From Lama guanicoe (taxonomy: Eukaryota): a stretch of DNA of 64,000 nucleotides. The notes below the pieces were generated by a model. That model was given only the letters and a program-made list of their open reading frames with translations, was not told the DNA's origin and did not search any database. The position numbers were made by a program, and so were the translations under genes. Positions 1 to 64,000 of the stretch are shown here, in pieces. Location of the stretch: positions 5,179,886 through 5,243,885 of the forward strand of contig MU055263.1 of NCBI GenBank assembly GCA_013239625.1, in the 5' to 3' direction. Numbering within the stretch: the stretch's first letter is position 1; every line of letters starts with the position of its first letter.

Positions 1-742
1 AGAACTATGATATTTTTTCCTGCAGGAACGAGAGTAAACAAACACTGTATCAACAAGCCAGCAATAGAATCCACAAGAAGGTGTAAGATCGTTTTTCATC
101 CAAGACAAATGGTTAAGCTGGTTACTTTCTGTAAGTCACCACCAGCTACAGAGTTATTTTATGTAATTCACTGCTGGCTGCTGCCTTGTAATATCTGATG
201 TGGGAATATTAAAAACATCAGTGGGCGAAAGAACGGGAAGACTCCATCTGTATTCAATGAATTCTAATTAAAGAGTAATTACGGCACAACGAGGTAGCTG
301 CCAAATCTATTCCCTCTTCCCAGCCACAAACCACACACACGGAGTTTCCGTCTCCTGCTGTTTGTGTCTGGCTAAACAAGCAGACAGCCAGGCAGAAACC
401 AGACACGCATTTCCTTGCATTTTTCAGGTGACTTGGTTTTAAGCAGCTGCAGCCCCGGAAGACGCGCAGGGGCAGAGGTGGAGCGCGGCTTCTGTTATAA
501 TTGACCTGGGCTTTGAGATTCCTCTGTCATGATGTACCCCAGAATGTTGCATGATGGGAAGGCCCTTGTTACTCCTCCACCAGCCGAGCCAAACGGACAA
601 GATCAAGTAGGTCTGGGACTTGGGAGGAAAGGGGAGAAATATTGACAGATAAGTAAGCACTCCAGGAAATGACAGGCGGCTGGGGCAGTGTCAGGACTCT
701 CAGGATTCAGATGGAATCCTTCAACCTCCTGCTCAAACGCTG

Positions 743-860
743 TAATCTCTCAATGAGATGGAAGAGAGGACGGGAAAAAGCAAATTGCTTAATCAAAGCC
801 CTTAATGTGTGACCAGGATTAGTTACTAAGTCGGAATGACAACCTGCAGGTATAAAAAGG
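743..860 (+). promoter_or_regulatory. Candidate TATA-containing promoter/enhancer with K50-homeodomain-type sites
   Basis: TAATCT 743-748, TAATCA 790-795, GGATTA 816-821, then TATAAAAAGG 851-860 in repeat-free sequence; no downstream gene recognised. Confidence 0.25.
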
Positions 861-1616
861 CTTCCCAGCCTCGCTCGGTACTGATGAAGCCGTATCGGCG
901 GCGCTGAGAACAGGGCCGAGATCACCTGGCTCTTCAGCTGGCCAAGAGACCTTTCTCTGCGAGAAAGCAGGCGTCCGAAACCGTATTCCCGACCACCAGC
1001 AGTTTTTCTTCAGCTGCCAGAGGAGGGGTGACCACCTGCGTTCCTTCCGGTTGGCAGAGTTCCCATCTCACCCGCCTTCTGTAAAAGCTTCTTCATCTAA
1101 TAGAAAACATAGCAGGTGTCAGTAGGTTTCCCCCTGAAGGAGATCGGGCTCTGGCAGAAGTCACTGGCTGCTGAGGGCGCTAGGACATGCCGGTTCCTCT
1201 TCAGAGAGGAAGTGCTAACAGGCTGAAGTGGCCCTTGTCAATTCTCATTAAAAACGGAAAATGACAGCACACTGGACTTCCGCGGCATCCTCGGGGGCAA
1301 CCGTCCAGGTTGTGCTCTGAGTTTTGTATTAACCTTCAGAAATGGTGGGAAGTGAGCGTTAGCTACTCCATCATGTGACAGGGCGTCCTGAGGTCCTGAT
1401 GAGTCATGTGTCCTAGTTACGGAGCGAGAACGTTCTTACTGAAAGCGATGTGTTTCAGCCGCTTTGCCTTCCTTCTCCCCAGCACATTGCCGGTCTTCCA
1501 TGAAATGAGCAAACACAAACGCTTCATCCACTGGAACGGGCTGGTGCTGGCGGAACTCGTGAAGGACCGGTGTTTGGGGCCTGCAGTTGCTCCCCCCACT
1601 GCCTCTCCTCTCGTTT

Positions 1617-2128
1617 TGTATCGGTTATCTATCACTGTATAGCAAATTTACCCCAAAGGTAGCAGCTTCAGATGATAAAAATGTCTTATCTCACGCTTTT
1701 CTGAGACTCGCAGTGGCTCAGCAAGGTGGTCCTGGTTCAGGATCTCTCATGACATTGCAGTCAGGCTGCCAGTTGAGGCCGCACTGGCTGAAAGTTTGGG
1801 GGTTGGGAGATCTGCCTCCAAGAAGGCTCATGTACATGGCTTTTGGCCACAGTGCTCGGTTCCTCACTGACTGTGGCCGGAGTCCTGGTTTCTCACCCCC
1901 GACCTCTTCCCAGGGCTCAGACGTGACGGCTGGCTTCCTCCAGAGCAAGGGGCCTGAGAGAAAGCGCGTGGGAGGGAGCCCGAAGCAGAAACAGCGGTGT
2001 CTTTCACAGCCTCGTCCGGGCAGGGCGTGCTGTCGGCTTGGCACGGACGACGTGGGGGCGACTACACGGGGAGGGACCGCCAGGAGGCGGGCGTCGCCGG
2101 GGCCGCCTTGGGGGCGGGCTCCCCCACT
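1617..2128 (-). mobile_element. MaLR solo LTR (MLT1F/G/H-like)
   Basis: Begins tgtatcggttatctatcactgtatagcaaatttacccc (cf. recalled tgtattagttatctattgctgtgtaacaaattacccc); internal ggctggcttcctccagagcaag; ends with a GC-shifted version of ggccatcttggaggctggctaccaca. Confidence 0.85.
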
Positions 2129-3124
2129 CCGCGCTGCTGGCGACACGGGGGCCTCTGGTTGTCCGGCACAAGCTGTGAGGGATGATGTTGGTCAACTGGT
2201 CGTTGGGAGAGAGGAGGGTGTGGGCGTGTGCGTGCTTTGCTGGATTCGGAGAGCGCACTGTGATGCCTGCTCTCCAGTCAGACTGAAGAGTTCGCGCTAA
2301 CTTTCTATGGAGAGTCTGTGGGCCAGAGCCGGGGCCCTTTCCAAGCTGGACTTGGGAGACTTCAGCCACGGTGCTGCTTCAGGACCTACATGACAGACGG
2401 TCACGCAGTGTCAGAGCGACTTTCACCCCTCTGTGGGGGGGACCGTGGAGCAGACACATGTGGCCAAGTGCCCGCTTGGTCCATCAGGGAGTCAGGGATG
2501 CGCGCTCCCCCCCGGGGCCTGGCAGCCGCCGGGGAGAGATGCCCCTTCAAAGGGTCTGCAAAGGGGACGGGGGTAGAAGGCCCTGAGCAGACGTGTCCCT
2601 TACCAGACGCAGGGCTCTCCTTAGAGAGTAACACATTGAGAAGCTCGAAATCCTGCCATCGTGCAAACGGACACTAATGAATAGCGAAGTTCTCAGCGAT
2701 GTCATGTGTCTGTATTTGAGTTTTCACACTGGTAGGGTGACAGCACATAGGTACAAATCTGCAGCATATAAATGACCCGGCCCTTGTCCCACCAAAGACC
2801 CCCCCAGGCCGCATGTCCCCGCAGCCGCCCGCAGGCTCTCCGGGCTCCCCGAACTCGCCGCTGACGCTGCTTTCCATGTGTCCACCCCTCATTTTGTCTC
2901 TGACTGCCCCCTCTCCTTAAATGGCTACCACGTCTCTCTTTTCTCCTGCTTTGCCCCCTAACGGACAGACTTCTGACCTCTTGTCCTGTTTGCTGTATTT
3001 CTCAGACCCTGACTAAGCACCCTGCTTCCACGTGGAGGACGTCCTCACGCAGACACCCCCGAGCAAGTCTCCCTGGAATGGCCTGTCTGCGCGCTGTGTT
3101 AGCACATCACTAACGGAGGAGCTG

Positions 3125-3212
3125 TTTCCCACTCTCCTCTGCACTTCTAACACCTAGCACAGGATCTGCCACATGGAAGCCCGTTAGTGAATGTTTAAAT
3201 TGACCTGAATCA
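3125..3212 (+). mobile_element. L2 LINE 3' end fragment
   Basis: cacctagcacaggatctgccacatggaagcccgttagtgaatgtttaaattgacctgaat resembles the L2 terminus. Confidence 0.6.
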
Positions 3213-3714
3213 TTGCTCCGTTCCTGACTTGTCACAAACCTCCTTCAAAGCCAAAGCACGGTCTTAGCTTTGAGGAGATTCTTAGTGATGTTCTAACCGC
3301 AGGCTGGCAAAGAGCCTTTCGTTTCTCAGTTGCGCAGCTTGAACGCCTGGTGTATGCCAGGTGGCGCACCGGATGCGGCTCTGCAGCGGTGAGCCAGCCC
3401 ACAGGACATCGGGCCCCGTGGAACTCAGAGTCTAGTTACCTGACAGGCACTGAGCAAGTGTTAGTAGCTGATACAATGATGCACGATGGTTGCCTTCAAG
3501 CATATAAAGAGCTTTCTGACAAGAGAGAGGTTAAGCTGATCCTTGGAGGGCAGAACTGGGCTCCGTGAATGGCAGTTACCAGGACACGGATTTCAACTCA
3601 GTTTAAATAAGGACGTTTTAGTACCAGGGTGGTTGAGCCCTGGGAAAGAGCCCCCTTGGGGAGCAGGAGATCACAGGATCTGTCGAGGGGTACTGCACGG
3701 ACAAGAATCATGGC

Positions 3715-3880
3715 GGCCAGCACTTAAAGGCTCTTGCTATGACCCAGGCCCCGTACATCACTCCAGGAGGGACCACCACCATTATCATTCTGTGGATGAG
3801 GAGACTGAGGCCCAAGTAGGTCTTGAAGTCGGATCTAGGCAGCCCAGTCCCTGGCCCTGCGTACCGGGCCCCTTAGCCCT
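3715..3880 (-). mobile_element. MIR SINE fragment
   Basis: Core cattctgtggatgaggagactgaggcccaag. Confidence 0.65.
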
Positions 3881-4734
3881 CCACCTCCCTACCGGGAGGC
3901 TCTGCCGAGAGTGGCAGGCGCACAGTCATCCTCCTGCCCCGAGACTTTCTGAGGCTCTGTTCTCTTTACACCCAAAGACAGCACCTGATGTGGAGCCAGG
4001 AGCTGGGACCCAGGACGTGCGGTCCGGTTGTGCGATTGGGGTGATGGCAGCAGCACCGCACCCCTCCCCTCCCGGGAGCGCTGTCAGGCCCCGCCGGCCG
4101 CCTCCGTCACACCGCGGCTTTCTAACTTCCCGCTCAAGTCTTCGTTTAAACGCAGAGCCCTGAAAGAGTCACGCTCTCAGGTGGTGAAAGGTCAAGAAAC
4201 CGTGTCACAGACGTGAACGCTGAAGGAACTGGACCTGCTTCGGTTAAAAAACAGAAGAAAAGAATGAAGAAAAGCGCCCCCAGGACAGCTCTGCCACAGT
4301 GGCAGTGCCGGCTGGTAGCAAGTCCTTTCTTAATGTTGAAGAGAAAGCGGCTCCGGACATTTTCACTGCTGGCTCCCATTGTGCCTTTGGCAGAAGCAAA
4401 AGCAAGGGAACTGCCTCTCCTGAGCAGCAAGTCTTCACGCGTCTGCAGGCAGAGCTCCCCTCGCTCTGTTTGTCACCCGGTGCCCAGCTGGAGCCTCCGC
4501 GTGCAGCGTGCTCCCGGCCTGGGACGTCGGTCTCACTCACCTCCTCACGTCCACGCCCCCGACCTCAGCGTGGGCGTCCCCGCACGTCACCTCGCTGCGT
4601 CGTGTGACGTGGCTGCTCTCCGTCCCAGCACGTGTGTTGATTCTCTGTGTGGCTCTGATTTCTCTCCCTCGCATTTCTTTCCCTTTCCCTCTCTCCTGCT
4701 TTCCTGTCTGTCTGCCCCCCAGGAACGCAGGATC

Positions 4735-4825
4735 CCCTTGTTAACTGCTTCGTCTTCAGTTCCAAGAACAAAGCCTGGGCCGTCGTGAGTGTCCTGTAAA
4801 CATGTGCTGAAGAGACAAAGGTGTG
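4735..4825 (+). mobile_element. L2 LINE 3' end fragment
   Basis: ttaactgcttcgtcttcagttccaagaacaaagcctgggccgtcgtgagtgtcctgtaaacatgtgctgaa. Confidence 0.55.
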
Positions 4826-5349
4826 AATGTTTGCGGGCCCCAGACGGTGAGCATCCAGCCGAGCCAAGCTCTCCTGTCCCAGGTGGGCGACGGCCGGCGT
4901 GCACGTTGCGGTCGTGAGCCCGGCTCCAAGGTCGCGGAGCCACTGAGCGAAAAGCCTACCTCGCAGGGCGGGCTTGTGAACATGTGTGAAACCTAGCATG
5001 AAATGGAAGCCGCGACGTTCTTACAAGGGCCTAATTTGTGGCGGTGGCTGCGAGAAGCCAGAACGGGCCGGAAGCGGCTGTCAGGATCAGGCAGTCCCCG
5101 TTCGCTCGCGGCGTCGCGCTCTCCGCCTGCAGACACGCCGTCGCCGACGGGGCAGCAGCGCCCACGGACTGGGGCTCCACCTGTGTAGCTGATGCTCTGG
5201 ATGCCGCGCGTCCCTGTAGGGGCTGTGGATTGGGCTGGCGTTGGCCAAACTCAGCGACGCCAGTGACACGGATGAGCTGACCCTCGAGCTCTGCAGTCAC
5301 TGCCCTGAGTCAAACTCCTGAGTGACTCCTGCTGAATCAAGGCTTTCAG

Positions 5350-5555
5350 TCAGCCACGTATCAAGTACCTGCCACATCGCAGCCGTTTTCCTAGGTGTTT
5401 TTACAAAGATACCATTTAATTCTCACCCTGCTGCTATCAGGGTCCTTCCTTTACTGGAGACACGAGGTCCCAGAGAGGTGGGGTTACTCCCCAAGCTCAC
5501 ACAGCTCCGCACGGGTGGCGCTGGCGCCCGAGCCTCGACCTCAGAGCCAGTAAGC
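5350..5555 (-). mobile_element. MIR SINE
   Basis: atttaattctcacc...cagagaggtggggttactccccaagctcacacagct. Confidence 0.7.
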
Positions 5556-6911
5556 TGCCAGCCCCTTGCCTGGCCCAGCCTCCTGGTCACGATTTGGCAC
5601 GCTGTGTGGGCCTGCCAGTAGGGTTGCAGTTCCCACAGTAAACTGCTCATTCTGCAGTGATGTGGACAGCAGCTGCTGGAGTGCTGGTCAGTGGGGAGCA
5701 GCCCCAAGAGGCCAGTCACCCCTAAGGACAATGACGCTTCAGAATTTCTGGCCCCACAAAGCTGGTGACCAGACCCCATGTCCACCCACCCAACCCCGCC
5801 CAGATGCCCTGCTCTGGTGGCCGCCAGCCTCCTGAGGTGACAGTATTTCTGTACTGGGCTGCAGAAGCTCCCACCTGTCCCATCTCCCCTGGCCACTGGT
5901 GAACACCTGCTCTTACGAGAAACCTTCACTCATCTTTCTTTCTTAAATCAAACTCGGTTAAAACAGTAACATGAAAGAGTTTAGCCAGTGTTTTCAAGCA
6001 GTAAAGCTCTCAAAGTGTTATTTTTTTTCCCAACATCTCTCCCTTTTGAGACTGAAGTAGGACCACACGTCAGAGACAGGTGAGGGACCGGGGGGAGAGC
6101 GAGGCTGGGACTCGGGCCGCTGGCGCTGTGACGACAGACACCAGGCCAGGGCCTGAGATCCACGGGGCCCCGAGCAGACGCCACCCTCCCCCGGCCACCG
6201 CAGACACTCCCGGGCAGGACGGAGGACGGACAGACACCACACACAGAAGGAAAAGCAGCTCTTAGTGTTGAGGCTTTTGAATGCTACTATTTCTGTATCA
6301 ACTCATGTTCCACCTGACCCTTTGGCCACCGGTTAAAACTGCTTTTTAAAAAGTATTCATTCTTCACAGCTGCAGAAAGAGGCATTTCAAACAAAGGCCC
6401 ATCAGCTTGCAGACAGTGGAGGAAATAACCTGTTACAGTTGTGGGAAGAGCCCTGGTCTCGGGGTTAATCGTACGATGCTGCCAAACACTGAAGATAAAT
6501 CATACTTTTTAAAAATAGTGACCATGGTGAGAGGCTTTTAACAGCAGGCAACGTCATTAAATGAGTTGATTTCAGTTGAGCAAGGCAAAATGGTTCTTGA
6601 AGATTTTTTTAGATGAGTCACCAAGCACTGTATTCACTAAACTATTTTAATAACAAAAAGTCATCTTTTACTCCTTTACTAAAATTTCGTTCTTTCGTCG
6701 CCTAAAATAAAATGGCCAAGTTCCATACGGAATTGATTTAATAGATAATTCAGTTCAACCAAAGTGTGTTACAGTTACTGCGAAGCACTTAGATACAGTA
6801 TTTGATAACAGTAGCATTTTTTTTTTTTTAAGTTAAGAATTTAACAGGCTCCAACTTCTATTTTTAAAAATGGTTTTGGAGTAGAAGTCAGGCCTGTGGA
6901 TTCCGGTGGCC

Positions 6912-6925
6912 CCAGAAGGGGGCAG
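6912..6925 (+). promoter_or_regulatory. Candidate CTCF site
   Basis: CCAGAAGGGGGCAG, one mismatch to core CCASYAGRKGGCRS; motif match only. Confidence 0.35.
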
Positions 6926-7724
6926 AATCGCTTGCAAGTTGATCCCTGACCTCCATTACACCCGCCGGCCGCCCCAGCACCCCCAGAGCACCCGGGCAGC
7001 ACTGAGGCAGGACCCGGGAAAGTGGACCGTGTGCTAAGGCCTCGCTCCTTGTTGGGGGTCTAAGGCTGGGGGCCTTTTGGTGCTGTCCAAGTCAATGACA
7101 AAATCAAAGAACTGTTTAAAATGAAGTGGCCAAAGAAGTGAGAAACAACTTTACGGATGGAATGGAGTGGAAATTAACAATGCAAAACGATTTTTGAAAC
7201 TAGAGGAGGGAGGTATGCCTTTAAACAGGGTGTTTCTGTCGCAGACAAACTTGCTTGGAAGTGTTAGTATTTAAATGGTCACACCTCCGGCTTTGAACTT
7301 GACGCTCCATTACGGGGCTGAGGGAGCTCACACCTCTGTCTGCGGCCTTTCACTCGCGCTGCCGCCCAGGGAGAGACGGGGAGGAGCAGCCGCAGAGGGA
7401 GCAAGGCCAGGTGCCCGCAGGAGGGTGGCGGGCCTGCTTGGGCCGCGGTCCTCGTGCGGCTGTTCACAGCGTCTGCCCTCGCTCCCAGAGTGGCCTGGAT
7501 GGTGCATTCTGTGGCCACCTAACAGGGCACAGAGTGTCTAAAATGGCGGTGGCAGGGTGACGGTCACTCACGTCTGTGGATAAATGTGGAGGTCACATTC
7601 GCTCCTTGCAAGTACGCGTTGGTTCAGATGCTATTTCCACGTCATTTCACATGCTGAGGCTGAGCGTTCCCGACTGCAGGAGCAGCTTCGAAGAGTAAAG
7701 GGTCCAGGAAAGGGATCCTAGAGG

Positions 7725-7850
7725 CTGTGTGGTTGTCATTTCGCAAATAAACTGAGGCTGAAAGAGGCTGACTTGCCTACAGCCACACAGCTGGTTAGTA
7801 GAAACGCTGGGAATAGGACTTCGGTCCCCTAAATGTAAATTAAGTGTGTC
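7725..7850 (-). mobile_element. MIR SINE fragment
   Basis: aaactgaggctgaaagaggctgacttgcctacagccacacagctggttagtag. Confidence 0.75.
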
Positions 7851-8077
7851 ACTAGTCTTCAGGGAAGTAAACAACATTCTCAAGATGGAGGAATAAGGTA
7901 CAGAAGTTGCGATAAATTACCCTTCTCTAGCTCAGAGAGCTCAGCAGTCAGCAGACGGCTGGGAGATGCAGAGGACAAGACTGGCTTCTAGGTGGCATTT
8001 CTGATGCTCAGCGGTCAGGTCAGCCGAGGAGGAGACCAGTAGTTCTCCTGCAGGGAAGAAAGCCAAGCATCAGATTA

Positions 8078-8292
8078 ATAGCTGACTTATCCTAGACCAA
8101 GTGACTGACTGTCCTTGTAACTTCCAATGCCTCATCTGTAAAACGGCCGTAAAGTTAATACTCACCACAGGTGGCCGTTTGAAGTTCAGGAGAGCAGCCT
8201 GTGTGAGGCGCTCAGCCCAGGGCCCGGCACCTGGTCACACTGTCAGCAACGTCACCTGTCGTCGCCGTCGGCGGCGCCTCGTCTGCGTCGTC
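8078..8292 (+). mobile_element. MIR SINE with GC-converted 3' tail
   Basis: cctcatctgtaaaacgg core; gcgctcagcccagggcccggcacctggt for gcacttagcacagtgcctggcacatagt; tail reads gtcgtcgccgtc. Confidence 0.75.
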
Positions 8293-8399
8293 ACAGCCGG
8301 CGCCAGCGGCCGCGGGAGCCACGTTTCCCTTCTTCTCCCCCAGCCTGGCCCGCCCTGACCGCCAGCCGGGCTCACAGCCCCGCGCGCCCCTTCCTCTTA

Positions 8400-8560
8400 C
8401 AGCACGCTCTGCCGTGACGTCATCTAGTTCCACACGTTCATAGAGGCAGTGCTGTTCCTTTTTAGCCGATAAGGAAACAGGCTCAGAGATTAGATCGTGT
8501 ATTCAAGATCACACAACCAGTGAGTGATGGAGGCAGGATTCAAACCTGCGTTTTCTTGTA
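8400..8560 (-). mobile_element. MIR SINE
   Basis: gataaggaaacaggctcagagattag...caagatcacacaaccagtgagtgatggaggcaggattcaaacc. Confidence 0.8.
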
Positions 8561-9404
8561 TTTCGATTTGTCCGTCCCTGGTGAGAAATTATGAGGTGGG
8601 GCTCTGAGATGAGAGCGTGGGGAGGGGGCAGCAGGCAGCTGGGAGTCGGCCTCACCTCGAGGGTAGGCGTTTGGGAGAGTGACACCAGGCGGATGGCTCC
8701 TGGTCGCACTGTTCTGCAGGTGCTGCCCTCACACGATCAGATTTTTTTCTCTGGAGTCAATCAGACGATACTAACTTCAAACTGGAGATAGCATGGACTC
8801 AGCCTCCAGAAACAGAAGAGACGCGATTTGTCTCCTTAACGGGAAACACCCTAAATAGACCCAGAAGAGACAGTCCAGCCGAGGCAGAAGCCCCCGCGCC
8901 CCGGAGGTCGCTGCCTCTCCTGAGCCACGACCTGGCCGAGTGAGGAGACGGGGGCTCTGAGGGCCCCCGAGCACGCTGCTCCTTCAGACCCTTCAGCGGG
9001 GGGAGCCGGGCCCGGCACCGACGTCTTTGTGGCTCGTATTTCTGTGCCATTTGTGGAACACTTGGGGTTAATCTGGCTGCCGTTAGGGTCCTTCCTGCGC
9101 GTTGACCTGGAGCTGCTTCTGACCGTACGATTAGGGCTTCCAGTGAGGGCAGAGAGAGTCTCCCAGCGAAAGCGAACGAGTAGCAGCACCAGCCAAACAG
9201 AGACCAGAACAAAGCGGTAAGACTCTCCCTCTGCTCACACAGCTCAGACGCTCGCGGTGAGCAGGCCCGGGGTCCGCACGCACCCGGGGCCCCGGGAGCC
9301 CCCTGCGTGTGCCTCCACGTGATGGTCTGGAGCTCCCGCTCGTTCGGTAACTACGAGTGCGCGTTTCGGAGTCCGACAAACTGGAGGGTGAATCTCGTCC
9401 CTGC

Positions 9405-9555
9405 CCTTTCAACCTCGGCACAGCAGACAGGAGTCTAGCTCCCGGGGCTGTCATCTCCTCACGTGTAAAACAGCGGTGGCGATGCTAGTCCCATACTGCA
9501 GGCAAGGCCCTTAGCTCCGTCCTCGCACATCGTAAACACCCGGTCAGTGGCGGCC
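9405..9555 (+). mobile_element. MIR SINE fragment
   Basis: ctcctcacgtgtaaaacagcggtggcgatgctagt...cttagctccgtcctcgcacatcgtaaacac. Confidence 0.55.
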
Positions 9556-9794
9556 ACCCTGTTCCACTTCCGTCCTTACTGAGAAGTAGCTGAGCTACGG
9601 CCGCAGAACAGCCTCCCCACCGTTCCCCTGCCCTTTCCGGTGACCTCCCTCTGTGGGAGGCATCTGCCGGGTTAGCCTTTGGCCCACCTGCAGCATCAGT
9701 ATAGGTAAGCAAGTACGGTAGCCTTCTCTCTCCCTTCTGCCCGAAGGTCCTTTCCTGGGCTGTCTCCCAATTATTGTGTCAATTAAGTCATGAA

Positions 9795-10340
9795 AACTAT
9801 TCATCAAATCTGAAAATTGTACCAAGCCAAGAGAAACGGCAAACACATTCAAAGAAAGAATTGGCACCAAAACGATGTCCAAAGGTTTTCAAAATGGTTA
9901 GAACCTAACATGACAGAACGTTATAGGGACAAGTGTAAGATCCTTCATTTGGGTCCAGACAAACCCCAGATGCACGAGGATCAGACTGCGAGAAGAAAAA
10001 AGAAATCATGAACTTCTATTTTGAAACTGAACTCAATTTAGTTAATATTGTGATATTTCTACCCCCAAATGGATGTAACTTTGCCTAACATGCAGGCACA
10101 TAGCCTGGAGCCTAGAATGAGGGGCGCCCACTCAGTGTTCCTTGATCAGACAGACCACCAGATCTGGCTGCAGATTTTAGCCTTTTATCCTTATTTCAGG
10201 AGTCAAAGGAGACAGTGAATTTTGTAACATTAGGCTTGTTCAAGCATCAGCTACATGAAGATTTGGTTGGGGAGATTCAGGTGCCAGATGGATGTTTGGC
10301 ACAGATGTCATCGAGGTCCCTTCAACCAGAGAGCATACTT
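9795..10340 (+). mobile_element. L3/CR1 LINE remnant (ORF2 C-terminal part and 3' end)
   Basis: ORF 9817-10011 contains QNDVQRFSKWLEPNMTERYRDKCKILHLG, matching the CR1 post-RT motif (Q.DLDRL..W...N.M.FN.DKCKVLHLG); 3' end gttcaagcatcagct...cagatgtcatcgaggtcccttcaacc matches the L3 terminus. Confidence 0.85.
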
Positions 10341-12299
10341 GCGGTAATTTACCATCTCATAGGGCCAATAATCTTCTTGTCCAAACATACATTTGGTCTC
10401 TTTATAATCCCCAAGGAAGTGAGCAAATAGATTTTAAAAAAGTCCAAGGTCACAGGTGCAGGTTTATTATTTTGAGTAACAGACTTCCCTGAGTCTGACG
10501 CCTCTCATTACCGCATTTGGTTCTTTCTCAAAAAAAATTGCCCTCCAGAAGGAGGTGTGGCCTGGCTTCTCTCGACTCTGCAGCATCTTAGCCATTTCCT
10601 CCTTTGGGCTTGGGTTCAGCTACCCCTGCGCTTTTGAATGTCCCAGTATCCTCTCTCTTTTAATCCGTCACCTCCTTTAAAATCTGGCTTCACACTGGCT
10701 TCTCTAAGAGAACTTCCTGGTTTCTTAGGTTCTGCTAAGCTCCTCCAGGACCCCCTGCAGGACACCCACACACATGTTGCCTGTGAATCATCCTCCAGCT
10801 GTTTCGTCTTTCTGTCACTCCCCACGTGAACCCTGTGCTCCCAAAGGGCAGTGAACCTCTGTCAAAGGAGATAGAAAAGGAGACAAGCTCTGGCTTTTCC
10901 CAACGATCACAAAACAGTGGGCACAAAGCAACCACTGGGGGCCTGAGACCAATCAGACAGCAGTGAGGTTCCACTACGGTCAAGGTTAGATGAGGCAACC
11001 CAGGTTTTAGAAGATCAGAGACATTTCTGTCCTGTCCCGAGCAGTTCAACAGCCCTTCCAGATCATCAGGGCTGCGCACGTGAACGTTTCTTCTAGCCAC
11101 TAGCTCCCGCCGAGTGTATCACAGGTTACTCAAAGTGCAATTTATTTTTAATAGAAAAATTGATTCCAGAATGAAACATGAAGTAGTCTTTTTTTCTTTT
11201 TTTTTGGGAGCAGACTAACCTTTTAAAGAATAGCATTCTTGCCCTAGAGAGGGGCATAAAAGTTTAAAAGGTTATTTTCCACGTTACACACAACCCGCAT
11301 GCTCACCTTCCCTGTCTCTGTGCCGGGTCAGCCCGTGGCGCTCACTCACTGAGAGGATCGGCCCCGTTAATGCATGATTTACTTCTCTTTACTCGGCAAA
11401 GCACAGACCCCATCTTTCGAAGCGAATTCAAGCTTTGCAATTCACTACCTCCGCTGTGAGAGGTGGTGGCACGGAGCTTGCTCTGCAAGCCACGAAGAGC
11501 AAAGCAACTGTGTTGCTGAACAGAGGTCTTCCCTGACGCACCCAGGGGAGGCAGCTGTTCCCCCACGAGTCCCTGTGGCACTTTCAACGTATGGCTCTCC
11601 TTAAACTCACCAGGGCTGGTCGGAATTACTTGTTTACGCGTGTTTGTTCCATGTATCTGTCCCACCCATTCCGCCTGCCAACTCTAAGAGAGCAGAAGCT
11701 CTGTCTTCTCCATCTACTTGTAACCTCAGCTTCCAGGCGCCGTGGTGTGCAGCCCAGACCCTCCCAGGACCAGGCTCCACCCCCAGCTGCTGGCCTTGCT
11801 GCCGCTCTCCGCTCACCGCCGAAGCCCTTCCCTGGAATCTCACACAGCTGAGTGAAGCTGCCCTGCCCAAGCGCTCACCCTCGTCCAGCACCTGGTCCGC
11901 GTGAGCTACAAAGGCCTGGCCGCGCCGCCTCAGCTCAGGGTAACTCTGACGGCTCTGCGCTGTCAGCCAAGTCCTCAGCTGCAACCACGGCACAGCTCAG
12001 CTGCTTTCTGCAAAACCCGGCTTCCCCCTCTTCCTGAGAGCCTTCGCCAGAAGACCTCTCCATCTCGAAGTCTGCTTCCCGGGGGCCAAACTGAAGGCAG
12101 CCCAGACTCCAGCACAGAGCCTGGCGCACAGCAGGCACGTACTCCATTCCTATTTGGTGGAGAACAGTGAATGGAGCACACGGGAAGTTAACGGCTAACG
12201 TCAGCTTTGCACTCTGACACCTCACTCCCGCTCTTCTCCCCACCGTCTGCTCCCTCAGGCTGAGACCTTTGGCAGTCAGTGTAGACTAACATTAACTGA

Positions 12300-13355
12300 G
12301 CTTTAAAGCAGCAAAATGTTTAACACAGTCTGAGGCAGCCCTAAATGAGCATAGAGGAAGTATTTAAGACAATTGTATTGTAAATGGGAGCGAGGTAAAG
12401 GGACACAGAGGGACAAACACTCCACACTTCACTTGAACTGGTAACGTGTGACACCAGCACACTACACAGGTTATGTGTGCATAATGCAGCACCTGGAGCA
12501 ACCGCTAAAAACCCCGTGCAAAGAGACACACTCGGAAACACTAGACGGATCAAGAGGGCATTCTAAAACAAGTTCAAAACTCACCAGGAGACAGGAGAAA
12601 GGAAACAGAAAACAGAAAGAAATGCCAGATCTAAGCCCTAACATATCAATAATTATGTCATATGTATATGGTCTAAATATGCCAATTAAAGGACAAAGAC
12701 TGACAGAGTGGGTTAAAAACCATGACTCAGCCGTATGCTGTCAGCAAGGAACCCACACCGAGGACGAGCAGGCTGAAAGTCAAAGGGTGGGAAGAGATGT
12801 ATCGTGCGGGCGTCCATCAGAGGAAGGCGGAGGTGGCCACAGCAACACCAAAGCTGCCCGTGGAGCGGAGAAGACGACCGGAGGCAGAGAGGGACGTGAT
12901 GTAGCAACAAAGGGCGATCCCCCGAGGAGACACAGACGCCCCGAATCGCCACGTGCAGTGCTGTAAAGCAAGTAGAGAGGGAACTGAGGAAACCGAGGGC
13001 CATATAGGCAGCTCCGCATATGCAGCTGGAGACCAGAGCTCTTCTCCCAGCAAATGATGGAAAACTGGATAGAAAGTCAGCAAGGATATAGAATAAGCCA
13101 ACACAACCCCAGCCAGTGAGACGTAATCTGCCCTCACCCCAAACAGCAGAATAAGCATCCTTTTCAGGCGGCCGTGAAGCACACACCAAGGCAGACAACG
13201 GGATGGGCCTTGAAAATAGTCAACGAATTTAGGAGAACAGGAATTGCAACCCCGCGCACTAAACTGCAGAAGAGTAATAAAGAGACACTAGGAAGACTTC
13301 CAGCCGTTTTAAGTGAAACCACTCGTTTCTAAATAATCCGCAGGCCAAAGGTGAC
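12300..13355 (+). mobile_element. Old L1 (L1M): inter-ORF region and ORF2 endonuclease domain, degenerate
   Basis: ISIIMSYVYGLNMPIKGQRLTEWVKNHDSAVCCQQGTH corresponds to the L1 EN N-terminus (ISIITLNVNGLN.PIKRQRL.EWIKK.DPTICCLQETH); frameshifts and stops follow. Confidence 0.9.
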
Positions 13356-13642
13356 GTTCTTGAGGTTGAATTATTAGAAATTCAACACAGAAGCAGGTAT
13401 GTTTCAAGGAGCTAATGGCTTTCACGAGGATGATGATCAGGTTTTCATACTCACTCAAGGAAATTAAAAAAATAAAAGAAAAGGAACAAAATCTCAGTAA
13501 GGTTTGGAACAAATCTATCTGTGATAGCCAGGGTCTTTTTAAAAACTGCCATTCAATATTTGGCATATGCTGTTTAATGTTTCCTTTAAAATTTATTTCC
13601 TAATAAAATCTTGTAACAAAACCCAGAAACAAACAAACAAAC
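13356..13642 (+). pseudogene. Candidate processed-mRNA 3' fragment (retrocopy) interrupting the L1; parent unidentified
   Basis: Non-L1 AT-rich block; open frame 13378-13467 KFNTEAGMFQGANGFHEDDDQVFILTQGN*, about 135 nt UTR-like sequence, AATAAA 13602-13607, then A-rich (AAAC)n tail. Confidence 0.45.
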
Positions 13643-14754
13643 AATGTAACCTACCACCTAGAAGAATTAGAAGAAGAAGAGCAAACAAAGCCTGGCCAGC
13701 AGAAGGAAATAAATAATAAAGACCAGGGAGAAAATAAACAAAACCGAGACTTTAAGAAATAGACAAAATCAGTCCAACCAAGAGCTGGGTTTTGGAAAGA
13801 GGAAACAGAATTGGCAAACCTCTGGCCAGGCCCACCAAGAAGGAAAGAGGGAGGACCCGAGTGAGCAAAGGAAGGCATGAAAGAGCAGGAAAAGCCAGCA
13901 CCCTGACACGGAGACTCCCGGGAGATGACTGTGCACAACCGTACGTGACACACCGGGCCCCCAGGAGAGAGGAGGGGTCCCTGGAAACACACCGTCTGCC
14001 AAGACGGAACCAGGAAGAAACAGACAAGCTGAGCAGACAGAAAACTGCTGGAAGTGAAGCAGAGTCTGTGGTTTGAAAAACTCCCCGCAAACAGAAGTCC
14101 GGGACCACGTGGCTTCACCGGGGAGCTCTACCAAACAAGTGGGGAACTCACACCAGTCCTTCCCAAACTCCCCCAAAAGACTGAAGAGGAGGGAGCACTC
14201 CCGAAGGCATTCCACGCAGCCACCATCACCCGGATCCCAAAACCAGGCGAAGCACCACCGAAAGGGAAAATGGCAGGCTGATGTCCTTGACGAATATAGA
14301 TGCAAAGATTCTCAGCAACATCTTCACAGCCCGAGTGTCCACTGACGGATGAACAGATGAGCAAAATGTGCTACAGTTGACCCTGAACAACACAGGGTTA
14401 GGGGCACCCACCCCCCTTGAAGGTGAAAAATCCATGTGTAATTTTACGGTCATCCCCCTGTGTTCATGGTTCTACAGCACGTGGTACTGTGGTGTGGATT
14501 TACTGAAAAAAATCCAAGTGTCCAAGGGCCCACTGTATACACATACAATGGAGTGTTACTCAGCTGCAGAGAGGAAGGAAATTCTGACATGTACTACGAG
14601 GCATGAAGGAGCCCTGAGGACACTGCTCAGTGAAACCACAACAGGACAAACACTGTATGATTCCATGTACATGAGGCACCTAGAGCAGCCAAACTCATGG
14701 AGGCGGAAGAGAATGGTGGTTCCTAGGGGCTGGGGTGAAGAGGGGTGTGGAATT
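13643..14754 (+). mobile_element. Old L1 ORF2 continuation, internal deletion near 14330, then 3' region
   Basis: ctagaagaattagaagaagaagagcaaacaaagcc; aagagctgggttttggaaag; SPGPRGFTGELYQT...LPKAFHAATITRIPKPG; gaatatagatgcaaagattctcagcaa; then jump to gagtgtccactgacggatgaacagatgagcaaaatgtg. Confidence 0.9.
14374..14535. mobile_element. Tigger2-family MITE nested in L1
   Basis: TIRs cagttgaccctgaacaac ... gtgtccaagggcccactg with TA on both sides (14372-73, 14536-37); excision restores L1 aaaatgtg.ta/tacacatacaatgg. Confidence 0.85.
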
Positions 14755-14892
14755 NNNNNNNNNNNNNNNNNNNNNNNNNNNNNNNNNNNNNNNNNNNNNN
14801 NNNNNNNNNNNNNNNNNNNNNNNNNNNNNNNNNNNNNNNNNNNNNNNNNNNNNNNNNNNNNNNNNNNNNNNNNNNNNNNNNNNNNNNNNNNN
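14755..14892. other. Assembly gap (138 N)
   Basis: Run of N. Confidence 1.
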
Positions 14893-15105
14893 ATGTTAAA
14901 GGTGTTTTCCCACACACACAAAATTGAAAAACCAAGTCCCAGACGTTACTAGCGTTGACTGCGTCCCCCCGGACATGGAGGAAGAGTGTATCTGAGCGCA
15001 CCTGGCTGAAACGGCGGTGGGCTGTCAGGCTTTGCTGGAGCCTTGGTGAAGTGCCCGCAGACCCCACAACCTGTGCTCGCCACGTGTGCTCACCACATGG
15101 CTTAA

Positions 15106-16185
15106 TTTTTTTTCTATTTTCCCCTTTATTTTGTTAAGTAAAAATTGTATGCATTTAAGGTGTAACACGTGAGGATTTGATATACGCACACGTAGTGAAG
15201 GGATCACAACCATCAAGCTAAGGAACACATCACCTGCTCACGGTCACCACTGTTTGTGTGATGAGAGCACCTGAAGTCCATTCCTTACCAGATGCCCAGT
15301 CTTCAGCACAGAACGGCTAACTGCAGTCACCACGCCGCGCGGTGGGCCTCTGAACTCTGCGCCCTACCTGACTCCGGCTTTGCGCCCTTGGGCTGGCATG
15401 CCCCCGTGTCCCCGCCTCCCCACCCATGGCGACCCCTGTTCTCTCTGCTCCGTGCACTGGACTTTGTCAGAGCCCACCTGTAAGCAGGTCAGCCTTTTCT
15501 CGCACTCAGCACGATGTCCTTCGGTCTTGTCCGCGTTGTCGCAGATGGCAGGGCCTCGCTTTCTGAGGCGGAACAGCACGTCATCGTGCGCACGATTCTC
15601 TGGCCGTTCACCCTCCGCGCACGCTTAGCCTGCTCCCGCGCCGTGGCCGCCGCGAAGGGCGCCGCAGCGCACGCGGGGAGCCGCGGCGTCCGGGAGGCCT
15701 CCTGCGGGTGCAGTCTCGCCCGGGGCCCGGGGACCGCAGCGGAGCCCGGTGTTGGTCTCCGGAGCAGCGTCGCGCGGTTCTCCTCAGGGGCCGCGTGTGC
15801 TGGCTCGCATTCCCGCCAGCGGCGCGCCGGGCTCCCCTCCCTCCGCACCGGCACCGGCGCGCGCTGCCTTCCATGTGCGGTGACAGCCGTCCCGCCAGGC
15901 GTGAGGTCACCTGCGATCTGGTTTGGGTTTGCATTTTCTTGATGATTAACGGTGTTGAGCACTTTTTCACGTACAGCCGTCTTGTCTTAAAAAATGTCTG
16001 TTCAGGCCCCCTGTCCATATTTGAATCCGGCTGTTTGTCCTTTCAGCTGCCGAGTGGCACGAGTTCCTCACCGACTGTGGGTGTCAGCCCCTTGTGAGAG
16101 ACACGGTTTGCAGATATTTTCTTCTGACCTGCAGGTTGCTCTCCACTTTGTCGACGGGCTCCTTTGCTGTGCAGGAGCTTTGTGG
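15106..16185 (-). mobile_element. L1 3' end (L1MA9-like) with strongly GC-converted centre
   Basis: aaaaattgtatgcatttaaggtgtaacacgtg...catcaagctaa matches the L1MA-type 3' UTR; ggtttgcattttcttgatgattaacggtgttgagcactttttca and ggtttgcagatattttctt match the ORF2 3' part. Confidence 0.85.
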
Positions 16186-19100
16186 GTGCTGCCCAGCGTG
16201 TCGCCTTCTGCACACAGCTGTCTGGTCGTAGTGGCCCCTCAGGTGCGCTCCCCAGGGGAGAGAGCCTGCTGGCAGCCGAGCGGCCCAGGCCTCTGGGCGG
16301 GTAGGAGTCTCACGTGGGTGGACACACTGGCACGTTGGCTACGTGGCTGTCTCCTGGGGGTAGAGCCGGAGTCGCCCTTGTGCCCGCTCCCTTCTGAGTG
16401 CCCTGAGGACACAGGGTCTGGAGCTGAGGGCTGAGGACCGGGCTTGGGCCGCAGCGCCCACCCCCCGCCCCGTGCTGCTGCCCCCTGTTCTCCCCGGGCA
16501 GCCAGCCACCCGCGCCCCCTGCCTTTCTGTCCTGGCTTTCTGGCTTTAAGTGAGACAGTAATGTAGAAGGTTGGCTCCGAGGGAGCACTGCAGCCTCCAT
16601 CTTTAATCCTAAAAACAGAGAAACCTGCCTTTGGGACCGCACCTCGCAGCCCGTGGCTTGCTTCCTCGCGATCTGAGAACTCTGTGCCACAGTTGTAATT
16701 CTTTTCTGTTCCGAGATGCCTGGCAGCCACACTGTGTCTAACAGAGACACGTGCACAGATCATATGTAACTATGATGTATTTCCTTCTTTCCGTGTCTTT
16801 TTCTGTTTTCGCCCGTGTCCTGACACGTAGAGACGCAGACTCTGATGCTGATTCTCTGCTCAGACTCTGCCAGTTAAGAGTCTTACCACATCACTCTTAC
16901 CTGTCCCGGTCTATATGTACATGTCACATTAAGTTCAAACCTGGCAGCTCTCCTCTTTGACACGTACTGATGTGTAAGAGGCTCACACGGGGACCAGTGA
17001 GAAGGGCGGGTTTCCTGGTGGCAGGAGCCATTCAAACCTCCCCTGCCCGGGAGCGTGTCCTGAGCAGGCGCCCCAGGGCCTGGGGACTGACTCACTGACC
17101 AAGGCCTTCTGGGGCTTCAGGTTTTTCTCACCCGGAAAGCAGGATCACCACCAGCGCCGCCATGGATAATTCACGCTGCCTGGACTGCTCCCTGGTGAGC
17201 AATAAAGTAACGGGAACTGACAAAATTGATTTGTGGTGAATTTTTAGTGAAGCCAAGTTCATGACAAGTGAGCAAGGGCAAGCAGGGCTCAGAGGAACGT
17301 GACCACAAGGACGGCCAGCCCGCAGCTCCCCTGGGAGCATCGCCACCTGGCCAGCAGCACAGCCAGGCTGCAGGCCCTACGCCAGGCTCCTCTTCCACCC
17401 GGGGTCTCCCGCTGAGAAGTCACAGCCACCTGGGCTCGCCAGGCCAGCTCTCCAGCCAGAAGGGTGGGCAAGGCTCCAAGCATTTCAGGAAGCATTTGAA
17501 TTGCTAGATAATTAGAAACCCGATAACCAGATCGCTGGACATACTTTTAGCTGCTCAGCAGAGCGCTGAGGAAGAAGGGCTTCAGTTCCGCGAGCTTTGA
17601 CGGCTACGTCAGGGCTCCCTCATTAAAGGGAGAGGCACCGGCATCACGTCTAATCCTGCCACTAATCTCCCTCCACGTGCACGACGCTGCCTGTTACTGT
17701 GTAATCATTAAATGTAGAACATTAAACTGGACATTTGACTGTATCGATCACCTTATGGACTCAGGATGTAGCAAGCCGCTGTCTGCCAGGACGGACGCAC
17801 TGGCCGGGTCGTCGCTGGGAGAGCCGGAGCCAACACGGCGCTGACTGTCACTCTGGTGCACTGTTTGCATCAGTGTGCCATTCTCCTCCTCCTCGAGTGT
17901 TGTGTATTTATGGTTAGTTTCTATGTAAAAACTCAAAGAGCAGACTTTGTCCCCTTAAATCGGATGGGCGGTTTTCTGTGTGGATCAGAAGCTTCGCAGT
18001 CTAAGTGCAGAGACTCAGTTTTGCAGACGCGAGCGTTTCCCCTGTTCTAACGCCAGGCAGCGTGGGACTGGTACCTCGTCTCCCTCCAGCTCAGCTCTGC
18101 TACTTGCACAGTGGCCATGCCTGTCCTGGACCTCCTCCTCCCTCGCTCTGCTTGTTCCAGCACTGCTGTTCGGTTCCGTTTGCTAGAGAGTGTGGAGCCT
18201 TCCCTCCGTTCCAGGTGCTGTGTAAGCTGTGGGGGCACCGAGATGGGCGTGACAGAGGCCCCGCCCTCAGGGGGGCTAGCCATCGCATGCAGCCTGCCCG
18301 CCGGGACCCAGAGACACTGCGCGGAAGAGGGCTGATCCGGTAGAGGCGTGGGCGACACCTGGAGCCCAGCGGCCTCCGGCTTTGCTCTGATGCAGGTCGG
18401 GACGCTGTTAAATCCGCAGCTAGCAGCAGGCTCGCAAGCCTCCCATATTCTGGGCATGGGGAACAAGATAGAAGGAAGGGTTAGTTTTAAATGCCATCCT
18501 GGAACAGCAAAAAGGCTGCTCTGAGAGTTCACCTCGTCCAGAACTTAGCAGCTGACCTCGTGAAAGGTCTCTAATGCAGACCAGAGATTCCTGGAGCTCT
18601 TTTCTTGGGGCTGATTTGTAGAGAAACCCTGAGTGTTGCTCGGCCTCGCCCCTGTTGTGGTCAGGCCGTGGATCCGCGGTGGCGCGGTGTGTCCTCCCGC
18701 ACGTAGCTCTTGCCATTCTGAATTTCACACTCCACATGGGCAGTGACCGTGACAAGCGTGTGTGCTTTAAACTCTTTCTTCCCACCCCTTGGTGTCTCTG
18801 CATTCAGTAGGTGCTCAATAAATGATATTAGAAGCCTCTTTGAGGTAGAGGGTGGTGGCCCACTTGAACAACCCAGTTTCCATGAAGCTGAGTTCTAAAT
18901 TTCAATTAGAACAGTTCTGACACGTGGGAGGCGCGCATCTAACTTCTTTCGGCTTTTCTGGGACAGAAGAGCTGCGATAATGGGGGCTTGGTGGCTGACT
19001 GCGTGAATGAGTGAGGCTGAAATCCATCTAACTTAAGCGTCTTTCCAGCGTTTACGTGGGACACAGCATGGGGCCATGGAATCCCGGGTTTTGGTCTCAG

Positions 19101-19578
19101 TGGCCCTAGGAAGTGACCCCACTGTTCTAAATAAAGTGTCGGGGACAGATTTCAGGGAAGGCACTTCTCACTTACCTCCTGCCACTCTACCGCTCTGTTT
19201 TGCCTTGAGCTGGGTACGCCAGTAGTTAGCATTCACAAGGGCAATTAAAAGATAAGGCAGGGGAAGCAAACTGTGTTATCCAAGACTGTCATCCCGGGAA
19301 TTCACAGACCACATGAGAGCCTACATCTCCTCACTCCTACCCAGCCCAGCTCGACAGCCTTCATGGCTTCTCACTTCACGCTTCTGCTGTAGGGAAGAAA
19401 ACACGAATGCACTTCATGAATTTGGCTAAAACCTTTGCTATTAACTTGTCATGAGTTAGGCTTTGGAAAGTACTTGTGAGTGAGAAATAATTTCCAAGTA
19501 AATCTGGAGTATGTTTTTCTGTACCATTACAGAACTGAGAAGATAGTCTTTTGGACTAAAACTCCACAGATCTTCAGG

Positions 19579-19789
19579 NNNNNNNNNNNNNNNNNNNNNN
19601 NNNNNNNNNNNNNNNNNNNNNNNNNNNNNNNNNNNNNNNNNNNNNNNNNNNNNNNNNNNNNNNNNNNNNNNNNNNNNNNNNNNNNNNNNNNNNNNNNNNN
19701 NNNNNNNNNNNNNNNNNNNNNNNNNNNNNNNNNNNNNNNNNNNNNNNNNNNNNNNNNNNNNNNNNNNNNNNNNNNNNNNNNNNNNNNNN
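19579..19789. other. Assembly gap (211 N)
   Basis: Run of N. Confidence 1.
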
Positions 19790-19864
19790 CAATTCTGATT
19801 GACCCTCTCTCCCTCCCTCCCTCTCTCTCTTTCTCTCTTTCTTTCTTTCATTCAATTCTGATTG
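19790..19864. repeat. Pyrimidine tract flanked by 12-bp direct repeats
   Basis: caattctgattg at 19790-19801 and 19853-19864 around (CCCT)/(CT)/(CTTT) repeats. Confidence 0.8.
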
Positions 19865-20024
19865 GAACCAGTGAGCTCTTCCCCAGAACAGTGATGGTGC
19901 TCATAAAAACAAGACTTTGGCTAAACTTTCAGGGCAGAGGATAGACTCCCAGGTTAGGGGTCACCTCTGGGCCTCTTGCAGGGCCAAGCGCTGCTCTGAT
20001 GTTAACAGTTTTCTACTTTAACCC

Positions 20025-20185
20025 TGTCAGCTCTGCCAGCTGCCAGCTGTGTGTCCGCAAGCAAGCTGCTTCAGCTTTCTGAGCCGCTGGAAACGGAGGA
20101 ATGGTAGCATCTCCCTGCAGAGGGCCGGGGGCCTGGGCGTGAGGAGCGAGGGCAGGGCGGGCGCCTAGCGCGGGCCGTTAGGCAG
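20025..20185 (+). mobile_element. MIR SINE, GC-shifted 3' half
   Basis: ctctgccagctgccagctgtgtgtccgcaagcaagctgcttcagctttctgagcc. Confidence 0.65.
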
Positions 20186-20941
20186 CGGCAGTGCGTCTGC
20201 TGCGCCCCCGGCGAAGGGAACAGACCTCAGTTGTTGTCTCACCGCAAAGACAAGGACTCAGACCGGAGGTGAACGCGCTATCAGCAGAGGGGCAGCCCAC
20301 CTCCGAGAGCGCAGGCAGGCGGGCCCAAGGGCGGAGGCCGTGGCCTCTGCCGGCCTCGCCTCCCGCGCTCTCCCAACTGACTGACGGCTCTGCCCCCGAG
20401 GCTGAGTCCTGCCCGTCCCCTCTGCGCGCGTCCCTACCCGAGACGCACACGGAGACACGCGCGGACGGGACCGTCTGCGCCCCTCCCTCTGCGCTGCCCC
20501 GGCCTCGCCCCTGCTGCCCCCGGCTTCCTCGCCTTCCTGCTTCTGTTGTTCAGTCTTACGTGATACACTCGGACGTCCTCCTTTTTGTTCAAAACCTTTC
20601 TGCTGTTTAGAAGCGGCACCGTTGCGCCTGTTGTCAAAGCGGGGTTCACTTCTAATTCTCCAGATTTGCTACGTCTACGGTAAAGCCTCAGCCACGTCGG
20701 CGTGGCCTGGAGTTTCCCACTTTAAACCTTTCCTGAGGCTGGAAGTTAATCTTCCCTCAGGCAGTGCCTAAAGGGGATGCGGACCGAGTGATCTGCGGAT
20801 CAATTAAGCAGGGACGGAGCTTCGGGGAAGAGCCGTGTCTGCACACGAGGCCGCGCCACGCGGGCGGAGTGCGGGAGCGGCGCCGCGACGCCAGGGCAGC
20901 GGGCGACCCGGCCGCCGAGAAGGGCCGGCAGAGCGCGGAGG

Positions 20942-21396
20942 GCGGAGGCCGGCAGCCACGGGGCCCGCGGACACACACACAGGGGCTTGTGGTTTCTCCT
21001 GAGAAAGCAGAGTACCTGGCAGCGCCGAGCTCCCGTCCCCACGCGGCAACAGCGGAAGCGGGAGGCCCTGTCGCCGGGGGCGCGAGCGCTCAGCGCACCG
21101 CCGCTCCGGCCACGCGCGCAGGTGACGGGCGCGTGCGGGCCGCGCCTCCCCTGCGCCTCGCGCCCCTGAGCGGAGGCCGGCAACCAGCGGGCCCGCGGAC
21201 ACACACACAGGGGCTTGTGGTTTCTCCTGAGAAAGCAGAGTACCTGGCAGCGCCGAGCTCCCGTCCCCACGCGGCAACAGCGGAAGCGGGAGGCCCTGTC
21301 GCCGGGGGCGCGAGCGCTCAGCGCACCGCCGCTCCGGCCACGCGCGCAGGTGACGGGCGCGTGCGGGCCGCGCCTCCCCTGCGCCTCGCGCCCCTG
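20942..21396 (+). repeat. 228-bp tandem duplication (2 copies) of a GC-converted MER102-like hAT element
   Basis: 20942-21168 repeated at 21170-21396; ttctcctgagaaagcagagtacctggcagcgccgagctcccgtccccacgcggcaaca aligns to recalled MER102 ttctcttgaaaaatcagaagatctggcaacactgggcccacattcccacatggcaaca; ends in cccctg. The duplication is certain, the family call less so. Confidence 0.8.
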
Positions 21397-21459
21397 CTTC
21401 GCGGAGCCTTCGGAGATGCGCCTCTCTCTCGCTCTCTCCCCACCACCTCTCTCTTCGAA

Positions 21460-21556
21460 CACATACACGTATACATTTATGTGTACGTGTGATAACATTT
21501 ATGTGTGCGTGAATGGTATGTAATATGGATGTGTATGTGTATAAATATATATATGC
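21460..21556. repeat. Degenerate (TA/TG/CA) low-complexity tract
   Basis: acatacacgtatacatttatgtgtacgtgtg...gtatgtgtataaatatatatatg. Confidence 0.7.
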
Positions 21557-21689
21557 AATCTGAGTTGAATTTATTTGAGGCAGATCGTGTTGGCTCTGTT
21601 ACAAAAGAGAAGATGTGACTTCGGGTGCAGCTGAAGAGACAGTAAAGAGTGTTACCTGAACTTGCCTGCCTGACGTGGCCCTAAAGGAG

Positions 21690-21880
21690 CAGCCCTCGCG
21701 TGGACGGTTTTCTCCCCAGAGGACACCTGCCACTGTCTGGAGGTGTTTTTGGTTAGCACCCATGAAAGGCCAAACGGAGACCAAAGATGCTGCTAAACGT
21801 CTTACAACATATAGGACAAAACAGAATTATTTGGTCCAAAAATGTGCAAATGTCAGTAGGGCCGAGGCTGAGGAACCCTG
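21690..21880 (+). mobile_element. MER20 (hAT-Charlie MITE)
   Basis: ccccagaggacacctgccactgtctggaggtgtttttggtt...gatgctgctaaacgtcttacaac...aaatgtcagtagggccgaggctgaggaaccctg. Confidence 0.9.
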
Positions 21881-22069
21881 ACCTGAGGGCTTCAGCCGAG
21901 CTCGTGAGAGCACGGAAGCTTGTCCCTGCTGGGGAGCCAGAGACGCCTGCCGCCCGCCCGCCACCTGCAGCCGCGGCGGGGACACTGAGCTGCCAAGCCT
22001 CCCCTTCTCTCCCGCCCCGGGACAGCCCATGAACGTTTCAGGAGGTGAGAGGCAAAGGAGAACCGAAAG

Positions 22070-22625
22070 AGTGGACTCCCTGCAGATTCTCGCCGTGGGA
22101 ATTCTCAAAGGCTGCACTTTTGGAAGAAGAAAATCCAGAAGGAAGGTCTGAAATGCAAGAAGAAGTGTGGGAACGTTGAAGAGGCTAGCAGTAGATAAAA
22201 CAGCAACACCTACTTTAGGGAATTAGAGAAGTAAGAGTGAGGAAACCTCCCAGGCGACAGCAGCATATAAATGGAAGACGGAAATGATCAGAGTGTAAAA
22301 ACGCTAAATTTCAAAATTGGTGAGATGCAGCTAACGCGATACTTGGGAAAAATTTATAATCTTGAATGCTTGTATTGTTTTTTTTAAAATGGCTGAAAAA
22401 AAGAACTGAGTCACCAACAAAACTGTTCAGGAAGTAAAAAATAGAATAAAACAAAGGCAAAATATTTAAAAAGTGATAACGAAGGTAAACGCAGAACTTA
22501 GCAGCTTCAGAGGATTTCCAGGTGAGTTCTACCACATGTTCAAGGAATGATGGTTCCAACTTTACACGAATTATTTAGTGAGTAGGAGAAAAAGGGCCAC
22601 TCCCAACTCATTTTATGAGGTGGGT
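22070..22625 (+). mobile_element. Ancient L1 (L1MC/ME-like) fragments
   Basis: aatccagaaggaaggtctgaaatgcaagaag (ORF1 end) and caggtgagttctaccacatgttcaaggaa...actcccaactcattttatgagg (ORF2). Confidence 0.65.
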
Positions 22626-22849
22626 TTGTGTCTGTGCGTCTGTGTGTGTAAATATATTCATGTTTGTGTTTCTATATTTTCTTCTAAAAATTGTGAAGTT
22701 CTGCGTTACATTTTTAAGTCCTTGCTCTATCTGGAACTAATGATAATGTGTGTGAACACATTATATGTGAAGGTGTTAGTATAGAGTCTTAGCACCATAT
22801 GTTGAAGTGTGTGTGTGTGTGTGTGCACCACACGCGTGTGCATGGACAC

Positions 22850-23080
22850 ATGCAAGGCCCTGTGCAAGGTGCTATGAATCCAGAGACGAAGAGCAGTGAG
22901 TCGCTTCTGTAAGGGTACTCAGACTAGCAGAGGTGCAAACAACTGCATCGGCGATAACAGGAGAAGCCATCATCTGCTTGGGAGGGCCAGAGAAGGCAGG
23001 CTTCAGTGAGGAGAAGATGCGTCTTTGAGGATCAAAAGGAGTTTGTCAAATGAAGAAAGCTGGGGAAGGAGTCAAAAACA
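22850..23080 (-). mobile_element. L2 LINE fragment
   Basis: gcaaggccctgtgcaaggtgctatgaatccagagacgaa...ggcttcagtgaggagaagatg...aggagtttgtcaaatgaagaa. Confidence 0.65.
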
Positions 23081-24469
23081 GACAAAGCCTTGCTTACAGC
23101 ATGTACTTACAGAGGAGTTATCCTTCCAGAACCCGACTGGACAGACGTGTCTCAGATTAAAAATGCTGCTGGCGAAAAGTGACAGATGCATTAACTGGGA
23201 GTTAAGCCTCCCCAACGCCTCCCTTTCTCTTTTCTGGGTCTTGAAAATGACTCATCGGCTCAGGATTGAAAGCAAGAACCAGAATATTCTTTATGGTCAA
23301 TGGAGAGGCTCTTCCTTAAAAACAGGGCAGCTACTCCAAATGTATGGATAACCAGCTGTGGCTTGAAGCATGTTTAACCACGTTACGCCTTAGCCAATGG
23401 CACGCTGTCACTGCTGTGTGCGTCTGTGTCTGGGCGCGAGAGGGACGGCTACAGATGCAGGAGTCCTTAATTTTACCATCTTAGAGGAGTCGTCATCATA
23501 TTTCTGAATAAGAGTTGTGTTTAGGCATCTCAGTGGTAAAAAAAAAAATTAAACATTTGTTAATCTAAAAATCCTTCATCTTTACAGTGTTGAGTTAATT
23601 TACAACTCTTTCATGAGATTCATTTATGAAATTCAAACCCATGCCCTCATTTACTGACAGGCTTAAATGAACTGTCAGGGACAGAATGGTTTCTTGGTGC
23701 AATAGATTTGAAAATGAAAGAATTTTTTTACAGTATTGAATTAATTATTAATTTATTGACTATTCCAAGCTATGGAAGGAAGGAAAACCTATCTGTAGCC
23801 AAGAAATGTTTCTTTACTCAGAGTTTATTTGCCATGATACATCAAGTGGTCAATATGACGTGAACATCTTTAACATATTTATGTCACTTGTGTATTACTT
23901 GTTACACATCAGAAATAAATGCTTGAGGAAATAAGACTTATCATGAAGAACAACTGTTTACAACTGACCATAGGGGTAAAATTTTCCTTTAACTAGTGAT
24001 TTTTTTCTTATTAAAACATTCATAAACTCAGGGAAGCTTCAATATTTCCTACATTCCTAAGCCCAGATCTGTGAGTATGTTGCTGGTATGGGATAAGAAT
24101 TTGCATTTAAGCTATTTTGAAAAGGATTTACTAAGTTGTTTTATAGTATAAATAGATTACTAGGCCGTAAGTTACTATGTTCTTAGAAAGCCGATGTAAA
24201 GGATGATGGTGCTAATTACATTTAGATCAACAATTAATATGGTTATTATAAATAAGTCTTATCCATTTATGAACATAGAACACAGAATTTACATCAGCTC
24301 ATTCATTCATCCAGGTATTCATTTTTTCATTCATTTATTCAGTAGAAATGGGTCAGAAACATGCCTAGGAACAAACTGACAATTGTGCTAAAATGTCATT
24401 GTTAGCTAGACCATAACAAACTTTTTTTTCATAAATATTTGCATGGCACCTGACTTAATGGTGGGTCAA

Positions 24470-24660
24470 AACAATGTTTCCACAATGGGCTGTGGATCTC
24501 CTGCAACAGGATTATCTGAGATTCCTGTTAAAATGCAGACTCCCGGGCCATCTCAGCTCTGTCTGTAAGATAGCTCTGTGTGCAGTCCGTAGAAGAAGTT
24601 TACAGCTTAATGGATTCTCCAGATGATTCTTAAAGATCTCAAGTTTGCACCTTGTCATTC
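24470..24660. mobile_element. MER5A-like hAT MITE
   Basis: ctgttaaaatgcagactcccgggccatctcag...ctccagatgattctta...aagtttg. Confidence 0.65.
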
Positions 24661-24724
24661 TAGATACCCTTCTTCTTCAGGCCATCCGTTTCAACCCTCT
24701 TTGCCACATGCACATATATAACCA

Positions 24725-25935
24725 CAAGTGAACTTCAAGAGGTGAAAACTACCATGTCTGGGGTGAAAAACACACTAGATGAAATTAACAAATTACACAT
24801 TATTTTTTAAAACTAGTGAACTTGAAGACACGCTAATAGTAACTCTCCAAAGTGAAACATTCAAAGAAAAAAGTTTTAAAAAAGAAATCATAAGCTGTGG
24901 GACGACGGCAAGCAGCCTCATGTACGTGTAACTGGAGTTCCCACCGGGAGGAGGGAGCAACGGCAAAAGCATGGTCCACAAAAGGACCAACTGATGCACG
25001 GGAAGTGAGAATTACAAGCTTCTGCTCTTTGAGAGGTCCTGCTGAAAAAATGGAAAGACAAGCCCCAGACTGGGAGAAAATGTCTGCAAGTCATATGTTT
25101 GATAGAAGACATATCTAGACTATATAATATAACTCTTAACTTAATAAGAAAACACACAAATAGCAAAAGATTTGAACAGACAACGCCACTTCTTTGAAGA
25201 CACATGGTTTGCAAATTGAGCACATGAAAGGATGCACAATCGTGTAGTCACTAGGAAAGTGCAACTTAAAACCACAAAGAGATACAACTACACATCTATT
25301 AGGATGACTGAAAATAAAAAGACTGACCGTACCAAGTGCTGACAAGGAATGTGGAGGAACCGGAAACTTCTTCATACATTGATGGTGGGAATATAAAATG
25401 GTGCAGCCATTTTGGAAAACAGCTTGGCAGTTTCTTAACAAGTTAAACATACACCTACCGCGTGATCCAGCCATTGTGCTCCTAGATATGTGCCCAGGAG
25501 AAATAAAATCCTATGACCACACAAATACTTGTGCACAAATGTATACAGCAGTTTCATTCTCAATAGCCAAAAAGCTGGTACATCCCAAATGTCCATCAAC
25601 AGGTGAATGGGTAAATGAATGATAGTATATGCATATAATGGAACACTGCCCAGTGGTAAAGAGGAATGAACTATTGATACACACAGCATGTGTGAATCTG
25701 CACATAATTATACGGAGTGAAAGAAGGCAGACAAAAAAGGGTACATTCTGTAGGATTCCATTTATATAAAATTCTACAAAATGTGAACTAATGCACAGAG
25801 ACAGAAAGCAGGTCAGTTGTTGCCTGGGGGATCAGGGTGAGGTGTACTCATATGTCAGAACATCAAATTATACACTTTAACTATATGAAGTTTATTGTAC
25901 TGTTTATCGATGATAACTCAATAAAGCTGTTAAAA
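24725..25935 (+). mobile_element. L1 (L1MC/MD-like): ORF1 fragment joined to ORF2 3' end and 3' UTR
   Basis: aaaaacacactagatgaaattaac...tagtgaacttgaagaca (ORF1); aaagacaagccccagactgggagaaaat, aaaatggtgcagccattttggaaaacag, cccaaatgtccatcaacaggtgaatgg; ends ctcaataaagctgttaaaaa. Confidence 0.9.
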
Positions 25936-26654
25936 ATGACTTGAAGATGGGAAGAGGGCAGTGGTGAATCAGGCTAAGGGCTGCCTCTTCAGATCCCCTG
26001 GGACCTGAACCTAAAATTTAGGAGGGGAACACCTGGTTGCTCACACCCAGTGGTGCTTGACTTAAAACCAGCAATAAAGGACTGGGGCTGAAATACACTC
26101 GTCCGCTGTTAATGTCACTGCTATCCAAACATTGGGCACCTGATTTTTGTTACACTAAAAAGTTTTAAAGATGTTCCGCTTCCGTTGTGCTAAAGAAATA
26201 ACTAGAGGGCCCCCACCTCTCTCAGTCCGGGTGTCTTCCAGCCAAGAGCACGTTGTGACAGTATGTGACGCCATCTTTACTTGGGAAACTCGGGGAAATC
26301 TATACGCAATTCTCTCAAACATCTTCAGAGCCTTTAAGCCTGGTCGCGCTCTGAAAATGACCGAGGTTGCGATGGTCACATTAGAACAAGCTATTCTGCT
26401 GTTTTAAACGTGACAACACCCACAGGGATTGCCCTGGACCTCCAGTCTCATGCACGTGCCCTGAATGGGGGCGAGAAGCCTCTCTCAGCGTCGGCTTCCA
26501 CACCTTCTGGCTCTGCCTGCCTCCTTAAAGGGACCTCCCACTGAAGTCAGCTTAAAAAGGACTCAGTTGTCCTCCTGACCCACCTCTATCTGCCATCGCC
26601 CAGATCTGGCTGTCAGAACTGAATTACCCTGTGATGACGATGCTTGTGGATTCT

Positions 26655-26830
26655 CTCACTCATTCAACAGGTATTTATTGTACATTTACTATGTTCGTGT
26701 GTTGCGTGAAACATACAAAACCTCTGCCATCATGGATGTTGGGGGCGGGAGGAGACGGAAATTAAGTAAATGCAGAATGAAAGACGACCCGTGGACCTGG
26801 AAGCATGACACTGAATAGGCTGCACTCAGT
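26655..26830 (-). mobile_element. L2 LINE 3' end
   Basis: cactcattcaacaggtatttattgtacatttactatgt. Confidence 0.7.
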
Positions 26831-28559
26831 AAGGTTAAAGCAGAGAGCACTTTGTGCCGGTGGCTTCTTTACACGTTGAGTGGGTCGGTTTGCCCTGGAG
26901 TAGTCCACCGTGTCCCCGCACACCAGGGACGTACCACAGGCTCTCCACGTGGCCTCCAGCACCTTCTTCGGACAGACCCTTCCCCTGGCCTCCTCTGCTT
27001 CGGCCCTCCTACGCTGCCAGGCCGTGCTGTGAGCCACGGTCCGTGGACCTGGTTTTCCACAGGCTGTGTGCACGGCCTAGCCTCCAGCTTTGGCACGAGG
27101 GCTTTCTGGCACCTCCTGCTCTGTACTCAGCCTCGGTTCCTGCGTCTGCAGCTGAAACCAAATCAGAAAGCATTCCCCTCAGACAAGGAGAGATTGCTGA
27201 CATCGTAGGGCAGGGAGCAGCCAAGAAGTTCATGTAATTCAGGTGGAAAACAGATCTTCCCTCTCATTCAAAATTCAAATGGTCAGTAGTGACTGCCTGG
27301 AATGAGATGAGTCATGAGGCTCAGGATCAAGTTAAGGGGCCCCGAACGATGACCGGGGTCAGCCAAAGCCGAGGGACAGGGCGATGCAGCAGCATGATGT
27401 GCAGTGCCTGCCAAATCCAGTCATTTTCAGGCTGAGGAGTGAGGCCCAGTGGGAGGGCTCTTGGAGGTCTCTGCTCTGCAAAATGAGGCTCAGGCTTCTG
27501 AGCTGATAGTCAAGACCATGAGACTCAGCTCCAGCACAGAGGTCCAGCCTTACCTTCTGCTACCTCCCCGGCCCTCAGCCTTGGCTGATCTCGGCTATTT
27601 TGAGATCAGCAACAATGGACTCCTTGTCCTTCCCCAAACTGATTTTGTTTGCTGAAGGCCATTTCCTCTGCATAGAATGGCCTATGCCCAATTTCCCCAC
27701 CGAAACGCTGGCTCCTGTAGGAACCCTCCTGGCGCCCCTCACCCCGAGCTCGCCCACAGCACTTGACCACACCTCCGCCACAGCGCCGGTGCAGCCTGCC
27801 AGCCACCAAGGAAAGATGCAAGTGTGATGCCCTCCGTGATGGGAGCTGCTGCATCTCTCCCCACTTCTCTTCTCTGCTGCCTCTTTAATGGTAAATTCCC
27901 TGATCTTCAGCTGAGTGCACAGTGACAGAAGAAAGACAAGATTTCCAAGCCTCTCTTGGTGTGAGCCTGGGAAGGACCAGGGGCAATGAGCCTCATGCAA
28001 AAGGAAGCTATATGAACAAGTACAATATTTACTGAGCTGTTAGGCACGTGGTGGATGAACCACTAAAGCATTTCCAGGAGGACATTTTCACCACTGGACT
28101 CAGTAAAGCGTTCTCTTCCTTGAACATCCGTAACACCGTATTGTAACCAAATCTCAAACCTTCCCTGCTTTTTATTACGACGGCTTAAAAGCTCACCTCG
28201 TGCTCCTTAGTAATGTTCCTCTCCTTAAGGTCAGGGGCCGCAGCTGACTTACCCTGGTGTCCTCCAAGGCACCTCAGGAGCGGGCAGGCACTGCTGGATT
28301 GCTTCTGCCCTGACAGAGGTGAGGAACGGCTCAGAAACGCACTCAAACAATGACTTCAAATCCATATTCATTTTCCAGCCCGGCCCTGCGTCGGTCTAAT
28401 CACTCTAGGTGGCACCACTTCCTCTAATTTACTCCCAGTGGTCGATAAACATCAGGCACGTGGCCCATCATCTCGGCGTCCAGCACGCGAGGCTGAGGCG
28501 TAGAGCTGACGAGGGCGGGCCCGCTCGGGGGGCGGGGGGGCCTGGTGCCGGCTTCCTCC

Positions 28560-28900
28560 CGCAGAAACCCCATCGTGTCTCCTAGTTGTTAAACAAAGTA
28601 AAAACCCACCTGCTCAGCCTGAGCAACTGTTTTCAATCAATAATTAAGTAACGTTAAGGTCCCGATCTATACAAACTTATCAATATTTTCACTGAAAAGG
28701 AATCAATACAGACAGAGGGAAGCAGCCAAGTAAACCCTTTAATGGCTGCACCTGGGCTGTGAGAAGTAAATGAATTGATTGAATGAGTGGCCAGCATTGG
28801 CCTGCCAATGCAATTCTTTCTTCACTTTCATAAACGTGCCTGACAACCTAGTTTAACGCTCTCCCTTGGTGTCCTGTTCCTTTGATAAAGTTCTGTTCTA
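28560..28900. promoter_or_regulatory. Candidate enhancer (ONECUT/CUX-type ATCAAT cluster plus forkhead-like sites)
   Basis: AATCAATA 28635-42 and 28701-08, ATCAATA 28679-85, ATTGATT 28774-80; ttaaacaa and gtaaac; repeat-free AT-rich block. Confidence 0.4.
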
Positions 28901-29404
28901 AATGTTCTCCTCCAGGGGGGCACTGGCTTATGCTAATGCAAGGAAAGTTCTGGAGTTCACACTGATTGATATCTAAAATTCTGTGTCAGTGCTTTTCACA
29001 AAACTCCAATCCTGGCAAACCTGTGCGAGACACATAATTGTTCTTTCCCACTCCGTAGATGGGGGGACGAGGGCTTTAGGAGAGTGGAATCAGCCCTTGT
29101 GCCATCACGATAGCCAGTGAGGGCTGGCGCCAGTGCTCTCACCTCGTTCCAGTGTCCCCTGCCCTCTCCAGTCTCCTGGTCCTGCCACGCTGTGTTCTAA
29201 CATCATCCAGTCTGCCCTTCTCGCCGCGGCGGGCCCTGCTGCTGCCGCTCAGCGCTTGGTGGTGGAGACTGGCCTCAGGGTGGAGGAAGCCACGACGTGA
29301 AATGCATAATCCCCTTCTTTCCATTTTGGCCACTTGTCATCACTCAGAAGAGTCCTAGAGATTTGTCCTCAGCATCCACAGAAGCCACCAGCTCTATAAA
29401 CTCA

Positions 29405-29590
29405 GTGAGCTTGGGCTGAAACCCCAGCTCCATGATTTACTAGGTGTACCGCTCTTGGGCGAGTGATTTACTCCGTCTGAGCCTCAGTGTCAGTGTTTTC
29501 ACACTGGGAAGAGCATTAGGTGTGTTGTGAGGATTAAATGAGGTTATCCACGTAGAGCTTGGTGTCGCACATGTTAGTTATTACTATTAT
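29405..29590 (+). mobile_element. MIR SINE
   Basis: ttgggcgagtgatttactccgtctgagcctcagt...gttgtgaggattaaatgaggttat...gttagttattactattat. Confidence 0.85.
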
Positions 29591-29849
29591 CTTCTCAGAG
29601 CAAATTTCATTCTGCAAAAGCAACTTAGAAACAAATCTGACGAAGAAAAGAGGATGTTCCAGTTCGGGGTGGTGTCAGTCACTAAACGCAGCTCTGAGAT
29701 GCCCCTGCAGGTGCGCCCTGCGGCCGCGGAGCATCGCCACATCCTCAGGTAAGCGTGCAGTCTCCCAGGGGACCATTTCAAAGGCAAAAACACTTTTGGA
29801 TATGTGATTTCTGGACGTTTTTGAAAATCGCATCCCATGAGCCCTTCAG

Positions 29850-30135
29850 TGGCAGGATCTCACAGACAGAATGTGGAGAGGAGGAAGCGAGCAAAACAAG
29901 GGTAAATGCGGTTCAACTCCATCAACATGAAGTTCAGCAACAGGCTAGACCAGTCCTCGGGGACAGGCGGAGGGGCAGCAGTCACCTCTGGGGAAGAGGT
30001 GCTGGCGAGAAAGGGCCGAGGGAGCCCTCTGGAGGCTTAAAATGCCCCAGATCTTGCATTGGGTAGAGTGAACCTGTATCAAGCCGAACACTTAAGATTA
30101 GGCACTCTGCTGTACTTACGTCATGCCTCAAAGAC
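29850..30135 (+). mobile_element. Ancient L1 (L1ME-like) 3' UTR
   Basis: ggatctcacagacagaatgt...catgaagttcagcaacaggc...tcaagccgaacacttaagattaggcact. Confidence 0.7.
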
Positions 30136-30425
30136 TTTTTTGAGTCATACTTGTTTTTTGTTCCACTGGTGCCTCCTCTCAGTGTCCGTGCTGCCTCTGC
30201 GCCCCTGGCGTGGAGCTGGCCTCCTCCTGGAACACAGGGCCAGGCCAGTGGGAAACGTTCAGCTGGAGACAACTGTCGGCCGGCCACAGATGTCTGTGCA
30301 GACTGCTGGCTTCCAAAGCAGGGCCAGCCCTCACATACAGAGCTTATGTGTAGATTAGATTTCACATTTGCTAAAGAGAAGTGAAAATTCTTTGCCAAGC
30401 TCCAATTTCGAGATCTTTAGATGCA

Positions 30426-30426
<1 letters not shown>

Positions 30427-30478
<52 letters not shown>
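30427..30478. repeat. (TG)26 microsatellite
   Basis: Perfect dinucleotide run. Confidence 0.98.
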
Positions 30479-30480
<2 letters not shown>

Positions 30481-32419
30481 CCTTTCTGTCCATGTAGACA
30501 CGCAAGCTGGCCTTCCCTCGTACTTCGGGGGAAGCTTTTCTGAAATGTGCATGCTGTTGGCGTTTATTAAGTAGACCACATGTGGGAGAGGACAGGTCTG
30601 CATCTTTACCACTTTAACGAAACACCAGAGACCGCCGACCTGGAGGGGCCTTGGCAGTAGAGGTCATTCGGTGCGTCTTCCCTCCCTTTCAGCATCCTTT
30701 CAGTGGCATCCCTGACCGAGGGCGGCGACACGACAATGAAGTTTAATTAAGACGCCCAGAGAGGTTCTGTCTTGTTGGCCATGGGGTCATCCGAGGATGT
30801 GGGAGGCTGAAGGGTAGGTTTGGGCCGGGAAAGGAAAGAGCCGCCAAACAGCTTTTGGATGTGATCAGTGCGGACCCACCCTTGGCTCCCCTCGGGCTGT
30901 CGCCTGGTCTTCTAAAGCACGCCGCCCTGTGTTTACAGCAATTCAGCGCTTGGGTTGTCGGCAGTAGGTGTGTCAGAGAAACGCAGAAGTTGCGCTGGCA
31001 TTTTAGGTCGGCTCTGCCCTTCAGCAGCAACGGAATCTTCCCTCCGTGACATCTGCCCTGTCACCCAGGGCCCGTCAGCCGCCCTCCGCTGCTCGGAGCC
31101 ACTGTGCACTTTCTTTCTTTGTAAATATTTTTTTCAAAGGTTTACTTTTTGAAAGAGTAAATACACACTCTCCTCCATAAAGGCTGAAACTCCCCTTTTC
31201 CATCTCTCTCTCTGCCCTTCTTGGAATTGCCTCTCCCCTGCGGAGCACAGCTGAGAAATGCCCACTTACGCTCTGCAGAAGGGCTCTCCGTGCGGCAGGG
31301 TGGAGACCCTCCAGCTACAGAGTGACCTGCAAATTGCAGAAAGCACTTACTAGCTGCTGGTGGGTCCCAGTCGTGAATAATCGTTGATCGGCAGGGTCTG
31401 AAAGTTGGGTAATTAATGCTCGGAGAGGTGCGGAAGACGTCCTAGAAGAAAGGGAATGGTTCCACGGCTCCAGTCCATTCCGTCACAGTTTAAGTGCTTG
31501 CTACCGTATGTCTCTTTTAGAATGGGAACAACCTGGCTAACATCTATACCGCAGAAGGTAGCGATTGATAATGCGCATCAGTGTTAAGCAGACCTCGGGT
31601 TCTGTCCTGTTGCAGAGCTGGCTAGAGCAGCCGTTAGAGAACTAGAAAGCCACCTGAAGCTTTGCAGAGAGACACCAGAGTTAGCGAACGTTATAGCAGC
31701 AAAGGCCTTTCCCCCACATCGTATGTGAAATACTTGCCTGGACCACATCACCCCCAGAATGCTCAATGCAGTGTTCAGTGCCCAAAGCCCTGAAAACACA
31801 GCAGCCGTTGCTCCCAGGTCTGGTGATAAGAATATAATAAGAAAGGAAAAACCAAGCACTCACACAGCACAGAAGGAGGAAGGAGAGCCCGCGTCTCCCA
31901 GACGCGCACTGCGAATGCGGCCCCACGCTCGGGCAAGAGCGATGGCAATCTTTTAAGATGTTGTAAGGATTAAATTAAGCAAGAGGCACAGAGAACCCCA
32001 GCACAATGCCTGGCATTTAGCAGAAATGTGATAAATTGCAGACGTGTGTTTACACACACACGCAGGTACACGTACACACTTACATGCACGTAAGTATATA
32101 CACACATCCACGTATGTGTCTGCGTGTGTGTGTGTTTACATATAAAACTGTCTTTTTTAAGGCTACAACAATCTTGTTAGCTAAGGTTGAAACATTCCTA
32201 TTTCCTTTGCTAAAATAGGAATCAGTAGAACATTCAAACATCACAGGAAGATGAAAGGGTGAACGCAGACGTCTCCCAAAGCCAGCTGCCCAGCATTTTG
32301 TTGAAAACCCGTCCACACCCTCCTTTCTACACACGCACGCACGTTTACATGAGTGACGCCATACTGTGTATGCGCTCTGCAACCTGCCTCTTGAGTTCAA
32401 CAGCTGTCCTGGCGCCTGC

Positions 32420-32570
32420 GAGGCAGGCACTGTTGTTTCCGTCTGGGGGCAGTTGAGAAATCCAAGGCTCAGAGAAGCTGAGTGCATCTGCCCAAGGTCA
32501 GTCATTTTTCTACCAAGGGAGCAGAGCCAAAATCTAAAAATACACCTCTCTGACCCAAACACATACTCTC
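32420..32570 (-). mobile_element. MIR SINE fragment
   Basis: gcagttgagaaatccaaggctcagagaagctgagtgcatctgcccaaggtca. Confidence 0.75.
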
Positions 32571-33824
32571 TCCACACAAAGGAGAAGTAGACAGTTAGCC
32601 CTAGTAATTGCAAATGTCCCTTAAGAAAGATTCAAGTGTACACAGATCTACTGCTCTGCACCTTTCTGGCAGCTTGGCTGCAGACACATGAATGGCAGGC
32701 CTGTCCTGTTGGGAGTAATTTTAAAAAGAGAGAACCGAGGTTTGGGAATAGAGACGGGAGGCGAAACAGATGGCAAAGAAAAAGGAGAAGGTTTTGCACT
32801 GCAGCCTTGGGAAAGATAAGGGAAGAGGAGGGGAGGCGGTCCTGCCTCAGAACTCCCCCTGTCTCTGAGGAGGGAGTCGGGGGCTGGCAGGGGGAGCCGG
32901 GAGGGGAGCTCGCTCGCGCAGACCCGTGAGTCTAGTCCCCGAGCCCGGGGGGGGGGGCAGAGCGCCGGCTACCTCCTCGGCAGAGCACAGGTGAGGCTCT
33001 CCAAGGCCTTTTCCAGCTCCCGCGGCTGAGTCACTTTGATTCCACTGCACAGACTGGAGATGACATCAGAAAGGAGGGCTCCCAGCCACAGAATGAGAAA
33101 GGCACGGACATTTGGCTGGAGGATGCGAATCACATAACAACGCTCGTCAGCATGCATATCACCTTTAATGAAGCAGAGCAAGTCAACAGCCATCCTGTTG
33201 AAACAGTGGGGAAGGCAGGTACTGAACGGTTCCTCAGACTAAATGCAGAAAGGCAGCTAAGTGTAACGTGCATCGCTGCTGATGGGGGAGCTCCGACCGG
33301 CCGCATTTAGTGTCTACTTTTATGGCTCGTCCTCTTTAATACGAAAGTATCTGTAAGAGCTTTCATATGAATAGTCCTGACCTTCGTCTTAATTCTTCAT
33401 TCTCCTTAAAGGTCTTCATTTCCTCAGAAGTGAATCCCCTTACCACAAGGGTTTCCAAGTCCCGAGACCCACAGCTGAGACGTTTCTGCTTAGACGGGAA
33501 AGTATCATTTAGCCAGACTCAGCTCCTTTGGAATTTATAATAAGCACACCAGTTGTTTGAAACTTACTTGTGTACTAACTGAGCAACGAAGAAAATCAAT
33601 TTATATTATATAACATAAATGTATATCATAAACAAGCTTGGGGAAGACGCACGTCTGCTTCATCCCAGGCAGGCAATAAATGTGTGCTGAATGGACATTG
33701 TTATTTAAGCTGTGTTATTCCTAGAGTTTTTGGCAATGACAACTGTTGATTTTGAATGCGCTTCTGCTGTACGTCAGGATGAGCTGGACCAGAGCTCTGC
33801 CCGCTGACCCCGGCCGTTAGCTGG

Positions 33825-34741
33825 CAGAGCGGGCCTCACGGGTGTGCAGTCCTGTGTGGTTGGCCCTGTGCTTGGTTTCATGGCCTCCTGTCACTGCACT
33901 GAAATTTTTAATAATTTTATCTTTGACCTTGTGTTTTGTGAGTCCAGCCTGGGGAACAGTGGAGCGTGAGCTGGGGTGGAGGAGCTATGTTCACACGTGT
34001 CTTCTCCTTTCCATGTCGTTCCATTTGCACGTGGCGTCCACAGCACCCCATGAGCACAGGGCTCCAGGGGACCCATGGCGTGTGGGAGTTCAGCACTCTC
34101 AGAGCAGGCCCAGGGTGAGTGTGTTCTGTCTGTGACTGAGATGAACCAAATGCTGCTTCAAAAGCAGAAGGAAGTCAGAGGCATTCTGAAAAATACAAAT
34201 GCCAGGAAGCACCGCCAGGCCCTTCCTCACCCCCTTCACTTACACCGACAGCGACGGCACAGGAGGAGAGGAAAGACAGCAAGCCTTCAGTCCTCTTGCC
34301 TTCATCTTCCTTCCTCCTCGGGAAGCCACAGGTGGAAAGTGTTAGCAGGGCGTACACGTATCGAGAAGTGAAGGAGAGTTAATTTTGTGCAGGGTTCCCA
34401 GTCTTCTGGTAATGCACACGCGTGTACAGGCTGTAAAATACAAATTGAGTGATTTCAGTGACCTGCAAACATGTTCGGTGCGCTTATCTTTGCCTTTAAA
34501 ATGGGCATTGCACAGTATAATGATGAGCAATGGAATTCATGCCAATAATTTAAGTTTCTCTTTATTTGCAATGACATAAAATACCAAATGAAAAACACTA
34601 TGACAAACTGAAAGAGAAAGACTGTACAAGGAGGGAAGAAAGCTTTGCATTGTAGAAACTTGCAGCACTCTTTCCGGCCATTTCCCCAGGGGCCCCGTGT
34701 TTTAATTGCACTGAGCCCCACGGCTTGCATCAACCGCCCTG
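33825..34741 (+). mobile_element. MER45-family (hAT-Tip100) non-autonomous element, long form
   Basis: 5' cagagcgggcctcacgggtgtgc...gcttggtttcatg...tgaaatttttaataattttatctttga; 3' ggggccccgtgttttaattgcactgagccccac...cgccctg; no clear TSD. Confidence 0.75.
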
Positions 34742-35119
34742 ACTGTGTTCATCTGAGAGTAGAAACAGTTGCCTTATTGCCTCCGCTCACTGCTCCGTTC
34801 TCCTGACGAGCGTTCGGCGTGCCGGCGTGCGAGGAGCGTGCCGGGGCTGGGAGCACGCTGATGAGCAAAGGGGGGTGGTCTCTGCACCCGGCCTCCCAGT
34901 CTGCTGTTCTTGCTAGAAATAGGTCTCTGCTTTATGTCTGAGCGTCCTCTGAGTCAGTGAGACTTTCCCTATCAGGGCTAAACCAGGGAGGCGGGGCTTC
35001 CTGCTCACGGCAGCAAGGAAGCCCTCTTGTTAGATGTCTGAGTCCCGTCCGCACGGGTGCTTTTAGCTCTCACGGCAGCCCCGCAGCCACGTGGGGCACG
35101 GGAGCCGGGGTGAGGGTCC

Positions 35120-35330
35120 AGGACAGGGACAGCCTGGGAGTCCGCGTGCCTGGGTTTCACCCTAATTCTTACCTCTGGCTAGTTCTACACCTTATTCGCA
35201 CCTGTTCCGTTGTCCCCACCTGGAAAAGGAGGACGTGCCGGCCTCACCGCTGTCGGGGTTAGAGCGATGTGTAACCGGCGACGAGCCGCCCAGCCTCAGC
35301 CTGCTCCGTAGAGAGGGTCTGCGCGCTTCC
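35120..35330 (+). mobile_element. MIR SINE, GC-shifted
   Basis: ggagtccgcgtgcctgggtttcaccctaattcttacctct...ccccacctggaaaaggaggac. Confidence 0.55.
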
Positions 35331-36839
35331 CGGGGGTCGGCATTTCTGTGTCTCACGAGGGTTGAGACACGAAAGAGCTGACCTCCAGGGACAGTGCAGT
35401 GTGGCCCGCGGGCTGGAAGACGCTGGGGCGGGAGTGGGGCAGGAATGCAGAGCCACGGGGAGCGGCTCTGCGGGGCCAGGCCGCGCTCCCAGCTCAGGGC
35501 CGCCCGGGAGACGGTGCCTGCCGCTCTGCTCGGTCCGGCCAGAGGACACTCCGGTCTGAACCACTCTGTATGGTCACCCAGTCCCGGCACACACAGCGAG
35601 TCCTGTAGCATGGTAAACCAAGGCCTGTCTTGTCACTGGCCGCAGCCCTCGGAACTCAGTGCCCAGCTTCGTCCCTCGCTGCTGGCAGAGGTCCCGGGGA
35701 GGAACAGATACTTGCCGTCGTGAGGGGGTTGTGAGGACAGAACACCCACCCTTGCCGCAGGGGTGGGGGCTGCAGGAAACACTGCGCCAGTGACAAAACG
35801 AGAAGCCGAAGGTCGGGGACCCGGGCACAGATTTCCCAGTAGTTAGCCTCCATGCCCTCGGGGGGTCACTCAGCTTTCTAGGCCTTGGTTTCCTATTAAA
35901 TCAAAATCGAATAAGGATATTTCCTAGAGCAACGAAATCTCACACAACTTTTAAAAAACCTTTAGTCTATTGTCTTCTCCAATCAGTTCTTTCCAAAAAC
36001 CAAGCCACTGTTCAGAAGTCAGGGACCACGTCTCTTTTATCCTTGATTCTCCCCTGCGCGGCAGGGTGCCTGGCACACAGTAGGCGCTCGAGGCATGTGT
36101 ACTGAAGGAACGTTTCTCTGGACCGCCTCTGTGAGTGGGCGTTGCCCCCTACAACCTCTTCCCGGAGGGGAGAGGCAGAAATCTCTGGTAGCATAACAAG
36201 AGGGAGGAAGATTCTAATAGCTGATGACACAGAACACGTTAAAGCAGTCCTCAGTCGCCATGCATTAAGTCTTTTTAATGTAGCTTTTAAACAGCTTTTC
36301 TTATTAGCCAAATGATACACAGCAATCCTTTACCTCTCCTGTGTCAGATTAGCAGCTATTTCAAGTAAGTGCTAACGCTTCTGTCACTGGCAAGAGTGAA
36401 TTATGTTTTCCCTCCCAAGCTTGCATCAACACGCCCAACACGTGGGCTGCACACGCCTCTCTAATGGGACAGTGCGAGGTGCCACCGCTCGGGGATCACG
36501 AAGCAGCTCCACATCCCGCAGAGGGCTGTGTCCGCCCACCCGGCAGCCGCGCGGGGCCAGGCAGCCGCGCAGGCCGAGAGAATGGATGAGCTGGGGGGTC
36601 ACGCGGCTGAGCAACACGGCACCTACAGCCTCTCTGCTTTGTTCTATAAATAACCTGCACAGAAAATTCGAGACACGGTTATCCCTCGCGCATCTGTGTC
36701 AGGGACGCGGACAGTACAGGGGAGACCAGTTGTTTTATGAGCAAACTCCCCTTCTTTATAAATCTGGGAAGTCTTCCCCCCGGAAAAGCCAGTTGTGTGA
36801 CACGAACTTCTCACTTTTACAAGCCAGTTGATCCCGGTC

Positions 36840-37207
36840 TGTCAGAGAGAGCTCAAATTAAGAGAAAAACTGCAATAAAAATGCGTATTTCTTAGCAGGT
36901 GTGAGAAGCAAGACAACAAGCCCCAAACGGAGGCGCTGGGCCCCACACACCCAACCAGGATTTAGCTACAGGTCCGGCCGCCCCAGAAGTGGCGCCGTAA
37001 ACCCGCTGATCACAGGATGCCTGGTCAGGTGGTCCGTCTGCTTCAAGTAACCTCCTCGCTCCTGCTCCCTCTGCCTGTGCACGTCTGTCTCCTGCACAGC
37101 TGCTCAGAGCTTCCTTCTGTCTGCTGGACTGGATGCTGCCCAGTTCATGAATCATTGAAAAAGCCAATAAGACCTTTGCAATTTATTCATCTGAAGTTTT
37201 TTTTCGT
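36840..37207 (+). mobile_element. ERV1-type solo LTR
   Basis: Starts tgt; R/U5-like end cagagcttccttctgtctgctggactggatgctgcccagttcatgaatcattgaaaaagccaataagacctt resembles laurasiatherian ERV1 LTRs. Confidence 0.7.
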
Positions 37208-37649
37208 TGCTGGTGAACGTGTTGTGGTCCTGGATCTCCGTTCTTGTCTGTTGCCCCTCCTCTCACTCTGAGTCCCTGCGGGCCGACCTCTGGACGGCTG
37301 CCCATCCCTCGTCCCCTCCTTCTGCTGGAGTGACCCCCCTGTCATGGGCCTGCAGGACTCCTGTCCCCAGGGCAGTGCTGGAGACAGATCTCTTCTCTGC
37401 TCCCCAGCACTTGGTACCTCCCCCCACCAGCATGTCCAAACCAATCTATTTTCCTCTTTTTATTTGTATATAATCTCATCCCCTCCATGAGCTGGTAAGT
37501 TTCTTGAAATCAGAAACTATTTTTATTTTTTGAATTTCGGGCATGTATTAGAAGCCCAGTAAATGCTGAATCAGTTGTAAGAATAACCCCTCGATAGTGT
37601 CTCAGCTCCTCGCACGGCGCCGCCGGGATGCAGGGACTATGACTGTGGT

Positions 37650-37995
37650 TTCAGTGACAGCCTAGAGGATCGCGATTTTAGATAACTTGCCCCACAAAGC
37701 ACGCTGGTGACAGGGTGTCCTCGGCTCAGACGCAGGTGCCACTAGTCCAAGACCTCAGCCCCCTCCGCTGCCCAGTGCTGTCTTCTGATAACTCAGGCTC
37801 TCCAGCTACGTCCGCATGGCAAGTAGTTTCATGTGCAAATTCCCACTGCGTCCTAACAGCTGCCTTACAAAAACCTGCCATCCGTTCCTTTTATAAGTGA
37901 GGAAGCAAAAGCTCAGAAAAGTTAAGAAACTCCCCTGTGGTCCCCAGCAATGTCATATCTAAATCCAAGTCTCCTGAATTCCGGATCAGGAGTCC
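37650..37995 (-). mobile_element. Two MIR fragments
   Basis: gataacttgcccc...; ttttataagtgaggaagcaaaagctcagaaaagttaag. Confidence 0.65.
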
Positions 37996-38312
37996 AGTAT
38001 GACAGAGGAATCACAGGAAGGAACTGCGAAGCAACGCGCTTGCTGCCGGCAAAGCAGCCCAGGCGCCCGAATGCACGGGCCGCCAGCCCCTCGGCGGCGC
38101 CCACGGGGAGCACCGCGGACAGAGGCGCGGCGGGAGGGCTGCCCTCTGCTGCCCCTGGCCTGGTGCCCCTCCTGCCACCCGGGGCGCTTTTGGCTCAGAG
38201 ACATTACCTGCAGAGGTGTGCACGTGCCCCCTCCCCACCCCCATCTTATCAGTGACATCAGCTCTTTTTCATCAGCTGAAATAATCAAGCTTAAAGCCAA
38301 TGATCTAACTTT

Positions 38313-38445
38313 GTTTTCTTTCCTTCCTTCCTTCCTTCCTTCCTTCCTTCCTTCCTTCCTTCCTTCCTTCTTCCCTCTTCCTCTTCCTCCTTTTTCTTCT
38401 CCTTTTCTGCCCTCCCTCCTCCTTCTCTCTCTCCCTCCCTCCCCC
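38313..38445. repeat. (TTCC)n microsatellite and polypyrimidine tract
   Basis: About 12 TTCC units followed by C/T-rich sequence. Confidence 0.95.
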
Positions 38446-39384
38446 GACTCTGCAGACTGTCCTCTTCCCGCCAGGCAACATTCCTCCTTCTCAGGACTTG
38501 GAGATTCCCCGTCTCCCCGACAGAGCGCCATCCAAAGGCAACGTGACTCTATTCTCAGACAAAACTTTCTAACTTCTCCCCAGCGCCCACCCTTCTTCCC
38601 ACCGTGGCAGGCGTGTGTGTTCCCCCCAAAGATCACTGATTAAAGGGACAGACTGGCAAGGGGCCCAGATCCTGATGCGGACGGTTGGGTCTTCCGCCCA
38701 TCCCAGGCGCCAGGTGAGCTTGGTCCTCCTTGGTGTTGACAAGGAGCAGGAAGAAAACAGAAGCAGCTGACACACAAAAGTCTCCTCAGGTCTGGGCTCC
38801 TCCCCACACAGAGGCCGTGCAGGTGGAGCCATGTGAATCCACCAACACCCGGTTTGCCTTTGCCACAACCCCAGATATTCCTGGGGTTATAGGTTCAGTC
38901 AATACCAATTATTTAAATATTCAATAATGTGCCCCTTGTAACTTAATCCACCATTCACTGTGCAAGCCAGTTCTGCTCTGGACCCTTCCCTAAGTTGGAC
39001 CTGACCCTTTCCTGACTTGGATCTGGAAAGACCATGCATTTCTCTTTGCTTGACTTCTGCTTGCTGTATTTACAAAAGGCTTTTCTCACTACGGCTTTAT
39101 TGACAGGAGAGCCACCACCACCACCACTCCATGTTTGTGGGGCAGCAGGTGCACTTTGGATACCGCTCTGCCCGTGACACGCCTTACCCGTGTCCCCGTG
39201 ATGGCACACGCTGCCGTCTCCCCCTCATGGCCTTGTCTGCTGCACCCACTGCCCCCCCAAATCATGAGCTTGGCGCATCCTACGTCTAGGAACTAAATGA
39301 ATACACTTCCCTTCTCCAACCAAAGGGATTTACTGCTGATCCGTCTTAAGGAACACGGGTCTTAATACCATCAGCATGACTAAT

Positions 39385-39610
39385 AAGATCTCTGTCTCTT
39401 ACGACATCCTTGCGGTGGGCCAGGCTGTGCGCTACATGCTGCACGGGCGTCGCTGTAGTTACTTTGCACGGTAACCCTGCGCAGGAGGCATTGTTACTGT
39501 CTTCACTCCACAGGTGAGTTTCCGTAAGGTCATCCAGAGCCCGGCCGCTTAGGGTTACCTACGCCGTCTTCAGGTCTAGGTCCTAGAGAGTCAGAGCCCA
39601 CGCTGTTTAC
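39385..39610 (-). mobile_element. MIR SINE
   Basis: gtgggccaggctgtgcgcta...cacggtaaccctgcgcaggaggcattgttactgtcttcactccacaggtgag. Confidence 0.6.
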
Positions 39611-41289
39611 CAGCTCCTCCAAGCTCAACCCCCAGGTTACTCCCCTGAAGCACTGAACACTAAGAGCACATGTTGGTCATTAACCCCGATTTTAGAGGAG
39701 TTGCATTTCCCGGATTCTAAAGTCTTGGTCCCCTTGGGGTCCGCCTTCCTGGGAAGGGGAAAGGTAAGTGCTCGGCGTTTTTTGCTCCAGTTTAGTAAAG
39801 CCACGCTTATGTTTTTCAAAAATGAAAACCAAAGCTCATTATCTGTGATAACTGAAAAACATCGAGCTGGATGGACGGTACATTCTGCCTCGGGAAGGGA
39901 GGGCTGTAGCGGAGAGAGCTGGGGCAGGGGGCTCGGGCCCGCTTCCGGCCCCACCAAGCAGCTCTGTGGCCTTGATCTTCCTGACCTCGATCTCCTCATC
40001 TTCAGCAGGAGGAGGTTTCCCATCCTTCTCCCACGATGCTGGGGGATTCGACGTGACCGTAAGACCTTGGGTAAGGGACCGGCACAGGACCCCGCGTGGA
40101 GCAGACACTCGGGTTAATCACATCGGAGTCTGAATTCTTCTGAACTCCCTGCGACATCTGTGTAAAAGCAAGTTAAATCCGAAGTCAGACCCTGATCTCG
40201 CCACACGGTCTTCCTCTGGCCCCGTAGGTTAATAGATCTTTGCATTTATCAGCACTGTTCTCACCCCTATGTTTGTATTACCTGCGTACCACAAGGCGTG
40301 TGGTAGAAAGAATTATCTTTCCATCCTTATCCTTTGGGTCATCTCCTTGCATTAACCTCTATTGGAAAACACTGGAAGCTAAATGTGAATAGAAAACACA
40401 AAGTCCGCTGAACTAGAACTCGGGTCAGTGTTTGGAACTGAAGTCGTGCTTTACTGATACCCGTGGAAGCCTCCTCAGGAGGCTCGCAGCGGCTTTCCAG
40501 CGCTGGCTGGATCACAAGGACGCCCGCGACCTCTGACCTTCCGATCAGCTGCTCATCTATCATCTAACATCTTCGGCTGAGCGAAGAGCAGGGTATCCCT
40601 AAGAGCAGGTTTTAATTATTAATATATATTAATAATGCATTGCATTATCTTTTCACTGGAGTGCCGGGTTTGGATACAGTCAAGTTTTATGAATTACTGT
40701 CAGTTTGAACAGGGCAGTTTAGATAGGAGTGTCATTTTTCAATAAGTCATTGCAGTCTGGATCAGTTTATCCCACGTTCCCTCTGGTCAATGGCCCAGGG
40801 AAGAAGAATGCCCAGAGTGGGGAGGGGATCATGTTGTGCATTCTAATTCTACTCCTTTTTGTTCTGCAAACAGCATCCACAGTTTGCTAGGAGACCTACC
40901 TGAGCTCAGCCCAAGTGGGTCAGTTAAGTAAGCTGGTTCCTCCTCTGTCCCCAGGGGTGGGCGTGTACCCCAGGCCTGGCCAGTCAGGGTGTGGCTGAGG
41001 ATGGGCATGCGACCCAGTCAGAGACGGTCAGAGCCACCCCAGGGGTCCCGGGACATGTCCCCCTGGGGTCACTCCCTCCACTGAGTCTGCGTGTGTGTGC
41101 GTGTATGTGTGAGTGTATGTGAGACACAGTTTTTATGTGGGTGCCCGGGTTCGCAGGGTTGGGAGGCAGACAAGGAGCATGATGCCTGGAGCTTGAAACC
41201 ATGCAGAATCATTTCTAGAAAGATGGTTGTTACCATTTATGGAGGACTTGAATCTGTACTAAGCCTTTCGTATGAATCATATCCCTTCG

Positions 41290-41370
41290 CTTTTTTTTGT
41301 TCTTTGTTTTTTAATTGAAATACAGTCGATTTACAAGGTTGTGCTAATTGCTGGTACACAGCGCAGTTGG
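41290..41370 (-). mobile_element. Severely 5'-truncated young L1 3' end inserted in a MIR (about 41225-41520)
   Basis: T-rich tail then aattgaaatacagtcgatttacaaggttgtgctaattgctggtacacagc (cetartiodactyl/camelid-like L1 terminus); imperfect TSD atccc(c)tt; MIR continues tttaattctcacagcaactccacgaggtgg. Confidence 0.7.
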
Positions 41371-42503
41371 AGCATCCCCTTTTAATTCTCACAGCAACTC
41401 CACGAGGTGGACCATAGCATCGTCACCCACGTGTTGCACGTTAGGACACGCCCAGAGGCACACAGAGTCCAGATTTGAACTGAGGTCTGTCCTCTAGCTC
41501 CCGGCACTTCTGCTCCACAAACGTGTTACTCGTCAGTCTAATTAACAATTTACAAAGGGCTCCTGAATTCTCCATACGTAGACTTGTTAAACCAAGTTTG
41601 TGTTAGATAAGAAAGGAAACACATTTGTCATTTTATTCACTTGGTAATGGAAATATTTTGATCATTGTACTTTCACCCTGGGTGTTTCAAAGAGGCAGAA
41701 ATGCAGATGAAGGTCTGTTGCGTTGTGTTGTTTTGTTTTTCTACCAAACTGGCTTCATACTTTCGGGGAATTTAAGCTACGGTGACTTCCCGGTCGTCAG
41801 GAAACAGCGTTACAGATTGTGCTTCCCGTCGCTGATAAAAAACCTCCGAATTAGAAAGGTGATTAGAAGTTCCTTGGAATGTGACTCTGAATATAGAAGC
41901 GCAGAATGGAAAACCCAGTGATGGGTAATTGCTCGTGACATGAATGGACCTATGAAATATACATTTCCCTTCTCCCCGTCTTGCCTCAACTCATTCGCTA
42001 CTTCAGTTTGTATAATAGTTGAAACTCCTGGCAGAGCAGAGGCAGTAACTGCAAACAGCTGTAAATTATTGCTCATCTTGCTGATCAAAATGACTTCCTG
42101 CTAAATAAACCATGAGAAAAGCTTTTCCGCCCACAGAGAAGTGAAGTGCAAATGATACGTGGGCTCCGTGAGGAGAGCAACAGGTCGCATTCTCCTGCAG
42201 CTGTGGTCACTGTCAGAGGAGGCTTAGAAAGTCAACTATGTTCAGAAAAAGCTGGGGTCATGGCGTTCCCAGGACAGTAGGACTCCCGAGCAGCACCTGG
42301 AGTTCCAGAGCTTTTAGGAGCGCCGTCTTGCTTCTTCTCTCAGACCTTCCAACTTGGTGAGCGCAACTCGCAATGTGGTTTTATGTATCCTTATTTTGGA
42401 CACCACTCAGTTTATCTTACCTTCAGAGACACTGGCTCCAAGGAACATTAGCTAGACATCGCGTCTTGGTCTTCTGTCTGGTTCTGAAGTTTCAAAGTAA
42501 ACA

Positions 42504-42572
42504 TGGTGGTGACGGCGCTGGCAGTGGTGACGGCGTTGACGGTGGTGATGGCGTTGGCAGTGGTGATGCTGC
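42504..42572. repeat. Degenerate 18-bp tandem repeat (about 4 units)
   Basis: tggcagtggtgacggcgt / tgacggtggtgatggcgt / tggcagtggtgatgctgc. Confidence 0.8.
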
Positions 42573-43149
42573 CGCAGGAAGCATCCGGTTCCAGCTCTCT
42601 GACGTGAGAACAGTCTGGTGCCGGAGTCACAGCTTTGACCTCTGACGTCACCGCAGCCATCTGCCCAGACTACACTGCGGGCTCTCTGTGTTCCTCTCGA
42701 ACTAGGGGATTAGGTGATTTTCAGCGAATTATAAAAGTTAGAACTCTTCCTCCACACTCAGACGTAAACCTTGGTCCCCTACCTGTCTTCTTTTCCCGAA
42801 TCAAGCCTCTCATAAAATTTGCTACTAAACCTGTCTTCCCATTTGGACTCCTGAAGCCTGACCAGGTCTGCGCTCATGAACGCACGTCAGATCCGTCCTC
42901 CGTCACCGACCCCGCGCCGTCACCAGCGATTGCCCTTCACTCTCATCTTCCCTGGTTCTTTGCACCTGCTTCGACGCCGTGCTCCAGCCCCAGGCCTTTC
43001 CGTGCTCTTACCTCTTACCCGCTGGGGGCACTCCATTTTCATTCACCTTCAGGACCTTCTGTTGGGGATTTGTGACGTGGTTTGGATATGGAACTTTTTA
43101 CCATGATGTTACCTCAGAGCTAATAAACCTGAAGAAATGCTTAATATTG

Positions 43150-43310
43150 TTCATCTTCCTGCCAGGGTCCACTCCTCCTTTCAGCTGTGTGTCCCATCAG
43201 TGCCACCACTGTCGGCCCAGGGGTGCAGGGAGGAGGCAGGTCCCCTCGGCACAGTGAACGTGCAGGGGCTCAGCCAAGGTTTGCTGCATAAATAAACGAA
43301 TGGATTTGCA
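43150..43310 (+). mobile_element. L2 LINE 3' end
   Basis: cacagtgaacgtgcaggggctcagccaaggtttgctgcataaataaacgaatggat. Confidence 0.6.
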
Positions 43311-43817
43311 CAGAGCTGCCCTTGTAACTAGGCTGACCGCTGTTGCCTTGGCCTGAGTTTTACTCTCTGCAAAGAGAGTGTCTAAGAGCTTATACCAAGG
43401 TTTTTGTCTGTCCCTCAGGACAGACTCAGGACATACACTGTGAACTGAACTGCACTTGTGGGATCTGCATATTTCACGTTGAAAATATCTAATACCTTGT
43501 AAGCAGGGTGTTGCCAGCAGGAACCTGTACATCAACAGCTGCAAAGGACGTCCGGCACCTCCTCAGCGTTGTGCCCAGCCCCGGGGAAAAGGCAGGGCAG
43601 GTAACAGTGAGAAACGCAGCGCAGACCAGTGAAGGGCACGTTGCTGGCTGTGTCAAGCAGTCCAGCTGTGTCTGGGGGACTCCTAGCTCAGTGGCCTTCT
43701 CCTGTGAACAATGTCTCAGCCACAGGTGACGCCCGTGAGCCCCAAGGCTGTGACGCCATAGAACCGCAGCGTGAGAGGAAAGAAGAGGCTGTCGTCTGCA
43801 CCCAGAGCCCCGTGGAG

Positions 43818-44682
43818 TGTGTGAGGGGACCCTCCGAGTTCACCGGCTGCTTCTGTGCTCCAGCTGGGGGGCGCTTCCCGACTTGAACAATCCTCTGACG
43901 CCAGCTGGGTGGCCCGCGGTCCCATTCGGTCCTGACACCAGCGGCCTGGAGCTAGAGTCAGAGCCCACGGGCTAAGGGCTCGGTCCCCACCTCCCAAGTC
44001 CCAGGCTGTCCCTCGTGCTTCTGACCAACTGCCCATAAAGCAGGGTCTCCAGGCTGCTCCCTGGGCTCGGGCACTTGCCAGAATGGCTCGTGGGCTCGGG
44101 GAAGCCCTTACTTATGTCACCAGCTTATTATACGATTGAAGACACAGCCCAGGGCACAGCTGAACAGCCAGATGGAGAGAAGCACAGGGTCAGGTCCCGC
44201 GGAGTCCTGCGCGCAGGGGCTTCTGTCCCCTGGGGTTGGGGCGCACTGCCCTCCTGGTGTGGGGCTGTGTTCACCAACCGAGAAGATCTCTGAGCCCCGT
44301 AGTTGAGATTTTTGTGGAGGCTTCCTCATGCAGTCTTGATCAATTACTAACTCCACCTCCATTTCCCCTTCTCAGAGGATGCGGGGTGGGTGGGGCCAAG
44401 TGCCAAGCTTCTAATCACCGTTTGTCATCCTGGTGACCCGCCCTCATCCAGGAGCTATCTGACATCGCGCTGAGTGTTGTCTCATTAGACCAAAAGACGC
44501 TCCCACCGCCCAGAAAGCTCCACGAGACTTGGGAGCTCTGTGTTGAGAATGGGAGTCAAAGACTAAAGCTAGAACAAAAGATGCTCTTAGCGCCTTCATT
44601 GCTTAGGACATTGCACGGTGTTTGGGAGCTCTGGCCAGGAACCAGGGAAAGAGACCAAAATACGTATTTCTTTTATATCACA
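43818..44682 (-). mobile_element. MER21-like ERVL solo LTR
   Basis: ctctgacgccagctgggtg...cctggagctagagtcagagcccacgggctaagggctc, cttctgaccaactg, gaacagccagatggagag, caggggcttctgtcccc; ends gagaccaaaatacgtatttcttttatatcaca. Confidence 0.88.
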
Positions 44683-45204
44683 ATAGCACAGGTGTGGCTG
44701 CCTGAGACCAGGTGGAGGGGAGAGCGGTCCTTCCCCAGAAGTGACTGAGTGTGCACCGTGCCCGCTTCCCCTGGTTCACGAGCAGGACACGGGGAGCCAG
44801 GTGCGTCCTCTGTGGTTCTGCACAGGCCTCCAAGTCCCTTCCCGGGCAGCGGGTGCCTGCTGTGCTGAGCTGGAGTCTCAGGAGGCAGGGCTGACTTCCC
44901 CTCCTCCTCTATGGGGGACACCACCATGTTACACAGGAAGTCACCTCCTTGATGAGGCCACGTGCTTCTGGCGACAGATTCCTCCTCTGTGTCCATCCCC
45001 AGGGGTGAGCTGTGATTTGTCTGCGCTAGAATATGGGGGCTCCTGGGAGCCAGGTGGGAATGTGCTTTGTTCTGTGTCCCACACATTGAAGCTGGTTTGG
45101 CACCTCTGGACCTCGCCCACTAACTGCTGGTAGCCTCTCCAGTCCTTGTGACCCCAAAGCCCCCACACTTTTGCTCACATCTCGATGGGGAGCACTGGCT
45201 TTGT

Positions 45205-45617
45205 TCCCCTTGCCAGTGGGCAGCCAGCACAGCCACGTGAGGGGGCGCTAATGAGCAGGATGTAGGGGAGGGCGGTGGTGGGCTTCCAGGGGACATTTTC
45301 CTCTCTGACTGAAAACAATACAGAGAGAAATCGCTCCTCTTCCTTTGCTGGACGAGGTCGTGCTGGGTGCGATGCCCGGCGGTCCTGCAGCCACCTCGCA
45401 GCCGCAAGAGGAGCTGGACTGAAGTGTAAAGGGAAGTGAACTGAGACGGCAAAACAGAAAGCGGGAGGAGCCGGTCCTGGGTGATGCCTCTGGCCACCAA
45501 ATAACCAGCCCTGGGCCCCCGGCCTGGAGCGTCTGAGAAATGACGGGGGCTCCTTACGGCTTCACCCGGAAGAACCGGGTTTGTCTCTAACTTGCAGTCG
45601 AAGGCCTAGCGAACACA
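45205..45617 (+). mobile_element. MaLR LTR (MLT1J-like), GC-shifted
   Basis: gtgcgatgcccggcggtcctgcagccacctcg...gacggcaaaacagaaagcgggaggagcc...aacttgcagtcgaaggcctagcgaacaca. Confidence 0.75.
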
Positions 45618-46289
45618 AGGCCTGGCGCTGGCTGCTGGGACGGGGTGAGGCCGTGGGAGAGCTCGAGACACCCTCCCGGGAAAGAGAGGAAGGGCGGGGA
45701 GACCCTTCTGGGGGAAAGGGGGCGAGAGGGGCAGCGTGCCAGCGCGGGGCCCAGCGTTGGTAATGCAGGGGCCCCGTTCACAGTCCCACAGCCGCGGAAG
45801 GACGCGGGGGAAGTGAGGACAGAGGGCCGTGGAGCTTAAGCAAGAGGAGGACTTCGTCGCCTCTGATGTTCCTGTGCTCTTTCTTTTGAAGTTTTAAAGG
45901 TGAACCTTCAAGTTTTGAAAAATGGCTTTGTTTCTTTTTTTCCTTTTGGGCTTCCTTCCAAACAGTAAATGTTGGCCCCAAATGGAGCACTTTTCTCCTT
46001 CCCGAGCTCCTGCAGAAAGTAGACAGTGATGGGCACCTCCATGTCAATGCTGCGTCCCATGTATATTTCACAAGCCTTGAAGAGATCTGACGACCCTAGT
46101 GTTTTTATTCAGCAAACTCAACTCTTAAAAGGATGTGAAGCGACTTGGAGCAAATTCAGGTACCAGAGAGGCAAAAACCGTTAATGTGGAGTAAAAGACA
46201 CGTGGAGCGAAGAGGGACTGACTCGGAGACGCCTTTGCCAGTTAGCTTGCTCCGTGCCCCAGACTCTGGAGACATTCTCATACATGCGT

Positions 46290-46870
46290 ATTTATTCTTG
46301 TATGTGTACCGTCCACACCCTGGAGAAATCCTTGCACGTGTGTATGTATATAAAGAACTATTCAAAAGTGTTTGTGGTACCATTGTTTGAGACAGGAAAA
46401 GATCAGAAATAACCTAAATGTTCCTCACTGAGTGAAGGAATAAATAAAATATGGCACATTCATATGACAAGTACTATACAGCCACCAAAGGGACGAGCTG
46501 AATCTCCATGCACCGACGTGGTCAGGTCTCGAGAAACATTAAATGCAAAAAGCACAACTGTGTGTACCGTCTATCATCTGTTACATTTTAAATCACACAC
46601 TTTTTTTTTTTTACAAAAGCACATGTTTGTGTGCAGAGGCGTATAAAATGGACTGCAGAAAACGCAGCAGGCTCTTCTCGGGTTGGCCGTGGGGACACTG
46701 GAGGGGAGAGGGACTGGGTGCGGGAGCAGGATGTTAGCTAAGTGGTAAAGCTGTACTTCCTTAAGGACTGCTGAAAACAAACGTGGGGAAATGCTAACAG
46801 AGGTTAGTTGTGAAATTGGGGATATAGGCGCCTATTATGTCCTTCTTTGAAGTTTATTAAAAGAAAAAGC
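46290..46870 (+). mobile_element. Ancient L1 (L1ME-like) 3' fragment
   Basis: cattgtttgagacaggaaaagatcagaaataacctaaatgttc...aaataaaatatggcacattcatatga. Confidence 0.7.
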
Positions 46871-47190
46871 CAAGAAGTAAGAGGAGGCATGCATTAAAAC
46901 ACAGAGGCGTGAGCAGCGGAAAACAAGGAAGCCCAGCTCCGAGCATCCTTGTTTCCTAGCAACCAGCACGGTCAGTAAAGCACACGCAGACCCGCGTCCG
47001 CCACGTCGCTGGAAGGAGCGGACGTCATCGCAGGGCTCGGCTTTGGGGGCACCTTGGCACCAAGGGCTGGAGCGACGTCGTGCACAAGGCCTTTGATGGC
47101 GGTGCTGCCTGCAGTGCAGGGTGTTTCAGCAGCGCTGGGGGGTCTTGAATCAGCTCTCAGGAAGTAATCTGGACACACCGTGAAATCTCA

Positions 47191-47615
47191 CGGGCACACC
47201 TCGGAGACTGCAGGCTGGCTTCCAGACCACTGCAATAAAGCAGTATCGCAACAAAGTGAGTCGTGAATTTTTTGTTTCCCAGTGCACATAAAAGTAACAC
47301 TTACACTACAGTGTAGTCTTTAAAGTGTGCAGTAGATTAATGTCCAAAAAACCCCCACTATATACATCTTAATTTAAAAATACTTTATTGCTAAAAATGC
47401 TAACCATCACCTGAACCTTCAGTGAGGCACGATCTTTGTGCTGGTGGAGGGTTTGAAAAATTGCAAGAATGATCAAAACATGACACAGAGTTACGAAGTG
47501 AGCAAATGCTTTGGGAAAATGGCACCGGTAGACTTGCTCAGCACAGAGCTGCCATAACCCTTCAATTTGTGAAAAATGCAATAAAGCCAAGTGCAGTTAA
47601 AACGAGGTCTGCCTG
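47191..47615 (+). mobile_element. Tigger1-derived non-autonomous element (internal deletion)
   Basis: cgggcacacctcggaga...ttccagaccactgcaataaagc; aatttaaaaatactttattgctaaaaatgctaa; ends aaaacgaggtctgcctg (TIR caggcatacctc). Confidence 0.92.
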
Positions 47616-49409
47616 TGCTTCCGTACAGACAGTTCAACTCGGGGGTCAGTGGAACGCAGCACAGACAGGTGACTGTCTCCCGACCCGGCTTAGCATAAAT
47701 CTGGGGGAACTGGGAGGAGGAAACGCGCCACACACCCTCGGCCCCCAGCCGCTCTCCTTCGCACAGCAGGTGACATCGCAGGCGGGACGCCTCCCGAGGG
47801 TGTGCGCAGCCTTAAGCACGGTTCCCACACAAGAAAGCGCATCGTGGTCCCAGCGAAAGCGACACTCTCTGAGGGTCGGCCATGCTCACGTTTCATTAGT
47901 AGTAAAACTGTCCTCCTGGACATTTCTTTTCTTTGACTGAGACCAAGTTTTGTGTTTGTGCTGTGGCTGAAGCCCTCATCCCAGGTCAGAGCTCTCCACT
48001 GCCTGCTGTCTCCTCCACGCTTTTGAGAGCTGTTGGGTAGGCACCGCGGGAGCGTGGGAAGGGCAAAAGGAATGGATACCCCTGTCCCTTCCTGTCCCTA
48101 CGGCCAAAGTGAAGGAGGAGAAAACGTGTCCCCGAGAGACACCACAGCGGCCAAGCCCAGCGGGGCTCCTGTGCGCAGGGCGGCTTTAAGGTCCTCGGTA
48201 GAGTGGAGCGCGCGGCTGGCAGGGAGGACGGCTGTCCTCAGCTCTGCCTCCCCTCCCTGGACGACCGCAGGCCAGGCACCCCGGGGACAGACCCCCCGTC
48301 CGGCTCTGTAAATTGAGGGGTGGAATCCAACGATGGCCTCTAAGCGTCCTCTGGCTCTGGATGCCAGGAAGCCCCGTGGTGGTGCCGGGATCGGCTCCGT
48401 CAGATGTGGGACCCAGTGCACATGGGTGGGGCTCCTTGTTCCAGAGTTATGAAGAACTTCAAGACGAAAACGACAGAGCATTAAATCGAGTGTGAGCCCC
48501 TTCTGAACTCAGGGCTCTCTGCGCTTCCTGCGGTGGGGCTGGCCCATCTCTCAGGGGACGTGGGAGAGGCTGGGGGCAGCCAGAGGCAGGACAAAGGGCA
48601 AGTCAGAAGGGCCGAGCAGGGCCCAGTGCTCTGGGAGGGCAAGACCAGGGTCGTGGAGGGGGGAGAGCTCAACCCCGAGGTAGCCCTCCCTGTGGCCTCC
48701 CCGGCTCTCAGCCATGGTCTGACTGCCCCAGATTTCAGAGCTTTCGAAGATCTTGCCTTCATTCCAAAACCCAGGCGAAGTCTGGGGTGTTGGGCTTCAC
48801 AGCGACCCGGGCGAGGAAGCCCGGCACACACCGCAGTTAAGGTGGTCAAGAAGCAGGCAGCCGACTGGCGCTCCTTCCTGCTGAAGGCACAGCCCCTCGG
48901 GGTGGGATGCTGGCAGAGGTGTCTGGGGCTTGAATGAGTGAGAACAGACTGCACGGACGGTGGCCGGAGCTGCGCTCTTCTGCCTGACGTGGTGCGTGTG
49001 GCCCCGCCTCCGCCCGCGCGGTGACCGCTCTTACTTCTGCGCACGGCCCCCGGTGTCAGCGGAGACCCCCGGCCAGCCGGGCCTCACTCAGTGCACGGCG
49101 GGCCGGGGGGCTTCCAGTAAGACCCGTGCGCCGCCACCCAAAGCTCCCGTCAGAGGGGTCGGCTCCAGAAGTTTTCTGATCCGTGGCAGGGATATTGTCG
49201 GCAGACTAGTAGGTCCACGTTGGAGTTTCCGAACATGAGGTCTTTGGTGGCAGCTAACAGTAAAGAATGATGGTGCTGAGGAAACACCTGTGCTGAACCG
49301 CTTTCCCGTAGCCCCAGAAGGCAGCTTTCTGCAGCAAATCCCTTCCATTCCTGGGCTTAAAGGAATCGGGGTGGCTTTGTGAGAGGGGACACAGGGCTGA
49401 GGGGGGGGC

Positions 49410-49570
49410 CTGAGCTTCAGCCCCAGTTCCCATTTACACACTGAGTGGCCAGAGGTGAGTCATCTGTCCAGCTGTGTGTTAGTGTTCCCTCTGAAAAATG
49501 GCGACTGAATACCGGCCTCGTGGGGATGCTGTGGCCATAAAATGAGGCAACAGATTAAAAAATGTACATT
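49410..49570 (+). mobile_element. MIR SINE
   Basis: gtgttccctctgaaaaatggcgactgaataccggcctcgtggggatgctgtg. Confidence 0.55.
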
Positions 49571-51058
49571 TAAAAGTAAAATCACTGTGCAACTACTGGG
49601 TATAACCTGGGTTTCTGAAGACCCCAACAGCTTCATGAGTCCAATAAGATAAGTCATGATGATAATAGTAAAACTCTTTAGAGCTAGCCCCCCAGGTAGA
49701 AACCACTGTGATTCCAACCCCCAAACCCCCTGTGGAGACGCTGTGTCATCTGTAGACTCTGGGAAGGAACAGTACGCAAATTAGCAAAATCACATCAAAA
49801 TTTGGAGAAGAAAAAAGCAAAGAAAAGAGGTTTAAGAGATTTACCCCAGCAATCTCTCAGTGATTTTCGTGCTCATTATCAGTAAGCTGCGTTTTTCTTG
49901 TAAAAGAACCACTTGGGCGTGCAGCGGCTTGAGATAATTAGGGGAGCGTTTACATTTTGTGGTGCCACTGACGCCCTCACACCCGAGGATCTGGCACCAG
50001 TTGCCCATGGTGCTTTCCTCCATCAGTGAATATTAAAATATTTAACCTGTGGTCAGGCAGTAACCTCTCAAGACACTGGACTTGATTCAGCGATGTTAAG
50101 TCAAAAGGGGATTTGTCAGCAGAGAAGAACCACAGCTACCCTCCAAATTCCACTTCCGAAAGTGTTTTTCCCTCCCTTTTTAACGGCTTGAAAGATCCCA
50201 TTAAAATTTCCATTAAAACAGGAATTGGAAGGGCCCAGAATAACTTAGGAAAGGATCTCTTTTAACACAGTTTCCAAATGACAACACATTAAAACGTGTG
50301 CAGACGTTGAAAATCATTGGCACACTCTGAAAAACGAGGATAAGAAGGCAGAGAGTTTGACCAGCTGATCTTCTGAAGTGCCTCTCGGCTCTAACATCCA
50401 GGTAGTGGACAGAGCTTAGGAGGTGTGAGTGCCCAGGGTCCTAGTCCTCTGAGTCGCCTGGAGCACAAAGATTCCGACTGTCCTTAGTGCCATGAAATTG
50501 TGCCTGGCTCTCACCTGGAAAGAGAAGACTCCTGCCACAGGTGGCTCCTGAAAACCATGTTTTCCAGTGGTGGAGGATGGACCCCTCTCCCCCACCTCTT
50601 CGCAAATCTAGCCAGCCATCCTGCAAACTGACATAGGACCTGGGGACAGAGCTAAACTGTAAGCATGTGCTACATTGCCACCCCTCTTATCTGGGCAAGG
50701 GCACATGAATAACTGAGCAAAATAAATTGCAGCCCGACACAGTCCACACAGCAGCAGGCAGGCAGACCCACCTGGGACTGGCTCTGTGAAGAAGGGGGTA
50801 TAAAGACAGAGTGTTTAGGAGTCTGATCTGCCTGTGGTCCTAATTTTCAAAGTCGGAAGAGATGAGTCCCCTAGGAGACTGGACCCTGCTTAGAAAGACA
50901 TCTGAACTAGGCAATAAAATAATATGAAAATACCAAAAAATAAAAATCAGGAAGAGAAATAGACATGTGCCCTCATCGCGGGACTCCTGTGGCCTCTCGC
51001 AGCACCGTGCTTCACGGACCCCAAAGAAAGCGAAAAACCCAGTCAGTGTCATCAATCC

Positions 51059-51190
51059 NNNNNNNNNNNNNNNNNNNNNNNNNNNNNNNNNNNNNNNNNN
51101 NNNNNNNNNNNNNNNNNNNNNNNNNNNNNNNNNNNNNNNNNNNNNNNNNNNNNNNNNNNNNNNNNNNNNNNNNNNNNNNNNNNNNNNNNN
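51059..51190. other. Assembly gap (132 N)
   Basis: Run of N. Confidence 1.
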
Positions 51191-53771
51191 GGAGCTTCGT
51201 GGGGTTGAGCAGAGCATATTTTATATTCTTCTCTTGGAACTGCCTCTTGTTGGTAGTAAATGGCTGTCGGCGCTGCTGTCCCGCAGCAGACAAGTCTTAG
51301 GAGCACAGATAATTCAGTTTTCATCCACTGCGAGGTCTCCCGCTGCCCATGTTCTTCCCTGACGCGGACAAGGCTGTACCTGCCCTCCTGGCCTGAGACC
51401 TGAGGAGCCCTGGTGTGGCTGGCCCCCTGCCAGAGCCACGCAGAAAAGCCGCCCACCAGTGCAGCCAGTGAGCACGAACCACCTGCTGGTCGTTTCCGCT
51501 GGAGCTTCCTCCTGAGCTCATTTCCCCCCAGGAGCAAAGATCCTGAGGGCCTGGCTCAGCAGTGGCTCCTGAAAGACAGTCCGGCTTGGTTTCACTCTGT
51601 CAGGGTTTCCATGACGATGGAGAATGTGGTAGCAAAGGTGGCGCCACGATTAAACTGCAGGGGAATGATCGCTCCCCTTCTGGTGGGGCGGCAGGTACGG
51701 CTCCTGCTCTTCTTTGAAAGCAGTTGGGCAGGTTATTAAGGACCATTAAGATGCTCATGCCATCACCTATGAAAACTCATTCTAAGGTTATTATTCAACA
51801 GTGAAGACACGTGCTACATGCTGCTGCTTGTGAGAACAGTAATGTGGAGGTTACTAAATTTTGACACACATGGCCGTGTAGAAACATGGAGCGTGCACCC
51901 CACACGATGTTAAAAGCCCGAAACTTAGAGAACAGCGTGTGTTCTACGAAGAGAACATCGATCTCTGCAGGGACAGAGATGATAAACGTGAAAGAAACGG
52001 ACGTGAGGGCCGTGGGATTAAGCGCGCTTTTCCTGCCTTCAGATTGGCCCTCAGTGTTGTTTCTGTATCTTTAACAATCATGAAGAGACTGAGAATGCCC
52101 CGTCGGTGTCGGCGTGTCTCCTGGTTCCGGGTCTGGATAACTCAACCGGCTCCAATTCTTTCGGGCGAGACGGGTGACGGAGTTTTTCTTTTTCATGGTT
52201 TTTAAACGGCCGGGCCTGGGCTCTTTAATCTCACGGTCGGCTTCTTTGCCTGGATGCGTTGCTTCAACCATTTTCATGATCCTCCACATGGTTTTAAAAA
52301 GCTGAGTCATTTCCACGGTCCCTCTCCTCCACTGTCCTGGGCTGCTTAATTAAGTGAGTTTTCCAAGAGCCTCCGTCCTGCACTTCCCAAGGCAGCATGC
52401 GCAGACGGGAGCCGGGGTCGTGGGAAGCTGCCAGCCAAGAATTAAAACCACAACACACGGCAAACCACTCAAGCAAGACGCCGTCCATCAAGCGCCATCA
52501 CTGGACAACATAGAATGTGAGCTGCGTACCTCCAGAACAGCCAATGCTGTGCGTGGCCGCGGCACCGGTGGTCGGAAGGATGAATAAACGCAATTAAGAC
52601 ACTTGGCCAAGAGGTAAACAAGGCACGCGGCTCACAAAAGGCCAGCGACTTGTGTTTATTTTAATATTGCTTTACGGCAACACCTAATAAAGAGAGCATG
52701 ATTGCAAGAAAGAAATTTTCAGTCATAATGAATGCTGCAACTTAACCTCCCAAGTTTAAATAGGCTACAACATCTTGGGGAAAATGCAAGAAAGATTATT
52801 TGATAAAGGTGACGGTTTTTCACACCTGAAAATGATGTTTTTCTTCCAGCCTATCTTGATCAACAGTCGGCAGCAACACATTGCAGATATAATCTCAGGA
52901 CCTTGTGGCATGTGCTTGTCCCTACATGCATAACTTACTCTGGACAGAGGATCACGGAGACTTTGAACACAATTTCCCACGCGACAGGAGATTAACTAGG
53001 CCGCGCTGGAAGGAGGCAGGAAGCGGCCGGGCCTCGGGAGAAGCAGACAGCGAGCCTCAGCTCTGGAGCAGACAGACAGCGGGACGCACACTTCCTGACA
53101 TGCTGCCTCCAGGAGCTCGGCTCTTGGGAGCTCTGGGGAGGGCCCACGGCGGGGTGAGCAGCAGCAGCAGGAGGGCCTTGGCTGGGGAGGCTCGGAGCGG
53201 AGGGAGTCGCCTCTCCTCGTCTGGGCCCGGCTCTCGCCTCTCCCTCCGTGGGGGGCCCCCTTCTCGGGGCGTCCTCTGCCTCCGCATAGCTTGCCAGCCA
53301 CCCCACTGGAACCTGCTCTTGAGACTGCGCTCCTGCCCCCTGCAGGGAGGCGAGGACCCAGTGCCCTACCCTTCGGTCTGTATGTGAATAGCAAGCTTGC
53401 TTCCTACGCTGCGTTTGCCAGTGAAGGAGCAGCGGACACCGACAAACTGGAGGAGGAGACTCCGGGTGCAGCAGAGCCTCCCAGCATCCCGGCTCCATTC
53501 CTCCCCGCAGCCTGCAGCGCGGCCTCGGACCTGCTGGGCCTCGTCCCCTGACTCTTAAAAACAAATCAGGAAGTACCTCAGTCACAGGACTATTGTGACG
53601 ATCAAATGAGTTCATCCTTGGGAAGCTGGAGAGCAGCGCCCGACACCACGGAAACGGTTTGTGTTAACAATGGTTACCATTACCATCATTCCATATAAAA
53701 AATTTCAGAAACAAAGAAGTCACAAGAAAACATCATCTATCAAAAACTATACACGGGGGTGGGGGGAAGGT

Positions 53772-53881
53772 GGGGGGTGGCTCAGTGGCAGAGTGTCTGC
53801 CTAGCAGCATGAGCCCCTGGGTTCAATCCCCAGGGCCTCCATGAAATAAATACATTAACCTAATACCCCCCAAAAATAAAA
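53772..53881 (+). mobile_element. Camelid-type tRNA-derived SINE (vic-1-like)
   Basis: Pol III A box tggctcagtgg, B box ggttcaatccc, followed by cctcca...aaataaatacattaacctaataccccccaaaaataaaa tail. Confidence 0.85.
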
Positions 53882-54959
53882 GCTGGACTGACATTACACA
53901 CACACACACACGAATGAAGGCACACAGGGGGCTGGTCTGCACTGCAGAGCAGCGTTGCAGCAGCCGCACGGAATTTGAAGGTTGGCACCTGGTGTCGCCA
54001 ACACGGCCACTGCGCGACCCAGGGCCTCACATCCCGACCTGAGAAGTGGGGAAACAACGTCAGCTCCGCAGAGCTGCGGCCCAAGCCAGCTGAGCAAGCG
54101 TCGATCGCGGGGCAGAGCCAGACGCGGACGCCCGACAGACGGCGGCAGGAAGGGGAGGCGAGCTCTTCAACTGGAACTTGACCCTCGGAACTGGGTTTGA
54201 GAAGGAATGAGTGTTTGCAAGTCTTAGTGTTGGAACTTGGGACCACAAATAACCCCCAAGATGTGAACCAGGGGAGAAATCAGACACCAGGGTCAGCCGG
54301 TCCCTGGGCTGGAGAGTGTGTCGGAGACGCTGGGGCCCAACGGGCCCCCGACTCCCCAGCCCCGAGTCAGGCGGGCGTGCCCTGCAGCCCTGGGCCGGCA
54401 GCGCTGCAGGCCCCTCTAAAGCGGGGAATGTGGAGAAGAGCCGGCTGAGGCTGTCTCCCCAGCTCGGCTGTTTCTTCTGCACACACTCTCCAGCTCAGTG
54501 TCCGCCCTTCCCACGGGGAGGGCTGAGGGGGTCTGCGGTGAAGGCTACAGACCTTCCTTCCTTGCCTTCCCCCCGCCCCGTGCAGGAAGGGGTGGAGAAG
54601 CCACACCCTCGGTGGCACTTGCAGATTACAGACGCTTCCCTCAGCGATCGGCCCTGACGGTGCGTCTGTTTCTAATAGCCATGCGTTCTACACGGGGAAA
54701 CAGGGAACAGCCTCGAAGCGATTGGCAGACACGCCTCAAGCGTGAATGCTGCTGCTTCCTCTGTGACGCTCTGTCCCCGAGAAGCCCGCCAGCGATTCCT
54801 CCCTCTGTGGGTGCGTCCCATGCCTCCATCTCCAGCTGAGGCTCGTTCCTCCCGCCCGCTGACTCTGAGCAAGCATGCCGCTGCTTTGACGGGGAGGACG
54901 CAGCGGCAGGGGGCTCCTAGGCTGGGGACTGGGGGCCTTACAGCCTCTGCCCCGCTGGC

Positions 54960-55430
54960 TCAGAGTGTCCGCTCTGGGAGAAACCAGCTTCTTTGTAAGA
55001 ACCTGACTGCCCGAAGCCTCCACGCCCCGTGAGGAACCCATGTTCCCATGTGGAGACAGCTGCCCGGCCAGCCCAGCTGCTGTGTCCATCCCAAATGACG
55101 TGTGGGAGGATGTAGATGTCGACTCAGCCGCCTCCTCAGATGACAGCAGCCCCAGCGCAGCCCTGTGAGCACCCCCCCTGCGGCGGGCGCAGTGCCGGGG
55201 GAGAGTGCCTGCTTAGCACGCACGCGGTCCTGGCTTCAACCCCCCGCGCCTCCACTTAACATAAGTAAATAGATAAACCTAATTACCCCCAAAAAATGAA
55301 AAAAGAAAAGAAAAGAAAACCAGCCAGCTGAGCCTTAACCAGCTCCCAGAGCCACGAGAGACAACACTTCAGCGGTGGTTTCAAGTGCCTGAGACTGAGG
55401 TGCTGCCACAGCCGCTGACAACCAGACACC
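54960..55430 (+). mobile_element. MaLR LTR (MLT1-like) interrupted by a SINE
   Basis: gtgaggaacccatgttcccatgtggaga...cagatgacagcagccccagc; resumes cagccagctgagcc...gtggtttcaagtgcctgagact...gacaaccagacac. Confidence 0.6.
55180..55320 (+). mobile_element. Second camelid-type tRNA SINE with GC-converted head
   Basis: agagtgcctgcttagcacgcacgcggtcctggcttcaacccccc...aaatagataaacctaattacccccaaaaaa plus (AAAAG)n tail; same tail signature as the 53772 copy. Confidence 0.85.
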
Positions 55431-56337
55431 GCCTCCACCAAGCTTTTCACCGAACCTGCCTTTTTTTGCTTTTAAACCTCACTCAGACGGTGCTTGAACA
55501 GCTGAGACTAGTTTTCATTCAGGGAACTTGAACACCAAACACAGGCAACGCTGGGTGTTTGCTTTGGCGTTACCTGAACAAAACAGCAGAAATCCCCCCT
55601 GCAGTCTCTGCAAAAGATTGGTTTCTAATCCTCAGTTAAAATGCTTTAGCAAAGCAACTGAGGTTGGCTCCTTCTACAAGGTGAATGTCATGTCTCTAAT
55701 GCAAATAATAGATTTGATGACAGAGACAAAGAATATTTACCATGAAACTAATTTCTATCATTTGATGCCAATTAAGATTTTAATTGCTTCCTCAGTCTCA
55801 CCAGATGTTCGCAGTTTCAGGAAGTGCAAGTGTATTTGGTTACATTTGTTTAACTTGTGTAAACTCGTGTGAGTCGTTATTTCCAGGGAAAATGGAATTT
55901 GAAACCAGAACCACTCCTGCTCTAAGTTTCTGCGATGGAGACCTTAAAATCAGATAAGTTACTTACGCTAGTCATGCAAGTAAGTCCATCCTCACAAGCT
56001 TGATGCTCAAAGGAACTTTGAAAGACAACCAAAGATACAAGTGGGTTCTAATTTACTTAGTCCTCTTCGTCTATGAAAATCCTTCTTGTAAATTTGATGA
56101 AATTTTTCTGTGAAATGCACTCTTTCAAACTATGGCTGTGATGTGGACTCACACAGAGGATTTACACAACCACACGTTCTCCTTCTGGGGTTACTTTCCT
56201 AGAAGCCGAGATGTTCGGTCTGCACGACGGTGCCTATTTCGCTGGCCTAGGGAACCGGGGCACCTGGGATTTGCAACCTTTCAAGTCCTTTACACTCATA
56301 GCCTTTTTACTTCTCTGAGCTTCTGTTTATCCTCTTG

Positions 56338-56458
56338 GGGAAGAAGGAGATGGAGGAGGAGGAAGAAGAGGAAGAGGAAGAGGAAAGGGGAAGGGGGAAG
56401 GGAAGAGGGGGAGCGGGAGGAGGGAGGGGGAGGAGGGGGACTGGGAGGAGATGATGAT
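56338..56458. repeat. Polypurine (GAG/GAA/GGGGAA) low-complexity tract
   Basis: gaagaaggagatggaggaggaggaagaagaggaagaggaagaggaaaggggaagggggaaggg. Confidence 0.9.
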
Positions 56459-59400
56459 GTGGGATTTAGGAACGAGACACACGAACTCATTCACATAAGG
56501 TGCCCAGCTTGAACTCTGACTTTTACACAAATGCCACACACATGAGAGCACATGAAGAGGAGACCTCTCCAGCCCCCGAGAGCCCAGGCTGCCGGGCTGA
56601 GCACTTGGACACCACTGGGCGCAGCGTATGTTAACGCTTATGGACAGCAAGTAAGTCGCTGTGCTGGTGTAGCTTCTACCCAAGAGAATCTCTCCAGGAT
56701 CAAATCTGTGTTCAGGGCTGATACTGGGGTCTCTTGTCCCGGGGGGCGTCTCTGCTGCTTTAAACCATTCTATCCCCAGTCCGGCCATCCCAGGTCATCT
56801 CAGCCCACTATCCAACCAAGCACAGAGGGCAGAGCAGCCCTGTCTTAGTTATGGAAGCAGATGAAGCAGCCGGGGCCGGCAGACGCCAGCCTCCCCCGAC
56901 CGCGGGCCTTATGAGCAGAATATATGTCCCCTTTTTGCCTTCTACTTTGGGTCTGTTGTTGAGCTTTGGGGTAAAAGATATTGAGCACTGATGTAGCAAC
57001 TGACATACGGACTCTGTTGAGGGGCCGTGAATCACTGCTGTGGTCCTGAAGCATCGCACCGGTTGGTGTTCGCAGCCCTGAGACACTGAGGACTGCTCTC
57101 GGGCCTCTCCCAGGAATTCAGCACCACGAGAAGGAAAGGGTGATGGGTGGGGGAGACGGGGAGGGAAGCACACAGAGGAGGAAACAGAGACAAGGCTGCG
57201 ACAGAGGTGGTCGCCAAGAGACTGATCTCCAAAGACACCGAAAGATAGGCTTTTAGTTTGACATATGTCTGAGTCATCTGTTACCAAAAATCGAACCCAA
57301 TCGCAGACTGGGAGAATTGAATTAGAATTTTAAAAATCAGCAATTCTAAATTCAAGGAATATTGACATGAGTACAGAAGCTCCTGAAGGAAGCCCACACG
57401 CCCTGGCCAGGCGGCACGTCGTCGGCAGCAGAGGAAGCCCACGCGATCCCAGCCTGCTCCGCTCAGACTCTGTATGCGTGAGACGCTTGTGACTTTTCGC
57501 CCAGTAACACACTTCACAATTTGAATGACTGATTTACACACTTTCGAAAATACCATCGTGTTTTCTGCAACTCTCCTCTCTCCTGTTTTGGAAAGTTGCG
57601 AGGGGCCGCGCCCCAGCCTCGCCCGCCTGCGTTGTGACGGCCGTTCTTTCCAAGGCGTCCTCGTCAGTTTCCCTGTGCAGTTACAGGACAGCTCGACTTC
57701 GCCTTATGCTGACTTCGAGCAAATAGAATTCAAAAGGCAAAGCAAAATACTGAGTCGTCGGAAAGGTGACATCCTGCAAAAGCTTGTAGGGGATCATTTA
57801 AATGGAAGTTATTTTGATTGTCCTGAAAAACAAAAACAAGCACACAAGACAGCAGAGGCCCACGCTGACGCGGCAGACCAGCCCTTGGCAGCTGTGGATC
57901 CAACAGTCGTGGTTTTGAACGTTCTTAAATGACCCTGAAAGCCCGTAACGTGTAGTGATTCGTCGCTTTGCTGGGACACAGACCTGAGCCGCCGGTACTG
58001 GGCTGCAACGTGTCATTTAACCCAGTGCCGTGACTTTCTTCTCTTCTCGTTTCCTTGCAGGAATTTCATGGATTTGGGAATTTGCAAAGGTCCCAGGGAC
58101 TCCTTCACAAACACCCTCGGAGCCAACGTAGTGTTTACCAGTAGTAAAGGGGCAGGGGACAGATACAAGGAAACCGTTGAGGTAGCGCACTTTCAGCGTA
58201 GAACGCCGAGACGCGAAACCCAGTGAGCACTCACTTTGTTGATTCCTTATCGTGCAGGCAGCTAACACACGGGGGAGAGTTCTCTGTATGTTAACGCCTT
58301 TTCTTTGCTTCGTGTCTGATACTGAAACATTTATGTTGTAGCTTCTACTTACAACGAGCATCCTTTGAATTAGACGAAGGGAGGAAATTTCAGAGGCCAT
58401 CAATGGTTTTTTCTAATTTTTTTCAGGATTTGAACAATATTTAGTGTAAAATCTGCCCAAGATAAGAAGCCTCTGTCACGAGGCCCGCCTGCGCCTGATT
58501 TAGCCGTCTCGTCTCACGCGCAGCACTGTTTATACATTCCCTTAATCTGCAGCCCCGCAGTGTGACAGGATTAGGAACCTGGGCCCATATGCAGATGTGA
58601 GGATGTGTGGCAAAATTGAGACACTTCAATAAATTTGCTTTTGAAGATTAGGAATGGGGACTTGATACACCCATTTGGCTTTTCTCGGTGTCTGAACACA
58701 GAACCTCAGTAATCCTTCTGAGGGAAATCTCATTAATGTGTGTTTCAGATCACATTATATTTATACATGTGTCTTGTCTGCTTAAAAATCAAATAAGGCT
58801 TATTTGTCACTAAGATGGTCTTTTTTAAGTGAGTGAATATTTCAGTAAGTGACACTGAAATAACTTTTCCTGCAGATTCAGTAATTTACATATTTTGTAG
58901 ATATTCAAATGAAAGATGGTCCAAAATACAGCCGTCGTTGCTCCAAGCTCTGGGAGCCGAGTGTCTTTTGATGCATCCTTGCAACAGACTGCCATAGTGA
59001 GAGGAACCTAAGATTTTGCTCTGTGTTTGGACATTTTGGGGGTGAGAGAGTATTTTTAATAATGTCCTCCCCCCACCTGGGTCTCTGAAGCACTGACTCC
59101 CGTAGGAGAGACGAACGATAGGAACCAGCCAATCGTCTGACCGTCAGAAACATGACTGTAGTAGTTCACACCAACAGGAGCACCCAGTTACCTTTCCTTC
59201 CATCAAAACGATGAGAACGTGTTCATACATCTACATGAAAACAGAAATTTAGGGGGCATGACGTTGTTCGGCTGTGATCCGCTCGCCCACCACCCCCTCC
59301 CCTCACTGCCTTAGGTTTGCAAACTGCTTCAGCAGCCATCAGCCAAGAAATGTGCGTGTCATCTGCAAATCACAGATCTTGACTCGAGTGATTGCACAGA

Positions 59401-60702
59401 GGGAAGTGCTGAAGGGGTTGTAGTGGCCGGGACAGGACTTAAAAGTGATGTGAAATAGGGAGCGAAGAGGGCTGCAGTTGCCTTGGAGCCCAGAATAGAC
59501 TGAGCTTCAACGCCACAAGAAAATCACCAGCTTCTCCATCATTTCTTTAAAGGTCAAAAGTTTTGTAGGTGGGCTGGGAGGGCAGTGGATTGCAGACGCG
59601 TTTAACAGCAGGATATTTTCCGCTGCCATGACCAGTTAAGGAAGATTTTCAAAAACGCATCTGCTGGTAAACAGTTTGGCCCTGCTCTGGGTCATCTGCC
59701 TTCTCTGGCCTCCTTGCTGCACGGATTCTCGCAGGGCAGAGTCCCAGACCGCACATCAGTCAAAGTTAGGCTTCCAGTGCAGCCCGTCATGCTTCTCAGA
59801 GACGCACCTCAGTGGCTTTCAGGGAGGCTTTACGGTGTGGGCCGCCTCTTCCCAAGTCCATGAGGCGCACACCCGAGACGTGCAGGCCCCGAGCATGGAC
59901 GCGCCTCTTCTGCCTCCAGCTGCTGGCTGGCAGACGGGCACCAGCACCCAGCCCTGACTGCCAGCCGCCCAGTGCGAGGCAACTGAGCTCAGTCACTGCC
60001 CCCGCGGAGTCCCCAGAGGACCCCGAGAGGGCCAGCTTCCTAGGGGGGTCACCCAGTGCTCTGCCGTGTATACGCAACTCTTGGCTACTAGGAACAAGCC
60101 AGTCGTTTGGCCAGTCCGACCTAAGCCCTCGGGCAGAGTCAGACTAAGCCGTGGGAAATCTTCCGTCTCTGCCCACATTGGCTCACTGGCCCCCAGGGCT
60201 GCACAGCAAGAGCGATGAAGGCCCAGGGGCTCCTTCCAGAAGCCCCTCCAGAGGACAGCCATGTCCCGGGTTCCTCAGAGGGAGCCCCTCTCTAAGTGGG
60301 AACGTGGGAAGATAAGGTCCCAGTGTAGCTGATACCACAGCTCTTCCCCTGGGCCAAAGCCACGCTGGAAACCGCAGGCCTGCTCTGTCCCGTTACCTCG
60401 GGTTGGACTGAGGTCCCGGTGCCAGCCGGACTTTACACCGTGTCTGACCCTCCTGCCTGAGCACCTGGTGACACTGCACGTGTGGTGAGTATGAGCGCAT
60501 GTGGGTCCCCGGTGGAAGGTGTGTGGCGGGAACTCCCGGTTCACAGTTTTCGCAAAGATACTGTTCACAGTGCTTGTGCAGCCACGCATTCAAGTTGGGA
60601 TGACAAAGTACTTAGTGTCACTTGTCTGGACCTGGGGCTCCCCAAGGATGGCCTGGGGCCTCATACATTCCAAAAGGATTTTATCAGGCCACAGAGGCTA
60701 CG

Positions 60703-60789
60703 GGCCGTAATTCCTTAAAAAAAAAAAGAGAGAAAGAGAAAAAAATTAAAAAACTGAAATAAGATAAAAATAAAAGGCCATAATTCCTT
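60703..60789 (+). mobile_element. TSD-flanked A-rich insertion (solo poly(A) or fully truncated retroelement)
   Basis: ggccgtaattcctt (60703-16) and ggccataattcctt (60776-89) bracket 59 bp of A-rich sequence. Confidence 0.7.
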
Positions 60790-62544
60790 TCCCTCAGATG
60801 GGGCATGAGATGACCCCCCAACATTTTGCAATACATGGTTTTCCATTTGGCGAAGAAATAAGAGGAATTAACATTACGTAGACTCCTAGCTGGACCGTTT
60901 ACAGGCACCCCGAGCAGAAGAGTGGTGCCTCAGAAAGGAACTCGTGTCGGTGCAGAACCTCGGGCCAGTTGCTTGCTCGCTGTCCTCAGTCCCTCTCCTA
61001 GAAGGGAAGACTGAGAGCATGTTCCCGCAGCGTTGTCGTGAGAGTTCAACGCGTTCATATGAGAACACTGCTGAGAACAGAGCCTGGCGCGTGGTAAGTG
61101 CCCCGGAGAGGGTTCAAGAAAGGATTTCTGTTGTTGCTGTCGCTGTTGGATCTTTGCAGCAAGCTTTCCGCCATCCTTCCGTGTATGATGGTGGGGGAGG
61201 GGCGGGGGAGGTTAAACATAATGGTCTGGGGAGTGGAAGGTGGGGGGTCTTCCAAGTATGTGCTGGTGGCAGAGCAGCAAAGAACCCCACGGGCGTCCCT
61301 CGTTTGCAAAGGCTGCTGTGGCTCCTGCTCTGGTCTCTCCTTTCCAGCCCCTGTGACCCACGTTCTCTCTGCGTCTGCATCTGGATCTTTCACGGGAACA
61401 AAGTAGGATCCTTTCAGGAGCTCTTAGAGGCTGGTGCAGACGTGAGGATGAGTAAGGCCAGGAGCACCGAGGCAGGAACGCACGTGGCCCAGAGAAGGGA
61501 AGACGGCCGTGCGGAGCGCGGGGTCCCGGGCGCAGCTCACAGCACTCTGCGACCCTGTGAACGAGGCCACGGGGCAGGAGAGGACGGAGTTCTGTTTGGA
61601 TCGCGAGTCCACTCGCTCGGCTTTCTTAGCTCTGACTCATGAAGGGACCCAGTCAAAAGTGTTTTGTGCATCCTGTGAGACGCAGAGGCTCACTGCGCTC
61701 GCCAGGCCTGCCACTGCCTGCTGCTTTAAAAATGCCCAGAGCCCTGATCTGGGAGGAAAGCAAGCGGTCGTTTGTGCAAAAATGCTAAAGCCATTTGGAA
61801 GCAAATGCAAACAATGGAGAAAAAGTACGAGCTGGTGGATGTCAGTCTGTGCTTTTCTCAAGGAGGCCCGTCTGCCGGTGACGCCGTCAAGGAGCTGGGT
61901 CATCTCTCAACAGTCATTTTCTCGGAGGGCACAGAATTCTTGCGCAGATCTCATCCCCCTTCGGTTGCACATGTGCTGCAAACAGCCAAGCCGGCGAGGA
62001 CTTGGGCAGCCCACGGGCCGTCATCAGCTCCGTCTGAAGAGTTTATAACCCTGACGGGATCAGAGGTCCCTCCGGGGACTCCCCCTCGTGAACCCAGTGG
62101 AGGGACAGCCTTTCTCTCACCCCTGATTCCTCACCTGACAGTTCTCCTACTCGCCAGTTAACAATTACGGTCTGAAAGCAAGTCGGTTCCAAAGAGGACT
62201 TTACGAAGTTCTTAGCAACTAAGAAGCTGATGGAAGCCAAGCGCTCTGTGCAGAAACTGAACTGTGAACTGTCTGAAGACAGGGCTGACTCATGTACGTT
62301 AGTGCATCGTAACACGAATCATCAGGACATTAATTCCTGTGTTCCTGTGTATCTCCCACGAGCTACAACTACGTTGTGGGGAGCAAAAGCGGGCGGTCAC
62401 TGTGAAAGGTGCCATTAATCCTGGCCGCAGCCCCTCCCCTAAGAACCTGCCCCGGCGCCCCTGGAAGGGCTGGCCCTTCTCACGCTTCAGGTCTGTGATT
62501 CGGCTCAGAGTTCACGTTGGGTGTTTTTTATCTGTTTAATTCTC

Positions 62545-62660
62545 TCTAACCGCTGACTGAGCCCTCTTTGAAGAAAGGGACCATGTCTTATTCAGGCTCT
62601 CCCCAGCATTGAGCTTGCGTGTGGCACATAGAAGGGGCTAGAGAATGCTGGTCTCATGGA
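62545..62660 (+). mobile_element. L2 LINE 3' end
   Basis: ctgactgagccctctttgaagaaagggaccatgtcttattca...ccccagca...gtggcacatagaagggg. Confidence 0.7.
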
Positions 62661-64000
62661 CACACGGGTAATCTTGGCGTGAGTCCACAGACGCCAGCCT
62701 CGTGAAGGGCTTCCCCGCCCTTCTCCCAGGCTCTGGGGAACACACACTCATCAGCCCCCAAGCAGCACGCTCGGGCCCGTTTTATACCCAGAGTTCACAG
62801 AATTGTGCCAGGAAGCTTCAGGATGAAAAATTCTGCATTTCCTATTGAATTGTGATGCGTGGTAGATGCTGCCGCCACCCCTCGTCCTGGACGTCGCCAC
62901 AGCCGGGCGGAGCCTGACCGCACCTTGCCCAAGACGCTTGTGCCCTCTTGCTTCCTGCCCTGGGCCGCTCTGCCACCAGGGCCTGGACACCGGCCGGCCC
63001 TGCTCAGCCACCCGGGCTGTGCTGGAGAGGACAGCGCTGCTGGGGGCAACTCCTGACCGCGGCGTGTGGAGACCTGCAGTGAACGCGGCTCACCTGCAGC
63101 TCTCAGGCTCTCGCACGAGGTTTCCTAGGCTGGCCCTGAGGGTGGGGGCCCAGCTTCCCACAGGGCCCGCCAGCCCAACAACAACCCCCGGACTGGCCTT
63201 CCTCCCACGCTCCCAACTCCTGTCTCTGGCACTGCTTCTCTGAAGAGGCCGTCTGCAACAGCTTTTGTCGCAGGCCCTCTGTTTGGGGAAATTCCAGCAA
63301 AGTCCCAGCCATGACGTCACTGAAGCGCCCACAGCACCTGCTTCAGTGAGGACTTGGACAGGTTTGGGATCGATCGTGGTGACAAATAAAATGACAAAAT
63401 AGAATTAACATTTTCATAAAATACAAGGAGTGTATAAAGATTCCATAATTAAGTGTATAAAATTAACCATTCCACAAGTTTTTAAGGGTCCTTTTAGTAA
63501 CTCATTTTCTTCCTTTGGACTGACATAAAACATCAGGCCAGCGAAACGTTTTCCCAAGCACGTCCTTAAAGAAGTGAACGCGTAGCCATTTCCCAAGTAG
63601 CGGTGAACTTGAGCTGCTGCTTTAGCCCACGAGACAGAGACCGCCTTGTCCAGGCTAAAGTGCGACAGAAACGAGCAACATGCAAACACCTGGCGAAGCC
63701 CTCGCCCCTCACGTGGCAGCCCAGAGGCCACCCTGTCGCTGTGCTCGTGCTGGCAAGGGCGCCGTGGCGGAGTCGGTCCCCGAGCCTCTCGTGCCGCGCA
63801 GACGTGGCGGGGGCGCAGGCCGGTCGGAGAGGACCGGGAGCGGGGGAGCCTGACTGTCTTCGTGTTTAAGGCTCTGCTCTGAGCCCTTCCTCTCTGGAAA
63901 AGCCACTCGGTCCTCTTTACCACCAGTCGGATCAGAATAACGTTCAGTCCTGAACTTCTGAAGTTGGAGAGCAGTTCAGCCAGGCGACCAGTGGGCCTAG

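What the first reader, a model, noticed from the sequence alone, without database searches (positions are those of the whole stretch)
1..64000. Window-wide archipelago of GC-conversion peaks alternating with unconverted AT-rich blocks
Seen: short CpG-rich patches recur at about 2.0-2.15, 4.5-5.3, 8.2-8.4, 8.9-9.4, 12.75-12.96, 13.8-14.3, 15.3-15.9, 20.1-21.4, 35.1-35.6, 38.05-38.15, 45.35-45.6, 48.95-49.15, 55.15-55.25 and 63.7-63.85 kb. Where a repeat gives an ancestral reference (MLT1, MIR, L1, MER102, SINE) the shift is A/T to G/C, across unrelated families. None of the patches is tied to a recognisable gene start. Established: stable hotspots producing GC peaks at CpG islands are known in PRDM9-lacking canids, and subtelomeric regions show elevated gBGC. 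Inference: a dense, persistent and possibly PRDM9-independent hotspot landscape in this lineage, with possible feedback (conversion creates CpG islands, which attract further recombination). This is the best candidate for an undescribed system here, and it is an evolutionary process rather than a gene cluster.
Basis: partly seen in the sequence, partly recalled or inferred. Interest (0 to 1): 0.7.

Follow-up and report, generated by a model that had tools for sequence, protein, structure and literature searches.

The report
Recombination scars that enriched mammalian GC
This non-coding mammalian DNA carries many short patches where A and T were replaced by G and C inside old jumping-gene remnants, a strong local example of the well-known GC bias of meiotic recombination rather than a new system.

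Summary
The patchiness is real and, where testable, the GC is derived. The 14 patches average 67% GC and CpG o/e 0.86, against 51% and 0.53 outside, far beyond Markov nulls. An L1 remnant at 15.45-16.16 kb differs from its AT-rich in-window paralogue by 207 G/C-for-A/T against 40 reverse differences. The shift is strand-symmetric, includes transversions and is mostly outside CpG. [quoted passage not shown] Only 7 of 14 patches had a reference; 4 were clear. Simulations favour long-lived or re-used hot sites over a GC-biased background. PRDM9-independence, telomere distance, methylation and the camelid identity could not be tested. Clustered subtelomeric gBGC tracts, gBGC-made CpG islands and PRDM9-independent hotspots in most placentals are published. 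Verdict: a strong new instance of a known process.

The parts
1..64000 (.). Non-coding mammalian region with a GC-biased background: GC 52.5%, CpG o/e 0.58. Window-wide MIR-based apparent GC* 0.54, matching a true value near 0.65 in simulation.
   Evidence: no Pfam hit at cut-off
15450..16160 (-). L1 remnant (ORF2 C-terminal region by paralogy) with the strongest conversion; core 15500-15900 is 74% GC with CpG o/e 1.1
   Evidence: 207 vs 40 against the paralogue at 25.04-25.80 kb; polarised W>S 79 of 130 and S>W 17 of 71; type spectrum
25040..25800 (+). AT-rich L1 ORF2 C-terminal remnant: cold block and internal reference (GC 0.38, CpG o/e 0.26)
   Evidence: PDB ORF2p match E 1e-19 for 25383-25619
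12637..12762 (+). L1 ORF2 endonuclease start, unconverted (GC about 0.40)
12750..12960 (+). The same L1 ORF2, converted patch (GC 0.62, CpG o/e 0.87)
   Evidence: (E 0.009)
13330..13800 (+). A-rich cold stretch between the two converted L1 patches (GC 0.34)
   Evidence: its alignment to 22.2-22.5 kb did not beat shuffles
13800..14345 (+). L1 ORF2 linker and RT start, GC-shifted but not CpG-rich
   Evidence: 44 vs 14 against the paralogue at 22.44-22.62 kb
46262..46620 (+). Third L1 3' remnant, used to polarise; symmetric against the 25 kb copy (52 vs 51)
20015..20205 (+). MIR-like copy (family name recalled) converted towards GC at the start of the largest patch
8060..8290 (+). MIR-like copy whose 3' tail reads as GTC-type repeats where other copies have ATT-type repeats
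   Evidence: alignment; in-patch 9 W>S vs 5 S>W
35105..35335 (+). MIR-like copy in the 35 kb patch, weak shift (30 W>S vs 24 S>W)
20060..21476 (.). Largest CpG-island-like block; the only region passing the 1.5x GC-peak rule; origin of most of it untested
20942..21397 (+). Two head-to-tail 228-bp copies, 4 differences in 228 columns; recent duplication or assembly overlap
53765..53880 (+). tRNA-derived SINE, less converted copy (0 CpG)
55170..55300 (+). Paralogous SINE copy with 9 CpG in its tRNA-like part; shift 12 vs 6, not significant
23600..26000 (.). Longest AT-rich block (30-42% GC per 200 bp), partly L1

Best explanation
This is the fossil record of GC-biased gene conversion in a region of long-term high meiotic recombination, most likely chromosome-distal. 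Repair of A/T:G/C mismatches in recombination heteroduplex favours G/C, so A/T-to-G/C variants fix more often on both strands. A moderate bias acted over most of the window. Some sub-kilobase sites were hit for a long time or repeatedly, turning 38%-GC L1 sequence into 74%-GC, CpG-island-like sequence, while neighbouring blocks escaped. Peaks with CpG o/e near 1 (10 of 31 at >=0.8) are recent, ongoing or unmethylated; peaks below 0.6 (10 of 31) may be older and decaying. SHOWN: derived, strand-symmetric W-to-S excess in L1 and MIR remnants, and sub-kb heterogeneity inside single elements. INFERRED: recombination as the cause, distal position, persistence, the age series. UNTESTED: what positions the hotspots.
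For: L1 paralogues: 207 vs 40, W-W 19, S-S 22; 109-214 vs 24-47 over 5 other alignment settings. Polarised W>S 79 of 130 (30 transversions), S>W 17 of 71; outside CpG-prone sites 14 of 21 vs 3 of 17. A>G 35%, T>C 43%, A>C 12%, T>G 14%, A>T 4%, T>A 6%; 125 of 207 differences lie outside CpG. Against PDB L1 ORF2p, counted by eye: patch segments GARP/FYMINK 60/29 vs reference 36/58 (p 1e-4); AT segments 21/37 vs 21/35. MIR apparent GC* 0.54, where a true 0.35 gives 0.34-0.40 in simulation; the human average is 0.37 (PMC2346554). Loss of methylation alone leaves GC at 0.37 and one short hotspot at 0.40; sustained B near 8 gives GC 0.75 and o/e 0.97 even when methylated. Window-scale contrast needs episodes with B x T of about 0.4-0.8; many weak independent episodes give SD 0.04-0.06. 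Peak widths of 150-720 bp resemble published tract sizes (median 276-1008 bp).
Against: No orthologue, polymorphism, recombination or methylation data were available. References are paralogues of different L1 subfamilies at about 57-62% identity, so counts include subfamily divergence and alignment noise. MIR whole-copy GC* does not track flank GC (rho 0.01) or patch proximity. The site-level MIR contrast (0.67 vs 0.52, p 0.003) is partly circular, because patches were picked by GC. The simulations are toy models: those matching the SD give lag-1 autocorrelation about 0.75 against 0.40 observed, and CpG o/e 0.41-0.45 against 0.58. So repeat ancestry, constraint or hypomethylation also contribute. 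No telomeric repeat pair occurs in the window.
Confidence: 0.78

Rival explanations
1. One reading: the peaks are stable PRDM9-independent hotspots at hypomethylated CpG-rich sites, self-reinforcing because conversion creates CpG islands that attract breaks. This is a sub-case of the best explanation.
For: The contrast needs long-lived or re-used sites. No k-mer is shared among 31 peaks above shuffles. Default hotspots are active in 39 of 52 mammals and track hypomethylation (PMC11161765). Camelids are absent from that study's 27 trios.
Against: CpG o/e near 1 does not require hypomethylation under strong gBGC. One peak per 2 kb is far denser than published hotspot spacing (50-140 kb in primates and mice, about 300 kb in dogs and birds; PMC5698624), so most cannot be simultaneously active hotspots. 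Camelid PRDM9 N-terminal domains and catalytic tyrosines are listed intact. The same authors warn that gBGC estimates are unsuitable for a single locus. Motif absence is also expected after PRDM9 allele turnover.
Confidence: 0.3
2. A palimpsest of successive PRDM9-directed hotspots in a distal, high-recombination region of a lineage with large ancestral population size, with no special positioning system. This is the other sub-case of the best explanation.
For: Unimodal GC and random-like spacing. CpG o/e among peaks spreads from 0.28 to 1.08, as expected for different ages. W-to-S clusters are common in Bovidae and Muridae (bioRxiv 2021.05.05.442789). Primate tracts cluster near telomeres but rarely overlap between species.
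Against: Independent weak episodes smooth the landscape in simulation. Converting about 60% of A/T sites at one place needs cumulative B x T near 1.5.
Confidence: 0.4
3. Ordinary CpG islands: germline hypomethylation or selection for regulatory function preserved ancestral GC and CpG.
For: Plausible for the non-repeat part of 20.1-21.4 kb and for the 7 patches without a tested reference. The background CpG o/e of 0.53 is high.
Against: It cannot explain L1 or MIR patches, whose ancestors were AT-rich. Removing CpG decay leaves GC at 0.37, and most W-to-S changes lie outside CpG.
Confidence: 0.1
4. Locally GC-biased mutation or repair, or editing of retroelement RNA/DNA before insertion.
For: A mutation bias cannot be told from a fixation bias without polymorphism data.
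Against: Editing predicts one change on one strand, but A>G, T>C, A>C and T>G are all raised. No mechanism for sub-kb GC-ward mutation was found in the passages read.
Confidence: 0.06
5. A mosaic of repeat families with different native GC, or an assembly artefact.
For: AT-rich blocks are partly L1. The 228-bp duplication and three N gaps suggest a draft assembly.
Against: GC swings 0.36, 0.62, 0.34, 0.55 inside one colinear L1 ORF2 remnant. Differences are 68-78% transitions, which sequencing error or misalignment would not give.
Confidence: 0.06

Closest known systems
gBGC tracts / biased clustered substitutions (PMC3744432, passages read)
   Same: Clusters of W-to-S changes a few hundred bp to about 1 kb long, grouped in regions, on both strands, in neutral DNA.
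   Different: Those were called on short primate branches from orthologues and confirmed by allele frequencies. Here the signal is cumulative since repeat insertion, larger per site, and from paralogues only.
BGC-class CpG islands (Cohen et al. classification as described in PMC4121359, passages; original not read)
   Same: CpG-island-like composition generated by conversion rather than by promoter hypomethylation.
   Different: Defined in primates from phylogenetic substitution models; the methylation state here is unknown.
Canid GC peaks at stable hotspots (Axelsson et al. definition as quoted in PMC4053742, passages; original not read)
   Same: Short, sharp GC elevations overlapping CpG islands.
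   Different: Only one region meets the 1.5x rule, partly because the background is already 50-54% GC. Canids lack PRDM9; no loss is indicated for camelids.
PRDM9-independent default hotspots in placental mammals (PMC11161765, parts 1-4 of 8 and Dataset S3 read)
   Same: Narrow GC* peaks, slow turnover, coexistence with a complete PRDM9; offered there as an explanation for CpG-island GC richness.
   Different: Those are orthologues of mouse knockout hotspots at promoter-like hypomethylated sites. The clearest patches here lie inside retrotransposon remnants, and camelids were not sampled.
Runaway GC regions of gerbils (PMC7403616, passages)
   Same: Extreme lineage-specific AT-to-GC accumulation attributed to very high regional recombination.
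   Different: Megabase-scale gene clusters measured on coding sequence, against sub-kb patches in non-coding DNA here.

Membership tests
gBGC tract cluster | Excess of W-to-S over S-to-W changes, with W-W and S-S low | tested here: met
   L1; MIR; paralogue-based
gBGC tract cluster | Strand-symmetric, transitions and transversions, independent of CpG | tested here: met
gBGC tract cluster | Local clustering at 0.1-1 kb scale | tested here: met
   not detected among whole MIR copies
gBGC tract cluster | Fixation bias in polymorphism (derived G/C at higher frequency) | not testable with these tools
   no population data
gBGC tract cluster | Association with recombination rate or chromosome ends | not testable with these tools
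   no map or scaffold position; no telomeric array in the window
Canid-type GC peak | 500-bp GC at least 1.5x the 10-kb background | tested here: not met
   met only near 21.1 kb (1.54, includes the duplication); the next best are 1.36 and 1.33
Canid-type GC peak | PRDM9 pseudogenised in the lineage | tested here: inconclusive
   literature table lists camelid KRAB-SSXRD-SET with Y/Y/Y; zinc fingers not evaluated; lineage identity itself only recalled
PRDM9-independent default hotspot | Germline hypomethylation or promoter-like chromatin | not testable with these tools
   CpG o/e cannot decide it
PRDM9-independent default hotspot | Positional stability over long times or across species | tested here: inconclusive
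   toy simulations favour long-lived or re-used sites; no orthologues
PRDM9-independent default hotspot | Breaks occur without PRDM9 binding or H3K36me3 | not testable with these tools
   no shared k-mer among peaks is uninformative
BGC-class CpG island | CpG-island composition arising from an AT-rich ancestor | tested here: met
   15.3-16.1 kb passes island thresholds and derives from AT-rich L1
BGC-class CpG island | Normal CpG deamination rate (not hypodeaminated) | not testable with these tools
   needs branch-specific CpG rates or a methylome

The most novel reading that the evidence does not exclude
This lineage (possibly camelids, absent from the 52-mammal survey) uses stable default hotspots at canid-like strength despite a domain-complete PRDM9. 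In distal regions these hotspots are born inside methylated retrotransposon remnants: conversion builds a CpG island, the island loses germline methylation and keeps attracting breaks. The L1 at 15.45-16.16 kb would be such a self-made island, with its ancestral state still readable.
Probability: 0.12. Interest if true: 0.62.

Novelty: new member of a known kind. Interest (0 to 1): 0.3.

Why it matters
As it stands it is a clean, extreme teaching example: about 60% of ancestral A/T sites in part of an L1 became G/C, producing a CpG island with no promoter needed. It warns that CpG-island calls and accelerated regions in such DNA can be recombination by-products. If the novel case held, repeat-born islands with readable ancestors would make the open question of cause and effect between CpG islands, hypomethylation and default hotspots directly testable, in a clade that survey did not sample.

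Tried and rejected
Rfam at gathering thresholds: 0 hits. At E<=1: a sub-threshold tRNA match for the SINE and a CA/TG-repeat match to mir-3149, taken as chance. Pfam: four weak hits below cut-off (IL6Ra-bind, CPG4, TMEM95, TARP) among 355 ORF queries, rejected. Two protein searches for a storable L1 ORF2 reference returned no scored hit, so protein polarisation was counted by eye from PDB alignments. Two frames of the converted 15.6-16.0 kb L1 found no PDB match; its L1 identity rests on the DNA paralogue (score 696 vs shuffle max 400). The 15 kb vs 46 kb and 13.4 kb vs 22.2 kb pairwise alignments did not exceed shuffle maxima and are not used as stand-alone evidence. An all-against-all tile search gave 45 non-self hits against 14 in a reversed control and no new usable pairs. 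No second MLT-like copy was found. Periodicity and a shared motif were rejected. Paper searches for PRDM9 plus camel, camel/alpaca with GC, subtelomere and recombination and gBGC plus Camelus listed no camelid hotspot or gBGC study by title and abstract start; the library lacks most subscription papers. SINEBase names vic-1 as a simple camel SINE but gave no sequence in the passages read, so camelid identity stayed unchecked. PMC6636035, PMC8336415 and PMC11323403 were read as passages only and add general context.


Full report
Scope and sources. The window is mammalian non-coding DNA with three N gaps. No Pfam family reached its cut-off among 258 ORFs of at least 85 codons and 97 shorter ORFs in L1-like regions; shorter exons elsewhere were not scanned. 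Rfam gave no hit at gathering thresholds. L1 ORF2 remnants were confirmed against named PDB chains in 5 of 7 queries (misses). The names MIR, MLT1, MER102, the L1 subfamilies and the camelid origin of the SINE are recalled, not tool-derived. ARAGORN and Rfam show only that the SINE at 53.77 kb is tRNA-like.

Observation. The 14 patches pool to 67% GC and CpG o/e 0.86, against 51% and 0.53 outside. Thirteen rank between the 88th and 99.8th percentile for CpG; 13.8-14.3 kb ranks 43rd. Window heterogeneity (SD 0.093 per 200 bp) is more than twice that of Markov nulls. An unbiased caller finds 31 segments of at least 70% GC in 150 bp, 16 of them unlisted, against 0.17 expected. So the patches are real and more numerous than listed. 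They are the upper tail of a unimodal distribution, with autocorrelation gone by 1.5 kb and random-like spacing. Only the 21.1 kb region meets the canid GC-peak rule quoted in PMC4053742, and it contains a near-perfect 228-bp duplication.

Direction of change. The best test is internal. The L1 remnant at 15.45-16.16 kb (minus strand) aligns to an AT-rich paralogue at 25.04-25.80 kb (score 696, shuffle max 400). Of 670 columns, 207 have G/C in the first and A/T in the second, 40 the reverse, 19 W-W and 22 S-S. The asymmetry held in 5 of 5 other alignment settings. A control pair (46 kb vs 25 kb) is symmetric at 52 vs 51. Polarising with other copies, and dropping columns without two agreeing copies, gives W>S at 79 of 130 A/T sites and S>W at 17 of 71 G/C sites; outside CpG-prone context it is 14 of 21 vs 3 of 17. 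A>G, T>C, A>C and T>G are all raised while A>T and T>A stay at 4-6%, and 125 of 207 differences lie outside CpG. This excludes strand-specific editing and mere CpG retention. In the 12.6-14.3 kb L1, composition swings 0.36, 0.62, 0.49, 0.34, 0.55 along one ORF2. Residue classes counted by eye against PDB ORF2p shift in the patch segments (GARP/FYMINK 60/29 vs 36/58, p 1e-4) but not in the AT segments (21/37 vs 21/35). The 14.05-14.22 kb piece gives 44 vs 14 against its paralogue.

Results against a sharp archipelago. Twenty-two MIR-like copies (profile seeded from 18 hand-picked copies; 0 hits in the reversed window) give apparent GC* 0.54 overall. Simulation of the same estimator returns 0.34-0.40 for a true 0.35 and 0.53-0.55 for a true 0.65, so the whole window is GC-biased relative to the human average of 0.37 (PMC2346554). 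But 7 copies near patches and 15 far from them do not differ, and copy GC* does not follow flank GC. With tails included, in-patch sites give 0.67 vs 0.52 (p 0.003), which is partly circular. The SINE pair gives 12 vs 6 (p 0.24). In sum, 7 of 14 patches had a reference: 4 clear (12.75, 13.8, 15.3, start of 20.1 kb) and 3 weak (8.2, 35.1, 55.15 kb).

Mechanism. From established knowledge, gBGC raises W-to-S and lowers S-to-W fixation where recombination is frequent (PMC11161765). Forward simulation from the 25 kb copy shows that loss of methylation alone leaves GC at 0.37 and a single short strong hotspot at 0.40. Sustained B near 8 over 0.2 neutral substitutions per site, or a recent long burst, reproduces GC 0.72-0.75 and CpG o/e 0.97, with or without methylation; an old burst followed by methylated decay gives o/e 0.33-0.70. 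The strongest peaks are therefore recent, ongoing or unmethylated, and high CpG does not prove hypomethylation. At window scale, thousands of weak independent episodes give a smooth landscape (SD about 0.04-0.06); the observed contrast needs episodes with B x T of about 0.4-0.8. These models fit autocorrelation and total CpG poorly, so persistence is favoured, not shown. One peak per 2 kb is far denser than published hotspot spacing (PMC5698624), which suggests a record of different times; CpG o/e among the 31 peaks runs from 0.28 to 1.08.

PRDM9. Nothing in the window tests it. No k-mer is shared among peaks beyond shuffles, which both models predict. The supplement of PMC5519329 lists three Camelus species and Vicugna with KRAB-SSXRD-SET and intact catalytic tyrosines, the same notation as human PRDM9; camelids do not appear in its zinc-finger table. 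The 52-mammal survey has no camelid among its 27 trios.

Comparison with what is known. gBGC tracts of similar length cluster near chromosome ends in primates (PMC3744432). GC* rises towards telomeres (PMC2346554). Conversion-made CpG islands are a named class (PMC4121359). Clustered W-to-S substitutions are strong in Bovidae and Muridae (bioRxiv 2021.05.05.442789). Default hotspots are active in 39 of 52 mammals and were proposed to explain CpG-island GC richness (PMC11161765). Positive feedback between GC and recombination is discussed at isochore scale (PMC10463633). All were read as passages except PMC11161765 (parts 1-4 of 8 and Dataset S3); bioRxiv supplements were closed. The window works like a gBGC tract cluster and meets the sequence-testable criteria. 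It fails the canid GC-peak rule at all but one site, and its membership among default hotspots is untested.

Verdict. gBGC as cause: 0.78. It is a strong new instance of a known evolutionary process, not an undescribed system; interest 0.3. The boldest reading not excluded, repeat-born self-reinforcing default hotspots in a lineage that keeps PRDM9, has probability about 0.12 and would deserve about 0.62.

Noticed in passing
window 20942-21397: Two tandem 228-bp copies with 4 differences, three of them in the first 20 bases; a recent duplication or a contig-overlap artefact. It inflates the largest CpG patch by 33 CpGs.
   Followed up: partly
window 14755-14892, 19579-19789, 51059-51190: Three N gaps of 138, 211 and 132 bases, pointing to a draft scaffolded assembly.
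   Followed up: no
window 20560-20800: A less GC-rich, apparently non-repeat stretch between the two halves of the largest patch; could be a conserved regulatory element, which would make this block an enhancer-linked island. By eye only.
   Followed up: no
window 6230-6850, 23500-24450, 55600-56200, 58300-59000: AT-rich blocks not recognised as L1; they may be constrained non-coding elements rather than recombination-cold neutral DNA.
   Followed up: no
window 42506-42566: An 18-bp period tandem repeat (3.4 copies) at a MIR-like tail position with GTG/GAC units; may be a GC-converted ATT-type tail, like 8260-8290.
   Followed up: no
window 14373-14535: The 12.3-14.75 kb L1 appears interrupted by a short insertion and jumps from the RT start to the 3' end, implying a large internal deletion. 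By eye.
   Followed up: partly
window 41285-41365: A short T-rich L1-like 3' end inserted inside a MIR-like copy (name recalled).
   Followed up: no
window 10223-10454 and 27347-27600: Self-complementary stretches found in the tile search, possibly DNA-transposon remnants with inverted ends.
   Followed up: no
window 30427-30479, 38316-38443, 56352-56450, 32040-32135: TG microsatellite, TTCC and GGA purine-pyrimidine tracts, and a CA/TG palindrome-like repeat giving a spurious mir-3149 match.
   Followed up: partly
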